Source: an uncultured Bacilli bacterium | Lineage (GTDB): Bacteria > Bacillota_I > Bacilli_A > RF39 > UBA660 | Length of the DNA stretch: 50,351 nucleotides | Assembly: GCA_944363605.1 (NCBI GenBank) | Contig: CALVUM010000083.1 | Location: 1-50,351, forward strand | Reading direction: 5' to 3' | Shown here: positions 1-50,351 of the stretch, piece after piece | Position numbering within the stretch: the stretch's first letter is position 1 | Layout of the letters: each line of letters begins with the position of its first letter | Program-made: the position numbers and the translations under genes | Notes under the pieces: model-generated | The model's database searches: none | What the model was told of the DNA's origin: nothing | What the model saw: the letters and a program-made list of their open reading frames with translations, nothing else

Positions 1-1
1 T

Positions 2-1345
2 GAATTTACCGAACAAACAAGTTCAATCGCCTTAAATAACACTTATCCAATAAGTGATACAAAAGGACTTACGACAAATCCATATACGTTTACGATCAAA
101 AACACCTGTACAATTGATGCCTCATACAATGTAACCTTAAATACTTTAACTACGAATACAATGAATAAAAGTTGGCTAAAATATGCTATTTATAAAAGTA
201 CAGAAATAAAACCAACAACAGGAACAAATCTAGGAACAAATACAAACTATAATACCGCAACGGAAGAATTACAAATCACAAACTTAGATGAATCCATAAT
301 CATTGCGAGTGGCGAATTAAAACAAAATGAAAGTGTTACCTACAATTTTTACTTATGGATGGATGAAACAACCGGAAATGAAGCAATGAACACCAAATTC
401 GAAGGAAGTATCAACATAATAAGTTCAGCTACCAAAATAGAAACGGCAGCTGATACGATTCTAGCTAAAGGAGAAACAAGTGAACTTGCCTATGATGGAA
501 CAACAGATAATAATCTAAGATATATCGGAGCCGATCCAAATAATTATGTTTCATTCAATAATGAGTTATGGCGAATAATCGGAGTATTTAACAATATTGA
601 TGATGGAACAGGAATAAAAGAAACAAGATTGAAAATTATTCGAGCAGAACCGATTGGAAAATATAGTTGGGATAATAAAGCAAGTGGCACAGGATCTTCT
701 ACAAGTGATTATGGAAGCAGTGATTGGAGTGATTCCGCCTTACAACTTGTGCTAAACGAAGGAGCCTATTGGAATAGAACAACCGGAGAATGCCCATATG
801 GACAAAATGATGCGACAACAGCTTGTGATTTTAGTAGTACTGGCTTAACAGAAGAAGCAAAAAGTATGATAGGTACTACTTTGTGGAGTTTAGGAGGAGC
901 AAGTCATTCAAGTTCAAGTACTGGATTAGCAAGTCATTGGTACTCCTATGAAAGAGGAACAACCGTATATAGTGGAAGACCAAAAGAATGGATAGGAAAA
1001 ATCGGACTTATGTATCCTTCAGATTATGGCTATGCGACCAGTGGAGGAACTACAACGAATAGAGAAACCTGTTTAAATGCAGCATTATTTAATTGGAATT
1101 TCTCATCATATAGTGACTGTTATAGTAATGATTGGCTATACGATAGTTCTAACTACCAATGGACATTAACCCCCTACTTTGATAATAGCGCCTACGTGTT
1201 TTATGTGAACGACACTGGGAAAGTGTACAGCACCAATGCGAACTATACGGCTCCTGTCGCCTCCCCCGCCTTATACCTAAAAGCTAATGTAAAAATCAGT
1301 GGGGGAATAGGAACGAGTTCGGATCCGTATAGCTTAAGTCTATAG
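2..1345 (+). CDS. Predicted surface protein, 5'-truncated by the window edge; TasA/camelysin-like N-terminal region and C-type-lectin-like (DUF6273-like) C-terminal domain; candidate DGR target
   Basis: The frame is open from nt 2 (EFTEQTSSIALNNTYPISDTKGLTTNPYTFTIKNTC), aligning with AYPITNDEGMKTIPYTFTIKNTC of the 20114 protein, so ATG 161 is not the true start. Family motifs are NNYVSFNNELWRIIG, IGLMYPSDY, WTLTP and the GIGTSSDPY terminus. Confidence 0.7.
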   Translation, partial: EFTEQTSSIALNNTYPISDTKGLTTNPYTFTIKNTCTIDASYNVTLNTLTTNTMNKSWLKYAIYKSTEIKPTTGTNLGTNTNYNTATEELQITNLDESIIIASGELKQNESVTYNFYLWMDETTGNEAMNTKFEGSINIISSATKIETAADTILAKGETSELAYDGTTDNNLRYIGADPNNYVSFNNELWRIIGVFNNIDDGTGIKETRLKIIRAEPIGKYSWDNKASGTGSSTSDYGSSDWSDSALQLVLNEGAYWNRTTGECPYGQNDATTACDFSSTGLTEEAKSMIGTTLWSLGGASHSSSSTGLASHWYSYERGTTVYSGRPKEWIGKIGLMYPSDYGYATSGGTTTNRETCLNAALFNWNFSSYSDCYSNDWLYDSSNYQWTLTPYFDNSAYVFYVNDTGKVYSTNANYTAPVASPALYLKANVKISGGIGTSSDPYSLSL

Positions 1346-1360
1346 GAAAACGAAAAAAGG

Positions 1361-1389
1361 ACCCAGTCACGCATAAGAGTGACAGGGGT
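1361..1389 (+). repeat. GC-rich imperfect hairpin just downstream of the candidate DGR target
   Basis: ACCCAGTCACGC-ATAA-GAGTGACAGGGGT: GTCAC/GTGAC core with CCC/GGG flanks; no long U tract. Confidence 0.5.
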
Positions 1390-1656
1390 TTGGCTAGTTA
1401 TCCACTTTGATTATTTGATAAAAAGTAAAAGAAGTAATACCTTTGAATTTTTCTCGAAGTAATTAGAAAGCAGGTTTTTGTAAGAGAAAACTTATTTTTT
1501 AATAAGTATTAGGTTTTTAGGGACACGTTAATAAGTTTACGTTTAATAAAAAACGACAATAAAACTCATTATGCGACAAAACCTATCAAAAAAAGCTCTT
1601 GATAGAAAAGAAAAGAGTCTATAGAATATCTTTCCAAGAAACGGAGAGGTATTTTT

Positions 1657-2487
1657 ATGATGGAAACAAAAGAAAAATTTTATACGGCAAAGTATGACCG
1701 AGTTTTTAAAGAAATCTTCTTAAAAGAAGAAAACGAAGATTTATTAAAAGAACTCTTAAAAGTTGCTTTAAAAGAAGTTTCTATAAAAGAAATAAAAAAA
1801 GTGTTAAATGTTGAAAAGAATGTGAGGAATATTCATGTCCGAAGAAAATATGTCGATGTTTTATTAGAAACGGATATTGGCTTAGTCGGGATCGAGATCA
1901 ACAGTTCTGTAAAAGATTATCTGCATGTGAGAAATTTTGCCTATCACTGTGACACCTATGCCCATTACACCGAAACCGGAGAATACTACCGCGAAGATAT
2001 CTATATCATTCAAATTAATTTGACTTATGGAATTAAAAATGATGAAGAAATAATGAGGGTTTATGAAGTACAAGATAAGACCCAGAAAAAGTTTGTCGAA
2101 AACTTCCAGGTAATTGAATACAATATGGACAAAGTAATGGAGTATTGGTATACTAAAGACGAGAAAAAGATAAAGGAATACTTATATTTAATACTTCTTG
2201 ATTTAGGAAAAGAAGAATTAGAAGAAGTAGCAAAGGAAAGTCTGGAGGTAGAGAAATATATGAAAGATTTAGAAAAAGTGAATGAAGATCCAAGGTTCAG
2301 AGAATTTATGACCAAAGAAGAAGATGAAAGAAAAATCAGAAATACCGAATTAAAGGCTGCAGAAGAAAAAGGTTTGTTACAAGGAAAAATCGAAATTGCT
2401 AGGAAAATGCTTTTAAAAAATAAAAGTATAGAAGAGATTATGGAATTTACGAATTTAACTAAAGATGAAATTGACAAATTATTTTAA
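1657..2487 (+). CDS. Rpn family recombination-promoting nuclease / PD-(D/E)XK putative transposase
   Basis: N-terminal KYDRVFKEIF; VDVLLETDIGLVGIEIN nuclease core; C-terminal EEKGLLQGKIEIARKML...SIEEIMEFTNLTKDEI tail; RBS GGAGAGG. Confidence 0.85.
   Translation: MMETKEKFYTAKYDRVFKEIFLKEENEDLLKELLKVALKEVSIKEIKKVLNVEKNVRNIHVRRKYVDVLLETDIGLVGIEINSSVKDYLHVRNFAYHCDTYAHYTETGEYYREDIYIIQINLTYGIKNDEEIMRVYEVQDKTQKKFVENFQVIEYNMDKVMEYWYTKDEKKIKEYLYLILLDLGKEELEEVAKESLEVEKYMKDLEKVNEDPRFREFMTKEEDERKIRNTELKAAEEKGLLQGKIEIARKMLLKNKSIEEIMEFTNLTKDEIDKLF
2260..2487 (+). CDS. Putative intragenic small protein (Rpn C-terminal domain, 75 aa) from an internal start
   Basis: GGAGGT at 2244-2249, 10 nt upstream of in-frame ATG 2260; the same RBS/ATG geometry is kept in the downstream copy. 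Confidence 0.55.
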   Translation: MKDLEKVNEDPRFREFMTKEEDERKIRNTELKAAEEKGLLQGKIEIARKMLLKNKSIEEIMEFTNLTKDEIDKLF

Positions 2488-2612
2488 AAATGTAATAAAA
2501 CCTATCAAAAAAGTTCTTGAAGATAAGGTAATACTTATATTTAATTCTCATTGATTTAGGAAAAGAAGAGTTAGAAGAAGTATCAAAGAAAAATCCGGAG
2601 GTAAAAAAGTAT

Positions 2613-2840
2613 ATGAAAAATTCAGAAAAAGTAAATGAAGATCCAAGATTTAGAGAATTTATGACCAAAGAAGAAGATGAGAGAAAAATTAGAAATACGG
2701 AATTATATGCAGCAGAGGAAAAAGGATTGTTACAAGGAAAAATTGAAATTGCTAAAAACTTATTAGGTGAGCTTTCAATAGAAAAAATATCAGAAGTGAC
2801 TGGTTTAGAAATAGAAGAGATCAAGAAATTAGAGTCTTGA
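2613..2840 (+). CDS. Stand-alone Rpn C-terminal-domain small protein (75 aa), variant copy
   Basis: Nearly identical to 2260-2400 up to KIEIA, then a different tail; GGAGGT at 2597-2602, 10 nt before the ATG. Confidence 0.7.
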   Translation: MKNSEKVNEDPRFREFMTKEEDERKIRNTELYAAEEKGLLQGKIEIAKNLLGELSIEKISEVTGLEIEEIKKLES

Positions 2841-2847
2841 TTTTTTT
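2821..2847 (+). terminator. Possible intrinsic terminator
   Basis: TCAAGA...TCTTGA stem followed by T7. Confidence 0.4.
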
Positions 2848-2931
2848 CTTTGATAAATCCTTGTAAAGTGTTGTATATGCTACTTTCTTCCTTTTTGGTT
2901 TCATGGTATATTTAAAAGGCGGAGGGATGAT

Positions 2932-5163
2932 ATGAAGGAAGAATGGAAAAATTTTAAAGAAGGAGTTTGGATGAATGAAGTTAATGTGTCTGATTTCATT
3001 TTGAAAAACTATACAAAATATGATGATGATGAATCTTTTTTATCTGGAACTACAGATAAAACTGGAAGAGTTTTAAAAAAGGTTAATGATTTATTAAAAG
3101 AAGAATTAGAGAAGCTTGTGTTAGATATTGATGTTGATCACATGGCTTCTATCAATGCTTTTAAACCTGGATATATTAGTGAAAATGATGACGTTATTGT
3201 TGGACTTCAAACGGATGCGCCTTTAAAACGCATTGTTAATCCTTATGGTGGAATAAGGATGGTTTATCAAGAACTTGATGCTTATGGTTATAAATTAAAT
3301 GAAACAGTTGATAAATATTTTAATGAGTTTCGTAAAACTCATAATCAAGGAGTTTTTGATGCGTACCCTGAAAGTGTAAGAAAAGCTAGACATGTGGGAT
3401 TATTGACGGGTCTTCCTGATGCTTATGGAAGAGGAAGAATTATTGGTGATTACCGAAGAGTAGCTTTATATGGTATTGATTATTTGATGGAGCAAAAAAA
3501 GAAAGATTGGGATGAAGTTTTAGTCGGTCCAATGACTTCTCAACTTATTCAGTTAAGAGAAGATGTTTCGATGCAATATCGTGCTTTAGAAGAAATTAAA
3601 AAAATGGCTCTTTCTTATGGGTTTGATATTTCTAAACCAGCTAAAAATAGTCGTGAAGCTGTTCAATGGACCTATTTTGGGTATTTAGCAGCCGTTAAAG
3701 AAAATAATGGGGCGGCAATGAGTTTAGGAAGAGTAGATGCTTTTTTTGATATTTATTTTGAACGTGATTTAAAAGAAGGAACAATTACGGAAAGGGATAT
3801 TCAAGAAATTATTGATCAGTTTGTTATTAAACTTCGTCTTGTAAGACATTTAAGAACACCTGATTATGATGAGTTGTTTTCTGGCGATCCTACATGGGTA
3901 ACTTGTTCAATAGGTGGAATTACTGAAAAAGGCGAATCGATGGTTACAAAAACTTCTTACCGAATTTTACATACATTAACTAACCTTGATCCGGCACCTG
4001 AACCTAATATGACTGTTTTATGGAGCGAACATTTACCAGAAAATTTTAAAAAATATTGTGCTAAACTTTCTATTGAAACGGATTCTATTCAATATGAAAA
4101 TGATGATGTCATGCGTCCAATTTATGGGGATGACTATGCAATTGCTTGTTGTGTTTCTGCGATGCGTGAAGGAAAGGATATGCAATTTTTTGGCGCACGT
4201 TGTAATTTAGCTAAAGCCCTTTTATATTCGATTAATGGAGGTATTGATGAAATAAAAGGGGATTTAGTTATTGATGGATTTTCTAAAATAACGGATGAAG
4301 TGTTAGATTACGACAAAGTGCATGATGCTTATTTTAAAATGTTAGAAGAGGTTGCTTCTGTTTACAGTGATGCGATGAATGTTATTCATTACATGCATGA
4401 TAAATATGCTTATGAAGCTGGACAAATGGCTTTACATGATACATATGTTAGAAGACTTATGGCTTATGGAGTTGCCGGTTTATCTGTAGTAGCTGATTCT
4501 TTGTCAGCAATTAAATATGCTAAAGTTAAACCAATAAGAAATGAAGATGGTATTGCAGTTGATTTTGAAATAGAAGGGGATTTTCCTAAATATGGGAATG
4601 ATGATGATCGGGTAGATGATTTGGCTAAAGAAGTATTAGAAAAATTTTATGCTGAGCTTTCTAAACATAAATGCTACCGAGATGCAGTACCTACTTTATC
4701 TGTCTTAACGATTACTTCAAATGTTGTTTACGGAAGTAAGACAGGAAGTACTCCTGATGGACGGGAAAAAGGAGTTCCGTTTGCGCCTGGAGCCAATCCA
4801 ATGCACGGTAGAGATGAAAATGGCGCGATTGCTTCATTAAATTCGGTAGCAAAACTTAACTATGCGAATTGTTGTCGTGATGGAATATCTAACACCTTTA
4901 GTATTGTTCCTACTTCTTTAGGACATTCTAAGGAAGAACAAATCGAAAATTTAGTTTCTTTACTCGATGGATATTTTATTCAAGGTGCCCATCATTTAAA
5001 TGTTAATGTGTTAAGTCGTGAAACTTTAATTGATGCAATGGAACATCCAGATAAATATCCATTACTTACGATTCGTGTTTCTGGTTATGCAGTTCGTTTT
5101 AACCGGTTAACTCGCAAACAACAAGAGGAAGTTATCGCGAGAACTTTCCATGAAAAATTATGA
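2932..5163 (+). CDS. pflB: Formate C-acetyltransferase (pyruvate formate-lyase)
   Basis: [22 protein letters not shown]; IACCVS catalytic cysteines; TIRVSGYAV glycyl-radical motif. Confidence 0.98.
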
Positions 5164-5882
5164 TGGGAAGCGTTGACTCTATTGAAACATTTGGACTTGT
5201 CGATGGCCCCGGGATTAGAACAGTCGTTTTTTTCTCGGGGTGCATGTTACGTTGTTTATTTTGCCATAATCCAGAAATGTTTCAAAAAAAAGAAAAGAAT
5301 ATGGATGTAGATACTTTAGTAAAAAGAATTTTACGAAATAAGCCTTATTTTAAAAGAAATCAAGGTGGTGTCACATTTTCTGGAGGAGAACCTTTACTTC
5401 AAGTAGATTTTTTATTAGAAGTTTGCAAAAAGTTAAAAGAGGAAAATGTTCATATCGCTTTAGATACAGCAGGTGTGGGAATTGGTAAATATGATGAAAT
5501 TCTTTCTTTGGTTGATTTAGTTATTTTAGATATTAAGCATACCAATCCATTAGGATATGAAAAAATGACTGGGCATAAGATGAATGAAGTAGAGAAATTC
5601 ATTGTTTCTTTAAATAAAAGCGGAAAAGATGTTTGGTTAAGACAAGTTGTTGTACCTAATATAACGGATCAAGAAGAATATTTAGATTCTTTAGTGTATT
5701 ACATTCAAAAAATTAAAAATGTCAAAAAAGTTGAATTTTTACCTTTTCATCATTTGGGATTTGAAAAATATGAAAAGTTAGGAATAAAAAATCCCCTTTT
5801 ACATACAGAGGAAATGGATAAAATTCGTTGCGATGAACTTTATAAAAAATTTTGGGAAAAATATCAAAGTGAGGGAAAATAA
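5160..5882 (+). CDS. pflA: Pyruvate formate-lyase activating enzyme (radical SAM)
   Basis: [23 protein letters not shown] (CxxxCxxC), [10 protein letters not shown]; follows pflB. Confidence 0.96.
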
Positions 5883-6343
5883 TGCTTACTTTTCAAAGAA
5901 TTGATATAAATGACAAGACCATTGCTTTGTTAGGGAAGTTACGTTACGATGCTTATGCGATTGATTTTTTAAATTTTACTACAAAAGGAACAGAAACTTA
6001 CTATAGTCATGAGCTTAAAAATAAAAAGTATTTAGTTTATGGAGCTTATTTAGCAAATGAGTTGGTTGCAGCTTGTTATATATCTGATGTTTTTAATTCT
6101 TTATATATTGAACAAATATTTGTGAAAAAATCTTTACAATATGATCAAGAAAACAATTTACATATTGGTTCAAATCTTTTGAAATTTGTTTTAAAGAACC
6201 GTTTTCAAATCGAAGAATATTTTCAAAAGAAGTTTCAGGTTTGTAAATTATCCCCAGGATCAAAGGAAGCTCAAATGTTTTATGAAAAAATGGGTTTTAA
6301 GTTAGCTAATGAACAAATGGATATTTTTGAGAAAAAAATTTAA
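5882..6343 (+). CDS. GNAT-family N-acetyltransferase-like protein
   Basis: LYIEQIFVKKSLQ...HIGSNLL (motif A-like) and AQMFYEKMGF (motif B). Confidence 0.65.
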   Translation: MLTFQRIDINDKTIALLGKLRYDAYAIDFLNFTTKGTETYYSHELKNKKYLVYGAYLANELVAACYISDVFNSLYIEQIFVKKSLQYDQENNLHIGSNLLKFVLKNRFQIEEYFQKKFQVCKLSPGSKEAQMFYEKMGFKLANEQMDIFEKKI

Positions 6344-6452
6344 ACTATGAGGAAAAGGAAATTACTTTTCTTTTTTCTATGGTTGTTTTTTTAGCTATTT
6401 TATGATATAAAAAGTATAAATTGTTTTTTAAAATGATTATTGTATATAAAGG

Positions 6453-6902
6453 ATGTTTTTTATGGATATAAAGTATAATTTTGTTTGTCCAACATATAAA
6501 AAATTACTTCAATTAGAAAAACTTCGAATTGACGCCTATCAAGAACCTCCTGTGTGTGATGAAAGAAGGCATTATTTAGAAGCTTTGGAATCTGGAAGAT
6601 ACATTGCGATGACTTCTTCTTTTGATGATGAATTACTCGCTGGATGTTATATTTCCTCTTCTTTTTCTTCATTATCTATCGAGCAATTATTCGTGGCTTA
6701 TCGTTATCAAGAAAAAGGGTATTATTTAGGGAAAAGATTATTAATGGAAGTTTTACGTAATCAAAGAAAAATTGAAGAAATTTTTCAAATGGAATTTAGT
6801 GAATCTAGGTTATATGCTTCAACTTCAAAAGCTAGAAGAATCTATGAAAGTTTAGGATATCAAGGGAAGAAGGCCGATGTGTGGTTAATAAAAAAATTGT
6901 AA
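6453..6902 (+). CDS. GNAT-family N-acetyltransferase-like protein, paralog of the upstream gene
   Basis: LSIEQLFVAYRYQEKGYYLGKRLL and ARRIYESLGY; shares KLRxDAY and ELxAxCYIS with 5882..6343. Confidence 0.65.
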   Translation: MFFMDIKYNFVCPTYKKLLQLEKLRIDAYQEPPVCDERRHYLEALESGRYIAMTSSFDDELLAGCYISSSFSSLSIEQLFVAYRYQEKGYYLGKRLLMEVLRNQRKIEEIFQMEFSESRLYASTSKARRIYESLGYQGKKADVWLIKKL

Positions 6903-6915
6903 AGGACGTGATTTT

Positions 6916-8190
6916 ATGTTTATTGATGAAGTTAAAATGAAATTAGTTGCTGGAAAAGGTGGCGATGGTTGTACCTCTTTCCGTCGCGAAAAATACGTGC
7001 CAATGGGTGGTCCTGATGGTGGAAGTGGTGGTAAAGGTGGCGATATTGTTTTTTTAGTAGATGATAGCTTAACTACTCTTATCGATTTAAAATTTCATAA
7101 AATTATGAAAGCAACTAAAGGAGAAAATGGAAAAGGCAAAAATATGCGTGGGAAAAATGCTTTGGATGTTGTTATAAAGGTTCCAGCTGGCACGACGATT
7201 TACGATGAAGATACTGGGCTAGTTATTGCTGATTTAACGAAAAATGGCGAGAGTGTTGTTGTTGCACATGGTGGACGTGGAGGGCGTGGTAATACCGCGT
7301 TTGCCACTCATGAAAAACCGGCTCCAGCGTTTTCTGAGCTCGGAGAACCCGGAGAAATCCGTTATATTAAATGTGAGTTAAAAGTTATTGCTGATGTTGG
7401 GCTTGTTGGAATGCCTAGCGTTGGCAAAAGTACTCTTCTTGCTTCCGTTTCATCAGCAAATCCTAAAATTGCTGCATACCATTTTACGACATTAAGTCCT
7501 AATCTTGGGGTGGTAACTTTAAAAGATCGTCGTACATTTATTTTGGCTGATTTACCAGGAATGATTGAAGGTGCGAGTGAAGGAGTTGGATTAGGAACAA
7601 AGTTTTTAAAACATGCTTCTAGAACGCGCATTTTAGCTCATGTCATCGATATGGCTGGGACAGAAGGTAGAGATCCTATTAAAGACTATGAAATTATTCG
7701 AAAAGAAATTGTAAGCTATAGTGATGCTTTAGCGAACAAAAAGGAAATTATTGTTGCAAATAAAATGGATATGCCTGGATTTGCAGAAAATTTAAAAAGA
7801 TTTCAGGAAAAATATCCTGATAAAGAAATTTTTTCCATAAGTGCAATGAATCATGAAGGTTTAGAGCCACTTCTTACTCACTTACGTGATGTTTTAGAAG
7901 AATTAGGTGAGGAAAAAATTTATCAAGACGAGGAATATGAAAGTACGATCGTTTATAAATTTCAAAATGAAAAACCTTATACGATTACTAAAGAAGATGG
8001 AATTTGGGTTTTAAAAGGTGAAGAAATTGAGAAATTATTTAAAATGACTCGTTTTACTGAAGATGAGGCTGTTGCTCGGTTTGGACGTAGATTAAAAGGT
8101 ATGGGAATCGATGATGAATTAGAACGTTTGGGTGCTAAACCAGGTGATGAAGTTCAAATTTTAGATTATATTTTTGAATGGAAAGAATAA
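6916..8190 (+). CDS. obgE: GTPase ObgE/CgtA
   Basis: MFIDEV, Gly-rich Obg fold, ADVGLVGMPSVGKSTLL, YHFTTL, DLPG, NKMD; Firmicutes-type C-terminal domain. Confidence 0.98.
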   Translation: MFIDEVKMKLVAGKGGDGCTSFRREKYVPMGGPDGGSGGKGGDIVFLVDDSLTTLIDLKFHKIMKATKGENGKGKNMRGKNALDVVIKVPAGTTIYDEDTGLVIADLTKNGESVVVAHGGRGGRGNTAFATHEKPAPAFSELGEPGEIRYIKCELKVIADVGLVGMPSVGKSTLLASVSSANPKIAAYHFTTLSPNLGVVTLKDRRTFILADLPGMIEGASEGVGLGTKFLKHASRTRILAHVIDMAGTEGRDPIKDYEIIRKEIVSYSDALANKKEIIVANKMDMPGFAENLKRFQEKYPDKEIFSISAMNHEGLEPLLTHLRDVLEELGEEKIYQDEEYESTIVYKFQNEKPYTITKEDGIWVLKGEEIEKLFKMTRFTEDEAVARFGRRLKGMGIDDELERLGAKPGDEVQILDYIFEWKE

Positions 8191-8342
8191 ATGATGATTA
8201 CCTTCTTTTTTAACTCATGCAAAGAATTTTTATTAGATTTGAATCGTTATGTAATATAGATACTGAAATTGACCAATTTGAAGAGATGATTTTGGATTCA
8301 ATAATTCTTAGAACAGAAGAGATTTGGGCAAAAAAAGAACAT

Positions 8343-8675
8343 TTAGTCAGTCTCTTTAAATTTAATTATTGAGCCTATAACTAAATTTTTACTAGTATTT
8401 TTAGGTAATTCTAAAATACTAGTTTTTTCTTCGTTAGTACTTATTTTTACAATTTTGTTTTTGGGAACATTTCGATAAATATAAATGACTTGATTTTCTT
8501 TATTTAAGCCGATTACATCAATTTCTTCTTTCATAAAAAAAGTATGAATCGCTTTACAATTTGGAAACAAAATTCCTTCTTGAATGTTTTTCTTTCCCAT
8601 TAAACCAAATAGTCTTGTTTTGAAATCCGTAGCGTTTTTAATATTTATCATTCTATTATTTGTTTTTATTTTCAT
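8343..8675 (-). CDS. DUF192 family protein
   Basis: A..F.TRLFGLMGK, GILFPNCKAIHTFFM, IDVIGL, ILELP pattern. Confidence 0.8.
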   Translation of the reverse strand: MKIKTNNRMINIKNATDFKTRLFGLMGKKNIQEGILFPNCKAIHTFFMKEEIDVIGLNKENQVIYIYRNVPKNKIVKISTNEEKTSILELPKNTSKNLVIGSIIKFKETD

Positions 8676-8948
8676 ATTTTTGTTGCTCCTTTATAACAAT
8701 CCTATTATTGTTTACACAAAAGTATGATAAAATTTATTTATAATAATCATTTCTTTTTTATAACAATTATAATAATGAGCTTAATATTCTCTAAATTAAT
8801 TATATAATGTGGAGGATTTTAAAACAAGTGAACGTGATGATATTTATAAATTTTTTTAAAATACACAAGAAAAAATCGTTCTTTTTTTTTTCCTTGTCAA
8901 TTCACTTAGTTACTGATATAATGTTTTAGAGTAGGAGAGTGACTAAAA

Positions 8949-11210
8949 GTGAATGAAAATGATTTTACAGACACAATAAATGAACCGGATGTAGAAACCC
9001 TTGAAACTACGAAAGAAGTGCAAACTTTAAAAGATTTGTCTATGACAGCAATAAATAATATTGAAAGTGAGTATCAAGCAGATTATGATGAAGAAATGGA
9101 TGATGCAGATTTAATTTTTAAAACTGTTGTTGATACCAAAGAAGAAATGAAAAAGGATCAAACAGATGATTTTTTAGATAAATCTCAAAAAGAAAGCTGG
9201 ATGAAAAAACTTCAAAAAAAATGGCATGATTTAGATAGAAAGAAGAAAATACTCTTTATTCTTTTGTTTGTTCTTATTTTGCTATTAATAGGAGTTGGCT
9301 TGTTTTTTCTTTTTTATAGAGAAGAAAAGCCTTTAGAAGAAACACCTAATGTTGTTTTAGAGATGGGGGCATATCGATATGAAAATGGCAACTTGGTGTT
9401 TTTAAATGATGATGAAGAGATAGGTCGTTATGAATGTGAAAATAAAGATGAGAAGTTATGTCTAATGGCTAATTTAACTCAAGACGATGATTTTTCGGAG
9501 CCTAAGCGAGTGGATCAAGATGGTAATCCGCTTATACTTGTTAGTAATATTTATTTTGATCGTTTTGTTTTTATCGTTGATCATAAAGATGAGAATGATA
9601 AGAGTATTAAAATCTATGATTTAGAAGAGGAAAAAATTTTAAAAACGGTTTTTGCGGTTAAGACTTATGAGGATTATGATAATTTAGTCGTTTTAAAGAA
9701 TGAAAAAAGTTTATATGGGTTGGAACAAATTACAGAAAGTGGTTTGAAAACCGTTATTCCTTATAGTTATGATGCTTTAGGAATTTTACCGGATCAAGAA
9801 GAAGTAAATTTGTTAGCTGTTCGGAAAGATAATAATTCTTATTTAGCAGATATAGGTAATAAAATTTTGACAAAAGCTTTTAATACTTCAATTGTTTATG
9901 CAACTAAAACGCATATTGTTACAAAAGATGAAGATGATAAATATTATGTTTATGATTATAATTCGACTTTATTAAATGAAGATGGATATGATTATATTGT
10001 TCCATTAGATAATGTATATTTATATGTTTTAAATAATCAGTTATATGTTAGCGATTACAGTGGAAATAAGATGATTCCTGCTCCTTATGATTTAAAAAAT
10101 ACTGCTTATAATCCAATTGAAACGTATGAAAATTATCAACTTGTTCGTACAGAGAAAGCTTTTCAATATGCTCTTGAAGGGGATCGGTTAAACCTTGATA
10201 TATATGATAAAGAGGATTATGAGAATTTCTCAGTTAATTTATTAGAAGGAGCCTTATCTAGTAAACTTGCCTTTATGAATTATTTTAATAAGACTTTGTA
10301 TTTTTATTCTGATGAAGAGAAGGAATCTTTACTTGGAACGTATTCTTGTAAAACAGAAAATTCAGTAGATAAGAATACCACTTCTTTAAATTCTTGTGGA
10401 CTTGCAACAGATTCTTTTTATCACGAGATTACTGGTAATACAATTGAAATGGATCTTAGTGAAGAAGTCGGAGCAATTCCTTTGATTAATAAACAATATA
10501 TTTTTATTAAAGATGGGGAGACAATTTATTTATATGATTTAGTGAATAAAAAGGAACTTGCTCCTTATGAAAGTGTCGATACTTCTTCTTATACGAATAT
10601 GAATAGTCTAACTTTTACGAATATTAGTGAACTTTATTTTATTGCAAAATCTAAAACAAGTGGTAAATTTGGAGTTGTCAAAATTACGGCTGATGCTGTA
10701 AGCCCGGTTTTTCCGTTTGAATTTTTAAGCATAAAACAACTTGGAGAGTATTATGTTTTAGAAAGCGATGAAGGATATGCTTTATATAATATTGAAGGAA
10801 AGAAGCTTACAGAAGATAAAAATAGTCCAATTGTTGATTATTTAGAGGTGGATAATACTCATAAATATTTGAAAACTTATAAAGATAATATGTATTTTGT
10901 TCATACATTTGATAACGAGGTTTCTAATAATTCTTATAATTATATTGAATTATATAATGAATATTATGCTGCCGTTTTAAATAAACGCGTTCATGTATAC
11001 AATTATGAAAATGAAGAACTCACTATTACAGAAGAAGGGGAAAGTGGCCTAGAAATCTATCTTGATAATTATTATGGTAACGGAACAAAAGCTTTCCGAG
11101 TTACGTTTGATAATGATAAAATTTATGTAGAAATTGGAAATACGAACAATACCTATACAATGGGAGGTGACTTCCCAAAAGAAAGAGATCGTGATAAAGA
11201 TGAATCCTAA
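8949..11210 (+). CDS. Single-pass membrane protein with acidic N-terminus and beta-rich repeated extracellular domain
   Basis: Acidic first ~80 aa, KKK then a hydrophobic TM segment, Tyr-rich beta-like repeats; RBS AGGAGAG before GTG. Confidence 0.6.
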   Translation: MNENDFTDTINEPDVETLETTKEVQTLKDLSMTAINNIESEYQADYDEEMDDADLIFKTVVDTKEEMKKDQTDDFLDKSQKESWMKKLQKKWHDLDRKKKILFILLFVLILLLIGVGLFFLFYREEKPLEETPNVVLEMGAYRYENGNLVFLNDDEEIGRYECENKDEKLCLMANLTQDDDFSEPKRVDQDGNPLILVSNIYFDRFVFIVDHKDENDKSIKIYDLEEEKILKTVFAVKTYEDYDNLVVLKNEKSLYGLEQITESGLKTVIPYSYDALGILPDQEEVNLLAVRKDNNSYLADIGNKILTKAFNTSIVYATKTHIVTKDEDDKYYVYDYNSTLLNEDGYDYIVPLDNVYLYVLNNQLYVSDYSGNKMIPAPYDLKNTAYNPIETYENYQLVRTEKAFQYALEGDRLNLDIYDKEDYENFSVNLLEGALSSKLAFMNYFNKTLYFYSDEEKESLLGTYSCKTENSVDKNTTSLNSCGLATDSFYHEITGNTIEMDLSEEVGAIPLINKQYIFIKDGETIYLYDLVNKKELAPYESVDTSSYTNMNSLTFTNISELYFIAKSKTSGKFGVVKITADAVSPVFPFEFLSIKQLGEYYVLESDEGYALYNIEGKKLTEDKNSPIVDYLEVDNTHKYLKTYKDNMYFVHTFDNEVSNNSYNYIELYNEYYAAVLNKRVHVYNYENEELTITEEGESGLEIYLDNYYGNGTKAFRVTFDNDKIYVEIGNTNNTYTMGGDFPKERDRDKDES

Positions 11211-12168
11211 AGTTCAAAAAGGAGCACTTTTTCTTATTCTCTTTTTGCTTGTTATTTTCGTACCGTTAGCTGGTTTTGGAGTGTTTTTAAAACTTACTGG
11301 TTCTGATCGTAGTAATACTTTAGATAATGTAAATCATGAGTTTTATTTCGATAATAAATTATGGTTTTATCAAGATGATGGAACTTTATTAGGAACTTAT
11401 GAATGTAAAACTTCTAAGTGCGGATATGCTATGAATGTGGTTACTGATGGTGAATATGGCGTGAATTCTATTGAGGTTGAGGAAAATGAACCTATTAAAA
11501 TTATTAATAATCGTTTTGCTTTATTAACAGATACTTTAGATGAAACTACGACTGAGGCTTTTATTTATGATCTTGTAAATGGAATTTCTTATCAGCAAGC
11601 ATCTTATTTTTCTGCTAAAGATTATGGCGTAGGGATTGGTGGAAATTTGTTAATTGTTGAAAATGCATCTCATCAATTTGGAGTGATTCGGTTAAATGAT
11701 ATTATTGCTCCAGTTCTGCCAATTCAATATTCTTTTATTGGATTAACTGATCAAAAAGATGAAACCGGAAAGTTATTAGCGGATTATCTTATTGTCGCGA
11801 ATGAAAATAGTTGGAGATTAATCGATCAAAACGGAGCGATGCTTACTAGTGAAATTTTTGAACCGATTGTGGATTATACTGGAACATACCTTATTACAAG
11901 AAATGAAGAGGGATATTACCATCTAGTAGATTATAACAACAATGCTTTATTAGAAGAGGATTTTTCTAATTTATCTTTTACAGATAAATATGTAAATTGT
12001 TTTACTACAACTAATGAATTTTATGTTTATGATGTAGCTAGTCAAGAAATTGTTAGTCAAATCTATCCTATAGATGATCGTGATGAAGTTCTAAGTGTTA
12101 TTGATACAAACAATAATGTTGTGATCTCTATTAATAATCGAGTTGTTGAAACAATAGAAAGTGATTAA
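11200..12168 (+). CDS. Membrane-anchored paralog of the upstream protein (likely start ATG 11200)
   Basis: MNPKVQK then a TM segment; YFDNKLWFY...LLGTYECKT matches motifs in the upstream protein; overlaps its stop. Confidence 0.6.
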   Translation: MNPKVQKGALFLILFLLVIFVPLAGFGVFLKLTGSDRSNTLDNVNHEFYFDNKLWFYQDDGTLLGTYECKTSKCGYAMNVVTDGEYGVNSIEVEENEPIKIINNRFALLTDTLDETTTEAFIYDLVNGISYQQASYFSAKDYGVGIGGNLLIVENASHQFGVIRLNDIIAPVLPIQYSFIGLTDQKDETGKLLADYLIVANENSWRLIDQNGAMLTSEIFEPIVDYTGTYLITRNEEGYYHLVDYNNNALLEEDFSNLSFTDKYVNCFTTTNEFYVYDVASQEIVSQIYPIDDRDEVLSVIDTNNNVVISINNRVVETIESD

Positions 12169-12264
12169 AAATTCTTGATTTTATTGTAATCATTCAGAAT
12201 GAGAGATAGAAAACCTCTCTTTTTAGTTGTGATAAAAGCGTATTAAAATTATAGGAAAATGTTG

Positions 12265-12370
12265 TGAAATTACCAAAAAATGTGGAAATCCACTATTTAT
12301 GGTAATTTCAAAATTGACTTATTAGAAAATATATAATATAATTAAATTACCAAAAAATGTGGAAATCCAC
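12265..12370 (+). promoter_or_regulatory. SigA-type promoter flanked by 27-bp direct repeats and an 11-bp inverted repeat (putative operators)
   Basis: TTGACT 12314-12319, 17 nt, TATAAT 12337-12342. AAATTACCAAAAAATGTGGAAATCCAC at 12267-12293 and 12344-12370. TGAAATTACCA 12265-12275 / TGGTAATTTCA 12300-12310. Confidence 0.7.
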
Positions 12371-12389
12371 AAAAGATGGAAGTGAGAAT

Positions 12390-13646
12390 ATGAAAGAAAT
12401 AAAAAGAAATTATTATTTGCAAAAACTAATTAAGAGAAAAGAAAATGGGCGAATAAAAATAATAACAGGAATTAGGAGATGTGGAAAATCCTACTTATTA
12501 AACCCACTATTTAAAAACTATTTATTAGAATCTGGTGTCGACAAAGATCATATTATAAATTTAGATTTAGATTATAGAGAAAACAAAAAATATCATAATC
12601 CAGATGTTTTGTTTGAGTTTGTAATGGAGCAAAGAAAAGATGACAAAATGTATTATGTTCTATTAGATGAAATTCAAGAAGTAGAAGATTTTGAAAGTGT
12701 CTTAAATAGCTTTTTAGGAAAAGGTAATTTGGATGTTTATGTAACAGGTTCCAATTCAAGATTTTTATCCAATGATATAAAAACAGAATTTCGAGGTAGA
12801 GGGGATGAAATTAGAATTTATCCTTTATCATATCAAGAGTTTTTTGCTGCTACAACGGGCTCTGATGAACAAAAATGGAATCAATATATAACTTATGGTG
12901 GAATGCCTTATATCTTATCACTTGATACGGATGAGGATAAAAGTGGCTATTTAAAAGATTTATTTGAAAATACATACTTAAAAGATATTATAGAAAGAAA
13001 TAATATTTATAAGGATGAAATTTTAGATAAGACTGTAGATATATTATCTTCATCAGTAGGCTCACTCACAAATCCTAAGAAAATTGCTGATACTTTTACA
13101 AGTCAGGGAATAAAAGATATATCTCATAAAACGATAAATGCCTATATTAATTTTCTCTTAGATTCTTTTATGATAACAAAAGCTGAAAGATATGATATAA
13201 AGGGAAGAAAGTATATAACTACACCTTCCAAATATTATTTTGTTGATATAGGACTTCGTAATGCTAGACTAAACTTCCGTCAAATTGAACAAAATCATTT
13301 AATGGAAAATATTATTTATAATGAACTGTTAATGAGAGGATATAATGTTGATGTTGGAGTAGTGGAACAATTCTCCAATGATGAGCAAGGAAAAACAACA
13401 AGAAAGCAATTAGAAATTGATTTTGTATGCAATCAGGGAAGTAAAAGATACTATATTCAATCCGCTCTTAATATAGATGATGATGAAAAGAAAAAACAAG
13501 AATTAAGACCGTTGCTAAATGTTAATGATTTTTTTAAAAAAATTATTATTGTAAAAGATGACATTGTTGCATATCATAACGAAGAAGGTATTCTAATTAT
13601 TGGTATTAAGGAATTTTTATTAAAAGAAAATAGCTTGGATATATAG
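12390..13646 (+). CDS. AAA+ ATPase (AAA_14 + DUF4143 type) with C-terminal nuclease-like region; likely start ATG 12390
   Basis: ITGIRRCGKS Walker A, VLLDEIQ Walker B, VTGSNS, YGGMP, KYYFVDIGLRNA, ENIIYNEL, EIDFV, YIQ. Confidence 0.88.
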   Translation: MKEIKRNYYLQKLIKRKENGRIKIITGIRRCGKSYLLNPLFKNYLLESGVDKDHIINLDLDYRENKKYHNPDVLFEFVMEQRKDDKMYYVLLDEIQEVEDFESVLNSFLGKGNLDVYVTGSNSRFLSNDIKTEFRGRGDEIRIYPLSYQEFFAATTGSDEQKWNQYITYGGMPYILSLDTDEDKSGYLKDLFENTYLKDIIERNNIYKDEILDKTVDILSSSVGSLTNPKKIADTFTSQGIKDISHKTINAYINFLLDSFMITKAERYDIKGRKYITTPSKYYFVDIGLRNARLNFRQIEQNHLMENIIYNELLMRGYNVDVGVVEQFSNDEQGKTTRKQLEIDFVCNQGSKRYYIQSALNIDDDEKKKQELRPLLNVNDFFKKIIIVKDDIVAYHNEEGILIIGIKEFLLKENSLDI

Positions 13647-13863
13647 TGTTTTAAAAATATGAAAAACTATAAGGTATAAGTAATTTGCTATTAAAAAATT
13701 GGCTTAATTTAATTATCGTTATTTACTTTTAAATTTAAGGATACTATTCAACAGTATAACAATTAAAAATTGGCAAAGAAAAAACTTGATATAATCTAGA
13801 GTAAAGGGATGTTTGCTTTTATTGACTTTTAATTCGTTAAACAATAGAAAGTGATTAAAAAGG

Positions 13864-13892
13864 TTGAAAATTTGTAAAAAATCATTTATCAT
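13864..13892 (+). promoter_or_regulatory. SigA-type promoter for the T-box leader
   Basis: TTGAAA-17-TATCAT. Confidence 0.5.
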
Positions 13893-13902
13893 ATTTTTAT
13901 GA

Positions 13903-14085
13903 ACGTTGAAATTGAGGAGTAAAAAGATTTCTGTTTGATAGAGAGCTTAGGTTTGGTGGAACTAAGTAAAAGAAACTTTTGAAGGTTGCAATGGAGTTTA
14001 CTTCGCAGAGAACTGCGTTATCAAAAAAAGCGAAAAATAAGGATGGTACCGTCTATCAAAAGACTCCTTTGGTATCATCTTTTTT
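13903..14085 (+). promoter_or_regulatory. T-box riboswitch leader, Val specifier
   Basis: AGTA, AGAGA and GGTGGAA stem I motifs; GAA-G-GTT-G specifier (GTT 13985-13987); GCAG-AGAA-CTGC-GTTA stem IIA/B; antiterminator AAGGA-TGGTACC-GTC...GAC-TCCTT; valS lies downstream. Confidence 0.88.
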
Positions 14086-14102
14086 AGTTGAATGGAGGTA
14101 TT

Positions 14103-14606
14103 ATGAAACGGGTAGTTGTTGTTTTTCCACATGGAAATGTAGTTACAAATAGTATTGAAGATGACTCGATAAGACATAATCAATTATTACAAGAAAGCAA
14201 TGCAGTCATAAATAATGTTGAAGATAACTCAAATATACATAATCAATTATTACAAGAAAGCTTTGAAGATTTTCTTAATTCACTAACTTGTGAAGAAAAA
14301 AAGTTTGAATGTGATCTTACTGTTTGGCCGAATGCTTTTTATATTGCAAAATTATTAGAAGGTATTGTAGTTTTAGACGATTATTGGAAGGAAGAGGATT
14401 CATGGTCATATGTTTTTATTCTTCCTTCTCGAGTTACTCAAATAGAAGAAAGTATTGTCGAATCAATTTACAAAGAAAAGCACGGGACTTTTCTATTGAT
14501 AACTCAAGAATCAGAAACTTATTTTCAAACATTCGGTAATACGTTTCAAAGTTATGAAGAAATGAAAAAGTTTTTAAATGATGAAAGAAAGGGAATGGTG
14601 AAATAA
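14103..14606 (+). CDS. Hypothetical protein with an internal 21-aa duplication (likely start ATG 14103)
   Basis: RBS GGAGGT 14094-14099; [17 protein letters not shown] / [17 protein letters not shown]; stop 1 nt before the valS ATG. Confidence 0.6.
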
Positions 14607-14607
14607 T

Positions 14608-17127
14608 ATGTTAGATAAAAAATATAATCATCTTGAAGTTGAAAAAGAACAATATGAAATTTGGAAAGAAAGTGGTTATTTTAAATCAGGAAGAAATAGT
14701 GGAAAACCTTTTTGCATTGTTATCCCGCCTCCTAATGTAACTGGTAAACTCCATTTAGGTCATGCTTGGGATACTTCAATTCAAGATATTATGATTCGCT
14801 ATAAAAGAATGCAAGGCTTTGATGCTTTATGGGTGCCAGGAATGGATCATGCAGGAATTGCAACACAGGCAAAGGTAGATAAAAAACTTCGGGAGGATGG
14901 AATGGATCCGAGAAGCATGTCTCGAGAAGAATGGTTAAAATATGCTTGGGCATGGAAAGAGGAATATGCTTTAAATATTCATGATCAATGGGCTAAATTA
15001 GGTCTTAGTTTAGATTATGATAAAGAAAGATTTACGTTAGATGAAGGGTTAAGTAAAGCTGTCCGAACAGTTTTTGTTAAATTATATGAAGAAGGGCTCA
15101 TTTATCGTGGCGAGAGAATGATTAACTGGGATCCAATGGCTAAGACAGCCTTATCGAATGAAGAAGTTATTTATAAAGATGTCGAAGGGGCCTTTTATCA
15201 TATTAAGTATCCTTTTGTAGATAGCGATTTATATTTGGATGTGGCAACTACACGGCCTGAAACGATGTTTGGAGATACGGCAGTTGCTGTGAATCCTAAT
15301 GATGATAGATATAAAGATTATATTGGTAGAAAAGTCCTTTTACCGTTAGTGAACCGAGAAATCCCGATTATTGGAGATGAACATGCGGATCCAGACAAAG
15401 GAACGGGATGTGTTAAAATCACACCTTGTCATGATCCAAATGATTATGAGGTTGGATTAAGACATAATTTAGAAAAAATTGTTGTTATTAATCCAGATGG
15501 TACAATGAATGAAAACGCTCTTTATTATGAGGGACTTGATCGTTTTGAGGCGCGTGAAAAACTTGTTAAAGAATTAAATGAAAAAGGGTACTTACTTAAA
15601 ACGGAAAAGATTGTTCATTCAGTTGGTCATTCTGAAAGAACCGATGTTCTAGTTGAACCTTATTTATCTAAACAATGGTTTGTTAAAATGCGTCCTTTGG
15701 CGGATAAAGTTTTAGAAAATCAAAAAAATAAAGATACTAAAGTTAAATTTTTACCTTCTCGCTACGAAAAAATTATGAATCATTGGATGGAAATTACCTA
15801 TGATTGGTGCATTTCAAGACAACTTTGGTGGGGACATCAAATACCGGCTTGGTATAAAGATGATCAAATTTATGTTGGAATAGACGCTCCTAAAGAAGAA
15901 GGCTGGGTTCAAGATGAGGATGTATTAGACACATGGTTCTCTAGTGCTCTTTGGCCTTTTAGTACATTGGGGTGGCCTGAAGAAACAGAAGATTATCAAA
16001 AGTATTACCCAACCAGTGTTTTAGTAACTGGTTATGACATTATTCCTTTTTGGGTAAATCGCATGACTTTTCAAGGTTTACACTTTACTCATCAAAGACC
16101 TTTTGAATATTGTTATATTCATGGACTTATTCGAGATAAGATGGGCAGAAAAATGAGCAAGTCTTTAGGTAATGGCGTTGATCCAATGGATGTTATTTCA
16201 GAGTATGGTGCTGATGCCCTACGTTATTATTTGACAACATCAACAGCTCCAGGTACGGATTTACGTTATGATGAAGATAAGGTTCGCGCAGCCTGGAATT
16301 TTATTAATAAAATTTGGAATGCTTCTCGTTTTGTTTTAATGAATATCTCTGATTTACAAGAAGAAAAATTTGAAAATTTATCGATAAGTGATCAATGGAT
16401 TTTAACTCGTTTAGAAAAAACGATTAAAGATGTTACGAAATATATGGATAAATATGAATTTCAAAATGTTAATACGATTCTTTATAAATTTATTTGGGAA
16501 GATTTCTGCGATCAATATATTGAAATGGCCAAATTTTCTTTAGAATCTATTACTACAAAAAGTGTTTTAAAAAAGGTTTTAACCGATATTTTAAAAATGC
16601 TTCATCCATTCATGCCTTTTGTAACAGAAGAAATATTTAAAAATCTATCCAAAACCCCTTTAATTATTAGTGAATATCCAAAATACGATAAAAATCTTTT
16701 ATTTGTTGAAGGAGAAGCAAAATGTAATGCACTTATTGAATTTGTTCGAATTTTCCGTAATCGAAAAGCTGAATTACAAATTGGTAAAGAATATAGAATT
16801 TATATTAGTAAGCCGAATGATTATAGTTTAATTCGTAAATTACTAAAATGGGAGGATAAGGAAACAGAAGAAAAACTTTCTCTTAATTATACAGTTGTAG
16901 AATATCAGGATTATCAAGTTTATTTATATAATGAACATAAAGAAACTTTGGAGGATCAAGAAAAGAAACTTAAAACTATTGATTCTTTAAAGAAAAGTAT
17001 TTTAAAAAGAGAGAATTTGTTAAAAAATCAAAATTTTATTGAGAAAGCTCCAGAAAATTTAGTCAATGAAGAAAAAAGAAAACTTTCAGAAGAAAAAGAA
17101 ATGCTTAAAAAGTATGAAGAAGAGTAA
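14608..17127 (+). CDS. valS: Valine--tRNA ligase
   Basis: [50 protein letters not shown]. Confidence 0.98.
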
Positions 17128-17576
17128 ATATTATGCCAAGTAGAGAACAAAAATTTTCACTTGGTTTTTCTTTATGTAAATTTAAATTCATTTTTAGCTA
17201 TTGAATGTTTTTCTACTTCTCCTTTTTTATTGATTTTACAAGCTTTTGAAAAAAGAACATAAAAAGATATGAGCTGTAAGTATATTGTTACTTCCTGTCC
17301 TATTAAAGTGCAGTATGGGGTTAATAGAAAGGAGCACAAAGTTCTTAATATGTTAGCTATTTGGGTAATTGTTGTAACTTTTAAAGCTGAATAATTTATT
17401 TGTAAATAATCTTTTTTTTATAAAAAGGATACAAAATTAAAAATAAATATTAGAGTGATTCGTAGATTCGGTTTTAATGTTGATACTTTAGCAAAAATTG
17501 ATATTAGTCAAGATCAATTTAATTACAAAAAACACCATAAAAACGCTTTATTATTATCTATCATTCTAATTATGAT

Positions 17577-18113
17577 AAACAAAATATCTTAGATAAGGGA
17601 TACCATGAATATATAGCTGACCCAGGATTCTGTAATGACCGAAGTTTATCAACCAGAAGTAATAACGGCGCTGGAGTGCAAGCAACAGATAAAAATACCT
17701 TTTATGCTGGATTTTCAAGATATTATGAAACCCATAATCCTACCTTAACCTGTCCAAATGAAGAAAACGATTTATTTACTACCAGTACATCAAATGTTGG
17801 AAATAAATCTTTGACTTATTCAATCGGCTTAATCACAGTTGATGAACTAATGTTAGGAGGACTTGTTGATGGGTATTTAAATCGTTTATCTTACACTTAT
17901 TCTTCGCATAATTATTGGACCATGTCGCCTAGGGAATTCCAATCAGAGAATACAGCAGCTATTGGGTTTCGCTCGTACACGTCGGGCATGGCTAATAGCA
18001 GCTGGATTACCGACAGTATTGGTGTCCGTGGAGTCATCAACTTAAAACTAGATGTTGAGATATCTAATGGTATTGGTACATCAAATGATCCGTTTGTCGT
18101 TCAAACGACTTAA
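17577..18113 (+). pseudogene. Start-less 3' fragment paralogous to the C-terminal ~175 aa of the 20114..22123 surface protein
   Basis: In-frame homology begins at KQNILDKGYHEYIADPGFCNDRSLS (17577) and runs to DPFVVQTT-stop; no signal peptide or convincing RBS. Confidence 0.8.
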
Positions 18114-18138
18114 AAATATTTTTCATTATGTTCTTTAT

Positions 18139-18168
18139 AAAATTCTTACAAAAGTGTAAGAATTTTTT
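18139..18168 (+). terminator. Intrinsic terminator
   Basis: AAAATTCTTACA-AAAG-TGTAAGAATTTT plus T run. Confidence 0.65.
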
Positions 18169-18228
18169 GCAATTTTCGACATGGAATTCTATAGAAGAGT
18201 GTGCTACAATGGTTAAGGTTGGTGAGTT

Positions 18229-19257
18229 ATGAAAAATATTAAAAAATATGTATTTTCGGCTGTTTTATTTGTTTTGTTAATTTTTGGAACCTATTATTTT
18301 ATCTTAAAAGATTATTCTTTTCAAGATTTTTTGCTTTCTTTAAAAAAATGTGATCTTTCTGTTTTAATATGGGCATTTGTATTACTTGTTTCTTATGCTT
18401 TTTTTCATTGTTTATATTTAAAAAGAATGTTTTTTCATATGGGTTATAGGATTAGTTGGTATCAAGCTTTGGGTTATATTATGACTGAAACCTATTTCTC
18501 AGCTATTACGCCAAGTAGTATGGGTGGACAGCCTGTGGAAATGATTGAGATGAGTAAAGACAAAATTCCATATCGTGTGAATAGTGTAGTTATTCTTTTA
18601 AATACATTAATTTATAAAGTTGCTTTAATTTTTTTAGCTATAATTGGATTTCTGTTTTTTTCGCAAAAACTATTTACGTTTAATACATTATTTAATTGGT
18701 TAGTATTATTAGGCTTTGTTACAACGATTCTGGTTATGTTTTTGTTTGTTTTGCTTATTTATTCAGAAAAATTAATGTATAAGATTATTCAACTTGTTTT
18801 AAAAGTTTTAAAAAAATTAAAAGTAAAGAGCGTTACTGAAAGAGAAGCTAAATTAAAAGAATCTTTAAGAGATTATCAAGAATGTGCAAAGTTAACGAAA
18901 AAACATCCCAAAATTTTGATAGAAGCATTTATCATTTTGCTTTTACAACGGATTTCTATTTTATCTATTAGTTATGTAATTTATTTATCTTTTGGATTAC
19001 ATGAATTCTCTATTTTTGAAGTGATTGCTTTTCAAGTGTGTATTACACTGGGTTCCGATTTTATGCCTTTTCCGGGTGGTGTAGTTGTTAGCGAGGGACT
19101 TCTTTTGCAAGCAAATCAAATTATTTATGGGACTTTGTTAGCTACATCGGGAATGATGCTTTTAAGAGGAATAAGTTTTTATTTATTAGTAATATTTAGT
19201 TTTATTATTTATTTGTTTTTTCATTTTATCAAAAGAAGGAAAGCAGTTAAAATTTGA
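18229..19257 (+). CDS. Lysylphosphatidylglycerol-synthase TM / flippase-like membrane protein
   Basis: YFSAITPSSMGGQP and PFPGGVVVSE motifs; multiple TM helices. Confidence 0.85.
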   Translation: MKNIKKYVFSAVLFVLLIFGTYYFILKDYSFQDFLLSLKKCDLSVLIWAFVLLVSYAFFHCLYLKRMFFHMGYRISWYQALGYIMTETYFSAITPSSMGGQPVEMIEMSKDKIPYRVNSVVILLNTLIYKVALIFLAIIGFLFFSQKLFTFNTLFNWLVLLGFVTTILVMFLFVLLIYSEKLMYKIIQLVLKVLKKLKVKSVTEREAKLKESLRDYQECAKLTKKHPKILIEAFIILLLQRISILSISYVIYLSFGLHEFSIFEVIAFQVCITLGSDFMPFPGGVVVSEGLLLQANQIIYGTLLATSGMMLLRGISFYLLVIFSFIIYLFFHFIKRRKAVKI

Positions 19258-19310
19258 TTGCTTTTTTCTTTTTTTTCTTTTAAAATGAATACAGAATAGA
19301 GGGTAAAAAG

Positions 19311-19676
19311 ATGAAAAAAGGATTTACTTTAATCGAAATAATTATTACGATTGGCCTTATTGCTATTATTGGTACTGTGATTGTAAGTAATTTATCCGTT
19401 AGTTATACAAAACAACAAGAAGAACAATATGAAAATTTTAAAAATACTTTGGAAAAAGCCGCATGTACTTATATTGACTTGAATATGAATGCAAGCCTAA
19501 AAAATACTTGTCAAAGTAAAAAAACTTGTACTATTGCAGTTCAGGATTTGTTAACAGAAGGTCTTATTGAAGATGATGATTTAAATAATCCTAAAACGCA
19601 ATCAAGAATTGCTGGGACGACAAAAATTCAAGTTCGTTATGAAAATGGCATTAAAACATGTAGCTATCAAGAGTAA
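19311..19676 (+). CDS. Type IV pilin-like protein (prepilin cleavage/methylation motif)
   Basis: MKKG-FTLIEIIITIGLIAIIG class III signal peptide with Glu at +5. Confidence 0.88.
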   Translation: MKKGFTLIEIIITIGLIAIIGTVIVSNLSVSYTKQQEEQYENFKNTLEKAACTYIDLNMNASLKNTCQSKKTCTIAVQDLLTEGLIEDDDLNNPKTQSRIAGTTKIQVRYENGIKTCSYQE

Positions 19677-19860
19677 ACTTTGAAATATATTAAATTTTAT
19701 ATTCTATAATATCATTCGTTTTATCACGAAAAGAGTATGCTCTACTTATAGAATTAAATACATTGTGCTTAAATTACATTTTACAAAATCTCCTGAAAAA
19801 GTTTTTTTATAAATTTCAATTTACAAAATTGACAACGAATTAAGAAAAAGGGATAATGAT

Positions 19861-20052
19861 AAAGGAGAGGAATATTATCAGGTAAGTTACAGTGTTAAAG
19901 ATAAAAAAACATTAGAAAGAGAATTAAAACCACTTGATAATATAAACGATCACAATCCTAAATTTTTGTTAAAAACAGATTTTACACCATATACATCATA
20001 TAATGGAATAAAACAAATAAATGTGTTTGATTGGCTGTTGGATAAACTATAG
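19861..20052 (+). pseudogene. C-terminal remnant of a second AAA_14/DUF4143-type ATPase
   Basis: Translates to EYYQVSYSVKDKKTLERELKPLDNINDHNPKFLL...NGIKQINVFDWLL-stop, similar to the end of 12390..13646; no start codon; preceded by TTGACA-17-GATAAT. Confidence 0.75.
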
Positions 20053-20113
20053 AAAGATAGATGTTTAGGATCTTTAAATTTTTACGCATTATAGAAAAAG
20101 TGGGGAAATAATT

Positions 20114-22123
20114 ATGCTAGAAAAAGTAAAAGAAAATAAAAAAGCGATTCTAATTCTTATAATATTCTTAATTACTTTATGTGTAGGAATCAGTTATGCT
20201 TATTGGCAAATTAGTTTTAAACAGATAGTTGAAAATAAAGTGGCTACTAGTTGTTTGAGCATCGAAATCTTAGAAGAGTCAGATGGAATAAAACTAGAAA
20301 AAGCTTATCCAATAACGAATGATGAAGGAATGAAAACGATACCTTATACATTTACGATAAAAAATACGTGTAATACTTTTCTTGATTATGAAGTATCCTT
20401 AGGAATGTTAGATACGACTACTTTAAATAGTCAATATGTCGCGGTTGTTCTAGATTATAATGAAATCAAAACATTAGATACCTATGAAAGGACAACCATT
20501 GATGGGTATAAAGAAGGAAGAATACTTCAAAAGGGAAGTTTATCACAGGAAGATGAAGTTACCTATAATTTAAGACTATGGATGGATTATAATACACCAA
20601 CATTAGAAGAAACTATGAATCAAGAATTTATAAGTCAAATAGTTGTAACCGCGACTCTTGGAAGTTATAGTCCAGTAGAACTTGGATTTACACGACTTTC
20701 TGATGCCATATTAGTAAATGAATATCAAAGTACCGATGTGGAAAGCGCCAAAACTAAAATAAAAAGTAAACAAGCCCCAGATTTTAGTAAAACAGCTCCA
20801 ATCATTGATTGGGAAGAGAATCATGGAAGTAATCAAACTGTCATTGGATCAAGAATGCCTCATCCTGATTTGGTAGGAAATGGAGAATCTTATACAGTGA
20901 ATTTAACAAATGAAAATATTTTACCAACGATAGGAACAGGATATGAGTTTAATCAAGAAACTGGGAAATATACCTTAACCAATTATCAATATGTGGATCC
21001 AACAACCTTAGATTATAGTAATGACTATTATTACTGTGGGTCCGGCTTTAATACGAATGCAAATGATGTGATTATTCCATATGGTAGTTATGCAAATTGT
21101 ACGACCATATATAAAATAACAAGTGCAATAAAGGGTGATGATGCAATTGAAACAAATAATGGAACAGTGATTAAAACTAAACTTTATCGGATTACTGCCT
21201 ATCAATATGGCCAAACAGAAAGAGAAAGTGATAAATCCGATAAAGGATTATATGTTATGACAGATGATTATGGCGAAAGCTACTATTATCGAGGAAGTGT
21301 TAGTAATAATTATGTAAAATTTGCTGGGTACTATTGGAGAATCGTAAGAATTAATGGTGACAGATCAACAAGGCTTTTATATGCCGGAGAAACGGCTAAG
21401 GCAACAGGAAATGAACTGAACATGAATTTAACAGATAGTAGTTTAGGATATGTTAATCAAAGAACATCCCGATTTAGTAGTCAAAATGTAAATCCGGCAT
21501 ATGTTGGATATATGTATGGAAGCGTTTTAAATAGTAGTTATGGTGAAACGAATGCGAATGAATTTGATTCAGAAATTAAGAAATATTTAGATAGCTGGTA
21601 TAAACAAAATATTTTAGATAAAGGATATAATGAATATGTCGCGGATTCTGGATTCTGTAATGATCGAAGTTTATCAAGTGGAGATGGAGTACTGACAGAT
21701 AAAAACACTTTTTATTCTGGATATCAAAGATATTATGACAAACATAGCCCGACCTTAACTTGTTCAAATAAAGAAAATGATTTATTTACTACAAGTACAG
21801 CAAATATAGGAAATAAAGCTTTAACTTATCCGATAGGATTAATTACCGTAGATGAACTAATGTTAGGAGGTCTTGTTGATGGGTATTTAAATCGACTATC
21901 TTATACTTATTCTTCTTATAGTTATAGAACTATGACGCCTAGCCGTTTTAGTATTAGTGATGGGTCAGCTTATGAATTCGTTGCAAATTCGTCTGGTTAT
22001 GCAAGCTACGACCGAGTTACCACTAACTATGGCGTTCGAGCAATTATTAACTTAAAATCGGATGTAGAAATTAGTGGTGGTATTGGGACTGCGAATGATC
22101 CATTTGTAATTCAAACAACTTAA
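20114..22123 (+). CDS. Predicted surface protein with SipW-type-like signal peptide, TasA-like N-terminal region and C-type-lectin-like (DUF6273-like) C-terminal domain
   Basis: Hydrophobic leader ending GISYAYW; YYYRGSVSNNYVKFAGYYWRIVRINGD, FCNDR, YPIGLITVDE, GVRAIINL, GIGTANDPF. Confidence 0.75.
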   Translation: MLEKVKENKKAILILIIFLITLCVGISYAYWQISFKQIVENKVATSCLSIEILEESDGIKLEKAYPITNDEGMKTIPYTFTIKNTCNTFLDYEVSLGMLDTTTLNSQYVAVVLDYNEIKTLDTYERTTIDGYKEGRILQKGSLSQEDEVTYNLRLWMDYNTPTLEETMNQEFISQIVVTATLGSYSPVELGFTRLSDAILVNEYQSTDVESAKTKIKSKQAPDFSKTAPIIDWEENHGSNQTVIGSRMPHPDLVGNGESYTVNLTNENILPTIGTGYEFNQETGKYTLTNYQYVDPTTLDYSNDYYYCGSGFNTNANDVIIPYGSYANCTTIYKITSAIKGDDAIETNNGTVIKTKLYRITAYQYGQTERESDKSDKGLYVMTDDYGESYYYRGSVSNNYVKFAGYYWRIVRINGDRSTRLLYAGETAKATGNELNMNLTDSSLGYVNQRTSRFSSQNVNPAYVGYMYGSVLNSSYGETNANEFDSEIKKYLDSWYKQNILDKGYNEYVADSGFCNDRSLSSGDGVLTDKNTFYSGYQRYYDKHSPTLTCSNKENDLFTTSTANIGNKALTYPIGLITVDELMLGGLVDGYLNRLSYTYSSYSYRTMTPSRFSISDGSAYEFVANSSGYASYDRVTTNYGVRAIINLKSDVEISGGIGTANDPFVIQTT

Positions 22124-22214
22124 AATATTATTACACATTTTGTGATTGTTTATTTATATATAGAAAATAAAATATTCTTTTTTCAAATCATTTAATTATC
22201 CATATTACGATTTG

Positions 22215-22242
22215 ACACTTTTTTGTGAAAGTGTCTTTTTTT
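22215..22242 (+). terminator. Intrinsic terminator
   Basis: GACACTTT...AAAGTGTC followed by T7. Confidence 0.6.
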
Positions 22243-22284
22243 CTCTTTAATTCCTTGATATAATTTATATGGGAGTGAATTTTT

Positions 22285-22899
22285 ATGAAAGTAAAAAAAA
22301 CACCTATGCCTTTGTTTCAAAAAATCGTTTATATTGCAAGTGCAATTTTTATGTTTGTTGCTTTTATTTATTTAGGAACCAAAGACTATAATGTACCGGT
22401 TAAGGATTTTAATGATCAAGAAAATTTTACTAAAGATTTTGGAATAACCAATGAAAATATTTATGATTATAAAACTGCTTCCGAAATTCTTGAAATTATG
22501 AATACGGGTACAGGAGTTATTTTCTTTGCTTTTCCAGAAAATGTTTGGAGTCATACTTATGCTTCCTTATTAAATGATGTGGCTAAGTATTATGGTTTAA
22601 ATGAAATTTATTATTATAATTTTTTTAATGATCGTATTATGAACAATTCTTATTATGAGAACATTGTTAAAAAATTAAATGCTTATTTACCTGTTTTAGA
22701 TAATGGAACTCGCAATATCTATGCGCCTTCGATGATTATGGTAAAAAATGGAGAGATTATTGCCTATGATGATGAAACAAGTATTCTACATGGAGATGTA
22801 ACTGTAGATGATTATTGGACTTATGAAAGACAAGAAAATAAGCGAGTTCAATTAGGCGTTTACTTTGAAAAGTTTTTGGAGGAAGAAAATGAAACTTGA
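22285..22899 (+). CDS. Membrane-anchored thioredoxin-fold-like protein without CxxC
   Basis: N-terminal TM; GTGVIFFAFPENVWS at the usual CxxC position; IYAPSMIMVKNGEII. Confidence 0.55.
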   Translation: MKVKKTPMPLFQKIVYIASAIFMFVAFIYLGTKDYNVPVKDFNDQENFTKDFGITNENIYDYKTASEILEIMNTGTGVIFFAFPENVWSHTYASLLNDVAKYYGLNEIYYYNFFNDRIMNNSYYENIVKKLNAYLPVLDNGTRNIYAPSMIMVKNGEIIAYDDETSILHGDVTVDDYWTYERQENKRVQLGVYFEKFLEEENET

Positions 22900-23461
22900 T
22901 AAGAAAAAAATTAAAGAATTTACAACTGTGGACGAGAAGAAAAGGCAAATCATTTATTCAATCTGCGTAGTTGTAGCTTTGCTAGTTTTAGCTTTTGGAG
23001 ACAAGATCGTTTTACATTTTATAGAGCAAGTTCCTAACAATAATAATCAAATATTTGGAGGAAGTGGTGAAGTAACTGCAAGCGATTATCAAATTGATTT
23101 TTTGAAGGAATTATCGGTAAAGGATATTTTGAGTAAAATTCAAAACCAAGAAAATTTTACTTTATTATCATCTAGAGACTCCTGTCATACTTGTGTTATA
23201 TATATTCCTTTGATTAAGGAAGTTTTTGATAAATATGAAGTGGATGCGTATTATATGAATCGGAGCTTATATGATCGAGATAATACTGAATATGTTTCTT
23301 TATTAAATCAAGATGAAAGATTGAAAAAGAATTTGCAATATACACCTTATATTATGGTGTTTAAAGATGGAAAACTGGTGGATGAGCTAGTTGGAAGTAA
23401 AAATAAAGAAGAAGTAGAGGAATTTGTGCTAAGAAATCAATTGGCAACAAATCAAATATAG
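22889..23461 (+). CDS. Membrane-anchored thioredoxin-family protein (likely start ATG 22889)
   Basis: TM segment; SRDSCHTC CxxC; YTPYIMVFKDGKLVDELVG; RBS GGAGG. Confidence 0.75.
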   Translation: MKLDKKKIKEFTTVDEKKRQIIYSICVVVALLVLAFGDKIVLHFIEQVPNNNNQIFGGSGEVTASDYQIDFLKELSVKDILSKIQNQENFTLLSSRDSCHTCVIYIPLIKEVFDKYEVDAYYMNRSLYDRDNTEYVSLLNQDERLKKNLQYTPYIMVFKDGKLVDELVGSKNKEEVEEFVLRNQLATNQI

Positions 23462-23473
23462 AAAGAGGAGAAT

Positions 23474-24001
23474 ATGGATACAGAAAAGAAAATGCAAAAA
23501 GTTGTAGAAAATTTAGAAGAAAGGCTTTTGACGATTCGAGCTGGAAGAGCAAATCCAGGGATGTTAAAAGGAATTATGGTTCCTTATTATGGAGTTCCTA
23601 CCGATATTCAAAGTTTAGCAAATATTACGGTTCCTGAGGCTAGAGAGCTTTTTATTAAGCCTTTTGATCGTAGTGTTTTAAAAGATATGGAACGGGCGAT
23701 TAACGAAGCTAATTTAGGAATTACTCCTGTAAATAATGGAGAAATGATAATTTTAACTATACCAGAGCTTACCGAAGATCGAAGAAGAGAATATGTTAAA
23801 CAAGCAAAAGCTATTTGTGAAGATGCAAAAATTGCTTTACGAAATGTAAGACAAGATGCAAATAATGAAATCAAAAAAATGGAATTACCAGAAGATGAAG
23901 AAAAAAGTGAGTTAGAAGAAATTCAAGAAATTATTCAAAAATACAATAAAATTGTTGATGAAAAAGGAAAAGAAAAAGAAGAAGAATTAATGGCTATGTA
24001 A
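23474..24001 (+). CDS. frr: Ribosome recycling factor
   Basis: IRAGRANP, PELTEDRRREYVK, KIALRNVRQDAN. Confidence 0.97.
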   Translation: MDTEKKMQKVVENLEERLLTIRAGRANPGMLKGIMVPYYGVPTDIQSLANITVPEARELFIKPFDRSVLKDMERAINEANLGITPVNNGEMIILTIPELTEDRRREYVKQAKAICEDAKIALRNVRQDANNEIKKMELPEDEEKSELEEIQEIIQKYNKIVDEKGKEKEEELMAM

Positions 24002-24100
24002 AAACCTCTTTTTCTTTTTTTTGTGCGTTTTTTCTTGCACTTATAGCTTTTGTGGTGTTATAATCAGATGTAGAAAAGACGAAGGGAGGGAAATTGGAAG

Positions 24101-24292
24101 ATGAATTCTAATAAAGTTGTAGTTAAAGATGGCGATATTGATAAGGCTTTAAGAAGATTCAAAGTGGTAGTAGCCAAAAGTGGTGTCCCTTCAGAATTAA
24201 AAAAGAGAAAACATTATGAAAAACCTGGCGTGAAAAGAAGAGAAGAGAAAAAGAAAAATATTCGTAATTCAAGAAAACATCGTAACAATTAA
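24101..24292 (+). CDS. rpsU: 30S ribosomal protein S21
   Basis: IDKALRRFK...G...[16 protein letters not shown]; RBS GGAGG. Confidence 0.95.
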
Positions 24293-24315
24293 GAATACAA
24301 CGCTGTATTCTTTTT
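24291..24315 (+). terminator. Intrinsic terminator after rpsU
   Basis: AAGAATACA-ACGC-TGTATTCTT-TTT. Confidence 0.7.
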
Positions 24316-24485
24316 CTATATGATAAAAGAAAAGAAGTAAAATATGAATCCGTTTGTGGTAAATAATAATGGTTCTATAAGAGAAACAGAACAACAACTT
24401 GAAGCTGTTTTAAAACGTGTTTTATAAATAGAAGAAAAAAATGATTGAAAACTATCCTTCTTTTTTTATATAATTAAATTAGGAG

Positions 24486-24938
24486 ATGAAAAAAATGTTA
24501 GAACAAATTAATAATGATTTAAAGGAAGCTATGAAAAACCAAGATAAATTTACTTTATCTGTACTTAGAATGCTAAAAAGCGCTTTGCAATTGGAAGGAA
24601 TATCTTTAAAGCGTGAACTAACTAATCAAGATGTTATGATGGTAATTAAGAAAAATGTAAAACAAAGAAAAGATACGATTCTTGAATTTGAAAAATATGA
24701 TAAAAAAGCAGAAATTGAAAGTTTAGAAAAGGAAATTCAAATCTTACAAAAATATTTACCAGAAGAACTTACTGAAGAACAAGTTGAGCAAGAAATTGAG
24801 CATGTTTTTGAGTTAGAAAAACCGACTAGTATGAAAGATATGGGCAAAATTATGAAGGTTTTAACCGAAAAAATTGGAACGGTTGCCGATATGTCTTTAG
24901 TAAGCAAAAAAGTTAAAGATAAATTAATGAATTTATAA
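24486..24938 (+). CDS. yqeY: GatB/YqeY domain protein
   Basis: DLKEAMK, VLRMLKSAL, EIQILQKYLPEELT, MKDMGKIM; follows rpsU as in Bacilli. Confidence 0.9.
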   Translation: MKKMLEQINNDLKEAMKNQDKFTLSVLRMLKSALQLEGISLKRELTNQDVMMVIKKNVKQRKDTILEFEKYDKKAEIESLEKEIQILQKYLPEELTEEQVEQEIEHVFELEKPTSMKDMGKIMKVLTEKIGTVADMSLVSKKVKDKLMNL

Positions 24939-25001
24939 AATTATGATATCTTTTGTCGAAGAGATATCTTTTTTTTCTTTTCTTTGCTACATTAGATACG
25001 G

Positions 25002-25238
25002 GTGAGTAGGATGGACTTATATTATATTAATGAAACGCTTTATATTGAGCTTTTAAATGATTTAGATTTCAGTGAGTATCGAGATTTAAAACAACGAATT
25101 TTTCGGATTTTAGATGATTATGGGATTGATAGAATTGTTGTGAAAAATCCTCATAAAATTTTTCATAATCGTCATTTTTTACATCAAATAAAACAAGACT
25201 ATATGGCGAGATATACTGGAGATTTTTATATTAAATAA
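25002..25238 (+). CDS. Hypothetical protein, weakly STAS/anti-sigma-antagonist-like
   Basis: TLYIELLNDLDF...LKQRIFRILDDYGIDRIVV resembles the N-terminal half of SpoIIAA-like domains (by eye only). Confidence 0.4.
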   Translation: MSRMDLYYINETLYIELLNDLDFSEYRDLKQRIFRILDDYGIDRIVVKNPHKIFHNRHFLHQIKQDYMARYTGDFYIK

Positions 25239-25280
25239 CATATTTTTTCTTTTTTGTTTCATACTATAAAAGGTGATAGT

Positions 25281-26015
25281 ATGAAACAAAATCTTTTATT
25301 AGATGCTGGAGTATCTTTAGAAAAAGAACATTTACTTGCGCAGAAAAAGGAAAAAAATGTTCAAATTAAACATTACGTTTTAAAAGATAAAGATGAAAAA
25401 ATTTATCGCAATCGTAAAGGGGACTATTTTACTATTTCTTTTGATGATAAAGTTTTGTATGAAAATTCAAAATGTTTGGAAAAGGTTTTTCAAAAAACAT
25501 TCAAAACTTTTTTAGCTAAATATCATAAGGGTGGAACAATTTTATTTGTTGGTTTAGGGAATTCTTCTATATTAGGAGATTCTTTTGGAACAAAAGTTTT
25601 ACAGCATCTAATCGCGACCAATCAGTATAATGATTTTTTAACAATTCCTAAAGTCGCTTTATTCTCGCCTGAAACAACTAATAAAACAGGAATTTCTTCT
25701 TTTCGGTTAATCGAAATGGTAGTCAAAGATTTACAGCCTGATGTTATTATTTTGCTAGATAGTTTTGTTACCAATCAAACTAAATATTTAAATCGGACAC
25801 TTGAAATTAATGATTGTGGGATGATTTTTGCGGATCAACTTCGAAGCAATAAAACGATTAGCTATGAAACTTTTCATATTCCAGTTTTATCTATTGGTTT
25901 TCCAACACTTTTAAAACTTCATAAAACCTATTTATCTAAGTTTAGTTTAGAGGAAGATTTAGAGATTATTACCAAACTTATTGCTAAATCTATAAATCAT
26001 ATAATTATGTCTTAA
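25281..26015 (+). CDS. gpr: GPR endopeptidase-like spore protease, short form (likely start ATG 25281)
   Basis: KGDYFTI, LFVGLGN...GDSFG, KTGI, PDVIILLDS, PVLSIGFPT; upstream of spoIIP-lepA as in Bacilli; CATACTA SigG-like -10 at 25260. Confidence 0.75.
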   Translation: MKQNLLLDAGVSLEKEHLLAQKKEKNVQIKHYVLKDKDEKIYRNRKGDYFTISFDDKVLYENSKCLEKVFQKTFKTFLAKYHKGGTILFVGLGNSSILGDSFGTKVLQHLIATNQYNDFLTIPKVALFSPETTNKTGISSFRLIEMVVKDLQPDVIILLDSFVTNQTKYLNRTLEINDCGMIFADQLRSNKTISYETFHIPVLSIGFPTLLKLHKTYLSKFSLEEDLEIITKLIAKSINHIIMS

Positions 26016-26057
26016 AACGACATTTTTTTATTTGATCTAGTTGTATACTTTTTTTAG

Positions 26058-26990
26058 GTGATAAGAATGCGCAAAAGATTTATTGGTAAAAAGAAAACAC
26101 AATTTCGATTTAGATTTTTTCTTTTTCTTTCTTTAGGTGTTCTTTCCTTCGCAGTTTGTTTATCTTTCTTTTCTTCATTTTTTGCGAAGAGTTCTGTCGT
26201 AAATTTTTTATTGAAAAATAATTTGTTTACGGAAGAAAAAAAAGTGGAAACGGATATATTTGATTTTCTTTTAGATTATACAATAGGTCGTCAAGAATAC
26301 CAAGACGAGGAATATATAGGCAGTGAATCAAAACAAGAATATACACCAGATCCTGATCCTTTAGAAAACAAAGAAAACCCGATAATCTATTTATATAATA
26401 CACATCAAGGAGAAGAATATAATGGTGGCGTTTTATCTATGCATGATTTAGTACCTACTGTAATGCTAGCAAGTTATCGCTTAAGAGAAAAATTAAACTC
26501 TTATGGTTTAAATACGATTGTTGAGACGAATCAGATTAGCGAAATTTTAAGAACAAATAACTGGAATTATAATTCTAGTTATAAAGCTAGTAAAATTTTA
26601 ATGGAAGACGCTTATGAAAAAAATCCGACCTTAGAATATTTTATTGATTTACATCGTGATGCTATTCCTTATGAAAGTTCAATTGTAGAGTATAACGGAA
26701 AAACATTCACAAGAGTTTTATTTGTTGTGGGGAGCGATAATGAAATTTATAAAACAAATCAAGAACTAGCTACTAAAATTTCGGATACTTTAAATAATAA
26801 AGTTCCAAATATTTCAAAAGGAATTTTGAAAAGAGGAGGAGTTGGAGTTAACGGAATTTATAATCAAGATTTCTCACCAAATACACTTCTAATTGAAATT
26901 GGTGGACAATATAATTCAATAAGTGAAGTGAATAATACAATAGAAGTTTTAGCTTCTGTATTAAATGAGGTGATAAATTCTAATGGATAA
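26058..26990 (+). CDS. spoIIP: Stage II sporulation protein P
   Basis: IYLYNTHQGEEY, FIDLHRDA, GVNGIYNQD, LLIEIGG; N-terminal TM. Confidence 0.92.
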   Translation: MIRMRKRFIGKKKTQFRFRFFLFLSLGVLSFAVCLSFFSSFFAKSSVVNFLLKNNLFTEEKKVETDIFDFLLDYTIGRQEYQDEEYIGSESKQEYTPDPDPLENKENPIIYLYNTHQGEEYNGGVLSMHDLVPTVMLASYRLREKLNSYGLNTIVETNQISEILRTNNWNYNSSYKASKILMEDAYEKNPTLEYFIDLHRDAIPYESSIVEYNGKTFTRVLFVVGSDNEIYKTNQELATKISDTLNNKVPNISKGILKRGGVGVNGIYNQDFSPNTLLIEIGGQYNSISEVNNTIEVLASVLNEVINSNG

Positions 26991-27315
26991 GAAAAAAAAT
27001 AAAGGCACCTGGATACTTAAAGCGCTAGGTGTCTTATTTGTAGTTTATCTTTCTCTTACTATTGCCATTTCTACTGGGTATTATGAAGCTAAATTAAGTG
27101 AAAAAACAACAATTACTGATGAGGCCATGCAACAATTTGAACAAGACGTAAGAGACGGAAAAGATGTTGATATTAAAGATTATGTTACAGATATTCGGAA
27201 AGATTATTCGAATCAAACGACCAAAGCCGGAGTTCTGTTTTCTAAAGCAATTGAAACAGTTATGTCAAAAGGTATTGATGGCATGATTCAAATTTTCAAA
27301 TCTTTGTTTACTTAA
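26983..27315 (+). CDS. Small membrane protein in the position of Bacillus yqxA (between spoIIP and lepA)
   Basis: N-terminal TM; overlaps the spoIIP stop; synteny only. Confidence 0.55.
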   Translation: MDKKKNKGTWILKALGVLFVVYLSLTIAISTGYYEAKLSEKTTITDEAMQQFEQDVRDGKDVDIKDYVTDIRKDYSNQTTKAGVLFSKAIETVMSKGIDGMIQIFKSLFT

Positions 27316-27369
27316 ACAAGGATTTTTTTGATTTACTTCATCTTTTTTCTTTTGTATAATAATAATTAG

Positions 27370-29190
27370 GTGAGTTTTATGGCAAGACAAATTAAACAGG
27401 AAAATATTCGGAATTTTTCAATTATTGCTCATATTGATCATGGTAAAAGTACTTTAGCTGACCGAATTTTAGAACTAACAGGTGCGGTTAGTAAAAGAGA
27501 AATGGTTAATCAAGTATTAGATAGTATGGATTTGGAAAGAGAAAGAGGAATTACCATTAAATTAAATGCTGTTTCTTTAAATTATACCTATCAAAATGAG
27601 GAGTATATTTTAAATTTAATAGATACTCCTGGCCATGTGGATTTTTCTTACGAAGTAAGTCGTAGTTTGGCTGCTTGTGAAGGGGCCATTTTAGTTGTCG
27701 ATGCTTCACAAGGAATAGAAGCGCAGACACTTGCTAATTTGTATTTAGCAATGAATGCAGATTTAACGATTATTCCAGTAATTAATAAAATTGATTTGCC
27801 CAATGCTAATGTTCCTAAAGTCAAGGAAGAATTAATGAAAGTATTAGGTTTTAAAGAGGAAGAAATTCTTCTTTGTAGTGGAAAAACTGGTGAAGGGGTA
27901 AGTGAGTTACTAGAAGAAATTATTAAAAAAGTAAAACCGCCAAAGATTTTGAATGAGGCTTCTTTGAGAGCTTTAATTTTTGACTCTTATTTTGATCCTT
28001 ATAAGGGCGTGGTTGCTTTAGTTAAGGTAGAAGAAGGAACTTTAAAAAATAAAGATGAAATTCTTTTCATGGCTACGGATGCTACTTATGAAGTAACAGA
28101 AATTGGAGTTAGAACACCGAAAGAGCATCCATTAGAAGAATTGAAATGCGGAGATGTCGGATATGTGGTCGCGGCGATCAAAGATATATCTTCCGTTCAT
28201 GTTGGAGATACAATTACCTTAAAGAAAAATCCTGCTAAGGAAGCAATTCAAGGATATAAACCGATGAAACCGATGGTTTATTCAGGAATATTTCCAGTTG
28301 AACCTAATCGTTACGAAGCTTTAAAAGAAGCTTTTGAAAAATTAAAGTTAAATGATGCAGCTTTAACAATTGAACCAGAGACGAGTGATGCTTTGGGGTT
28401 TGGGTTTCGAGTAGGTTTTTTAGGCTTGCTTCATATGGATATTATCACTACAAGAATCGATCGAGAGTTTGCTATTCCTGTCATTGCGACAAGCCCTAGC
28501 GTTGTCTATCAAGTAACTTTGACGAATGGAGAAATGATTTTGGTAGATAGTCCAAATAAATTACCTGAAGCTGTTAAAATTAAACAGATAGAAGAACCTT
28601 TTATCTATACAAATATCATTGTTCCTAGTGAATATATTGGGCCAATTATGGAATTATGTCAAAATAAACGAGGAATTTATAAGTCTTTGGAATATATCGA
28701 TGAGACAAGAGTAAATATTCATTATGAAATTCCTTTATCAGAAGTTGTTTATGATTTTTTCGATAAACTTAAAAGTTATTCGAAAGGATACGCTTCTTTT
28801 GATTATGAGATTTGTGGATACCGAGTGAGTGATTTAGTTAAAATGAATATTTTATTAAATGGTGAAATTGTTGATGCTTTATCCATAATTGTTCATAAAG
28901 ATTTTGCTTATCAAAGAGGAAGAGCGATTGTTACTAAATTAAAGGAAGTTATTCCAAGACAATTATTTCAAATACCTGTTCAAGCAAGCATTGGCTCTAA
29001 AGTTATTGCAAGAGAGAATATTTCAGCAATGAAAAAAAATGTATTGGCCAAGTGTTATGGTGGAGATATTACTCGAAAAAGAAAATTATTAGAAAAACAA
29101 AAAGAGGGAAAGAAAAGAATGAAAATGGTAGGAAATGTTGAGGTTCCAAGTGAAGCATTTCTATCTATATTGAGTGGAGATGAAAAATAA
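27370..29190 (+). CDS. lepA: Translation elongation factor 4
   Basis: [53 protein letters not shown]. Confidence 0.98.
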
Positions 29191-30854
29191 TGAATATCGT
29201 AAAAGATTTGATTTTACTCGCTTTAGGAAATCGTGTTACGGAAAATGATTTACAAAAATATTTAAAAGAAGAATTTGCTTTAGAGATTTCTCAAGAAGAA
29301 ATTCTTAAAATTGTTGAAGAAATTAAAAAGGATCCAGATTTATCGCGTAAATTAACAAGCTTAAAAATTGATTCTAATATAGATATCAAAAAATTTGCTT
29401 TCGAGACTTTTTTAGAAGGGAAAAATGTTCAAGAGAAAAAAGACTTTACTTTAGAAAAAGAAAAATTGAGCAGTTTCTATTCAAAATTATATGAACAAGA
29501 TAATTCTTCTTTTGCTGATTTCATAAATCATGAGATAAATAATAGTGGCAAAAAAGAACTTTCTATAGCAAACGAGTTGATATTCTTAGCTTTAACTGAC
29601 GCGATCGCAATTGATCGAATACATATATATTTATTAGGGAGATACGGATTAGATATAAAAAAAATTCTTGTTACAAATATTGTTTCTAAACTTAAGGAAG
29701 ACCCTAGAATCGTTAATCTTATTGAATTGATTAAATTAGATGAAAAGATAAATTTATATAATTTACTATCTGTATTATATTTATTAGGAACAGGAAAATC
29801 TTTTATAGAAGTTGCAATTTATTTAAAAATAAAAGAAAGTGAAGTAAAGCGAATTGTCGAAGAATTCGGGTTAATTCGTTCCCTTGTTTCTAATCAGGAT
29901 TTGTATAGAATAATTTGGGAACAAGAGAAATCTTTTGAAAATCAACCTATAGAAGTTTTGTATAAAAAATATGCAGAGTTAGAAGAACAATATCATTGTA
30001 ATTTAAAAGACTATTCCAGTGAAATTAGAATTAATCAATATACTTCTTATAAAAGAAAATTTCAGTTGGTTGAAGAATATTTACGTTCAGATTTTCAACT
30101 TACGGATAATTATTTAGCAACGAAGTATAATCTTGAGGTAGCTACATTAAAATCGATAATTACTTCTAAAGAAGAATTAATGAAAGTTACTTCTTTAGAA
30201 AATGCTGAAAAAATTCTTGCTTATAGATATCAAAATGCTAAAGAACAAAGAAGTTGCATTGCTGAGGAGTATGGACCACTTAAAAATAAACCATATGTAA
30301 CCGATGAGAAAATATTTAAAATTATTAATAATCTTGGTTTTTATTTTCAAATTATTGTAACTTTTCGTTTGAGTTTAGAAGACTTTGCTTTAATAATGAA
30401 ATATCCCAATCTAGATAATCTTAAAAGTGCTTTGATTTTTGAGTTAGGTAATAAATCTACTACTCAACAGAATGCTTTAAAATATATTCTTGCTACTTAT
30501 CAAGGTAAAAATATTCTAAAATGTCAAGAAGCTGTTCGTTTTGTTAATACTTATGTTTCTTTGAAACGTGAAGGAAAAAAGGAAGAGGCTTTAAAAATGT
30601 ATAAAGATTTGTATCAAGTTGATCAAGATTTCGATATTCTGTTTAAAGAAAAGGCAAATAAAACATTGACTCGTGACGAAGAAAAATTAATCGCTTTAAA
30701 GTACAAAGTAAAATATGCTGTTCCTTGGAGTCTTTTTCCTTTTTTAAAAGCCAATGTTATGGATATGGAAACTCCTTTACCTAAGGAATTACGTGATGAA
30801 TATGAATTAAATGAAAAATATGCCAATACTAAACCAACTTTTGGAAAGAAGTAA
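29190..30854 (+). CDS. Hypothetical protein with an N-terminal tandem domain duplication and HTH-like segments
   Basis: 554-aa ORF; TAATG overlap with lepA; no family recognised. Confidence 0.6.
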   Translation: MNIVKDLILLALGNRVTENDLQKYLKEEFALEISQEEILKIVEEIKKDPDLSRKLTSLKIDSNIDIKKFAFETFLEGKNVQEKKDFTLEKEKLSSFYSKLYEQDNSSFADFINHEINNSGKKELSIANELIFLALTDAIAIDRIHIYLLGRYGLDIKKILVTNIVSKLKEDPRIVNLIELIKLDEKINLYNLLSVLYLLGTGKSFIEVAIYLKIKESEVKRIVEEFGLIRSLVSNQDLYRIIWEQEKSFENQPIEVLYKKYAELEEQYHCNLKDYSSEIRINQYTSYKRKFQLVEEYLRSDFQLTDNYLATKYNLEVATLKSIITSKEELMKVTSLENAEKILAYRYQNAKEQRSCIAEEYGPLKNKPYVTDEKIFKIINNLGFYFQIIVTFRLSLEDFALIMKYPNLDNLKSALIFELGNKSTTQQNALKYILATYQGKNILKCQEAVRFVNTYVSLKREGKKEEALKMYKDLYQVDQDFDILFKEKANKTLTRDEEKLIALKYKVKYAVPWSLFPFLKANVMDMETPLPKELRDEYELNEKYANTKPTFGKK

Positions 30855-30856
30855 AA

Positions 30857-31939
30857 ATGAAAGCAGTTTATATTCATATTCCTTTTTGCAAATCTATTTG
30901 TTCCTATTGTGACTTTTGTAAGGTTTTTTACTATTCAAAATGGGCACATCAATATTTAGTAAAATTAAAAGAAGAAATTTTAGATCTCTATGATGGAGAA
31001 GAGGTAAAAAGTATTTATATTGGTGGTGGGACACCTTCTGTCATTACGGTAAGTGAGCTTAAATTTCTAATGGAGCTTTTAAAGATTTTTAAACGTTCAA
31101 TATCTTGTGAAATTACTTTTGAGTGTAATTTAGAAGATATTTCTAAAGAATTGCTAACTATTTTAAAGCAAAATCAAGTTACACGTTTAAGTATTGGAGT
31201 TCAAAGCTTTCAAGTAGAGAATTTAAAAAAATTAGGTAGAAATCATACTTTTAAAGATGCTTTTTCTAGAATTGCTTTAATTCGAGAGTTGGGTTTTAAA
31301 AATATTAATTTGGATCTTATCTACGCAATTCCTGGTGAAACTATGAAAATGTTGAAAGAAGATATTAAATGTTTTTTAGCTTTAAAACCTGATCATATTA
31401 GTACATATAGTTTAATGATTGAGCCGAATACACTTTTATGGATTAATGGCACTAGGCCAATTAAAGAAGAATTAGATGAAGAGATGTATCGTTATATTTG
31501 TAAAAGTTTTGGAAAAAAGGGATATTCGCATTATGAAATTAGTAATTTTGCTAAACCAGGGTATGAGTCAATTCATAATTTGACTTATTGGAATAATGAA
31601 GAGTATTATGGGTTTGGTTTATCCGCATCAGGTTATATCGAACAAATTCGTTATACAAATACAAAAAATTTATCTAAATATTTACAAGGTAAATACAAAG
31701 GAACTGAAGAAATATTATCTAAAAAAGATATTATGGATAATGAAATGATGTTAGGTTTAAGAAAGGTTAAAGGAATTGATAAAGAAAAATTCGAAAAAAA
31801 ATATCAAGTAAAAATGGAAGATGTTTATCCAATTAAACCTTTGTTAAAAAATGGAAATTTAGAAGAAAAAAAAGGATATATATTTATTCCTTACGAAAAA
31901 CTTTACGTTATGAATGAAATTCTTTTAAAAATGATTTAA
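30857..31939 (+). CDS. hemW: Radical SAM heme chaperone HemW
   Basis: YIHIPFCKSICSYCDF, IYIGGGTPS, RLSIGVQSF, HYEISNFA, HNLTYW. Confidence 0.93.
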   Translation: MKAVYIHIPFCKSICSYCDFCKVFYYSKWAHQYLVKLKEEILDLYDGEEVKSIYIGGGTPSVITVSELKFLMELLKIFKRSISCEITFECNLEDISKELLTILKQNQVTRLSIGVQSFQVENLKKLGRNHTFKDAFSRIALIRELGFKNINLDLIYAIPGETMKMLKEDIKCFLALKPDHISTYSLMIEPNTLLWINGTRPIKEELDEEMYRYICKSFGKKGYSHYEISNFAKPGYESIHNLTYWNNEEYYGFGLSASGYIEQIRYTNTKNLSKYLQGKYKGTEEILSKKDIMDNEMMLGLRKVKGIDKEKFEKKYQVKMEDVYPIKPLLKNGNLEEKKGYIFIPYEKLYVMNEILLKMI

Positions 31940-31944
31940 ATAAA

Positions 31945-31973
31945 GAATATTTTTTCTCACTTTTGGCAAACTA
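31945..31973 (+). promoter_or_regulatory. SigF-like promoter
   Basis: GAATA-15 nt-GGCAAACTA resembles the Bacillus SigF consensus. Confidence 0.45.
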
Positions 31974-31981
31974 TTTATAAG

Positions 31982-32479
31982 GTGATTCTCGTGAAAAAAA
32001 TATTCTTTTTTCTTTTCCTTTTTTTTAGTTTTGTTCCTTTAGTTTTTGCGGATTCGATAAAAAATTTAGAGGTGATAAATGGAACTTTGTCTAGAAAATT
32101 TGAATCGACAAATAATGTTTATTCTGTTATTTTAGATGAATCCGAGGATTCTCTTAAAATTACTTATGAGCTTAATGATCCAGAGGCTAAAGTTGTTTTT
32201 CATGATAATGAATACATAGAAAATGGAAAAAACAAAATGAGTCTTGAAGTAGAGAATACAGATGGCACGAAAGAGATCTATACATTTTATTTAGAAAAGG
32301 AAGAAACAACACCGGTTTTTAATGAAACGATTTTGTCTAATAATGTTTATGAGCAAAAGGAAATTCCTTTTTTATCTTGGTATGTAGGAGCTGTTTGTTT
32401 TATTCTTATCGCTTTATCTTTTAAAGTTGTAGTGTTAGGATTTAAAAAAAATAAGAAATGTCTAAAAAAGAAATTTTAA
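31982..32479 (+). CDS. Exported protein with cadherin-like beta-sandwich region and C-terminal membrane anchor
   Basis: Signal peptide ending VFA; LKNLEV/GTLS..F......Y.V pattern; V..TDGTKEIYT; C-terminal TM plus basic tail. Confidence 0.6.
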   Translation: MILVKKIFFFLFLFFSFVPLVFADSIKNLEVINGTLSRKFESTNNVYSVILDESEDSLKITYELNDPEAKVVFHDNEYIENGKNKMSLEVENTDGTKEIYTFYLEKEETTPVFNETILSNNVYEQKEIPFLSWYVGAVCFILIALSFKVVVLGFKKNKKCLKKKF

Positions 32480-32554
32480 TGCTTTTTCTTTGAGTTTTAT
32501 TTTGTCTATTTAAAAAGAGTGCATTAAAAAAAATCTTTTTCATATTATTTTATT

Positions 32555-33166
32555 ATGGAAAAGTTGATTGCGCACAGAGGTTTAAAAAAGGCGGTTAAAG
32601 AAAATACAATAGATGCTTTTACTTTAGCTTTAAATAACGAGCATTATGTTGGTTTTGAGTGTGACATAAGAACAACTAAAGACGGTGTTTTTGTCATCGC
32701 TCATAATCCGATGATAGGTTTAGATATTATATCTAACACGCCTTATAGGGAATTAGCTAGAAAGTATACTCTTCCTACTTTAGAGCAAGTATTAAAATTA
32801 GATTCTGATAAAATTTTTCTTTTAGAAATTAAAGAAAGTAATATTCATCAAAAAAAATTTCAAACGTTGATTCAAAAATATCCTACAAAAAAAATTTATG
32901 TAATGAGTTTTTTTAATAAAGTCATTCAAGAATTAAGTAAAACGAAAAAACAAGAGAAGTATGGTGTTCTAAATTATGTTTTTAATAGCGAAGAATCTTA
33001 TCAAGAATATGATTTTATTTGTTTGTTAGAGAATATTATAAGTAAAAAAATGGAACTTTTTTTTCATGAAAAAAAGATTGAAACGTTTATTTATGGTATA
33101 CATAACTTTCAAAAAACAAAAAAAGAATATCCCAATTCTTATTTAATTACAGATGAAATTCTTTGA
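32555..33166 (+). CDS. Glycerophosphodiester phosphodiesterase family protein
   Basis: IAHRG, ENT, ECDIRTTKDG...IAH, LPTLEQVL, LEIK. Confidence 0.88.
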   Translation: MEKLIAHRGLKKAVKENTIDAFTLALNNEHYVGFECDIRTTKDGVFVIAHNPMIGLDIISNTPYRELARKYTLPTLEQVLKLDSDKIFLLEIKESNIHQKKFQTLIQKYPTKKIYVMSFFNKVIQELSKTKKQEKYGVLNYVFNSEESYQEYDFICLLENIISKKMELFFHEKKIETFIYGIHNFQKTKKEYPNSYLITDEIL

Positions 33167-33195
33167 TAAAAAAAGAGAAAAATTTTTCTCGGTTT

Positions 33196-33351
33196 TTATA
33201 GATGAATTTTAGGATATGGTTTTCTTTCATTTGTAAGTCCAATTAAATAATCAACACTTACATTATAATATTTAGCTAGAACAGATAATTTATCGATAGG
33301 GATTGTTCTTATGCCACGTTCATATCTAGAATATTGAACCTGACTGATCTT
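33196..33351 (-). pseudogene. C-terminal half of an XRE-family HTH regulator
   Basis: KISQVQYSRYERGIRTIPIDKLSVLAKYYNVSVDYLIGLTNERKPYPKIHL-stop; no start codon. Confidence 0.8.
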
Positions 33352-33512
33352 TACTTAACCAAATGAATGAAAAAAAATATATAACAGCTAAAAAAGACAA
33401 TTTTACCCCAAAAAAACTACATAAAAACTTTTTTCGCATAAAATATAACTAACTGGTATTAAAATCAAGTTCTCCTTTGGGTTATATGAAAAAATAGGAA
33501 TGCGGTGGTGTT

Positions 33513-33644
33513 ATGAATATTGATAGGTTAAAAGAAATTAGAAAAGATAGAGATTTGCAACAAAAAGATGTTGCGAAAATATTAAAATGTAATCATACTG
33601 CATTTTTTGAAGCTATACGAATTTTGAAAACAAAAGTAAAATAA
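33513..33644 (+). pseudogene. N-terminal half of an XRE-family HTH regulator
   Basis: MNIDRLKEIRKDRDLQQKDVAKILK, then similarity fades before a stop; RBS-like GGTGGTG. Confidence 0.75.
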
Positions 33645-33722
33645 TAATAATTTTATTTTTGGGGAATATTGTATTTTTCTGAAATTGTTGGTATAATCAA
33701 AACAGAATAGAGGGTATTAGTT

Positions 33723-35534
33723 ATGTTTGGAAGAATTATTTTTATCAGTGAAAGCGTTGCTCATTTAGAAAATACTTTGAAAAATAATGAGACTATGGAT
33801 TTAATGAATATTCATGTGATTTTTGAAGCTCCAAATCAACGAATTTTAGGAGAAATATCTGAAATTAATCCAGATATTATTAAAATTCGTTTTTTAGGTG
33901 AATATATAGATGGAAGATATGTTAATGGTGTAATAAGAAAGCCTCTTTTATCTAGCAAAATTCGAGTTATTAATGAAAGTGAACTTCGAGAACTTATTGG
34001 TTCTAAGACTACAAAATCTTTTGAACTTGGGCATAGCGCTATTTATAAAAATTATATTGTGTATCCTCAGATAAATGCTTTTTTTTCCAATCATTTCTTT
34101 ATTTGCGGTAATTCTGGAGCTGGTAAAACTCATGGAATCTCTAGAATTATTCAAAATGTTTTTGCGGATAAATCTGTAGTAAATGAAAATGCAAATATTT
34201 TTCTTTTTGATGCATATGGTGAATATAAAAATGCTTTACGAGGAATTTCTAAATATAATCCGAATTATCAGTATAAATTTATTACTTCTAATGTCCATGA
34301 GGAAGATGATGTGGGGTTAGAAATTCCAGTTAGTCTTTTAAAACTTGATGATATGGCCTTGCTTTTACAGGCCAGTAGTCATAGTCAATTACCGATTATT
34401 GAAAGAACTATTCGTTTAGCGAAAATTTTTAGTCAAAACAATGAAGAAAGCACAAGATATAAGAATCATTTGATTGCTAAAGCTCTCTTAGCTATTTTGT
34501 TTAGTAATCAAACTACAGCTCATAAAAAGAATGAGATTTTTACCATTATTGAAGTTTGTCATACAGAAGATTTCAATTTTGATTCTAGAATAGCAGGACT
34601 TGGGTATTCTAGAAGTTTTTCTGAATGTTTTGAAATTGATTCGAATGGGAATTTTGGAGAATCTGTTTTAATTACTGATTATATTTTAAAACATGTTGAC
34701 GATACTTTAGAAGAAACAAAAGAACCAGAAGTTTATTCTTATTCGATGCTAGATTTTGCAAAAGCTTTGGAATTTACTTTAATTAGTGAAGGTTTTCAGA
34801 ATAATAGTAAAGTATATGATGATGCCATTATGATAAAGGTTCGTTTATCTAGTATTTTAAATACTAAAGTAGGAACGTATTTTGTAAATAAAGGATATGT
34901 TACATCGGAAGATTTTGTGAAAAGTTTAGTTGTTAAAAATGGCAAAAAAGCCCAGATTATTAATATCAATCTTGAAGATGTCGATGATGTTTATGCGAAA
35001 GTTATTGTGAAAATTATTTGCCGATTATTATTTGAATATACTAAAAGTTTAAAAAATCGAGCTTCTATGCCGATTCATATGATTTTAGAAGAAGCACATC
35101 GTTATATTCAAAAGGATAATGATACGTTTTTAATTGGATATAATATTTTTGATCGTATTGCTAAAGAGGGACGAAAATATGGAGCTATTTTAGGAATTAT
35201 TTCGCAACGACCTGTCGAGATTAGCGATACAGTAATTGCTCAAGTGTCAAATTTTTTGATTTTTAAAATGACTCATCCAAAAGATTTAAAATATATTGAA
35301 GAGATGCTTCCAAATATTTCAAGCGATGTTATTGAAAAACAAAAAACTTTGCAACCTGGTAATTGTGTAGCCTTTGGTGGGGCTTTTAAAATTCCTATGA
35401 TTGTCAAAATGGATATGCCAGATCCACCACCATATAGTTCAAACTGTGATGTAAGTGGTTGCTGGATAATTCATAAAGAAAATGCTCCTTCGAATAATAC
35501 ACCAAATGTACAAACTTCAGAAACACCTTTATAA
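33723..35534 (+). CDS. HerA-like (DUF87) ATPase
   Basis: HFFICGNSGAGKT Walker A, FDAYGEY, ILEEAHRY Walker B, IAKEGRKYG, SQRP. Confidence 0.88.
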   Translation: MFGRIIFISESVAHLENTLKNNETMDLMNIHVIFEAPNQRILGEISEINPDIIKIRFLGEYIDGRYVNGVIRKPLLSSKIRVINESELRELIGSKTTKSFELGHSAIYKNYIVYPQINAFFSNHFFICGNSGAGKTHGISRIIQNVFADKSVVNENANIFLFDAYGEYKNALRGISKYNPNYQYKFITSNVHEEDDVGLEIPVSLLKLDDMALLLQASSHSQLPIIERTIRLAKIFSQNNEESTRYKNHLIAKALLAILFSNQTTAHKKNEIFTIIEVCHTEDFNFDSRIAGLGYSRSFSECFEIDSNGNFGESVLITDYILKHVDDTLEETKEPEVYSYSMLDFAKALEFTLISEGFQNNSKVYDDAIMIKVRLSSILNTKVGTYFVNKGYVTSEDFVKSLVVKNGKKAQIININLEDVDDVYAKVIVKIICRLLFEYTKSLKNRASMPIHMILEEAHRYIQKDNDTFLIGYNIFDRIAKEGRKYGAILGIISQRPVEISDTVIAQVSNFLIFKMTHPKDLKYIEEMLPNISSDVIEKQKTLQPGNCVAFGGAFKIPMIVKMDMPDPPPYSSNCDVSGCWIIHKENAPSNNTPNVQTSETPL

Positions 35535-35567
35535 AAAATTCAAATCGTTTAAAGGAAAAGAGATAAT

Positions 35568-35999
35568 ATGAAAAAAGTATTACTTAGCATTTTTATCTGT
35601 GTATTAATAATAACTGGATGTACAAATAAATTCTCTAAAAAAGAAGAAAGAATATATGGCCTTGAAGGAGTAACTTTATCATTAAATAGTTTTAGTAATA
35701 CAGAGGCTTCCTTAACTTTAAAAAATGAAAGTGAACATACTTTATATTATGGTGAAGAATATTTTATTCAAGAAAATCAAAACAATGAGTGGATAGATTT
35801 AGAACTTTTAAATGAAAACATAGTCCATCCTATTTTACATATATTAAAACCGAATAATGATTTTGCTATAAACATGAAATGGGAGCAGGTTTATGGCACT
35901 TTAAAAAACGGAAAGTATCGATTGGTAAAATCGGTTGCTTTAGATGAAAAATTAAAAGAAAACTACTATATTACTTGTGAATTTGAAATTGCTGAATAA
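35568..35999 (+). CDS. Lipoprotein with Ig-like domain
   Basis: Lipobox IITG-C; LTLKNES...YGEEY, W...YGTLKNGKYRLVK. Confidence 0.7.
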   Translation: MKKVLLSIFICVLIITGCTNKFSKKEERIYGLEGVTLSLNSFSNTEASLTLKNESEHTLYYGEEYFIQENQNNEWIDLELLNENIVHPILHILKPNNDFAINMKWEQVYGTLKNGKYRLVKSVALDEKLKENYYITCEFEIAE

Positions 36000-36103
36000 T
36001 TTTTAAATATAAATAGGCAAGAGTACTTTATTTTAATTAACGTATTTGACAATTTTTTACTAAAGATATTGAAACCTCATTCAATATTTGATAAAATGAA
36101 ATT

Positions 36104-36268
36104 ACCAAAGGTAAGTTAGTTTATAAAACCGACTATGGTGATGATTGGGAATCAGAACTCTACATGGTGTAGAAAACTAATCCATTAAGTGAATTAGGCT
36201 CCTAAAATGTAGATGAGATGCCCCCCTCTCGAGTGAGCGGGATTTTATCACACTTGCTTACATTTGGT
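36104..36268 (+). ncRNA. ssrS: 6S RNA
   Basis: End pairing ACCAAA..GTAAG / CTTAC..TTTGGT; internal CCC...GCGGG element; TTGAAA-17-TAAAAT promoter with extended TG (36069-36097); directly upstream of tcdA/yrvM as in Bacillus. Confidence 0.75.
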
Positions 36269-36279
36269 TTTTTTGTGGA

Positions 36280-36948
36280 GTGAAAAATATGAATGAAAGA
36301 ACGATTGATTTATTAGGAGAAGAAAAATTTTTAAGAATTCAAAATTGTCATATCTTGCTTATTGGTTTAGGTGGAGTTGGGGGATATGCTTTTGAAGCTT
36401 TAATTCGCAGTGGAATAAAAAATATTACCATAGTTGATTTTGATACTTTTGAAGTAAGTAATTTAAACCGTCAAATTTATGCTCTTCAAAAAACTCTTGG
36501 TAAAAATAAATGTGAGATGGCTTTTTTTAGGGCACGAGAGATTAATCCTAATGTAAGTATTCAAATTTGGAATCAACGACTTACTAAGGAACAGATAACA
36601 AGCGAGTTTTTAGCTCCTTTTGATTATGTTATTGATGCGTGTGATGATGTGATGGTAAAAAGAGCATTATTTCTACAATGTGCTTTTGAGAAGAAAAAAC
36701 TTATTTCTTGTATGGGTACTGCAAATCGTACTCATCCAGAATTTTTAGAAATTACTACTCTTGATAAAACATATAATGATCCGTTAGCTAAAAAGATTCG
36801 CAATTCTTTTAAAAGTTCTTCTGTTTTAAAAACTAAGGTTGTATGGAGTAGGGAAAGACCTGTTAAACAAAAAAAATTAGGAACGATTTGTTCTGTTCCT
36901 ATGAGTGCAGGTAGCTTACTTGCTTCTTTTGTCATCAATGATCTTTAA
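36280..36948 (+). CDS. tcdA: tRNA threonylcarbamoyladenosine dehydratase (ThiF family)
   Basis: IGLGGVGG, DFD....SNLNRQ, YVIDACD, ISCMG, DPLAKKIR. Confidence 0.88.
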   Translation: MKNMNERTIDLLGEEKFLRIQNCHILLIGLGGVGGYAFEALIRSGIKNITIVDFDTFEVSNLNRQIYALQKTLGKNKCEMAFFRAREINPNVSIQIWNQRLTKEQITSEFLAPFDYVIDACDDVMVKRALFLQCAFEKKKLISCMGTANRTHPEFLEITTLDKTYNDPLAKKIRNSFKSSSVLKTKVVWSRERPVKQKKLGTICSVPMSAGSLLASFVINDL

Positions 36949-36949
36949 T

Positions 36950-37876
36950 TTATTTTTCGTATGTTTGTTTATATATACTATAAAGGAGAGGAAATTTTTC
37001 CTTCTTTTTTATTAAAGAATTGATGCTTTTTAAGCCAATGTATCCTTCCACGGTATTTTGTTTTAAAAATATAGATGCTTCTTTTTTGGTTTTTATTAAT
37101 AAGCGACCATAAGAGAAGTTTCTAGAGCTCATAGAAGAGCCAGTTAGAAAAAAGTCTCCTAAAGTTCCTGCATAAATATTTTCACTAGGATAATCTAATA
37201 CATAATATAAAATTTGGATATATTCTTTATAACATTCCGTTAAATAAGAAAAAATAGTTGAGGAAAATGGACTTTTTGCGTAGGCCATTCCTGCTCCAAT
37301 GGCATAAATGTTTTTTAAAACACTTCCGAGTTCTAATGCTCTTTCTTCTTTCGTTCTTTCTAAATGAATTCTTTTTGGAACAAGTGAAACAAAGAGATCA
37401 AAGACGCTTTTTTCTTTGGTTGCTACAGTTATAAATACTTCGGCGCCTAAAATTAGATCAGCTGCTAGATTTGGACCAGCAAAAAAAGCTGTTTTATGGG
37501 TGTTTAAGGCATTTTTGATATATTTGCTATAGAAGTATGGCTTTTCGTCTAATAATCCTTTAGAACCTATAAAAATAGGTATAGAAGACTTATAATATTT
37601 TTTGATTTGTAATATTGTATCTTTTATATATGGACTTGCCACAAGTAAGAAAATAGCTTTTGTGTCTTTTAAAGCTTCTTCAATGTTTGTGGTAACAAAG
37701 ACGTTTTTAGGTTTTTCTAAATTTTTCCCATCGAAATATAGTTTATTTTCTTGATGGGCTTTTTTTTCAAATGTTTCATCAGGTGTCCATATAGTAATTT
37801 GATGATTTTTATTTTTTGAAAGCAGATTAGCAATAGCAAGACTAAAAACGCCACTTCCAAAACAAGTTATTTTCAT
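36950..37876 (-). CDS. gpsA: NAD(P)H-dependent glycerol-3-phosphate dehydrogenase
   Basis: GSGVFS, SKGL, GPNLA, LKNIYAIGAG, LGDFFLT...SRN..YG, TVEG. Confidence 0.88.
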   Translation of the reverse strand: MKITCFGSGVFSLAIANLLSKNKNHQITIWTPDETFEKKAHQENKLYFDGKNLEKPKNVFVTTNIEEALKDTKAIFLLVASPYIKDTILQIKKYYKSSIPIFIGSKGLLDEKPYFYSKYIKNALNTHKTAFFAGPNLAADLILGAEVFITVATKEKSVFDLFVSLVPKRIHLERTKEERALELGSVLKNIYAIGAGMAYAKSPFSSTIFSYLTECYKEYIQILYYVLDYPSENIYAGTLGDFFLTGSSMSSRNFSYGRLLIKTKKEASIFLKQNTVEGYIGLKSINSLIKKKEKFPLLYSIYKQTYEK

Positions 37877-39087
37877 TTTTCACCTCGCATTTCTTTCCAT
37901 AGTTTATTTAAATTATCTTCATATTTATTTTTTTTCGGATGGTAATATTTTTTCCCATGTAAGTTTTTAGGTAAATATTCTTGTTTCACGTAAGAATTAG
38001 GAAAATTGTGCGGATATAAGTAAGTTTTTGATGTTGTTTTAATATGATCCGGAACATTTCCTGTGCTTCCTTTATGTATATCATTTAATGCTTCGTCTAA
38101 AGCTATGTGTGCACTATTAGACTTTGGAGATAAAGCCATTTCTGTTACCATTGTTCCCAATGGAATTCTTGCTTCTGGAAGGCCTACTAACTCACTTGCA
38201 TGAATTGCCGCCATGACTTTTGGACCGATAGAAGGGTTCGCGAGTCCTATATCTTCATAAGCAATTACACTCATCCGTCTATAAATACTATCTAAATCTC
38301 CAGCTTCAATAAGTCTTGCTAGATAATGCAAGGAAGCATCAACATCACTACCACGAATCGATTTTTGAAATGCAGATAGAACATCGTAATGTCCATCTTC
38401 GTTTTTGTCATGGAAAAAAACCGGTTTGGCTTGAATATTTTTTAATAATTCCAAAGTAATTTTTTTATCTGAAGAAGCATAGTAGGCTGTTTCTAATAAA
38501 TTTAAAGCACTTCGAACATCACCACTAGATACTGTTGCAATAAACCTTAAACTTTCTTCATCAATCTTAATTTCTGGCAAGTATTCTAAAGCTCTTTGTA
38601 ATCCTAAAACGATGTTTTCAATGGTTAATTCATGGACTTCAAAAATTTGGACACGACTCCTGATTGCTGGATTAATCTTATGATAAGGATTTGAAGTTGT
38701 TAAACCTATTAATATTAAAAGACCTGATTCAATGTGAGGAAGCAAAATATCTTGTTTATCTTTGTTCATTCTGTGAATTTCATCAATGATTAAAATCATC
38801 TCGCCATTCATTTTGGCTTCTTCAATCGCAATATCAAAGTCTTGTTTATTATTAATTGTTGCATTTAAAAATCGATGAGGCATTTTTATTTCATTCACCA
38901 AGGCATTAGCTATCGAAGTTTTTCCTGTTCCTGGCTTTCCGTAAAAAATCATTGAACATAAATGATTATTTTTTACTAAGTTAGTTAATATTTTTCCTTC
39001 ACCAATCAAATGTTCTTGACCTAATATATCCGAAAGTTTTTTAGGACGCATTTTATTTGCTAAATTTTCCATATTTTTCACCTTCAT
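37873..39087 (-). CDS. rarA: Replication-associated recombination protein A (start may be ATG 39072)
   Basis: LANKMRP, GQEHL, GKPGTGKTS, IDEIHR, SAFQKSIRGSD, EDIGLA. Confidence 0.95.
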   Translation of the reverse strand: MKVKNMENLANKMRPKKLSDILGQEHLIGEGKILTNLVKNNHLCSMIFYGKPGTGKTSIANALVNEIKMPHRFLNATINNKQDFDIAIEEAKMNGEMILIIDEIHRMNKDKQDILLPHIESGLLILIGLTTSNPYHKINPAIRSRVQIFEVHELTIENIVLGLQRALEYLPEIKIDEESLRFIATVSSGDVRSALNLLETAYYASSDKKITLELLKNIQAKPVFFHDKNEDGHYDVLSAFQKSIRGSDVDASLHYLARLIEAGDLDSIYRRMSVIAYEDIGLANPSIGPKVMAAIHASELVGLPEARIPLGTMVTEMALSPKSNSAHIALDEALNDIHKGSTGNVPDHIKTTSKTYLYPHNFPNSYVKQEYLPKNLHGKKYYHPKKNKYEDNLNKLWKEMRGEK

Positions 39088-39142
39088 TCATTATAACAAA
39101 CTATCGTTTGACAATCAAACAAATATTTTCTATACTTAGTTT

Positions 39143-40048
39143 GTGATAATTATGAAAGAATATCCTTTAAAAGAACCTATTCAAAAGTATTTGCATTCTT
39201 TACAATACGAAAGAAAACTTAGCAAAAATACTATTAATTCTTATGAAGAAAATTTGTATCTTTTTCAAACTTTTTTGAAACAAAAAGATCTTTTTCAAGT
39301 TACAAAAGAGGACATTTTAGCTTTTTTAAAGCAGGAAAATCAAAAGGCGGTAACTACAAAAGCTCATTATTTTACGGTAATTCAAAATTTCTATCTCTTT
39401 TGTATTGAAGAAGGGCTTACTAAAGAAAATCCTTGTGAAACAATTCACATGCCAAAGATTCCTGAGAAGCTTCCTAATTATCTAACTTATGAAGAGGTTG
39501 ACAGACTTCTTAATATGCCATTATATACTCCTTATGACTACCGAACAAAAGCTATGCTAGAGCTTTTATATGCGACAGGTATGCGAGTTAGCGAACTTCT
39601 TTCTTTACGTTTTACTAATATAGATTTAGAAAATTATTTAGTTCGTGTCGAAGGGAAGGGGAGTAAAGAGCGAATTATCCCTTTTAATGAAACTAGTAAA
39701 GAATATTTAGAAAAATACATTTATACGTATCGACCTTTACTTATTAAAAAAGGCAAAAATTATGATGAGATTTTTTTAAATAATCGCGGGACACCACTCT
39801 CAAGACAGGGATTGTTTAAACTTCTAAAAATATTGTGTCAAAAAGCTTCTATTACAAAAAATGTAAGTCCTCATATTTTAAGACATTCCTTTGCTACTCA
39901 TTTATTAGATGCAGGAGCTGATCTGCGGGTTATTCAAGAATTTTTAGGTCATGAAAATATTAGTACTACCCAGATTTATACACATGTTTCTAAAGAACAC
40001 GTGAAAAAAGAATATCTTGAAGCGCATCCACGTAGTAAAAAAGAATGA
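39143..40048 (+). CDS. xerD: Site-specific tyrosine recombinase XerD (start may be ATG 39152)
   Basis: LSKNTINSY, AMLELLYATGMRVSEL, GKGSKERIIP, SPHILRHSFATHLL, LGHENISTTQIYTHV. Confidence 0.88.
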   Translation: MIIMKEYPLKEPIQKYLHSLQYERKLSKNTINSYEENLYLFQTFLKQKDLFQVTKEDILAFLKQENQKAVTTKAHYFTVIQNFYLFCIEEGLTKENPCETIHMPKIPEKLPNYLTYEEVDRLLNMPLYTPYDYRTKAMLELLYATGMRVSELLSLRFTNIDLENYLVRVEGKGSKERIIPFNETSKEYLEKYIYTYRPLLIKKGKNYDEIFLNNRGTPLSRQGLFKLLKILCQKASITKNVSPHILRHSFATHLLDAGADLRVIQEFLGHENISTTQIYTHVSKEHVKKEYLEAHPRSKKE

Positions 40049-40071
40049 TAAAACATCATCATTCTTTTTTT
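40037..40071. terminator. Bidirectional terminator
   Basis: AAAAAAGAATGAT...ATCATTCTTTTTTT between convergent genes. Confidence 0.65.
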
Positions 40072-40073
40072 AA

Positions 40074-40178
40074 TTAACAATTCTTACGTTCTTCTCTACG
40101 TTGTTCTTCTTTTCTAGAATTTTGTCTGTTTTCATTTTTTCTAGAACGATTTTGTTTTTGTTTATTATTTTTTTTCAT
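40074..40178 (-). CDS. Unannotated 34-aa basic, hydrophilic small protein, candidate spore small protein
   Basis: MKKNNKQKQNRSRKNENRQNSRKEEQRREERKNC; RBS GGGAGGT; SigG-like GTATG-17-CATAATA upstream. Confidence 0.6.
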   Translation of the reverse strand: MKKNNKQKQNRSRKNENRQNSRKEEQRREERKNC

Positions 40179-40294
40179 TTCAATTTACCTCCCACTAGTA
40201 TTATGGTTGGTGTTCATTTTTTCATACAAAGAAAATTTTATTTTATTTGCCAATGTTTGGTATTTCAGGTAAAATAGAATTTAGGTGATTAGGA

Positions 40295-41341
40295 ATGAAA
40301 AAGTATTATGTAATGGGTGCTAAAAATAAGGTTGCGCATATTTTGCGAGTTCCAATTATTAAAGAAGAAGAAATATTTCTTGAGCAAGCATTTTCAGACA
40401 TTACGTTTATTGATGCACTTTTTACTTTACATTTAACAAAAAGCGAAATTACTTCTTTATTACAAGAATATAATCCTTCTTTTTTTAAAAATTTTGGTGA
40501 CAAAGACATGGATTTATTTATTGTTCGAGTTAGTTTTAACGAGAGAAAAAAAACATATGCGGTTCGTTTTTATGATCTTTTATATAAGCAATCTTCTTTA
40601 AGAGTAGCTCCAAAAATTGAAAGAGGTATAGAAGAAGCCGCAATAGAAAGAATGAAATGCATACAAAATAAGCAAAAGATTCAATTGCAATTAGATAATA
40701 AATTAAAAAGTTTTCTTTATCTTTTGCTTTCGTATACAACAGGTTCTCCTAGCACAAAAAAATTCCTATTACGTCCAGAAAGTATAGTAGATAAAGAAAT
40801 CAAAAAAAATCTTTATAATTACTATAAAAGTACTGATTATTTAGTTTATCATAAACTGGAAACGGAGATGCGTTCTTATAAAAATTTACGAGGTTTTTGT
40901 TTGGAATTTTTACAATCTAATTCTTTAAAACCAATAAATTTTAAAGAATTAAATTCAGAACGTAAGCACTATCTTTATCCAAGTGAATTATTTGATTATT
41001 CTCATGATTTTGTTTTATCTCTTGATGAAATCAATCTCATTCCTAAAAATTATGTACCACCAGTCTCTAAAGAAGAAGAAATAGTGGCTTTTGAAACAAA
41101 AGTATTAAATTATATTCTTCACGAACCTTTTTCAAATGCGGAAATGCAAGATTATTATGAACAAGGCGGAATATCAGCAATATTTGAAAATATGGATGCA
41201 AATGATATTTATGGATTTTTAACTGATGAAGATAAAGTAAAACTTGGTTTATTATCTATAAAAAAATATATGGAACTTAATTGGTCTAAAATTTTTCAAT
41301 ATTTACAAAGCAATAACAAAAGCCAAAAAAGAAAAAGCTAA
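40295..41341 (+). CDS. Hypothetical protein
   Basis: 348-aa ORF with RBS AGGTGA; no family recognised. Confidence 0.6.
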   Translation: MKKYYVMGAKNKVAHILRVPIIKEEEIFLEQAFSDITFIDALFTLHLTKSEITSLLQEYNPSFFKNFGDKDMDLFIVRVSFNERKKTYAVRFYDLLYKQSSLRVAPKIERGIEEAAIERMKCIQNKQKIQLQLDNKLKSFLYLLLSYTTGSPSTKKFLLRPESIVDKEIKKNLYNYYKSTDYLVYHKLETEMRSYKNLRGFCLEFLQSNSLKPINFKELNSERKHYLYPSELFDYSHDFVLSLDEINLIPKNYVPPVSKEEEIVAFETKVLNYILHEPFSNAEMQDYYEQGGISAIFENMDANDIYGFLTDEDKVKLGLLSIKKYMELNWSKIFQYLQSNNKSQKRKS

Positions 41342-41352
41342 AGATGAAACGC

Positions 41353-41664
41353 TTATTTTAATTCCGTTTCATTTTGAAGATTCTTAGAAACACCACAAAA
41401 ATACTTTGCGGTATTCTTTTTAATAACAATAATCTTTATAGTGTTTAAAAACAAAATGGCAAAAACAAGAAAACTACTAAGTAACAATTGGTGAAATTGA
41501 TTATTTGTAAGATAAACAATTTGTTGAGCAGTAAAAATAGGAACAATAATATTAAATAATACTCCAAAACAAGTAGCTATTGTAAAAATTATAAGATATT
41601 TTCTTTCTTTCAAACCAAATTGATAAACTTTTCGCAAATTACCTGTTGTTTCTTTCATATACAA
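41353..41664 (-). pseudogene. N-terminal remnant of an ABC exporter (transmembrane region only)
   Basis: NLRKVYQF...YLIIF...NIIVPIFTAQQIVYLT: first two TM helices of an ABC_membrane-like domain, then a stop; no nucleotide-binding domain. Confidence 0.6.
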
Positions 41665-41763
41665 ATACCTCTTTTTCTTTTTAATTATATACCAACTTTT
41701 TAATCAATACTAGATTTTTGTCTATTTTTAAAGGAAAAAGCATAAATTTTACTAGGTGATTCT

Positions 41764-42519
41764 ATGACTTTTTTAATGCCTTTACTTATTTCTTCTGTTG
41801 CGGGGCTTTCAACAGTTTTGGGTTCTCTTGTTATCTTTTTTAAATGGAAAAGAGAAAATATTAATAAATTTATAACTTTTTGTTTAAGTCTTTCTTTAAT
41901 CATAATGATCGGTATTTCGATAACTGAACTAATACCAGAAGCAAGCTTTTCTATTTTAACTGAATTTAAACTAGCCAAAGGAATCCTTCTTTCTTTATTT
42001 GTTTTTTTAATTGGGGTTTTTAGTGTTTATTTTCTTAACAAAAAAATAGAGAAGAGTAGTAGTAGCGATTTGGATTTATATCGATTAGGTATTTTATCCA
42101 TGCTTGCTTTAATGCTTCATAATCTTCCTGAAGGAATCGTAACTTTTTTAAGTAGCTATCAAAATATGGAGTTAGGTCTTAAAATCAGTGTAGCGATTAT
42201 GCTTCACAATATTCCAGAAGGAATAAGTATTGCAGTTCCCATATATTATGCGACTGGTAGTAAAAAAGAAGCTGTCAAAAAAACATTTCTATCAGGACTT
42301 GCCGAACCTTTGGGGGCAATCTTAGCTTTCATTTTTTTGAAAAATTTTATTACTGATACAATGATCGGGATAATTTTATTATTTGTAGCCGGTTTAATGA
42401 TTACGTTAGCCATTCATGAACTTTTACCTAAAGCCTTAAATTATCATGAAAATACCTATATAATCTTAGGATTTTTAGTTGGCATTTTCCTTTTACTCAT
42501 TAATCATTTTGTATTTTAA
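41764..42519 (+). CDS. ZIP family metal transporter (ZupT-like)
   Basis: AGLSTVLG, LMLHNLPEG, AIMLHNIPEGISIAVP, SGLAEPLG, ELLP. Confidence 0.9.
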   Translation: MTFLMPLLISSVAGLSTVLGSLVIFFKWKRENINKFITFCLSLSLIIMIGISITELIPEASFSILTEFKLAKGILLSLFVFLIGVFSVYFLNKKIEKSSSSDLDLYRLGILSMLALMLHNLPEGIVTFLSSYQNMELGLKISVAIMLHNIPEGISIAVPIYYATGSKKEAVKKTFLSGLAEPLGAILAFIFLKNFITDTMIGIILLFVAGLMITLAIHELLPKALNYHENTYIILGFLVGIFLLLINHFVF

Positions 42520-42643
42520 AAAAGTATGATAAAATGATAATAGGGTGTATGACATATGTGGTTTAAAAGTAGTAGGAGTTTTCCAAAAGAAATAAGTTTA
42601 TTAGAAGAATTTTATGAAAGTTTTAGCAAAATTTTAAATAAAG

Positions 42644-43579
42644 AGTGGTTCAGATATCACATTATTTACAGATTTTTTATCTATTATGGGATATGGGGAA
42701 GAATTACTCATTACTAAGACTTATCGAAACAGTCAAGAAGTAATCGATATAGCTGGCAATTTTATTCAAAAAAATCAATCACAAATTAAAAAAAGGCTAC
42801 TTTCTCCTAAACAAATCGAAAATCCCATTATTATTTTACCGTATGATAATACGCCAAAAAATCGAAAAGAAGAAAAACTAAACGGAGCTTTATTTGAGTT
42901 TTCTAAAATTCTTATAAAAACGATAGAGTTAATTGATAACTTTAACCTTAAAGAAAAGAAGAATGATTTAGATATCCTCCTTTTAGGGCGTTTTTCATTT
43001 GATTCATCAAGAATTATAAATAATGACTACTTTCGTTTTGATATGAAAAACAGCAAAGTAACATGCAAAAAATACCCAAAATATAAAATTACCTTTATGA
43101 CTGCCCATTCTTCTAAAGGGCTAGGATACTCCAATGTAATAGTTCTTAATGGTAAAAATGATACTTACGGATTTCCTGCTAAAATCGAAGATGATCCGGT
43201 AATGAATTTAGTAATTAAAAGGGATAAAACCTATGATTATGCCGAAGAAAGAAGACTCTTTTATGTGGCCTTAACAAGAACGAAAAACCGTGTATTCTTG
43301 ATTTGTCCAAATACAAATCCATCAGAATTTTTATTAGAAATCAAAAAAGATTATAAAAATGTAGTAACATTAGGCAAAATAAATGAAAAAACAAATTTAG
43401 AAAATAAAATGCTATGTCCAATTTGTGGTTATCCAATGTATTATTCCAAAAAGAAAAATTTAAATAAAAAAATCTATATAGGATGTAGTAACTTTAAGAG
43501 AAACAGGGGTTGTACCAATACGATTAGTCAAAAAGAGTATTATTTAAAAAAAGGATTTACTTTTACTGAAAGAGAATAG
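42644..43579 (+). pseudogene. C-terminal part of a UvrD/helicase IV-like gene with zinc-ribbon tail; Walker A/B region missing
   Basis: SGSDITLFTDF, TYRNSQ, TAHSSKGL, EERRLFYVALTRTK, CPICG...GCSNF...C; in-frame stop at 42635. Confidence 0.75.
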
Positions 43580-43661
43580 AAGAAATATGTTTTATATTTT
43601 ATATACTTGCATAGTTTCTTTTTTTATTGTAGGATTCATTATAAATGAAGGAGAGTAGGGG

Positions 43662-44123
43662 ATGAAAAAGAAAGAAAAGAAAAATCAAAATAATGATAAA
43701 GGAAGAATTTATCAAATTTTGGACTATATTTTTAAAGAATATGATAAAGATTTTAGAAAGACGTTTCAATTTGCTGAGTTTGAAGACTTCATGGCATTAA
43801 ACGAGATTCTTCAAGAACTTAAAGAAACAAATAAAAAATTTATCAAAATTTCTTATGTAAAAAAGCAATTTAAAATATCAAATTCTGCTATCAGATATTT
43901 AAGAAATATTTATGCTGAATTTAACAGATATGACATAGGTTTAAAATGCAATCTTGTATCAATCAGCTTAGCATTTGTTGCAATAATCATTAGTATATTT
44001 TTAACTTATCTAACAAATTATATAGAAAATAAGGTAATAGGGATCATTTTATATTATCTAAGTATCTTTTTTGCATATATAGTCTTTCGGGCTATTATAA
44101 AAGACACATTCAAAGATAATTAA
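43662..44123 (+). CDS. Hypothetical membrane protein (two C-terminal TM helices)
   Basis: RBS AAGGAG; hydrophobic C-terminus; ends 6 nt before the dif-like site. Confidence 0.55.
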   Translation: MKKKEKKNQNNDKGRIYQILDYIFKEYDKDFRKTFQFAEFEDFMALNEILQELKETNKKFIKISYVKKQFKISNSAIRYLRNIYAEFNRYDIGLKCNLVSISLAFVAIIISIFLTYLTNYIENKVIGIILYYLSIFFAYIVFRAIIKDTFKDN

Positions 44124-44129
44124 ATTCGC

Positions 44130-44157
44130 GGTTTACATAACGTACATTATGCAATAT
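44130..44157 (-). other. dif: dif site (XerC/XerD chromosome dimer resolution)
   Basis: Minus strand ATATTGCATAA-TGTACG-TTATGTAAACC: 11-6-11 architecture, XerD arm close to the Bacillus TTATGTAAACT; the coding strand switches here. Confidence 0.85.
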
Positions 44158-44416
44158 TTAAACTTGGAGAAAATTTTGCTTTGAAATTAAAATAATAATC
44201 TAAATATCTATATTTTTATTTAAAATAAATTATGAATAATTAATTATTAAAATTAGACAGAATATTTAATATCTTGATTATGTTAATTTTAACAAAATCT
44301 ATTTTTTATATATAATTTAGTTTTTTCATAATAAGGTTTATATTATATACTTTTCTAATTTGCTTCGAAATAAAAAAAGATGAATAATTATCCATCTTAA
44401 TTCAAAATACACATAT

Positions 44417-44448
44417 CCCCTATTTGCAATTTTAAAATAAAATAGGGG
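44417..44448 (-). terminator. Hairpin downstream of the 44466 gene
   Basis: TCCCCTATTT...AAATAGGGGA. Confidence 0.5.
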
Positions 44449-44465
44449 ACTTGTTTACAAAAATA

Positions 44466-45257
44466 TTAATTTTCACTAATCATTGAGCTTCTAGATTCAA
44501 TTTCAGCAATTTTTTCAAAAACTTCTTCAGCATTATCCACATTAATTTCTGTATATCCAAGTTCTTTTAAAGCTTGAATTCGAACAGTATTTAATTGTTG
44601 AGTTCGACTCAATTTTTCTTCTTTTTTCTTTTCGATTTCTTGGACAAATCTACGATGAGATTCAGTTAGTTTGCTACGTGAAGCTCCCCCATTATTATAA
44701 AGCGTTAGGGCAGAGTAAAGTATTCCTTCAAAAATAAATTGTTTATCTTCATTAAATTTGAATTCGTCTGGCTTTGTAAATCCTGTTATTTTTGACATGT
44801 ATCCAAATATATATTTTATTTCTGGAACATTGCTCATTGATTGTAACATATGGAATAAATATAACAGAGCATAGTAGTTCTCTTCCCTTCTCTCTTCAAC
44901 GCTTAGTTTTTCTTTAAGTAAATTTACAATGTCTGTTAAAAGTACTTGAGATTCTTTATTTAAGTTTTTTAAATCTAAATAGTTATCTATATCATTTGCA
45001 TTTTTCATGCCTTGATTTAAACGATTTTCAACATTCATTAAATAATCTGTTGTTACATTAATTTTTTCTAAAGATGTTTCTGAATCATCAGTTATATCAA
45101 GTAATTTATAAAGAAGAATTTTTTTCTCTTTAGGCCACTTATTTATATCATCAAGTTCTAGGTAATTATATACCATTTGTCTTGACACGCCTAAATATTT
45201 TGCTAATCTTACCTTTGAAATTCCTAATTCTTGTAATAATTCATTTAATTTGTTCAT
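44466..45257 (-). CDS. Protein with N-terminal XRE-like HTH and uncharacterised helical C-terminal domain (likely start ATG 45257)
   Basis: MNKLNELLQELGISKVRLAKYLGVSRQMVYNYL; the longer ORF start at 45311 lies inside the promoter. Confidence 0.7.
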   Translation of the reverse strand: MNKLNELLQELGISKVRLAKYLGVSRQMVYNYLELDDINKWPKEKKILLYKLLDITDDSETSLEKINVTTDYLMNVENRLNQGMKNANDIDNYLDLKNLNKESQVLLTDIVNLLKEKLSVEERREENYYALLYLFHMLQSMSNVPEIKYIFGYMSKITGFTKPDEFKFNEDKQFIFEGILYSALTLYNNGGASRSKLTESHRRFVQEIEKKKEEKLSRTQQLNTVRIQALKELGYTEINVDNAEEVFEKIAEIESRSSMISEN

Positions 45258-45293
45258 TTCTATGCCTACTCTCTTTTTAATATTTACATTATC

Positions 45294-45322
45294 ATTATAT
45301 CTACTTAACATTTTTGTGTCAA
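45294..45322 (-). promoter_or_regulatory. Consensus SigA promoter
   Basis: TTGACA-17-TATAAT on the minus strand. Confidence 0.8.
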
Positions 45323-45351
45323 GTAAAAGGCATAAATTTTTTTAACCCCTT

Positions 45352-46470
45352 TTAGTCGCTTAAATACCAGAGTTTTTCGTTATTTTTAAAAACTTCTTTA
45401 ATTATACCACTTCCTAAGCATTCTTCACCAAGATAGAAAACGCAAAATTGGCCTGGAGTTACAGCTTTTACTTCTTCTGGATAATGAACTTTTACTTCAT
45501 TATTTTCTAAGTATTCTATTTGGATTGGATAATCGCTACCTCGATATCGAAATTTCGCCGTACAAAAAGTCGGGTGAGTGGCGCTAATCCAATTTACTTG
45601 TTCTAAAATACAACAATCACTCATTAAATAAGAGTTATCCTCGCCAAAAGCAATATATAGAATGTTTTTAGAAACACTTTTCCCACAAACATAATGTCTT
45701 TCTTTAAATCCGGATAATCCTACATTTTTTCTCTGACCAATTGTATAATTCATTAGGCCTGTATGTCTTCCAATGACTTCATTTGTTACTACATTGACAA
45801 TATCGCCTGGATTTGGTTTCAAATAGTTATGAATAAATTCTTGAAAATGTCTTTCCCCAATGAAGCATATACCAGTTGAATCTTTTTTAGACGCAACATT
45901 TAGTTTAGCATCTTCAGCAATTTTACGCACTTCTGGTTTGGTTAAATTACCTACAGGAAATAGAACATCTTTTAATTGATCAGGAGTAAGTTGTGCTAGA
46001 AAATAGGTTTGATCTTTATTATTATCTATACCCCTTAAAAGTTTCCCGTTTTCCAATCTTGCGTAATGACCAGTTGCCATATATTTAGCTCCTAATTTAT
46101 ATGCTTCTTTTTTAAATACATCGAATTTAATATATTTATTGCAAAGTAAGTCTGGATTAGGCGTACGTCCCTTTTTTAATTCCTCTAAAAAATATGTGAA
46201 AACATTATCCCAATATTCTTTTATAAAATCTATTCGATGTAAAGGTATCCCTAAAATTTGACAAGTTTTTAAAGCATCCTGATAATCCGCTTCTTGTGGA
46301 CAAATATTACTATCTAAAGTTGGGTTTCCTAAAACATCATTGTTTAATGAGGAATCCCAGTTTCTCATAAATAATCCTTCTACATCATACCCTTCTTGTA
46401 TTAATAAATAAGCACTTACTGCAGAGTCTACTCCCCCACTCATTCCGACAATTACTTTTTTATTTTCCAT
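45352..46470 (-). CDS. mnmA: tRNA 2-thiouridine synthase MnmA
   Basis: VGMSGGVDSAV, GRTPNPD..CNKYIKF, ATGHYA, KDQTYFL, KKDSTGICFIG, AVTPGQ. Confidence 0.98.
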   Translation of the reverse strand: MENKKVIVGMSGGVDSAVSAYLLIQEGYDVEGLFMRNWDSSLNNDVLGNPTLDSNICPQEADYQDALKTCQILGIPLHRIDFIKEYWDNVFTYFLEELKKGRTPNPDLLCNKYIKFDVFKKEAYKLGAKYMATGHYARLENGKLLRGIDNNKDQTYFLAQLTPDQLKDVLFPVGNLTKPEVRKIAEDAKLNVASKKDSTGICFIGERHFQEFIHNYLKPNPGDIVNVVTNEVIGRHTGLMNYTIGQRKNVGLSGFKERHYVCGKSVSKNILYIAFGEDNSYLMSDCCILEQVNWISATHPTFCTAKFRYRGSDYPIQIEYLENNEVKVHYPEEVKAVTPGQFCVFYLGEECLGSGIIKEVFKNNEKLWYLSD

Positions 46471-46500
46471 AATGCACTTCCTTAACTTTTGTATATTATA

Positions 46501-47088
46501 TCAAAGAATCAAAAAATTAAAAAGTGGTAGGATTTTATTTCCGAATCCCCATAATAAAGTATCATAAATTACGAGAAGAAAAGTGCATAATGCACATCCT
46601 TTAACCAAATGGACAACAATAATACTTGGATCTGTTTTATAAATATATTTTCCAATCATTTTTCTGGCTATTCGAAGGCATTTTGAAAATAAGAACAAAA
46701 GACAAATAAGATAAAATAATTTTGTAATAAGAATAAAAATAATTGAAAAAACAAATCCAGTTAAACCATAGGTTACACTAAATATCCCTATAAGAAAACC
46801 AATGCTCATTCCTTCGTAAAAAATTACTGTACATAAGAAAGGAACTCCAATTGCTAGAAAGCTAGTAACTATTCCTATTACAAACACGAAAAAATGAAAA
46901 AACAAATAATTATATGCACGATTAGAAATATTGTTGACAAAATAAGTTACTTCTTCTTTTAATATATCTATATGAGATACACCTAAATACAACCCAACAA
47001 AGATCCCAAAAATAAGTAAAACTGCTAAGAATAATACGAAATACTGATTTTTTTTAAAATATTCTTTACAATATTTCAAGTTAATCAC
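46501..47088 (-). CDS. spoIIM: Stage II sporulation protein M-like membrane protein
   Basis: Multi-TM, IGVP.......EG..IGF..G pattern; adjacent to spoIVB. Confidence 0.65.
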   Translation of the reverse strand: MINLKYCKEYFKKNQYFVLFLAVLLIFGIFVGLYLGVSHIDILKEEVTYFVNNISNRAYNYLFFHFFVFVIGIVTSFLAIGVPFLCTVIFYEGMSIGFLIGIFSVTYGLTGFVFSIIFILITKLFYLICLLFLFSKCLRIARKMIGKYIYKTDPSIIVVHLVKGCALCTFLLVIYDTLLWGFGNKILPLFNFLIL

Positions 47089-47155
47089 CTAAGAAAGTAT
47101 ATTTACAAACTTAGAATTTTATGATAAATTTAATAAGAAAAAGTGAGGTTATTTT

Positions 47156-47251
47156 ATGAATAAAAAAGTACGTCAAGTAATTACATGGATTATTTTATTT
47201 ATCATGGTAGCTGGAATTGTAGCTAGTATTGCAGTTTATGCTTTTCAATAA
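47156..47251 (+). CDS. Unannotated 31-aa single-TM small protein (DUF4044/Prli42-like)
   Basis: MNKKVRQVITWIILFIMVAGIVASIAVYAFQ; RBS GAGGT; terminator follows. Confidence 0.65.
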   Translation: MNKKVRQVITWIILFIMVAGIVASIAVYAFQ

Positions 47252-47280
47252 AAAGAATCGAGTGAAAATCTCGATTTTTT
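47251..47280. terminator. Bidirectional terminator
   Basis: AATCGAG-TGAAAAT-CTCGATT with A and T runs. Confidence 0.65.
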
Positions 47281-48268
47281 ATTCGGTATATTTATCTCCT
47301 GTTTCTAACATAGTTGTAATAAATATTCCATATCCGGTTAGAGGATTATCAACAATAACGTGAGTGACTGCTCCTATTAATTTATTATTTTGAACGATTG
47401 GAGAACCACTCATTCCCTGCACTACTCCACCGGTTTTTTCAATGAGGTCTTTATCTGTTATTTCAAAAGTAATATTTTTTATATCACTATACTCTTTGAT
47501 ACTTGTAATTTCGATTTCATATTCTTTTTTTTCTTGACCGCTTAAGACTGTATATATGGAAGCTGTGCCAATTTTTATTTCCTCTGGTTTAGCAATCTCC
47601 ATTACTTTATCATCTAAATTAGCTTCATAAATCCCATAAATACCATGCGAACCATTTGCTAATATGTTTCCATAAATATTTTTATAATTGAAGTTTGCAT
47701 TTTTGGCACCTGCTACACCCGTACTGCTTTTATTAATGCTCGTAATTGTACTTTCAAAAATTTTTCCTGTTCTTACTTCGACTATTTCACTTGTCGTGCT
47801 TTCAATAATTTCATGTCCTAAGGCCCCATATACTTTGGTGCCTGGATCAATGTACGTAAGTGTACCAATACCTGTAATACTATCTTTGACATATAAGCCT
47901 GTCTTATAAATTCCATCTACTTTTTCCAAAGTCATTTTTATTTTCTTTTCTTCATGATTTCTATTTACAATCACTTCTATTTCATTATTTATCATTTCTT
48001 TTTCAATAACTGAAGTCAAATCATTAATAGAAGAAATATTTGTTTGATTTACTTTAACTATTAAATCTCCTATTTGAATTTCAGGTGTGCCTTTTAAGTA
48101 TTCACCATTTACGGGATAAAAACCTATGACCATAACACCTGGTGTTTCAATATGAATTCCTACACTTTCTCCGCCTATTATAACCTTATTTGAATAGGCA
48201 AATACTTGTAAAGGAAATAATAAAATAGTAAGAAAAAATAAAATAATACTTTTATAATTTTTTTTCAT
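47279..48268 (-). CDS. spoIVB: SpoIVB peptidase (S55)
   Basis: GGESVGI, PDZ-like GDLIVKVN, GIGTLTYID, YGALGH, TGGVVQGMSGSPIVQN.KLIGAVTHV. Confidence 0.95.
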   Translation of the reverse strand: MKKNYKSIILFFLTILLFPLQVFAYSNKVIIGGESVGIHIETPGVMVIGFYPVNGEYLKGTPEIQIGDLIVKVNQTNISSINDLTSVIEKEMINNEIEVIVNRNHEEKKIKMTLEKVDGIYKTGLYVKDSITGIGTLTYIDPGTKVYGALGHEIIESTTSEIVEVRTGKIFESTITSINKSSTGVAGAKNANFNYKNIYGNILANGSHGIYGIYEANLDDKVMEIAKPEEIKIGTASIYTVLSGQEKKEYEIEITSIKEYSDIKNITFEITDKDLIEKTGGVVQGMSGSPIVQNNKLIGAVTHVIVDNPLTGYGIFITTMLETGDKYTE

Positions 48269-48362
48269 TTTTCTCTTCCTTTCTAATCATCATGTAGTAT
48301 AAACATATTTTTATTAAAAATTATGGTAATAGTTACTATGGAAAAAAATGGTTTATCTAAAA

Positions 48363-48383
48363 AAATAGCTTATGTAGCTATTT
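48363..48383 (-). terminator. Intrinsic terminator
   Basis: AAATAGCT-TATGT-AGCTATTT with an A run on the + strand. Confidence 0.5.
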
Positions 48384-48386
48384 GAA

Positions 48387-50048
48387 TTATTGAAGTACAA
48401 TCCGAAAACTTGTCCAAACTAAAGCTCTTCCGTCTCTATTATAAAAATTAAATATTCCAGCATATTGGCCTTGGATTCTTTCTGCTCCACGATAATACCA
48501 AGGACTTCTATTATTTATAGATGTTCCGCCGTCCAGATACCAACTCCCTATCACATAAGTTGTAGGAGAACCTATAGAAGTAAAGTCACTTGTAGCAAAC
48601 GGTCCCATTTCACCTGTTGCATCTCCTAAGATTCTTCGTTGATATTGTGTATATTCTGTAGCATAGATGTAAGTGTCATAATACTTCTTATCTGGAAAGT
48701 CATAACCAGTTGTTAAAGATGTAAGTTCTTGAGTATCATCGTCACATGTTGGGCAACCAAATGTTCCGTTGAAACCTGAATTATATAAACTATTTCTTCC
48801 ACTCATTGGTTGTCCGTTTTCGTCTAATACAACTCCCATCACATATTCCCATGAGCCACCCGCCATATCGTAAATTCCTGTGATATTTCCAGTAGTGCTT
48901 GAGAGAACGCTATTGGGATAAGCTCTATTACACGTGCCATCGTTACACATTATGTTACATTCCAAATGAACTGAACCACTAATTCCACAGGTTGGCTCCT
49001 CATTAGCTTGGTAACCTGTTATATAGCTAGAATTATTGTTCAATCTAATATTTGTTGCACTTCCATAGGAACTATGCTGTAAATAGGCTACTGCTCCCCA
49101 CTCTGTATTTTTCATCATATGACTGTCTAGTTTTCGGTGATAATTATATGAACTATAAAACGCATTTGCTATTTGTATACCTCGCCAACTATAAACATTT
49201 GGTTTGATAATCATTTTACTTGAATCATTAATATTTTGCACAGCTTCAGTTGAACTAGTCGCCCCATTATATCCGGTTTCAAATTTACCAACCCAGAATC
49301 CGGTACTTGGAATACTTAGGAATGCTGGATGAGTCATATAATCTCCAATTTGGCAATTTCCACTTGCTCCACTTGTCATTGGGGTGGTACATTCACTTTC
49401 TTTATTATCATTTGTATCATAATCGCCAAAAATCAAAGGAATCTCATGTACTTTTTTTTCATTTATTTCCGTTAAACTGTCATAGTTTCCTAAATCCCAT
49501 AACTGATATCGATATTTCGGAATCCAGACAAAATAGGACTCTATTGCATCCTCTGGTATCGTATCTCCGGCTAAATAATCTTCACTTTCATCAAATAATA
49601 GGACTGCATTCGCCCAGTTCTTATTCGCATAACTATACCACTCACTTCCAATATCAGCTTTTTTGACAGTTCCATCTTCATCGATCGTTACGGGTATTAA
49701 AGGTTCTTCTAGTACGGGATCAGCACCGTTTAAAAGGGCTTCGCTGTAACCTGTTTTAAAATATAGCTCACATTTGGTTTTGTATTCACTCATATTTTTT
49801 ATTATCGGACTCCAGGTTTTATAATCCCAAATAATATAAGCTTCATTTGTGCAACTACTTCTTGTTTCATCAAATATGTTTCCTCCTTCTTGAGGAATTT
49901 TATTCGTTTTTTCATCATTTAAATAAATAGCTAATTCTATATTTTCCTTTATCGAATATTCTTTTATTTTCTTTTCTCTTTGAAGTAAGATGATCAAGCA
50001 TACCGATATACACATAATTAATATAAAAAGAATAAAACGCTTTTTCAT
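48387..50048 (-). CDS. Membrane-anchored surface protein with C-terminal FGE-type C-type-lectin-like domain
   Basis: N-terminal TM; FVWIPKY, HPAF, GFWVGKFE, NTEWGAVAY, GIYDMAGGSWEY, terminal SFRIVL. Confidence 0.75.
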   Translation of the reverse strand: MKKRFILFILIMCISVCLIILLQREKKIKEYSIKENIELAIYLNDEKTNKIPQEGGNIFDETRSSCTNEAYIIWDYKTWSPIIKNMSEYKTKCELYFKTGYSEALLNGADPVLEEPLIPVTIDEDGTVKKADIGSEWYSYANKNWANAVLLFDESEDYLAGDTIPEDAIESYFVWIPKYRYQLWDLGNYDSLTEINEKKVHEIPLIFGDYDTNDNKESECTTPMTSGASGNCQIGDYMTHPAFLSIPSTGFWVGKFETGYNGATSSTEAVQNINDSSKMIIKPNVYSWRGIQIANAFYSSYNYHRKLDSHMMKNTEWGAVAYLQHSSYGSATNIRLNNNSSYITGYQANEEPTCGISGSVHLECNIMCNDGTCNRAYPNSVLSSTTGNITGIYDMAGGSWEYVMGVVLDENGQPMSGRNSLYNSGFNGTFGCPTCDDDTQELTSLTTGYDFPDKKYYDTYIYATEYTQYQRRILGDATGEMGPFATSDFTSIGSPTTYVIGSWYLDGGTSINNRSPWYYRGAERIQGQYAGIFNFYNRDGRALVWTSFRIVLQ

Positions 50049-50143
50049 TGTCTCACCTATTTCTATTATGGTTCATTAGGAGTTATTCTACACATGCCTT
50101 ATTATGTCATATATATTATATCAAATTTTTTCTTATTACTAAA

Positions 50144-50173
50144 AAAATTATCTTAGTTTCCTAAGATAATTTT
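50144..50173. repeat. 13-bp perfect inverted repeat
   Basis: AAAATTATCTTAG-TTTC-CTAAGATAATTTT. Confidence 0.7.
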
Positions 50174-50199
50174 ATCATGTATACCCCCCCCCATGTCAA
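50169..50199 (-). promoter_or_regulatory. SigA-like promoter with a G9 tract in the spacer
   Basis: Minus strand TTGACA-TGGGGGGGGGTATACATGA-TAAAAT (19-nt spacer). Confidence 0.55.
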
Positions 50200-50286
50200 T
50201 TTACAGTTGCTTGACAAATTATGAATATAGATCTGCATTTTATTTTGAAGTGAAATCAGCACATTAATTTAGAGAAAAAAAGAAAA

Positions 50287-50313
50287 GGGATATAGATGAT
50301 CATTCTATATCCC
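50287..50313 (-). terminator. Hairpin, likely terminator of a gene beyond the window
   Basis: GGGATATAGA-TGATCAT-TCTATATCCC preceded by an A run. Confidence 0.6.
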
Positions 50314-50351
50314 TAAAATCATATAAGTAATCCGTATTAATGAGTTCAGTC

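What the first reader, a model, noticed from the sequence alone, without database searches (positions are those of the whole stretch)
2..50048. Dispersed repertoire of lectin-like surface proteins with variable C-termini and no local reverse transcriptase
Seen: four loci (2-1345, 17577-18113, 20114-22123, 48387-50048) encode predicted exported proteins or fragments ending in C-type-lectin-like motifs. The first three are one family (IGL..../WT..P/G.GT..DP). Their codon usage looks more A-ending than core genes (by eye). No RT or AAC-rich template repeat was found in 50 kb. Known: DGR targets usually carry the variable region in a C-terminal CLec fold, and remote targets exist. Inference: a chromosome-wide adhesin/fibre diversification system, driven by a trans-acting DGR and possibly combined with cassette recombination and promoter phase variation. 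The SipW-type leader with a TasA-like N-terminus would suggest display on fibres. This is the best candidate for an undescribed system in the window.
Basis: partly seen in the sequence, partly recalled or inferred. Interest (0 to 1): 0.8.

Follow-up and report, generated by a model that had tools for sequence, protein, structure and literature searches.

The report
Retroelement-targeted surface lectin gene repertoire
The four genes belong to large families of lectin-tipped surface proteins of an uncultured chicken-gut bacterium whose binding tips are rewritten by a known mutagenic retroelement encoded elsewhere in the genome, and the copies in this window look like remote or frozen targets, one of them behind a poly-G on/off promoter.

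Summary
The four loci are real. They belong to three related, modular families (here famA, famB, famC). None matches Pfam or NCBIfam, yet each has thousands of metagenomic relatives. The window has no RT or template, but the genome holds two diversity-generating retroelement (DGR) cassettes on other contigs. One is on C86 beside a famA gene and is intact: 21 of 22 TR/VR mismatches lie at template adenines. The other is on C35 beside a famC gene, and its RT frame is broken.

- **Locus 1:** its variable region (1168-1269) matches the C86 template at 80 of 102 bases, with 15 of 22 mismatches at adenines. It keeps the cassette's post-stop flank, but a transposase-like repeat sits where TR-MSL-avd-RT should be.
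- **Loci 2 and 3 (famB):** famB is a proven DGR target family in related genomes (11/11, 19/20 and 14/14 mismatches at adenines), including trans targeting. No famB template is in this 69.5%-complete assembly. Locus 2 is a 3' fragment.
- **Locus 4 (famC):** it shows little DGR signature. It has a G9 tract in a promoter module with 11 clear copies genome-wide.

The variable regions of loci 1, 3 and 4 are identical across independent assemblies, so ongoing diversification is unproven. This is known biology in a new lineage.

The parts
2..1345 (+). famA gene, cut at its 5' end by the contig end. It encodes a TasA/camelysin-like N-terminal domain plus a lectin-like C-terminal domain.
   Evidence: The full-length form is P0246, 494 aa.
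1168..1269 (+). Variable region of locus 1. It is homologous to the template repeat at C86:12594-12695.
   Evidence: 80 of 102 bases identical, without gaps. 15 of 22 mismatches lie at template adenines (Fisher P = 0.001). GC is 0.52 against 0.35 in the rest of the gene.
1346..1475 (+). Post-stop element shared with the DGR cassette flank on C86, C84 and C75. Homology ends about 25 bases before the point where the template starts on C86.
   Evidence: 80.1% of 191 bases against C86; alignment. Its predicted hairpin is not exceptional (z = -1.6).
1548..2487 (+). Multi-copy Rpn/PDDEXK_2 transposase-like repeat. It sits where TR-MSL-avd-RT follow on C86.
   Evidence: TIGR01784 scores 63.9 bits (cut-off 52.1) and PF12784 scores 50.8 bits. 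Copies of 1548-1817 occur on 7 other contigs.
17559..18113 (+). famB 3' fragment, a probable pseudogene. Its variable-region equivalent is 17923-18032.
   Evidence: A 2092-base contig of run X2 covers 17836-19927 with no difference.
20114..22123 (+). famB gene, 669 aa. It has a membrane anchor, a TasA-like beta-sandwich, and a DUF6273-like lectin domain. Its variable-region equivalent is 21933-22042.
48387..50048 (-). famC gene, 553 aa. It is probably FGE-sulfatase-like at the C-terminus. Its variable-region equivalent is 48393-48548 and carries little DGR signature.
50130..50215 (-). Poly-G promoter module: TTGACA, T, G9 (50184-50192), then TATACATGA and TAAAAT, followed by a 10-bp palindrome and a T run. 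The G tract ends 136 bases upstream of the famC start codon.

Best explanation
**The proteins.** The window carries four dispersed members of a modular superfamily of membrane-anchored surface proteins of an uncultured, small-genome chicken-gut member of the Bacilli. Each has an N-terminal anchor or leader with a beta-sandwich domain. This domain is TasA/camelysin-like in famA and famB. Each also has a C-terminal lectin-fold binding domain: DUF6273-like in famA and famB, probably FGE-sulfatase-like in famC.

**The mechanism.** The last 35-50 codons before a short constant tail are the variable region of a DGR. An Avd/MutS-like/RT cassette copies a template repeat into cDNA, misreads adenines, and writes the cDNA over the variable region.

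**Shown**
- Two such cassettes lie on other contigs of this genome.
- The C86 cassette has a clean adenine-only TR/VR pair.
- Locus 1's variable region is a second match to that template.
- famB genes are written in cis and in trans in related genomes.

**Inferred**
- Locus 1 is an orphaned target. It lost its own cassette to a transposase-like repeat and was, or still can be, written from the C86-type template.
- Locus 3 was written by a famB template that is missing from this incomplete assembly.
- Locus 2 is a dead 3' remnant.
- Locus 4 is a frozen paralog whose expression is switched by slippage of a G9 tract in its promoter.

Present-day mutagenesis of the window copies is not shown.
For: **DGR machinery in this genome**
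- The genome holds 3 RVT_1 genes, none in the window.
- C86 carries target, TR, MutS_I-like gene, Avd and RT. C35 carries target, MutS_I (44.3 bits), Avd (NF033474, 82.5 bits, cut-off 80) and RT.
- TR C86:12594-12695 against its own VR: 22 mismatches, 21 at template A (P = 1.6e-10).

**Locus 1**
- The same template against window 1168-1269: 22 mismatches, 15 at A (P = 0.001). In positions 16-102 it is 14 of 16.
- The template is closer to each VR (22 mismatches each) than the two VRs are to one another (29 mismatches).
- The post-stop flank is shared with the cassette.

**famB in relatives**
- TR/VR mismatches at A are 11/11, 19/20 and 14/14.
- A remote copy matches another template unit at 12/13.

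**Variation and composition**
- Variation among homologs peaks in the terminal segments: 2.04 bits against a mean of 1.09 for famB, and 2.26 against 1.07 for famC.
- The famA consensus is variable where the template has Asn codons.
- The variable regions of loci 1-3 are GC-rich and A-poor.

**Fold and poly-G**
- Fold evidence.
- The genome has 23 G/C runs of 8 or more, against 0.48 expected.
Against: **Locus 1**
- 7 of its 22 mismatches to the template are not at adenines. Five of them lie in the first 15 bases. It could therefore be the scar of a lost sister cassette and not a present target.

**No other templates found**
- Only 1 of 39 family 3' ends finds a template with at least 75% of mismatches at A.
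- No famB template-like unit exists in the assembly. All 7 motif matches are variable regions inside genes.
- famC cassettes give no clean pair.

**No variation between near-identical variants**
- P0002 with 3 variants: 4 variable positions, 0 in the VR.
- P0003/P0123: 4 positions, 0 in the VR.
- P0246/P0366: 1 position, 0 in the VR.
- The C86 target itself: 1 position, 0 in the VR.

**Other points**
- Variable regions of own-genome famB paralogs also differ at third codon positions, so they do not descend from one template.
- The C35 RT frame is broken.
- Avd and MutS_I on C86 score below their cut-offs.
Confidence: 0.7

Rival explanations
1. All four loci are being diversified now, chromosome-wide, by a trans-acting DGR, and they are displayed on SipW/TasA-type fibres.
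For: - DGR cassettes exist in the genome.
- Trans use of template units on remote famB copies is seen in a relative.
- Remote targets are documented in print: 45 of 372 DGRs.
- There is a TasA-like N-terminus and there are SipW genes.
- Assembly consensus cannot show rare variants.
Against: - The variable regions of loci 1, 3 and 4 are unchanged among protein variants that differ elsewhere.
- The locus 2 fragment is identical in a contig of another study and lacks an N-terminus.
- No template for famB or famC matches.
- Locus 4's terminal segment has near-background composition.
- Fibre formation was not tested.
Confidence: 0.15
2. Locus 1 is purely a fossil. It once had its own TR-MSL-avd-RT, a sister of the C86 cassette. 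That cassette wrote its variable region and was then deleted or replaced by the Rpn-like repeat. The C86 template does not act on it.
For: - The cassette's 5' flank is retained up to about 25 bases before the template position. Then the multi-copy Rpn/PDDEXK_2 repeat begins.
- C84 shows an intermediate state, a template remnant with internal deletions.
- There are 7 non-adenine mismatches, including one in the GC-rich 3' end.
- The variable region is static.
Against: - The 3' 87 bases differ from the C86 template almost only at adenines (14 of 16).
- The GC-rich 3' end differs by a single base.
- Other famA paralogs' variable regions do not align to this template at all, apart from a 48-base weak match on C81.
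Confidence: 0.35
3. The retroelement is not involved for the window copies. The variable tips are the product of ordinary paralog divergence, positive selection, and recombination of 3' cassettes.
For: - 3' fragments of the families are scattered in the genome.
- Some 90%-identity clusters show whole 3' ends swapped, including the constant tail. For example, P0264 against P0381 has 17 of 40 variable columns in the VR plus tail changes.
- famB paralog variable regions differ at all codon positions.
Against: - The template match with adenine bias at locus 1.
- Adenine depletion and GC enrichment confined to the variable regions of loci 1-3.
- Clean TR/VR pairs for the same families in this genome and in relatives.
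Confidence: 0.07

Closest known systems
MSL-containing DGRs ('Architecture D' of Wu et al., Nucleic Acids Res 2018, PMC5758913; passages read). The paper says one is in the Legionella DGR.
   Same: - A small MutS-domain-I protein plus Avd plus RT with a template repeat beside a C-terminal variable region.
- Adenine-specific TR/VR differences.
   Different: - The host is an uncultured gut lineage of Bacilli.
- The targets are large paralog families with no Pfam match.
- On C35, template-like cassettes lie upstream of the target, and the RT frame is broken.
- I did not see the paper's supplementary tables, which may list relatives.
Treponema denticola DGR with remote TvpA-type targets (PMC5758913 passages; PMC4891356 passages; PDB 2Y3C).
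   Same: - One cassette with several non-adjacent paralogous lectin-fold targets.
- TvpA aligns to the famB C-terminal domain (Z 5.1, 145 residues).
   Different: - That system has an HRDC accessory gene and not MSL.
- Here only one window copy matches a template in the assembly, and with 7 non-adenine differences.
DUF6273 (C-type-lectin-like) DGR targets of gut phages ('tentaclins', PMC10743442, passages), and the DUF6273 N-terminal domain of the Thomasclavelia ramosa IgA peptidase (PDB 9QA6; PMC12237041 and PMC12402451, passages).
   Same: - The famB model's residues 192-669 align to 9QA6 residues 32-305 (Z 12.9, rmsd 3.6, 17% identity).
- DUF6273 matches 3 of 7 famA/famB homologs scanned weakly (18.5-22.8 bits).
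- The variable region forms surface beta-hairpins (strands 604-634).
   Different: - All DUF6273 scores are under the 23.5-bit cut-off, and the window's own proteins score nothing.
- These are cellular proteins, membrane-anchored, with a TasA-like N-terminal domain. They are not phage tail proteins and not a peptidase.
Poly-G contingency loci of Campylobacter, Neisseria and Haemophilus, and homopolymer promoter switches of mycoplasma surface lipoprotein genes (recalled, from no call).
   Same: - A separate class of G9-G12 runs in a 29% GC genome: 23 runs of 8 or more against 0.48 expected.
- They lie in a promoter spacer or just after the signal anchor of surface-protein genes.
- In-frame (G9) and out-of-frame (G10, G11) states are seen among famC paralogs.
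   Different: - Length variation at one and the same locus was not measured here.
- With G9-G11 the -35/-10 spacer is 19-21 bases by my count, so most copies would be 'off'.
- The promoter consensus scan did not list the site.
TasA/camelysin (Pfam Peptidase_M73), exported by SipW in Bacillus subtilis. The TasA fibre is PDB 8AUR.
   Same: - Peptidase_M73 matches the first ~100 residues of two famA homologs above its cut-off (25.9 and 26.2 bits against 22.5).
- 8AUR aligns to model residues 43-205 (Z 6.6, 127 aligned).
- Three archaeal-type signal peptidase genes score above their cut-off.
   Different: - The window's own proteins give no Peptidase_M73 match and no match to any signal-peptide model.
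- Z 6.6 is within the range of common beta-sandwiches.
- No evidence of fibres exists.

Membership tests
DGR target (variable protein) | A variable region paired with a template repeat that differs from it only at template adenines. | tested here: inconclusive
   - Locus 1: 15 of 22 mismatches at A, and 14 of 16 in the 3' 87 bases.
- Loci 2-4: no template in this 69.5%-complete assembly.
- The families as such: met on C86 (21/22) and in relatives (11/11, 19/20, 14/14).
DGR target (variable protein) | A reverse transcriptase with Avd (and here MSL) next to the template, in the same genome. | tested here: met
   C86 and C35 cassettes. Avd on C35 scores 82.5 bits against a cut-off of 80. The RTs were typed by RVT_1 plus synteny, not by a DGR-specific RT model. 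The C35 RT frame is broken.
DGR target (variable protein) | The variable region lies on a C-type-lectin-type fold at the C-terminus. | tested here: met
   famB: Z 12.9 to the DUF6273/lectin-like domain of 9QA6 and Z 5.1 to TvpA. famA follows only by homology of the last ~80 aa. famC is inconclusive: the model has pLDDT 45.8, and FGE-sulfatase is weak in 7 of 44 homologs.
DGR target (variable protein) | Within-population diversity confined to the variable region. | tested here: not met
   0 of 9 variable positions among near-identical variants of the three window proteins lie in the VR. These are assembly consensus sequences, so rare variants are not excluded. At greater distance, variation does peak there.
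DGR target (variable protein) | A target-recognition element (GC-rich 3' end of the VR plus a nearby hairpin). | tested here: inconclusive
   The GC-rich end GTCGC(T/C)TCCCCCGC is shared with one difference. A conserved post-stop element is present, but its fold is not exceptional (z = -1.6).
Pfam DUF6273 | A score at or above the gathering cut-off (23.5 bits). | tested here: not met
   There is no hit for the window proteins. Homologs score 18.5-22.8 bits. The fold-level likeness is strong.
TasA/camelysin (Peptidase_M73) with a SipW-type leader | A Pfam or NCBIfam match of the N-terminal region, and a SipW peptidase in the genome. | tested here: inconclusive
   The window proteins give no match. 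2 of 7 homologs scanned score above the cut-off. TasA fibre aligns at Z 6.6. 3 SipW-type genes are present. Cleavage and fibres are not testable here.
Phase-variable contingency locus (homopolymer slippage) | A long homopolymer in a promoter spacer or reading frame, far beyond chance. | tested here: met
   G9 at 50184-50192 lies between TTGACA and TAAAAT. The genome has 23 runs of 8 or more against 0.48 expected. The motif ATTGACRT+G9 occurs in 9 of 47 genomes of the genus and 0 times in the reversed control.
Phase-variable contingency locus (homopolymer slippage) | The tract length varies at one locus within or between populations. | not tested
   The reads were laid on 1-20000 only. Copies at different loci carry 9-12 G, and famC paralogs are in frame or out of frame accordingly.

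The most novel reading that the evidence does not exclude
This small-genome gut lineage may run a three-layer surface-variation system on one modular gene superfamily.

1. DGRs whose single RT serves tandem banks of 4-8 different template units. Different units rewrite different remote paralogs.
2. Poly-G switches, in promoters and just behind the signal anchor, that turn individual paralogs on and off.
3. Exchange of whole 3' ends between paralogs.

In that reading the window's copies are silent or standby members of the repertoire and not fossils.
Probability: 0.3. Interest if true: 0.7.

Novelty: new member of a known kind. Interest (0 to 1): 0.45.

Why it matters
- It gives a function and a mechanism to protein families that are very large in gut metagenomes and carry no annotation. 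The searches found 1,639 relatives of famB among 7,997 scored candidates, 7,810 of famC among 8,000, and 7,948 of famA among 7,995.
- It shows that a bacterium with a genome of about 1.5-2 Mb spends at least 30 genes on variable, lectin-tipped surface proteins.
- These proteins are served by retroelement mutagenesis and by poly-G switches. That is how such uncultured commensals may keep up with changing host glycans, phages or immunity.
- For annotation, it warns that 'orphan' variable lectin genes far from any RT are usually remote or retired DGR targets and not a new system.

Tried and rejected
**Family and structure searches**
- Pfam and NCBIfam on the four proteins found nothing.
- PDB sequence profiles of famB and famC found nothing useful.
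- Foldseek with the whole famB model gave no match at E <= 0.001. The listed rows are chance.

**Reads and contigs**
- Contigs of four chicken-gut runs were laid on 1-20000. None of the 40 difference rows shown lies in 1168-1269, but 260 rows were not shown. This says nothing about locus 1.
- Loci 3 and 4 were outside the 20-kb limit.

**Template searches**
- The N-rich cassette upstream of the C35 target is not the template of that target. It has 38 mismatches in 150 bases, only 18 at A.
- No famC pair is clean.
- A genome-wide AAC-codon scan gave 6 stretches, and only the C86 template is credible.

**Other ideas rejected**
- The pilin-like gene at 19311-19676 is not a partner. It has no consistent neighbour relation in the genome or in 71 related loci.
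- A-ending codon bias is rejected.
- The post-stop hairpin as a special structure gives z = -1.6.

**Poly-G module searches**
- A metagenome pattern scan for the module gave 0 matches.
- A first genus pattern was too strict.

**Literature**
- I searched for tandem multi-template DGRs.
- Only survey remarks turned up, on DGRs with 2 or 6 templates (PMC6642488, passages).
- I therefore do not claim that such arrays are unknown.


Full report
**What is there.** The window is a whole contig (C83) of a 1.52-Mb, 88-contig, 69.5%-complete assembly with about 29% GC. The four ORFs are at the stated coordinates.
- Locus 1 (2-1345) is cut by the contig end. An identical full-length protein of 494 aa, with an N-terminal membrane anchor, is in the protein collection (P0246).
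- Locus 3 (20114-22123, 669 aa) and locus 4 (48387-50048, minus strand, 553 aa) begin with hydrophobic anchors.
- Locus 2 is only the last ~185 codons of a locus-3-type gene (66.8% of 184 aa). It has stops upstream and no N-terminus.

None of the four matches Pfam or NCBIfam at E <= 0.1, apart from one meaningless 13-bit row.

**Families and copy number.** I call the families famA (locus 1), famB (loci 2 and 3) and famC (locus 4).
- tblastn over the genome finds C-terminal-domain copies on about 8 contigs for famA, 8 for famB and 15 for famC, plus several short 3' fragments.
- The families are modular. famA and famB share the N-terminal domain (36.9% of 141 aa) and the last ~80 residues (38% of 81 aa).
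- The famA-type target on C86 has a famC-type N-terminus.
- Each family has thousands of unnamed relatives in metagenomes.
- The 71 famB loci fetched from species genomes come almost all from uncultured gut 'Bacilli', 'Tenericutes' or 'Mycoplasma sp. CAG:956' assemblies of chickens and people.
- The stretch 12300-22200 is held by chicken-gut runs of 9 studies.

**Folds.**
- The famB model is good (pLDDT 84.0, pTM 0.77). Foldseek on the whole model found nothing.
- The all-against-all aligner put the N-terminal domain of the Thomasclavelia ramosa IgA peptidase far ahead (9QA6_A: Z 12.9, rmsd 3.6, 201 aligned, model 192-669).
- The authors describe that domain as a C-type-lectin-like core with large decorations (PMC12237041, passages). 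A second group labels it DUF6273 (PMC12402451, passage).
- DUF6273 is a known DGR-target domain in gut phages (PMC10743442, passages). It matches 3 of 7 famA/famB homologs scanned just under its cut-off.
- TvpA (2Y3C) also aligns (Z 5.1).
- Model residues 43-205 align to the TasA fibre (Z 6.6). Peptidase_M73 (camelysin/TasA) matches two famA homologs above its cut-off. The genome has three SipW-type peptidase genes.
- For famC the model failed. A weak FGE-sulfatase match in 7 of 44 homologs and one protein-atlas hit (score 0.95) are leads only.

**The retroelement.**
- No RT lies in the window. The genome has three.
- The one on C74 is retron-like (NF038233, 227.9 bits, just under its 235 cut-off).
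- On C86 the order on the minus strand is: famA-type target, a 140-base flank, template repeat (12594-12700), MutS-domain-I-like ORF, Avd-like ORF, RT.
- The template translates as an Asn-rich string. It differs from the target's variable region at 22 of 102 positions, 21 of them template adenines (P = 1.6e-10).
- On C35 a famC gene is followed by a MutS_I gene (44.3 bits), Avd (82.5 bits, cut-off 80) and an RT split over two frames.
- This is the MSL-plus-Avd architecture of Wu et al. 2018, who also document non-adjacent targets for 45 of 372 DGRs (passages).
- RTs of this kind are matched in 19 of 24 other genomes of the genus. Low-scoring rows there may be other RT types.

**Locus 1.**
- The C86 template has exactly one further strong match in the genome: window 1168-1269. 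It is 80 of 102 identical and ungapped, with 15 of 22 mismatches at adenines (P = 0.001).
- Five of the seven other mismatches lie in the first 15 bases. In positions 16-102, 14 of 16 mismatches are at adenines. That would pass the published rule of fewer than four non-adenine changes (PMC6642488, passage).
- Template to either variable region is 22 differences. The two variable regions differ by 29, as expected if both derive from the template.
- After the stop codon the window shares about 130 bases with the C86, C84 and C75 loci. This shared stretch ends about 25 bases before the template position. Then a multi-copy Rpn/PDDEXK_2 transposase-like repeat begins.
- C84 keeps a template remnant with deletions.
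- Locus 1 is therefore an orphaned target. Whether it is still written in trans or is a scar of its own lost cassette cannot be told from this evidence.

**Loci 2 and 3.**
- Of the 71 related famB loci, 4 have a DGR-type RT within 6 kb. Three of them show clean pairs, with 11/11, 19/20 and 14/14 mismatches at adenines.
- In two of these the RT is preceded by a tandem bank of template-like units: 8 in L021 (period ~334) and 6 in L015.
- In the genome of L015, a famB gene on another contig (L012) best matches a different unit (12 of 13 mismatches at A). A third (L011) matches at 12 of 16.
- So famB is written in cis and in trans in relatives.
- In this assembly the famB end motifs occur 7 times, always inside genes and never as an A-rich unit.
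- The window's two famB variable regions are GC-rich and A-poor. Paralog variable regions differ at all codon positions, so they do not share one template.

**Locus 4.**
- Its terminal segment is 74 of 150 bases different from the C35 cassette.
- It has near-background composition.

**Is anything varying now?**
- Among distant homologs, variation peaks in the terminal segments.
- Among near-identical sequences the window proteins differ only elsewhere: 0 of 4, 0 of 4 and 0 of 1 variable positions are in the variable region.
- The C86 target's single difference, and clusters of 4, 5 and 11 members, are equally silent.
- Four famA clusters do show concentrated differences (17 of 40, 22 of 92, 16 of 70 and 18 of 69 variable columns). 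These often come with a changed constant tail, which points to exchange of whole 3' ends.
- A 2,092-base contig of another study covers the locus-2 variable region without a difference. One T>C at 18049 is seen in two runs.
- These are consensus sequences, so low-level mutagenesis is not excluded.

**Phase variation.**
- Upstream of locus 4 the minus strand reads TTGACA-T-G9-TATACATGA-TAAAAT. A 10-bp palindrome and a T run follow.
- By my count the spacer is 19 bases with G9. The consensus scan, which allows 16-18, did not list it.
- G/C runs in the genome are bimodal: 198, 23, 1, 1, 5, 8, 8 and 1 runs for lengths 5 to 12. That gives 23 of length 8 or more against 0.48 expected.
- Eleven runs sit in this full promoter module, counting C5, whose -35 end reads ...GACATA and so fell outside the pattern. 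C40 carries the -35/poly-G core only. Nine of the module copies lie just upstream of family genes.
- Six runs lie just behind the signal anchor of famC paralogs. There G9 is in frame and G10 or G11 is out of frame: 1 on, 4 off, 1 at a contig end.
- ATTGACRT plus G9 occurs in 9 of 47 genomes of the genus, 11 times here, and never in the reversed control.

**Earlier notes of this scan.** These were looked up after my own analysis. They describe the same families in other genomes: poly-G switches, frozen copies, an MSL-type DGR, and tandem template banks. They agree with what I found and did not change it.

**Verdict.** The core of the interpretation, a DGR acting from elsewhere, is right for the families and plausible for locus 1. 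Present activity, fibres and novelty as a system are not supported. This is a new, rich example of known mechanisms in an uncultured lineage.

Noticed in passing
L021:8080-10530 and L015:2589-4225 (related genomes); own genome C57:24669-25139 continuing into C35:13476-14148: Tandem banks of 4-8 different template-like units lie beside one DGR RT. In relatives, the adjacent variable region and remote paralogs each match a different unit with adenine-only differences. In this genome the famC bank lies upstream of the target. One unit is 97% identical to the target's own variable region, and no clean pair is seen.
   Followed up: partly
own genome C29:14716, C53:17845, C66:9177, C75:35000, C80:17887, C81:8454: G9-G11 tracts lie directly behind the signal anchor of famC paralogs. 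G9 keeps the frame, and G10 or G11 break it (1 in frame, 4 out of frame, 1 at a contig end).
   Followed up: yes
window 50140-50172 (minus strand) and 10 further copies in the genome: A conserved 10-bp palindrome ATTATCTTAG-GAAA-CTAAGATAAT followed by a T run lies between the poly-G promoter and the gene. It could be an operator or a leader attenuator. Nothing explains it yet.
   Followed up: no
window 1548-2487 and copies on C74, C38, C79, C21, C29, C75, C13: A multi-copy Rpn/PDDEXK_2 transposase-like element is often found at contig ends. In the window and on C75 it abuts the truncated DGR flank.
   Followed up: partly
own genome C74:1436-2389 (minus strand): A retron-type RT (NF038233, 227.9 bits against a 235 cut-off) sits next to an unannotated 373-aa ORF. 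It is unrelated to the DGRs.
   Followed up: no
window 19311-19676: A lone type IV pilin-like gene (N_methyl motif, ComG-like) lies upstream of the famB gene. It has no consistent link to the family.
   Followed up: yes
window 19850-20055: A short frame between the pilin-like gene and the famB gene looks by eye like the C-terminal remnant of a protein of the kind encoded at 12357-13646. If so, the famB gene's original upstream region has been disrupted, and no poly-G module is present there (likeness judged by eye, not tested).
   Followed up: no
protein clusters P0264/P0381, P0310/P0399, P0311/P0403: Proteins that are at least 90% identical carry entirely different variable regions together with a different constant tail (GGEGTESSPYQLSL-type against GGDGSEGNPYTLSL-type). 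This suggests exchange of whole 3' ends between paralogs.
   Followed up: partly

Follow-up and report, generated by a model that had tools for sequence, protein, structure and literature searches.

A gene of an uncultured chicken-gut bacterium very probably carries a remote DGR variable repeat, matching a template repeat on another contig and now apparently static

Introduction

According to the excerpted text of a DGR survey (PMC5758913), non-adjacent targets occur in 45 of 372 DGRs, and the DGR of Treponema denticola has seven of them. In the same excerpts, a non-adjacent target is described as lying outside other DGRs and showing only A-to-N differences from its template, with minor exceptions allowed. 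Differences other than A-to-N are recorded there in 23% of DGRs, with up to 11 in one target, and the 5' boundary of mutagenesis is given as variable and governed by homology. Small MutS-like (MSL) proteins of 112–283 aa are described in the excerpts for 16 DGRs, always together with avd, the Legionella DGR being among them. Large metagenomic surveys of DGRs also exist (PMC8144416).

In the locus described here, the C-terminal coding part of a gene on one contig corresponds to a template repeat (TR) beside a reverse transcriptase (RT) on another contig, C86. Window positions 1171–1269 are very probably a DGR variable repeat (VR) that was written by mutagenic retrohoming, with the template and enzymes on C86, and that is now apparently static.

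Results

Compositional Anomaly in the Target Gene

The window is the whole stretch of DNA that was analysed, i.e., contig C83 up to base 50,351, from an assembly of 1.52 Mb in 88 contigs with 28.8% GC and 69.5% completeness. The gene under study lies at its start:

2..1345, plus strand: 3' part (447 codons) of the target gene, from the list of open reading frames, running off the contig start

In the segment 1169–1276, taken in frame with this ORF, 55 of 108 nucleotides were G or C. Its 36 codons ended in C (18), T (10), G (6), and A (2), compared with 56 C-ending and 175 A-ending codons among the remaining 411 codons of the ORF (Fisher test, p=1.05e-6 and p=3.2e-6, respectively). When all 36-codon windows of the ORF were ranked, the one starting at 1169 came first both for C-ending codons and for GC content. 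Across the whole genome, at least 55 G+C was reached by 1,905 of 1,511,648 windows of 108 nt (0.126%, in 36 regions), and these regions include C83:1161-1278 as well as the VR belonging to the C86 cassette.

A previous sequence-only reading of the window had pointed to this segment as a DGR target, and its counts (55/108 G+C, 18/36 C-ending and 2/36 A-ending codons) were reproduced exactly. The GC-rich block that it placed at the close of the segment is GTCGCCTCCCCCGCC at 1256–1270, and the GC-rich hairpin that it saw past the stop codon was found at about 1359–1391, 13–16 nt after the TAG at 1343–1345.

A GC-rich C-terminal segment exists elsewhere in the window as well. A gene ending at about 17868–18123 reached at least 51% GC at 17917–18035, and it shares a related end motif, ...GVRxxxNLK..ISGGIGTANDPF..., with a gene ending at about 21878–22132. 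Genes similar to this pair were observed on C34, C32, C9, and C79. An AAC-rich template for this second lectin-like subfamily with GC-rich C-termini was not found in a search of the assembly.

A Complete DGR Cassette on C86

A short-word BLASTN search of window positions 1000–1400 against the whole assembly, together with the reverse search, led to C86, whose minus strand carries a complete DGR cassette with the following parts:

C86 14082-12841, minus strand: paralogous target gene, 413 aa
C86 about 12692-12594, minus strand: template repeat (TR), 99 nt, non-coding, AAC-rich
C86, between the TR and the Avd-like ORF, minus strand: MutS_I-like ORF, 141 aa (MutS_I 17.8 bits, cut-off 20.6)
C86, between the MutS-like ORF and the RT, minus strand: Avd-like ORF, 108 aa
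C86 11761-10709, minus strand: reverse transcriptase (RT), 350 aa, intact reading frame

The TR contains 36 A, with AAC present 10 times and AAT 7 times, and sits about 830 nt upstream of the DGR-type RT ORF. The RT matched RVT_1 with 66.8 bits (cut-off 29.6). Its best solved match was chain 8ub7_A (E 2e-17), which we take to be the BPP-1 enzyme, with IGxxxSQ (here IGNMTSQ) and YMDD in register. The Avd-like ORF scored under the curated cut-offs of both models that it matched, with 25.8 bits for bAvd (cut-off 40) and 29.6 bits for NF033474 (cut-off 80). The cassette carries a hairpin and a leader like those of the window locus, and between its cis VR and the TR, 21 of 36 adenines are changed, as against none of the 63 non-A bases.

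The RT on C86 is the sole intact copy of a DGR RT in the assembly. As alternatives, an RT on C35 was rejected on account of 4 stops and 30% identity to the DGR RT, and an RT on C74 (318 aa, with a 371-aa ORF behind it) as retron-like. The latter locus (C74:316-2389), which adjoins a fragment of an Rpn-type repeat, looks like a retron with its effector, judging from the two ORFs.

The sole other TR-like match in the assembly, whose 69.5% completeness means that a closer second TR could exist beyond it, was a remnant at C84:7737-7643 without the non-A variants of the window. The TRs of related genomes (loci L027/L034, L028, L030, L031, and L036) fitted the window VR no better than that of C86. 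These relatives comprise Candidatus Ventrenecus and MAGs from chicken gut that carry the label Bacilli or Tenericutes, and the order target–TR–RT is the same in them. Within the genus, 28 of 47 species genomes had an RT related to the C86 enzyme; of the 15 genomes with a completeness of at least 90%, 13 had one. Stops interrupt several of these RT copies.

Relation of the Window VR to the TR

Two features of the window gene were delimited by alignment to the cassette:

1171..1269, plus strand: variable repeat (VR), 99 nt homologous to the C86 TR
1256..1270, plus strand: GC-rich box GTCGCCTCCCCCGCC (IMH-like), the 3' end of the VR, with TR and VR diverging right after it in a three-way alignment

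The window VR differs from the TR at 15 of 36 A sites and at 6 of 63 non-A sites (Fisher test, p=2.9e-4). The adenine-site differences range over 1175–1254 and comprise six A>C, five A>T, and four A>G changes, all 15 of them on codon positions 1–2. Of the 13 adenine-free codons, 11 hold the third base of the TR, including G/C-ending codons that are rare in the genome. The check proposed in the sequence-only reading gave the result that it foresaw: an AAC-rich, non-coding 99-nt copy exists near a DGR-type RT, and the differences from it are concentrated at template adenines.

Among the six non-A differences, four lie at TR positions 4–12, one is in the middle of the VR (AAC>AAA), and one is a T>C change in the GC box. 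From TR position 13 on, 14 of 16 differences are at adenines and 2 are not. Six is more than the minor exceptions expected of non-adjacent targets, the maximum in the excerpted survey being 11 (PMC5758913).

The GC box is 14/15 identical to the TR, and its single T>C difference sets it apart from both the TR and the C86 VR. The IMH/IMH* boundary reads GTCGCCTCCCCCGCC|TTATAC in the window, GTCGCTTCCCCCGCC|TTATAT in the C86 VR, and GTCGCTTCCCCCGCA|AGTCCT in the TR. The window VR thus shows two properties of DGR targets, namely an adenine-biased copy of a TR and a GC-rich IMH beyond which the TR diverges.

At 10 sites, both the window VR and the C86 VR depart from the TR, and they carry the same base at 3 of these 10, which equals the random expectation. 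Judged from this comparison, the two VRs appear to be independent derivatives of the TR. In the core of the window VR (TR positions 13–99), 49 of 51 non-A sites match the TR (96%), compared with 201 of 247 sites matching the C86 paralogue in the flanking coding DNA, a difference whose significance (Fisher test, p=0.006) is only moderate and comes from pitting a coding paralogue against a non-coding template. Across 83 homologues, entropy in the VR was 3.09 bits under adenine-bearing TR codons (19 columns) and 1.03 bits under the others (13 columns; p=1.5e-5).

Neither the window contig (50 kb) nor the contig upstream of it (6.6 kb) was found to carry an RT, an Avd, or a TR. In the assembly, a template and intact DGR enzymes occur on C86 alone, and the window gene is therefore taken to be a non-adjacent target. 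The relation of VR to TR, the cassette, and the layout of the locus are directly visible in the sequences; homing in trans is what we infer.

Target Protein and Predicted Fold

The full target protein has 494 aa (P0001), one residue of which differs from the window. Its first 47 codons are on contig C51, whose end overlaps window positions 1–86 at 100% identity, and this N-terminal part lies downstream of a histidine-kinase-like gene. A hydrophobic helix at the N-terminus is followed by a beta-rich middle part, and the C-terminal domain has a predicted C-type-lectin-like fold; the target is a gene for a secreted or surface protein. No family was matched in Pfam or NCBIfam searches with the target protein, and PF19789 is precomputed on some of its homologues.

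The AlphaFold model of the whole protein had a pLDDT of 81.9, and that of the C-terminal 290 aa had a pLDDT of 87.6 and a pTM of 0.88. In a fold search with the C-terminal domain model, most of the 50 listed matches were C-type lectin domains with middling scores (Z 4–6). DGR proteins among them were TvpA (2y3c; Z 5.0 over 142 residues) and Mtd (1yu0; Z 4.3). According to the model, the VR falls on the predicted C-terminal C-type-lectin-like fold.

The top fold match was a non-DGR domain, 9qa6 (Z 18.2). The model of window positions 473–1342 aligned over 220 residues, at 20% identity, with 9qa6 residues 39–304, which belong to the N-terminal domain of the IgA peptidase from Thomasclavelia ramosa. 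As modelled, the lectin-like domain and this peptidase domain have clearly related folds. At E <= 0.001, Foldseek returned only 9qa6 for the domain model, and the search with the whole protein added the pilin chain 7ueg_A.

Architecture of the Window Locus

Downstream of the target gene, the window locus continues with two further features:

1346..1475, plus strand: leader of about 130 nt, common to the C86 and C84 cassettes in a four-locus alignment
1542..2487, plus strand: multi-copy Rpn-type element, made up of an upstream repeat and a PD-(D/E)XK nuclease family gene at 1657-2487

By BLAST, window positions 506–1475 are 84% identical to C86:13683-12711. Of the cassette, the window still has the GC box and the CTTATA... 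after it, as well as the hairpin and the leader, in which homology ends about 17 nt before the TR start of the C86 and C84 cassettes. The Rpn-type element then fills the place of the TR–MSL–Avd–RT module. Its gene matched Pfam PDDEXK_2 with 50.8 bits (cut-off 27.4).

Copies of the Rpn-type element with 81–95% identity were observed on at least nine other contigs (C29, C79, C18, C21, C84, C85, C74, C38, and C75), and a partial tandem duplicate lies at window positions 2520–2850. Several of the copies stand at contig ends, and the element therefore probably breaks the assembly. Further downstream, at 2932–5882, 743-aa and 240-aa ORFs resemble pyruvate formate-lyase and its activating enzyme, as seen in their translations.

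The same TR-less junction was found on C75, at 80% identity. The gene on C75 is only 69–85% identical to that of the window (15–31% diverged), and its VR only 45%. Because the core of the window VR is close to the TR (49/51 non-A sites) while C75 shares the junction but diverges in both gene and VR, these comparisons suggest that the window VR may have been rewritten in trans after the local TR had been lost, assuming that the Rpn junction is ancestral to both loci.

A further paralogue of the target, at C84:8753-7540, has a VR-equivalent segment that is no longer TR-like and is followed by the same hairpin and leader. Its TR remnant (7737-7643) has an internal deletion, the spacer after the TR is conserved, and Avd and RT are missing. 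By its layout, this locus is a decayed sister of the C86 cassette.

The G+C content of VR-equivalent segments descends in steps, from 0.51 in the C86 VR and 0.48 in the window to 0.44, 0.43, 0.40, 0.38, and 0.35 in the paralogues on C81, C75, C84, C28, and C22. Such a stepwise fall is as expected if former VRs erode toward the 29% GC of the genome.

Contigs C83 and C81 both run on from the end of C51. The database copies P0001 and P0002 are identical over about 250 N-terminal aa and then have different lectin-like C-terminal halves. Differences between samples in window positions 1–720 form a mosaic of C83 and C81 bases, pointing either to gene conversion between the paralogues or to a fork in the assembly.

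Hairpin Downstream of the Stop Codon

The hairpin past the stop codon has the following extent:

1359..1391, plus strand: interrupted hairpin with an inner stem GTCAC/GTGAC, an 8-nt loop, and an outer G/C stem

As DNA, it folded at -7.7 kcal/mol (z = -3.1), as well as which only 1 of 200 shuffled sequences folded, and as RNA at -15.2 kcal/mol. It stands after four paralogues of the genome (window, C86, C84, and C75), and at the loci of two relatives (L027 and L028) a compensatory change from T-A to C-G was observed. At L030, in a more distant relative, a T-tailed hairpin occupies the equivalent place. No terminator-like site was found at the hairpin, and the Rfam search gave no family for it, the sole match being a chance one to Histone3 (E 0.11).

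In the excerpted description of BPP-type DGR hairpins (PMC3240598), a GC stem of 7–10 bp with a 4-nt GRNA loop lies 4–34 bp after the VR. The window hairpin does not fit this description, as it starts about 90 nt past the VR, beyond the stop codon, and has an interrupted stem of 5 + 3–6 bp with an 8-nt loop. It is therefore no independent support for DGR targeting. The hairpin also follows paralogues whose VRs have lost the match to the TR, and on both grounds it is assigned to the cassette leader and not regarded as a targeting marker. The sequence-only reading had counted it among the DGR features; the structure proved real and conserved, while its position and shape are unlike those of the published DGR target hairpin.

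Sequence Invariance of the Window VR

Part of the stretch is contained in 20 sequencing runs from seven studies, almost all of them labelled chicken gut, and four runs from four studies were compared. In all three runs that span the VR (X1, X2, and X3, from three studies), contigs covering 1009/1027–1298 showed 0 differences, a result that refers to Logan contigs, not reads, in which rare variants are dropped, and one of the runs may be the source of the MAG. In run X7, a contig over 792–1203 likewise showed 0 differences.

Among the differences listed, none fell at 984–1393, and others were present at, e.g., 128 and 412–511. Several of the differences between runs equal the bases of the C81 paralogue and look like gene conversion. 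In X7, a joint (1140>1262, depth 3, side 29) might have represented an alternative VR; it was rejected because its break is situated 30 nt before the VR begins, as would be the case for a paralogue. Pattern scans of metagenome contigs for the VR flanks with the GC box gave 0 matches.

Polymorphism at the VR, which had been proposed as a check, was thus not seen at the contig level, where rare variants are invisible. Of the earlier wording that the gene "is, or recently was" a remote DGR target, remoteness stood, the TR being on C86, and "was" is favoured over "is" in view of the six non-A differences and the invariant VR. A static VR is favoured because the VR is identical in three studies and carries the mid-VR AAC>AAA and the GC-box T>C changes. 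We infer from this that the window VR is quiescent or a relic, frozen rather than mutating, and this is the weaker part of the interpretation.

Discussion

In the mechanism proposed for this locus, the DGR RT would copy cDNA from the AAC-rich TR and place random bases opposite template adenines. In AAC and AAT template codons, the third base would be kept and the first two positions randomised away from A, and the mutated cDNA would then replace the VR upstream of the GC-rich box. The NNC/NNT codons, the few A-ending codons, and 51% GC in a genome of 29% GC would thereby be explained by mutagenic retrohoming from an AAC-rich TR. The window locus itself is a TR-less copy of the cassette (target, hairpin, and leader), in which an Rpn-type nuclease gene stands in place of the TR, Avd, and RT. 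Rewriting of the VR in trans after this local loss appears to be the most likely course, and the window gene would be a former target, re-targeted perhaps only rarely.

This interpretation has to be weighed against a VR that is a currently active remote target, with TR-RNA, RT, and Avd from C86 homing in trans and the observed sequence being the dominant variant. In keeping with such activity, the RT frame on C86 is intact with YMDD and IGxxxSQ, the cis VR carries 21 adenine-only differences, and the GC box (14/15), the downstream CTTATA..., the hairpin, and the leader are all retained in the window. The four 5' non-A differences could also fall outside the homed tract, as the 5' boundary is described as variable in the survey excerpts (PMC5758913). 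However, the VR was identical in the contigs of three studies although the gene varies elsewhere, and homing from the C86 TR should reset both the mid-VR C>A and the GC-box T>C. The sole hint of an alternative VR was the depth-3 contig of X7, which is paralogue-like. Present activity at the window VR is thus judged unlikely. An origin without any retroelement, through selection for binding loops rich in Tyr, Asn, Ser, and Asp or through chance, is improbable in the extreme: such residues are frequent in binding sites of C-type lectins, and the equivalent segment of other paralogues is somewhat raised in GC (0.35–0.44), but neither point meets the strongly adenine-biased match, over 99 nt, to an AAC-rich non-coding repeat next to an RT, the preserved synonymous G/C-ending codons, or a GC content as high as in only 0.126% of genome windows.

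It is also possible, if rather doubtful, that the VR was never homed in trans and is a pure fossil, written in cis by a sister TR that has since been lost, or obtained by gene conversion from the VR of a paralogue in an earlier state. The leader, conserved up to the TR boundary, implies that the locus descends from a full cassette; C84, with its truncated TR and without Avd and RT, shows that cassettes decay in this genome; and the window/C81 mosaic shows tract exchange between paralogues. A slightly different lost TR could moreover explain the six non-A differences. On the other hand, the TR-less junction is common to the window and C75, whose gene is 15–31% diverged, and yet the window VR core matches the C86 TR at 96% of non-A sites. 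Nor are the non-A variants of the window present in what is left of the C84 TR or in the TRs of three relatives. A VR written in trans from the C86 template, and static since, is therefore retained as the preferred interpretation.

As a tentative extension, the genome may hold a series of sister cassettes in decay, with C86 intact, C84 with a truncated TR, and the window and C75 with the module replaced, at most about 50 nt from the TR boundary, by the multi-copy Rpn-type nuclease gene, the window VR still being rewritten in trans afterwards. If true, DGRs with one RT and many remote targets would arise by duplication of the cassette followed by loss of the redundant enzyme module. That loss would possibly be driven by Rpn-type recombination, and orphan VRs would be kept or discarded depending on whether the GC box and the leader are retained.

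The case shows that a DGR target is recognisable by codon composition alone, and through it a gene and an element on separate contigs were linked. With it, the known DGRs gain a multi-target member from an uncultured chicken-gut lineage, whose accessory genes are MSL and Avd-like. In this single genome, the intact cassette, its decayed sisters, and an orphan VR form a natural series for the growth and death of a DGR target family, and this series also bears on the cis elements (GC box, leader, and hairpin) needed by a remote target.

Comparison with Known Systems

Remote targets, non-A differences, and sets of MSL and Avd are already known for DGRs, and the window is a further example. As in Treponema denticola, a single TR and RT serve several paralogous surface proteins with a C-type-lectin fold, some of them distant from the RT. 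In contrast to that system, the window target, apparently fixed, has 6 non-adenine differences, and the locus keeps the cassette leader, so that it resembles what is left of a duplicated cassette and not a free-standing target.

With the DGR of the Legionella pneumophila type, the present one shares the order of target, TR, small MutS-like ORF, Avd, and RT, the MutS-like ORF having 141 aa here. It differs in that the matches to MutS_I and Avd lie below the curated thresholds and that the host, labelled Bacilli or Tenericutes, is an uncultured bacterium of low GC from the chicken gut.

The likeness to BPP-1 and its Mtd protein extends to the adenine-specific transfer from TR to VR, the GC-rich box at the 3' end of the VR followed by divergence, the position of the C-terminal VR in a predicted lectin fold (Z 4.3 to Mtd, 1yu0), and the IGxxxSQ and YMDD motifs of the RT, which align. 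Unlike in BPP-1, the hairpin of the window lies about 90 nt past the VR and has an interrupted stem with an 8-nt loop.
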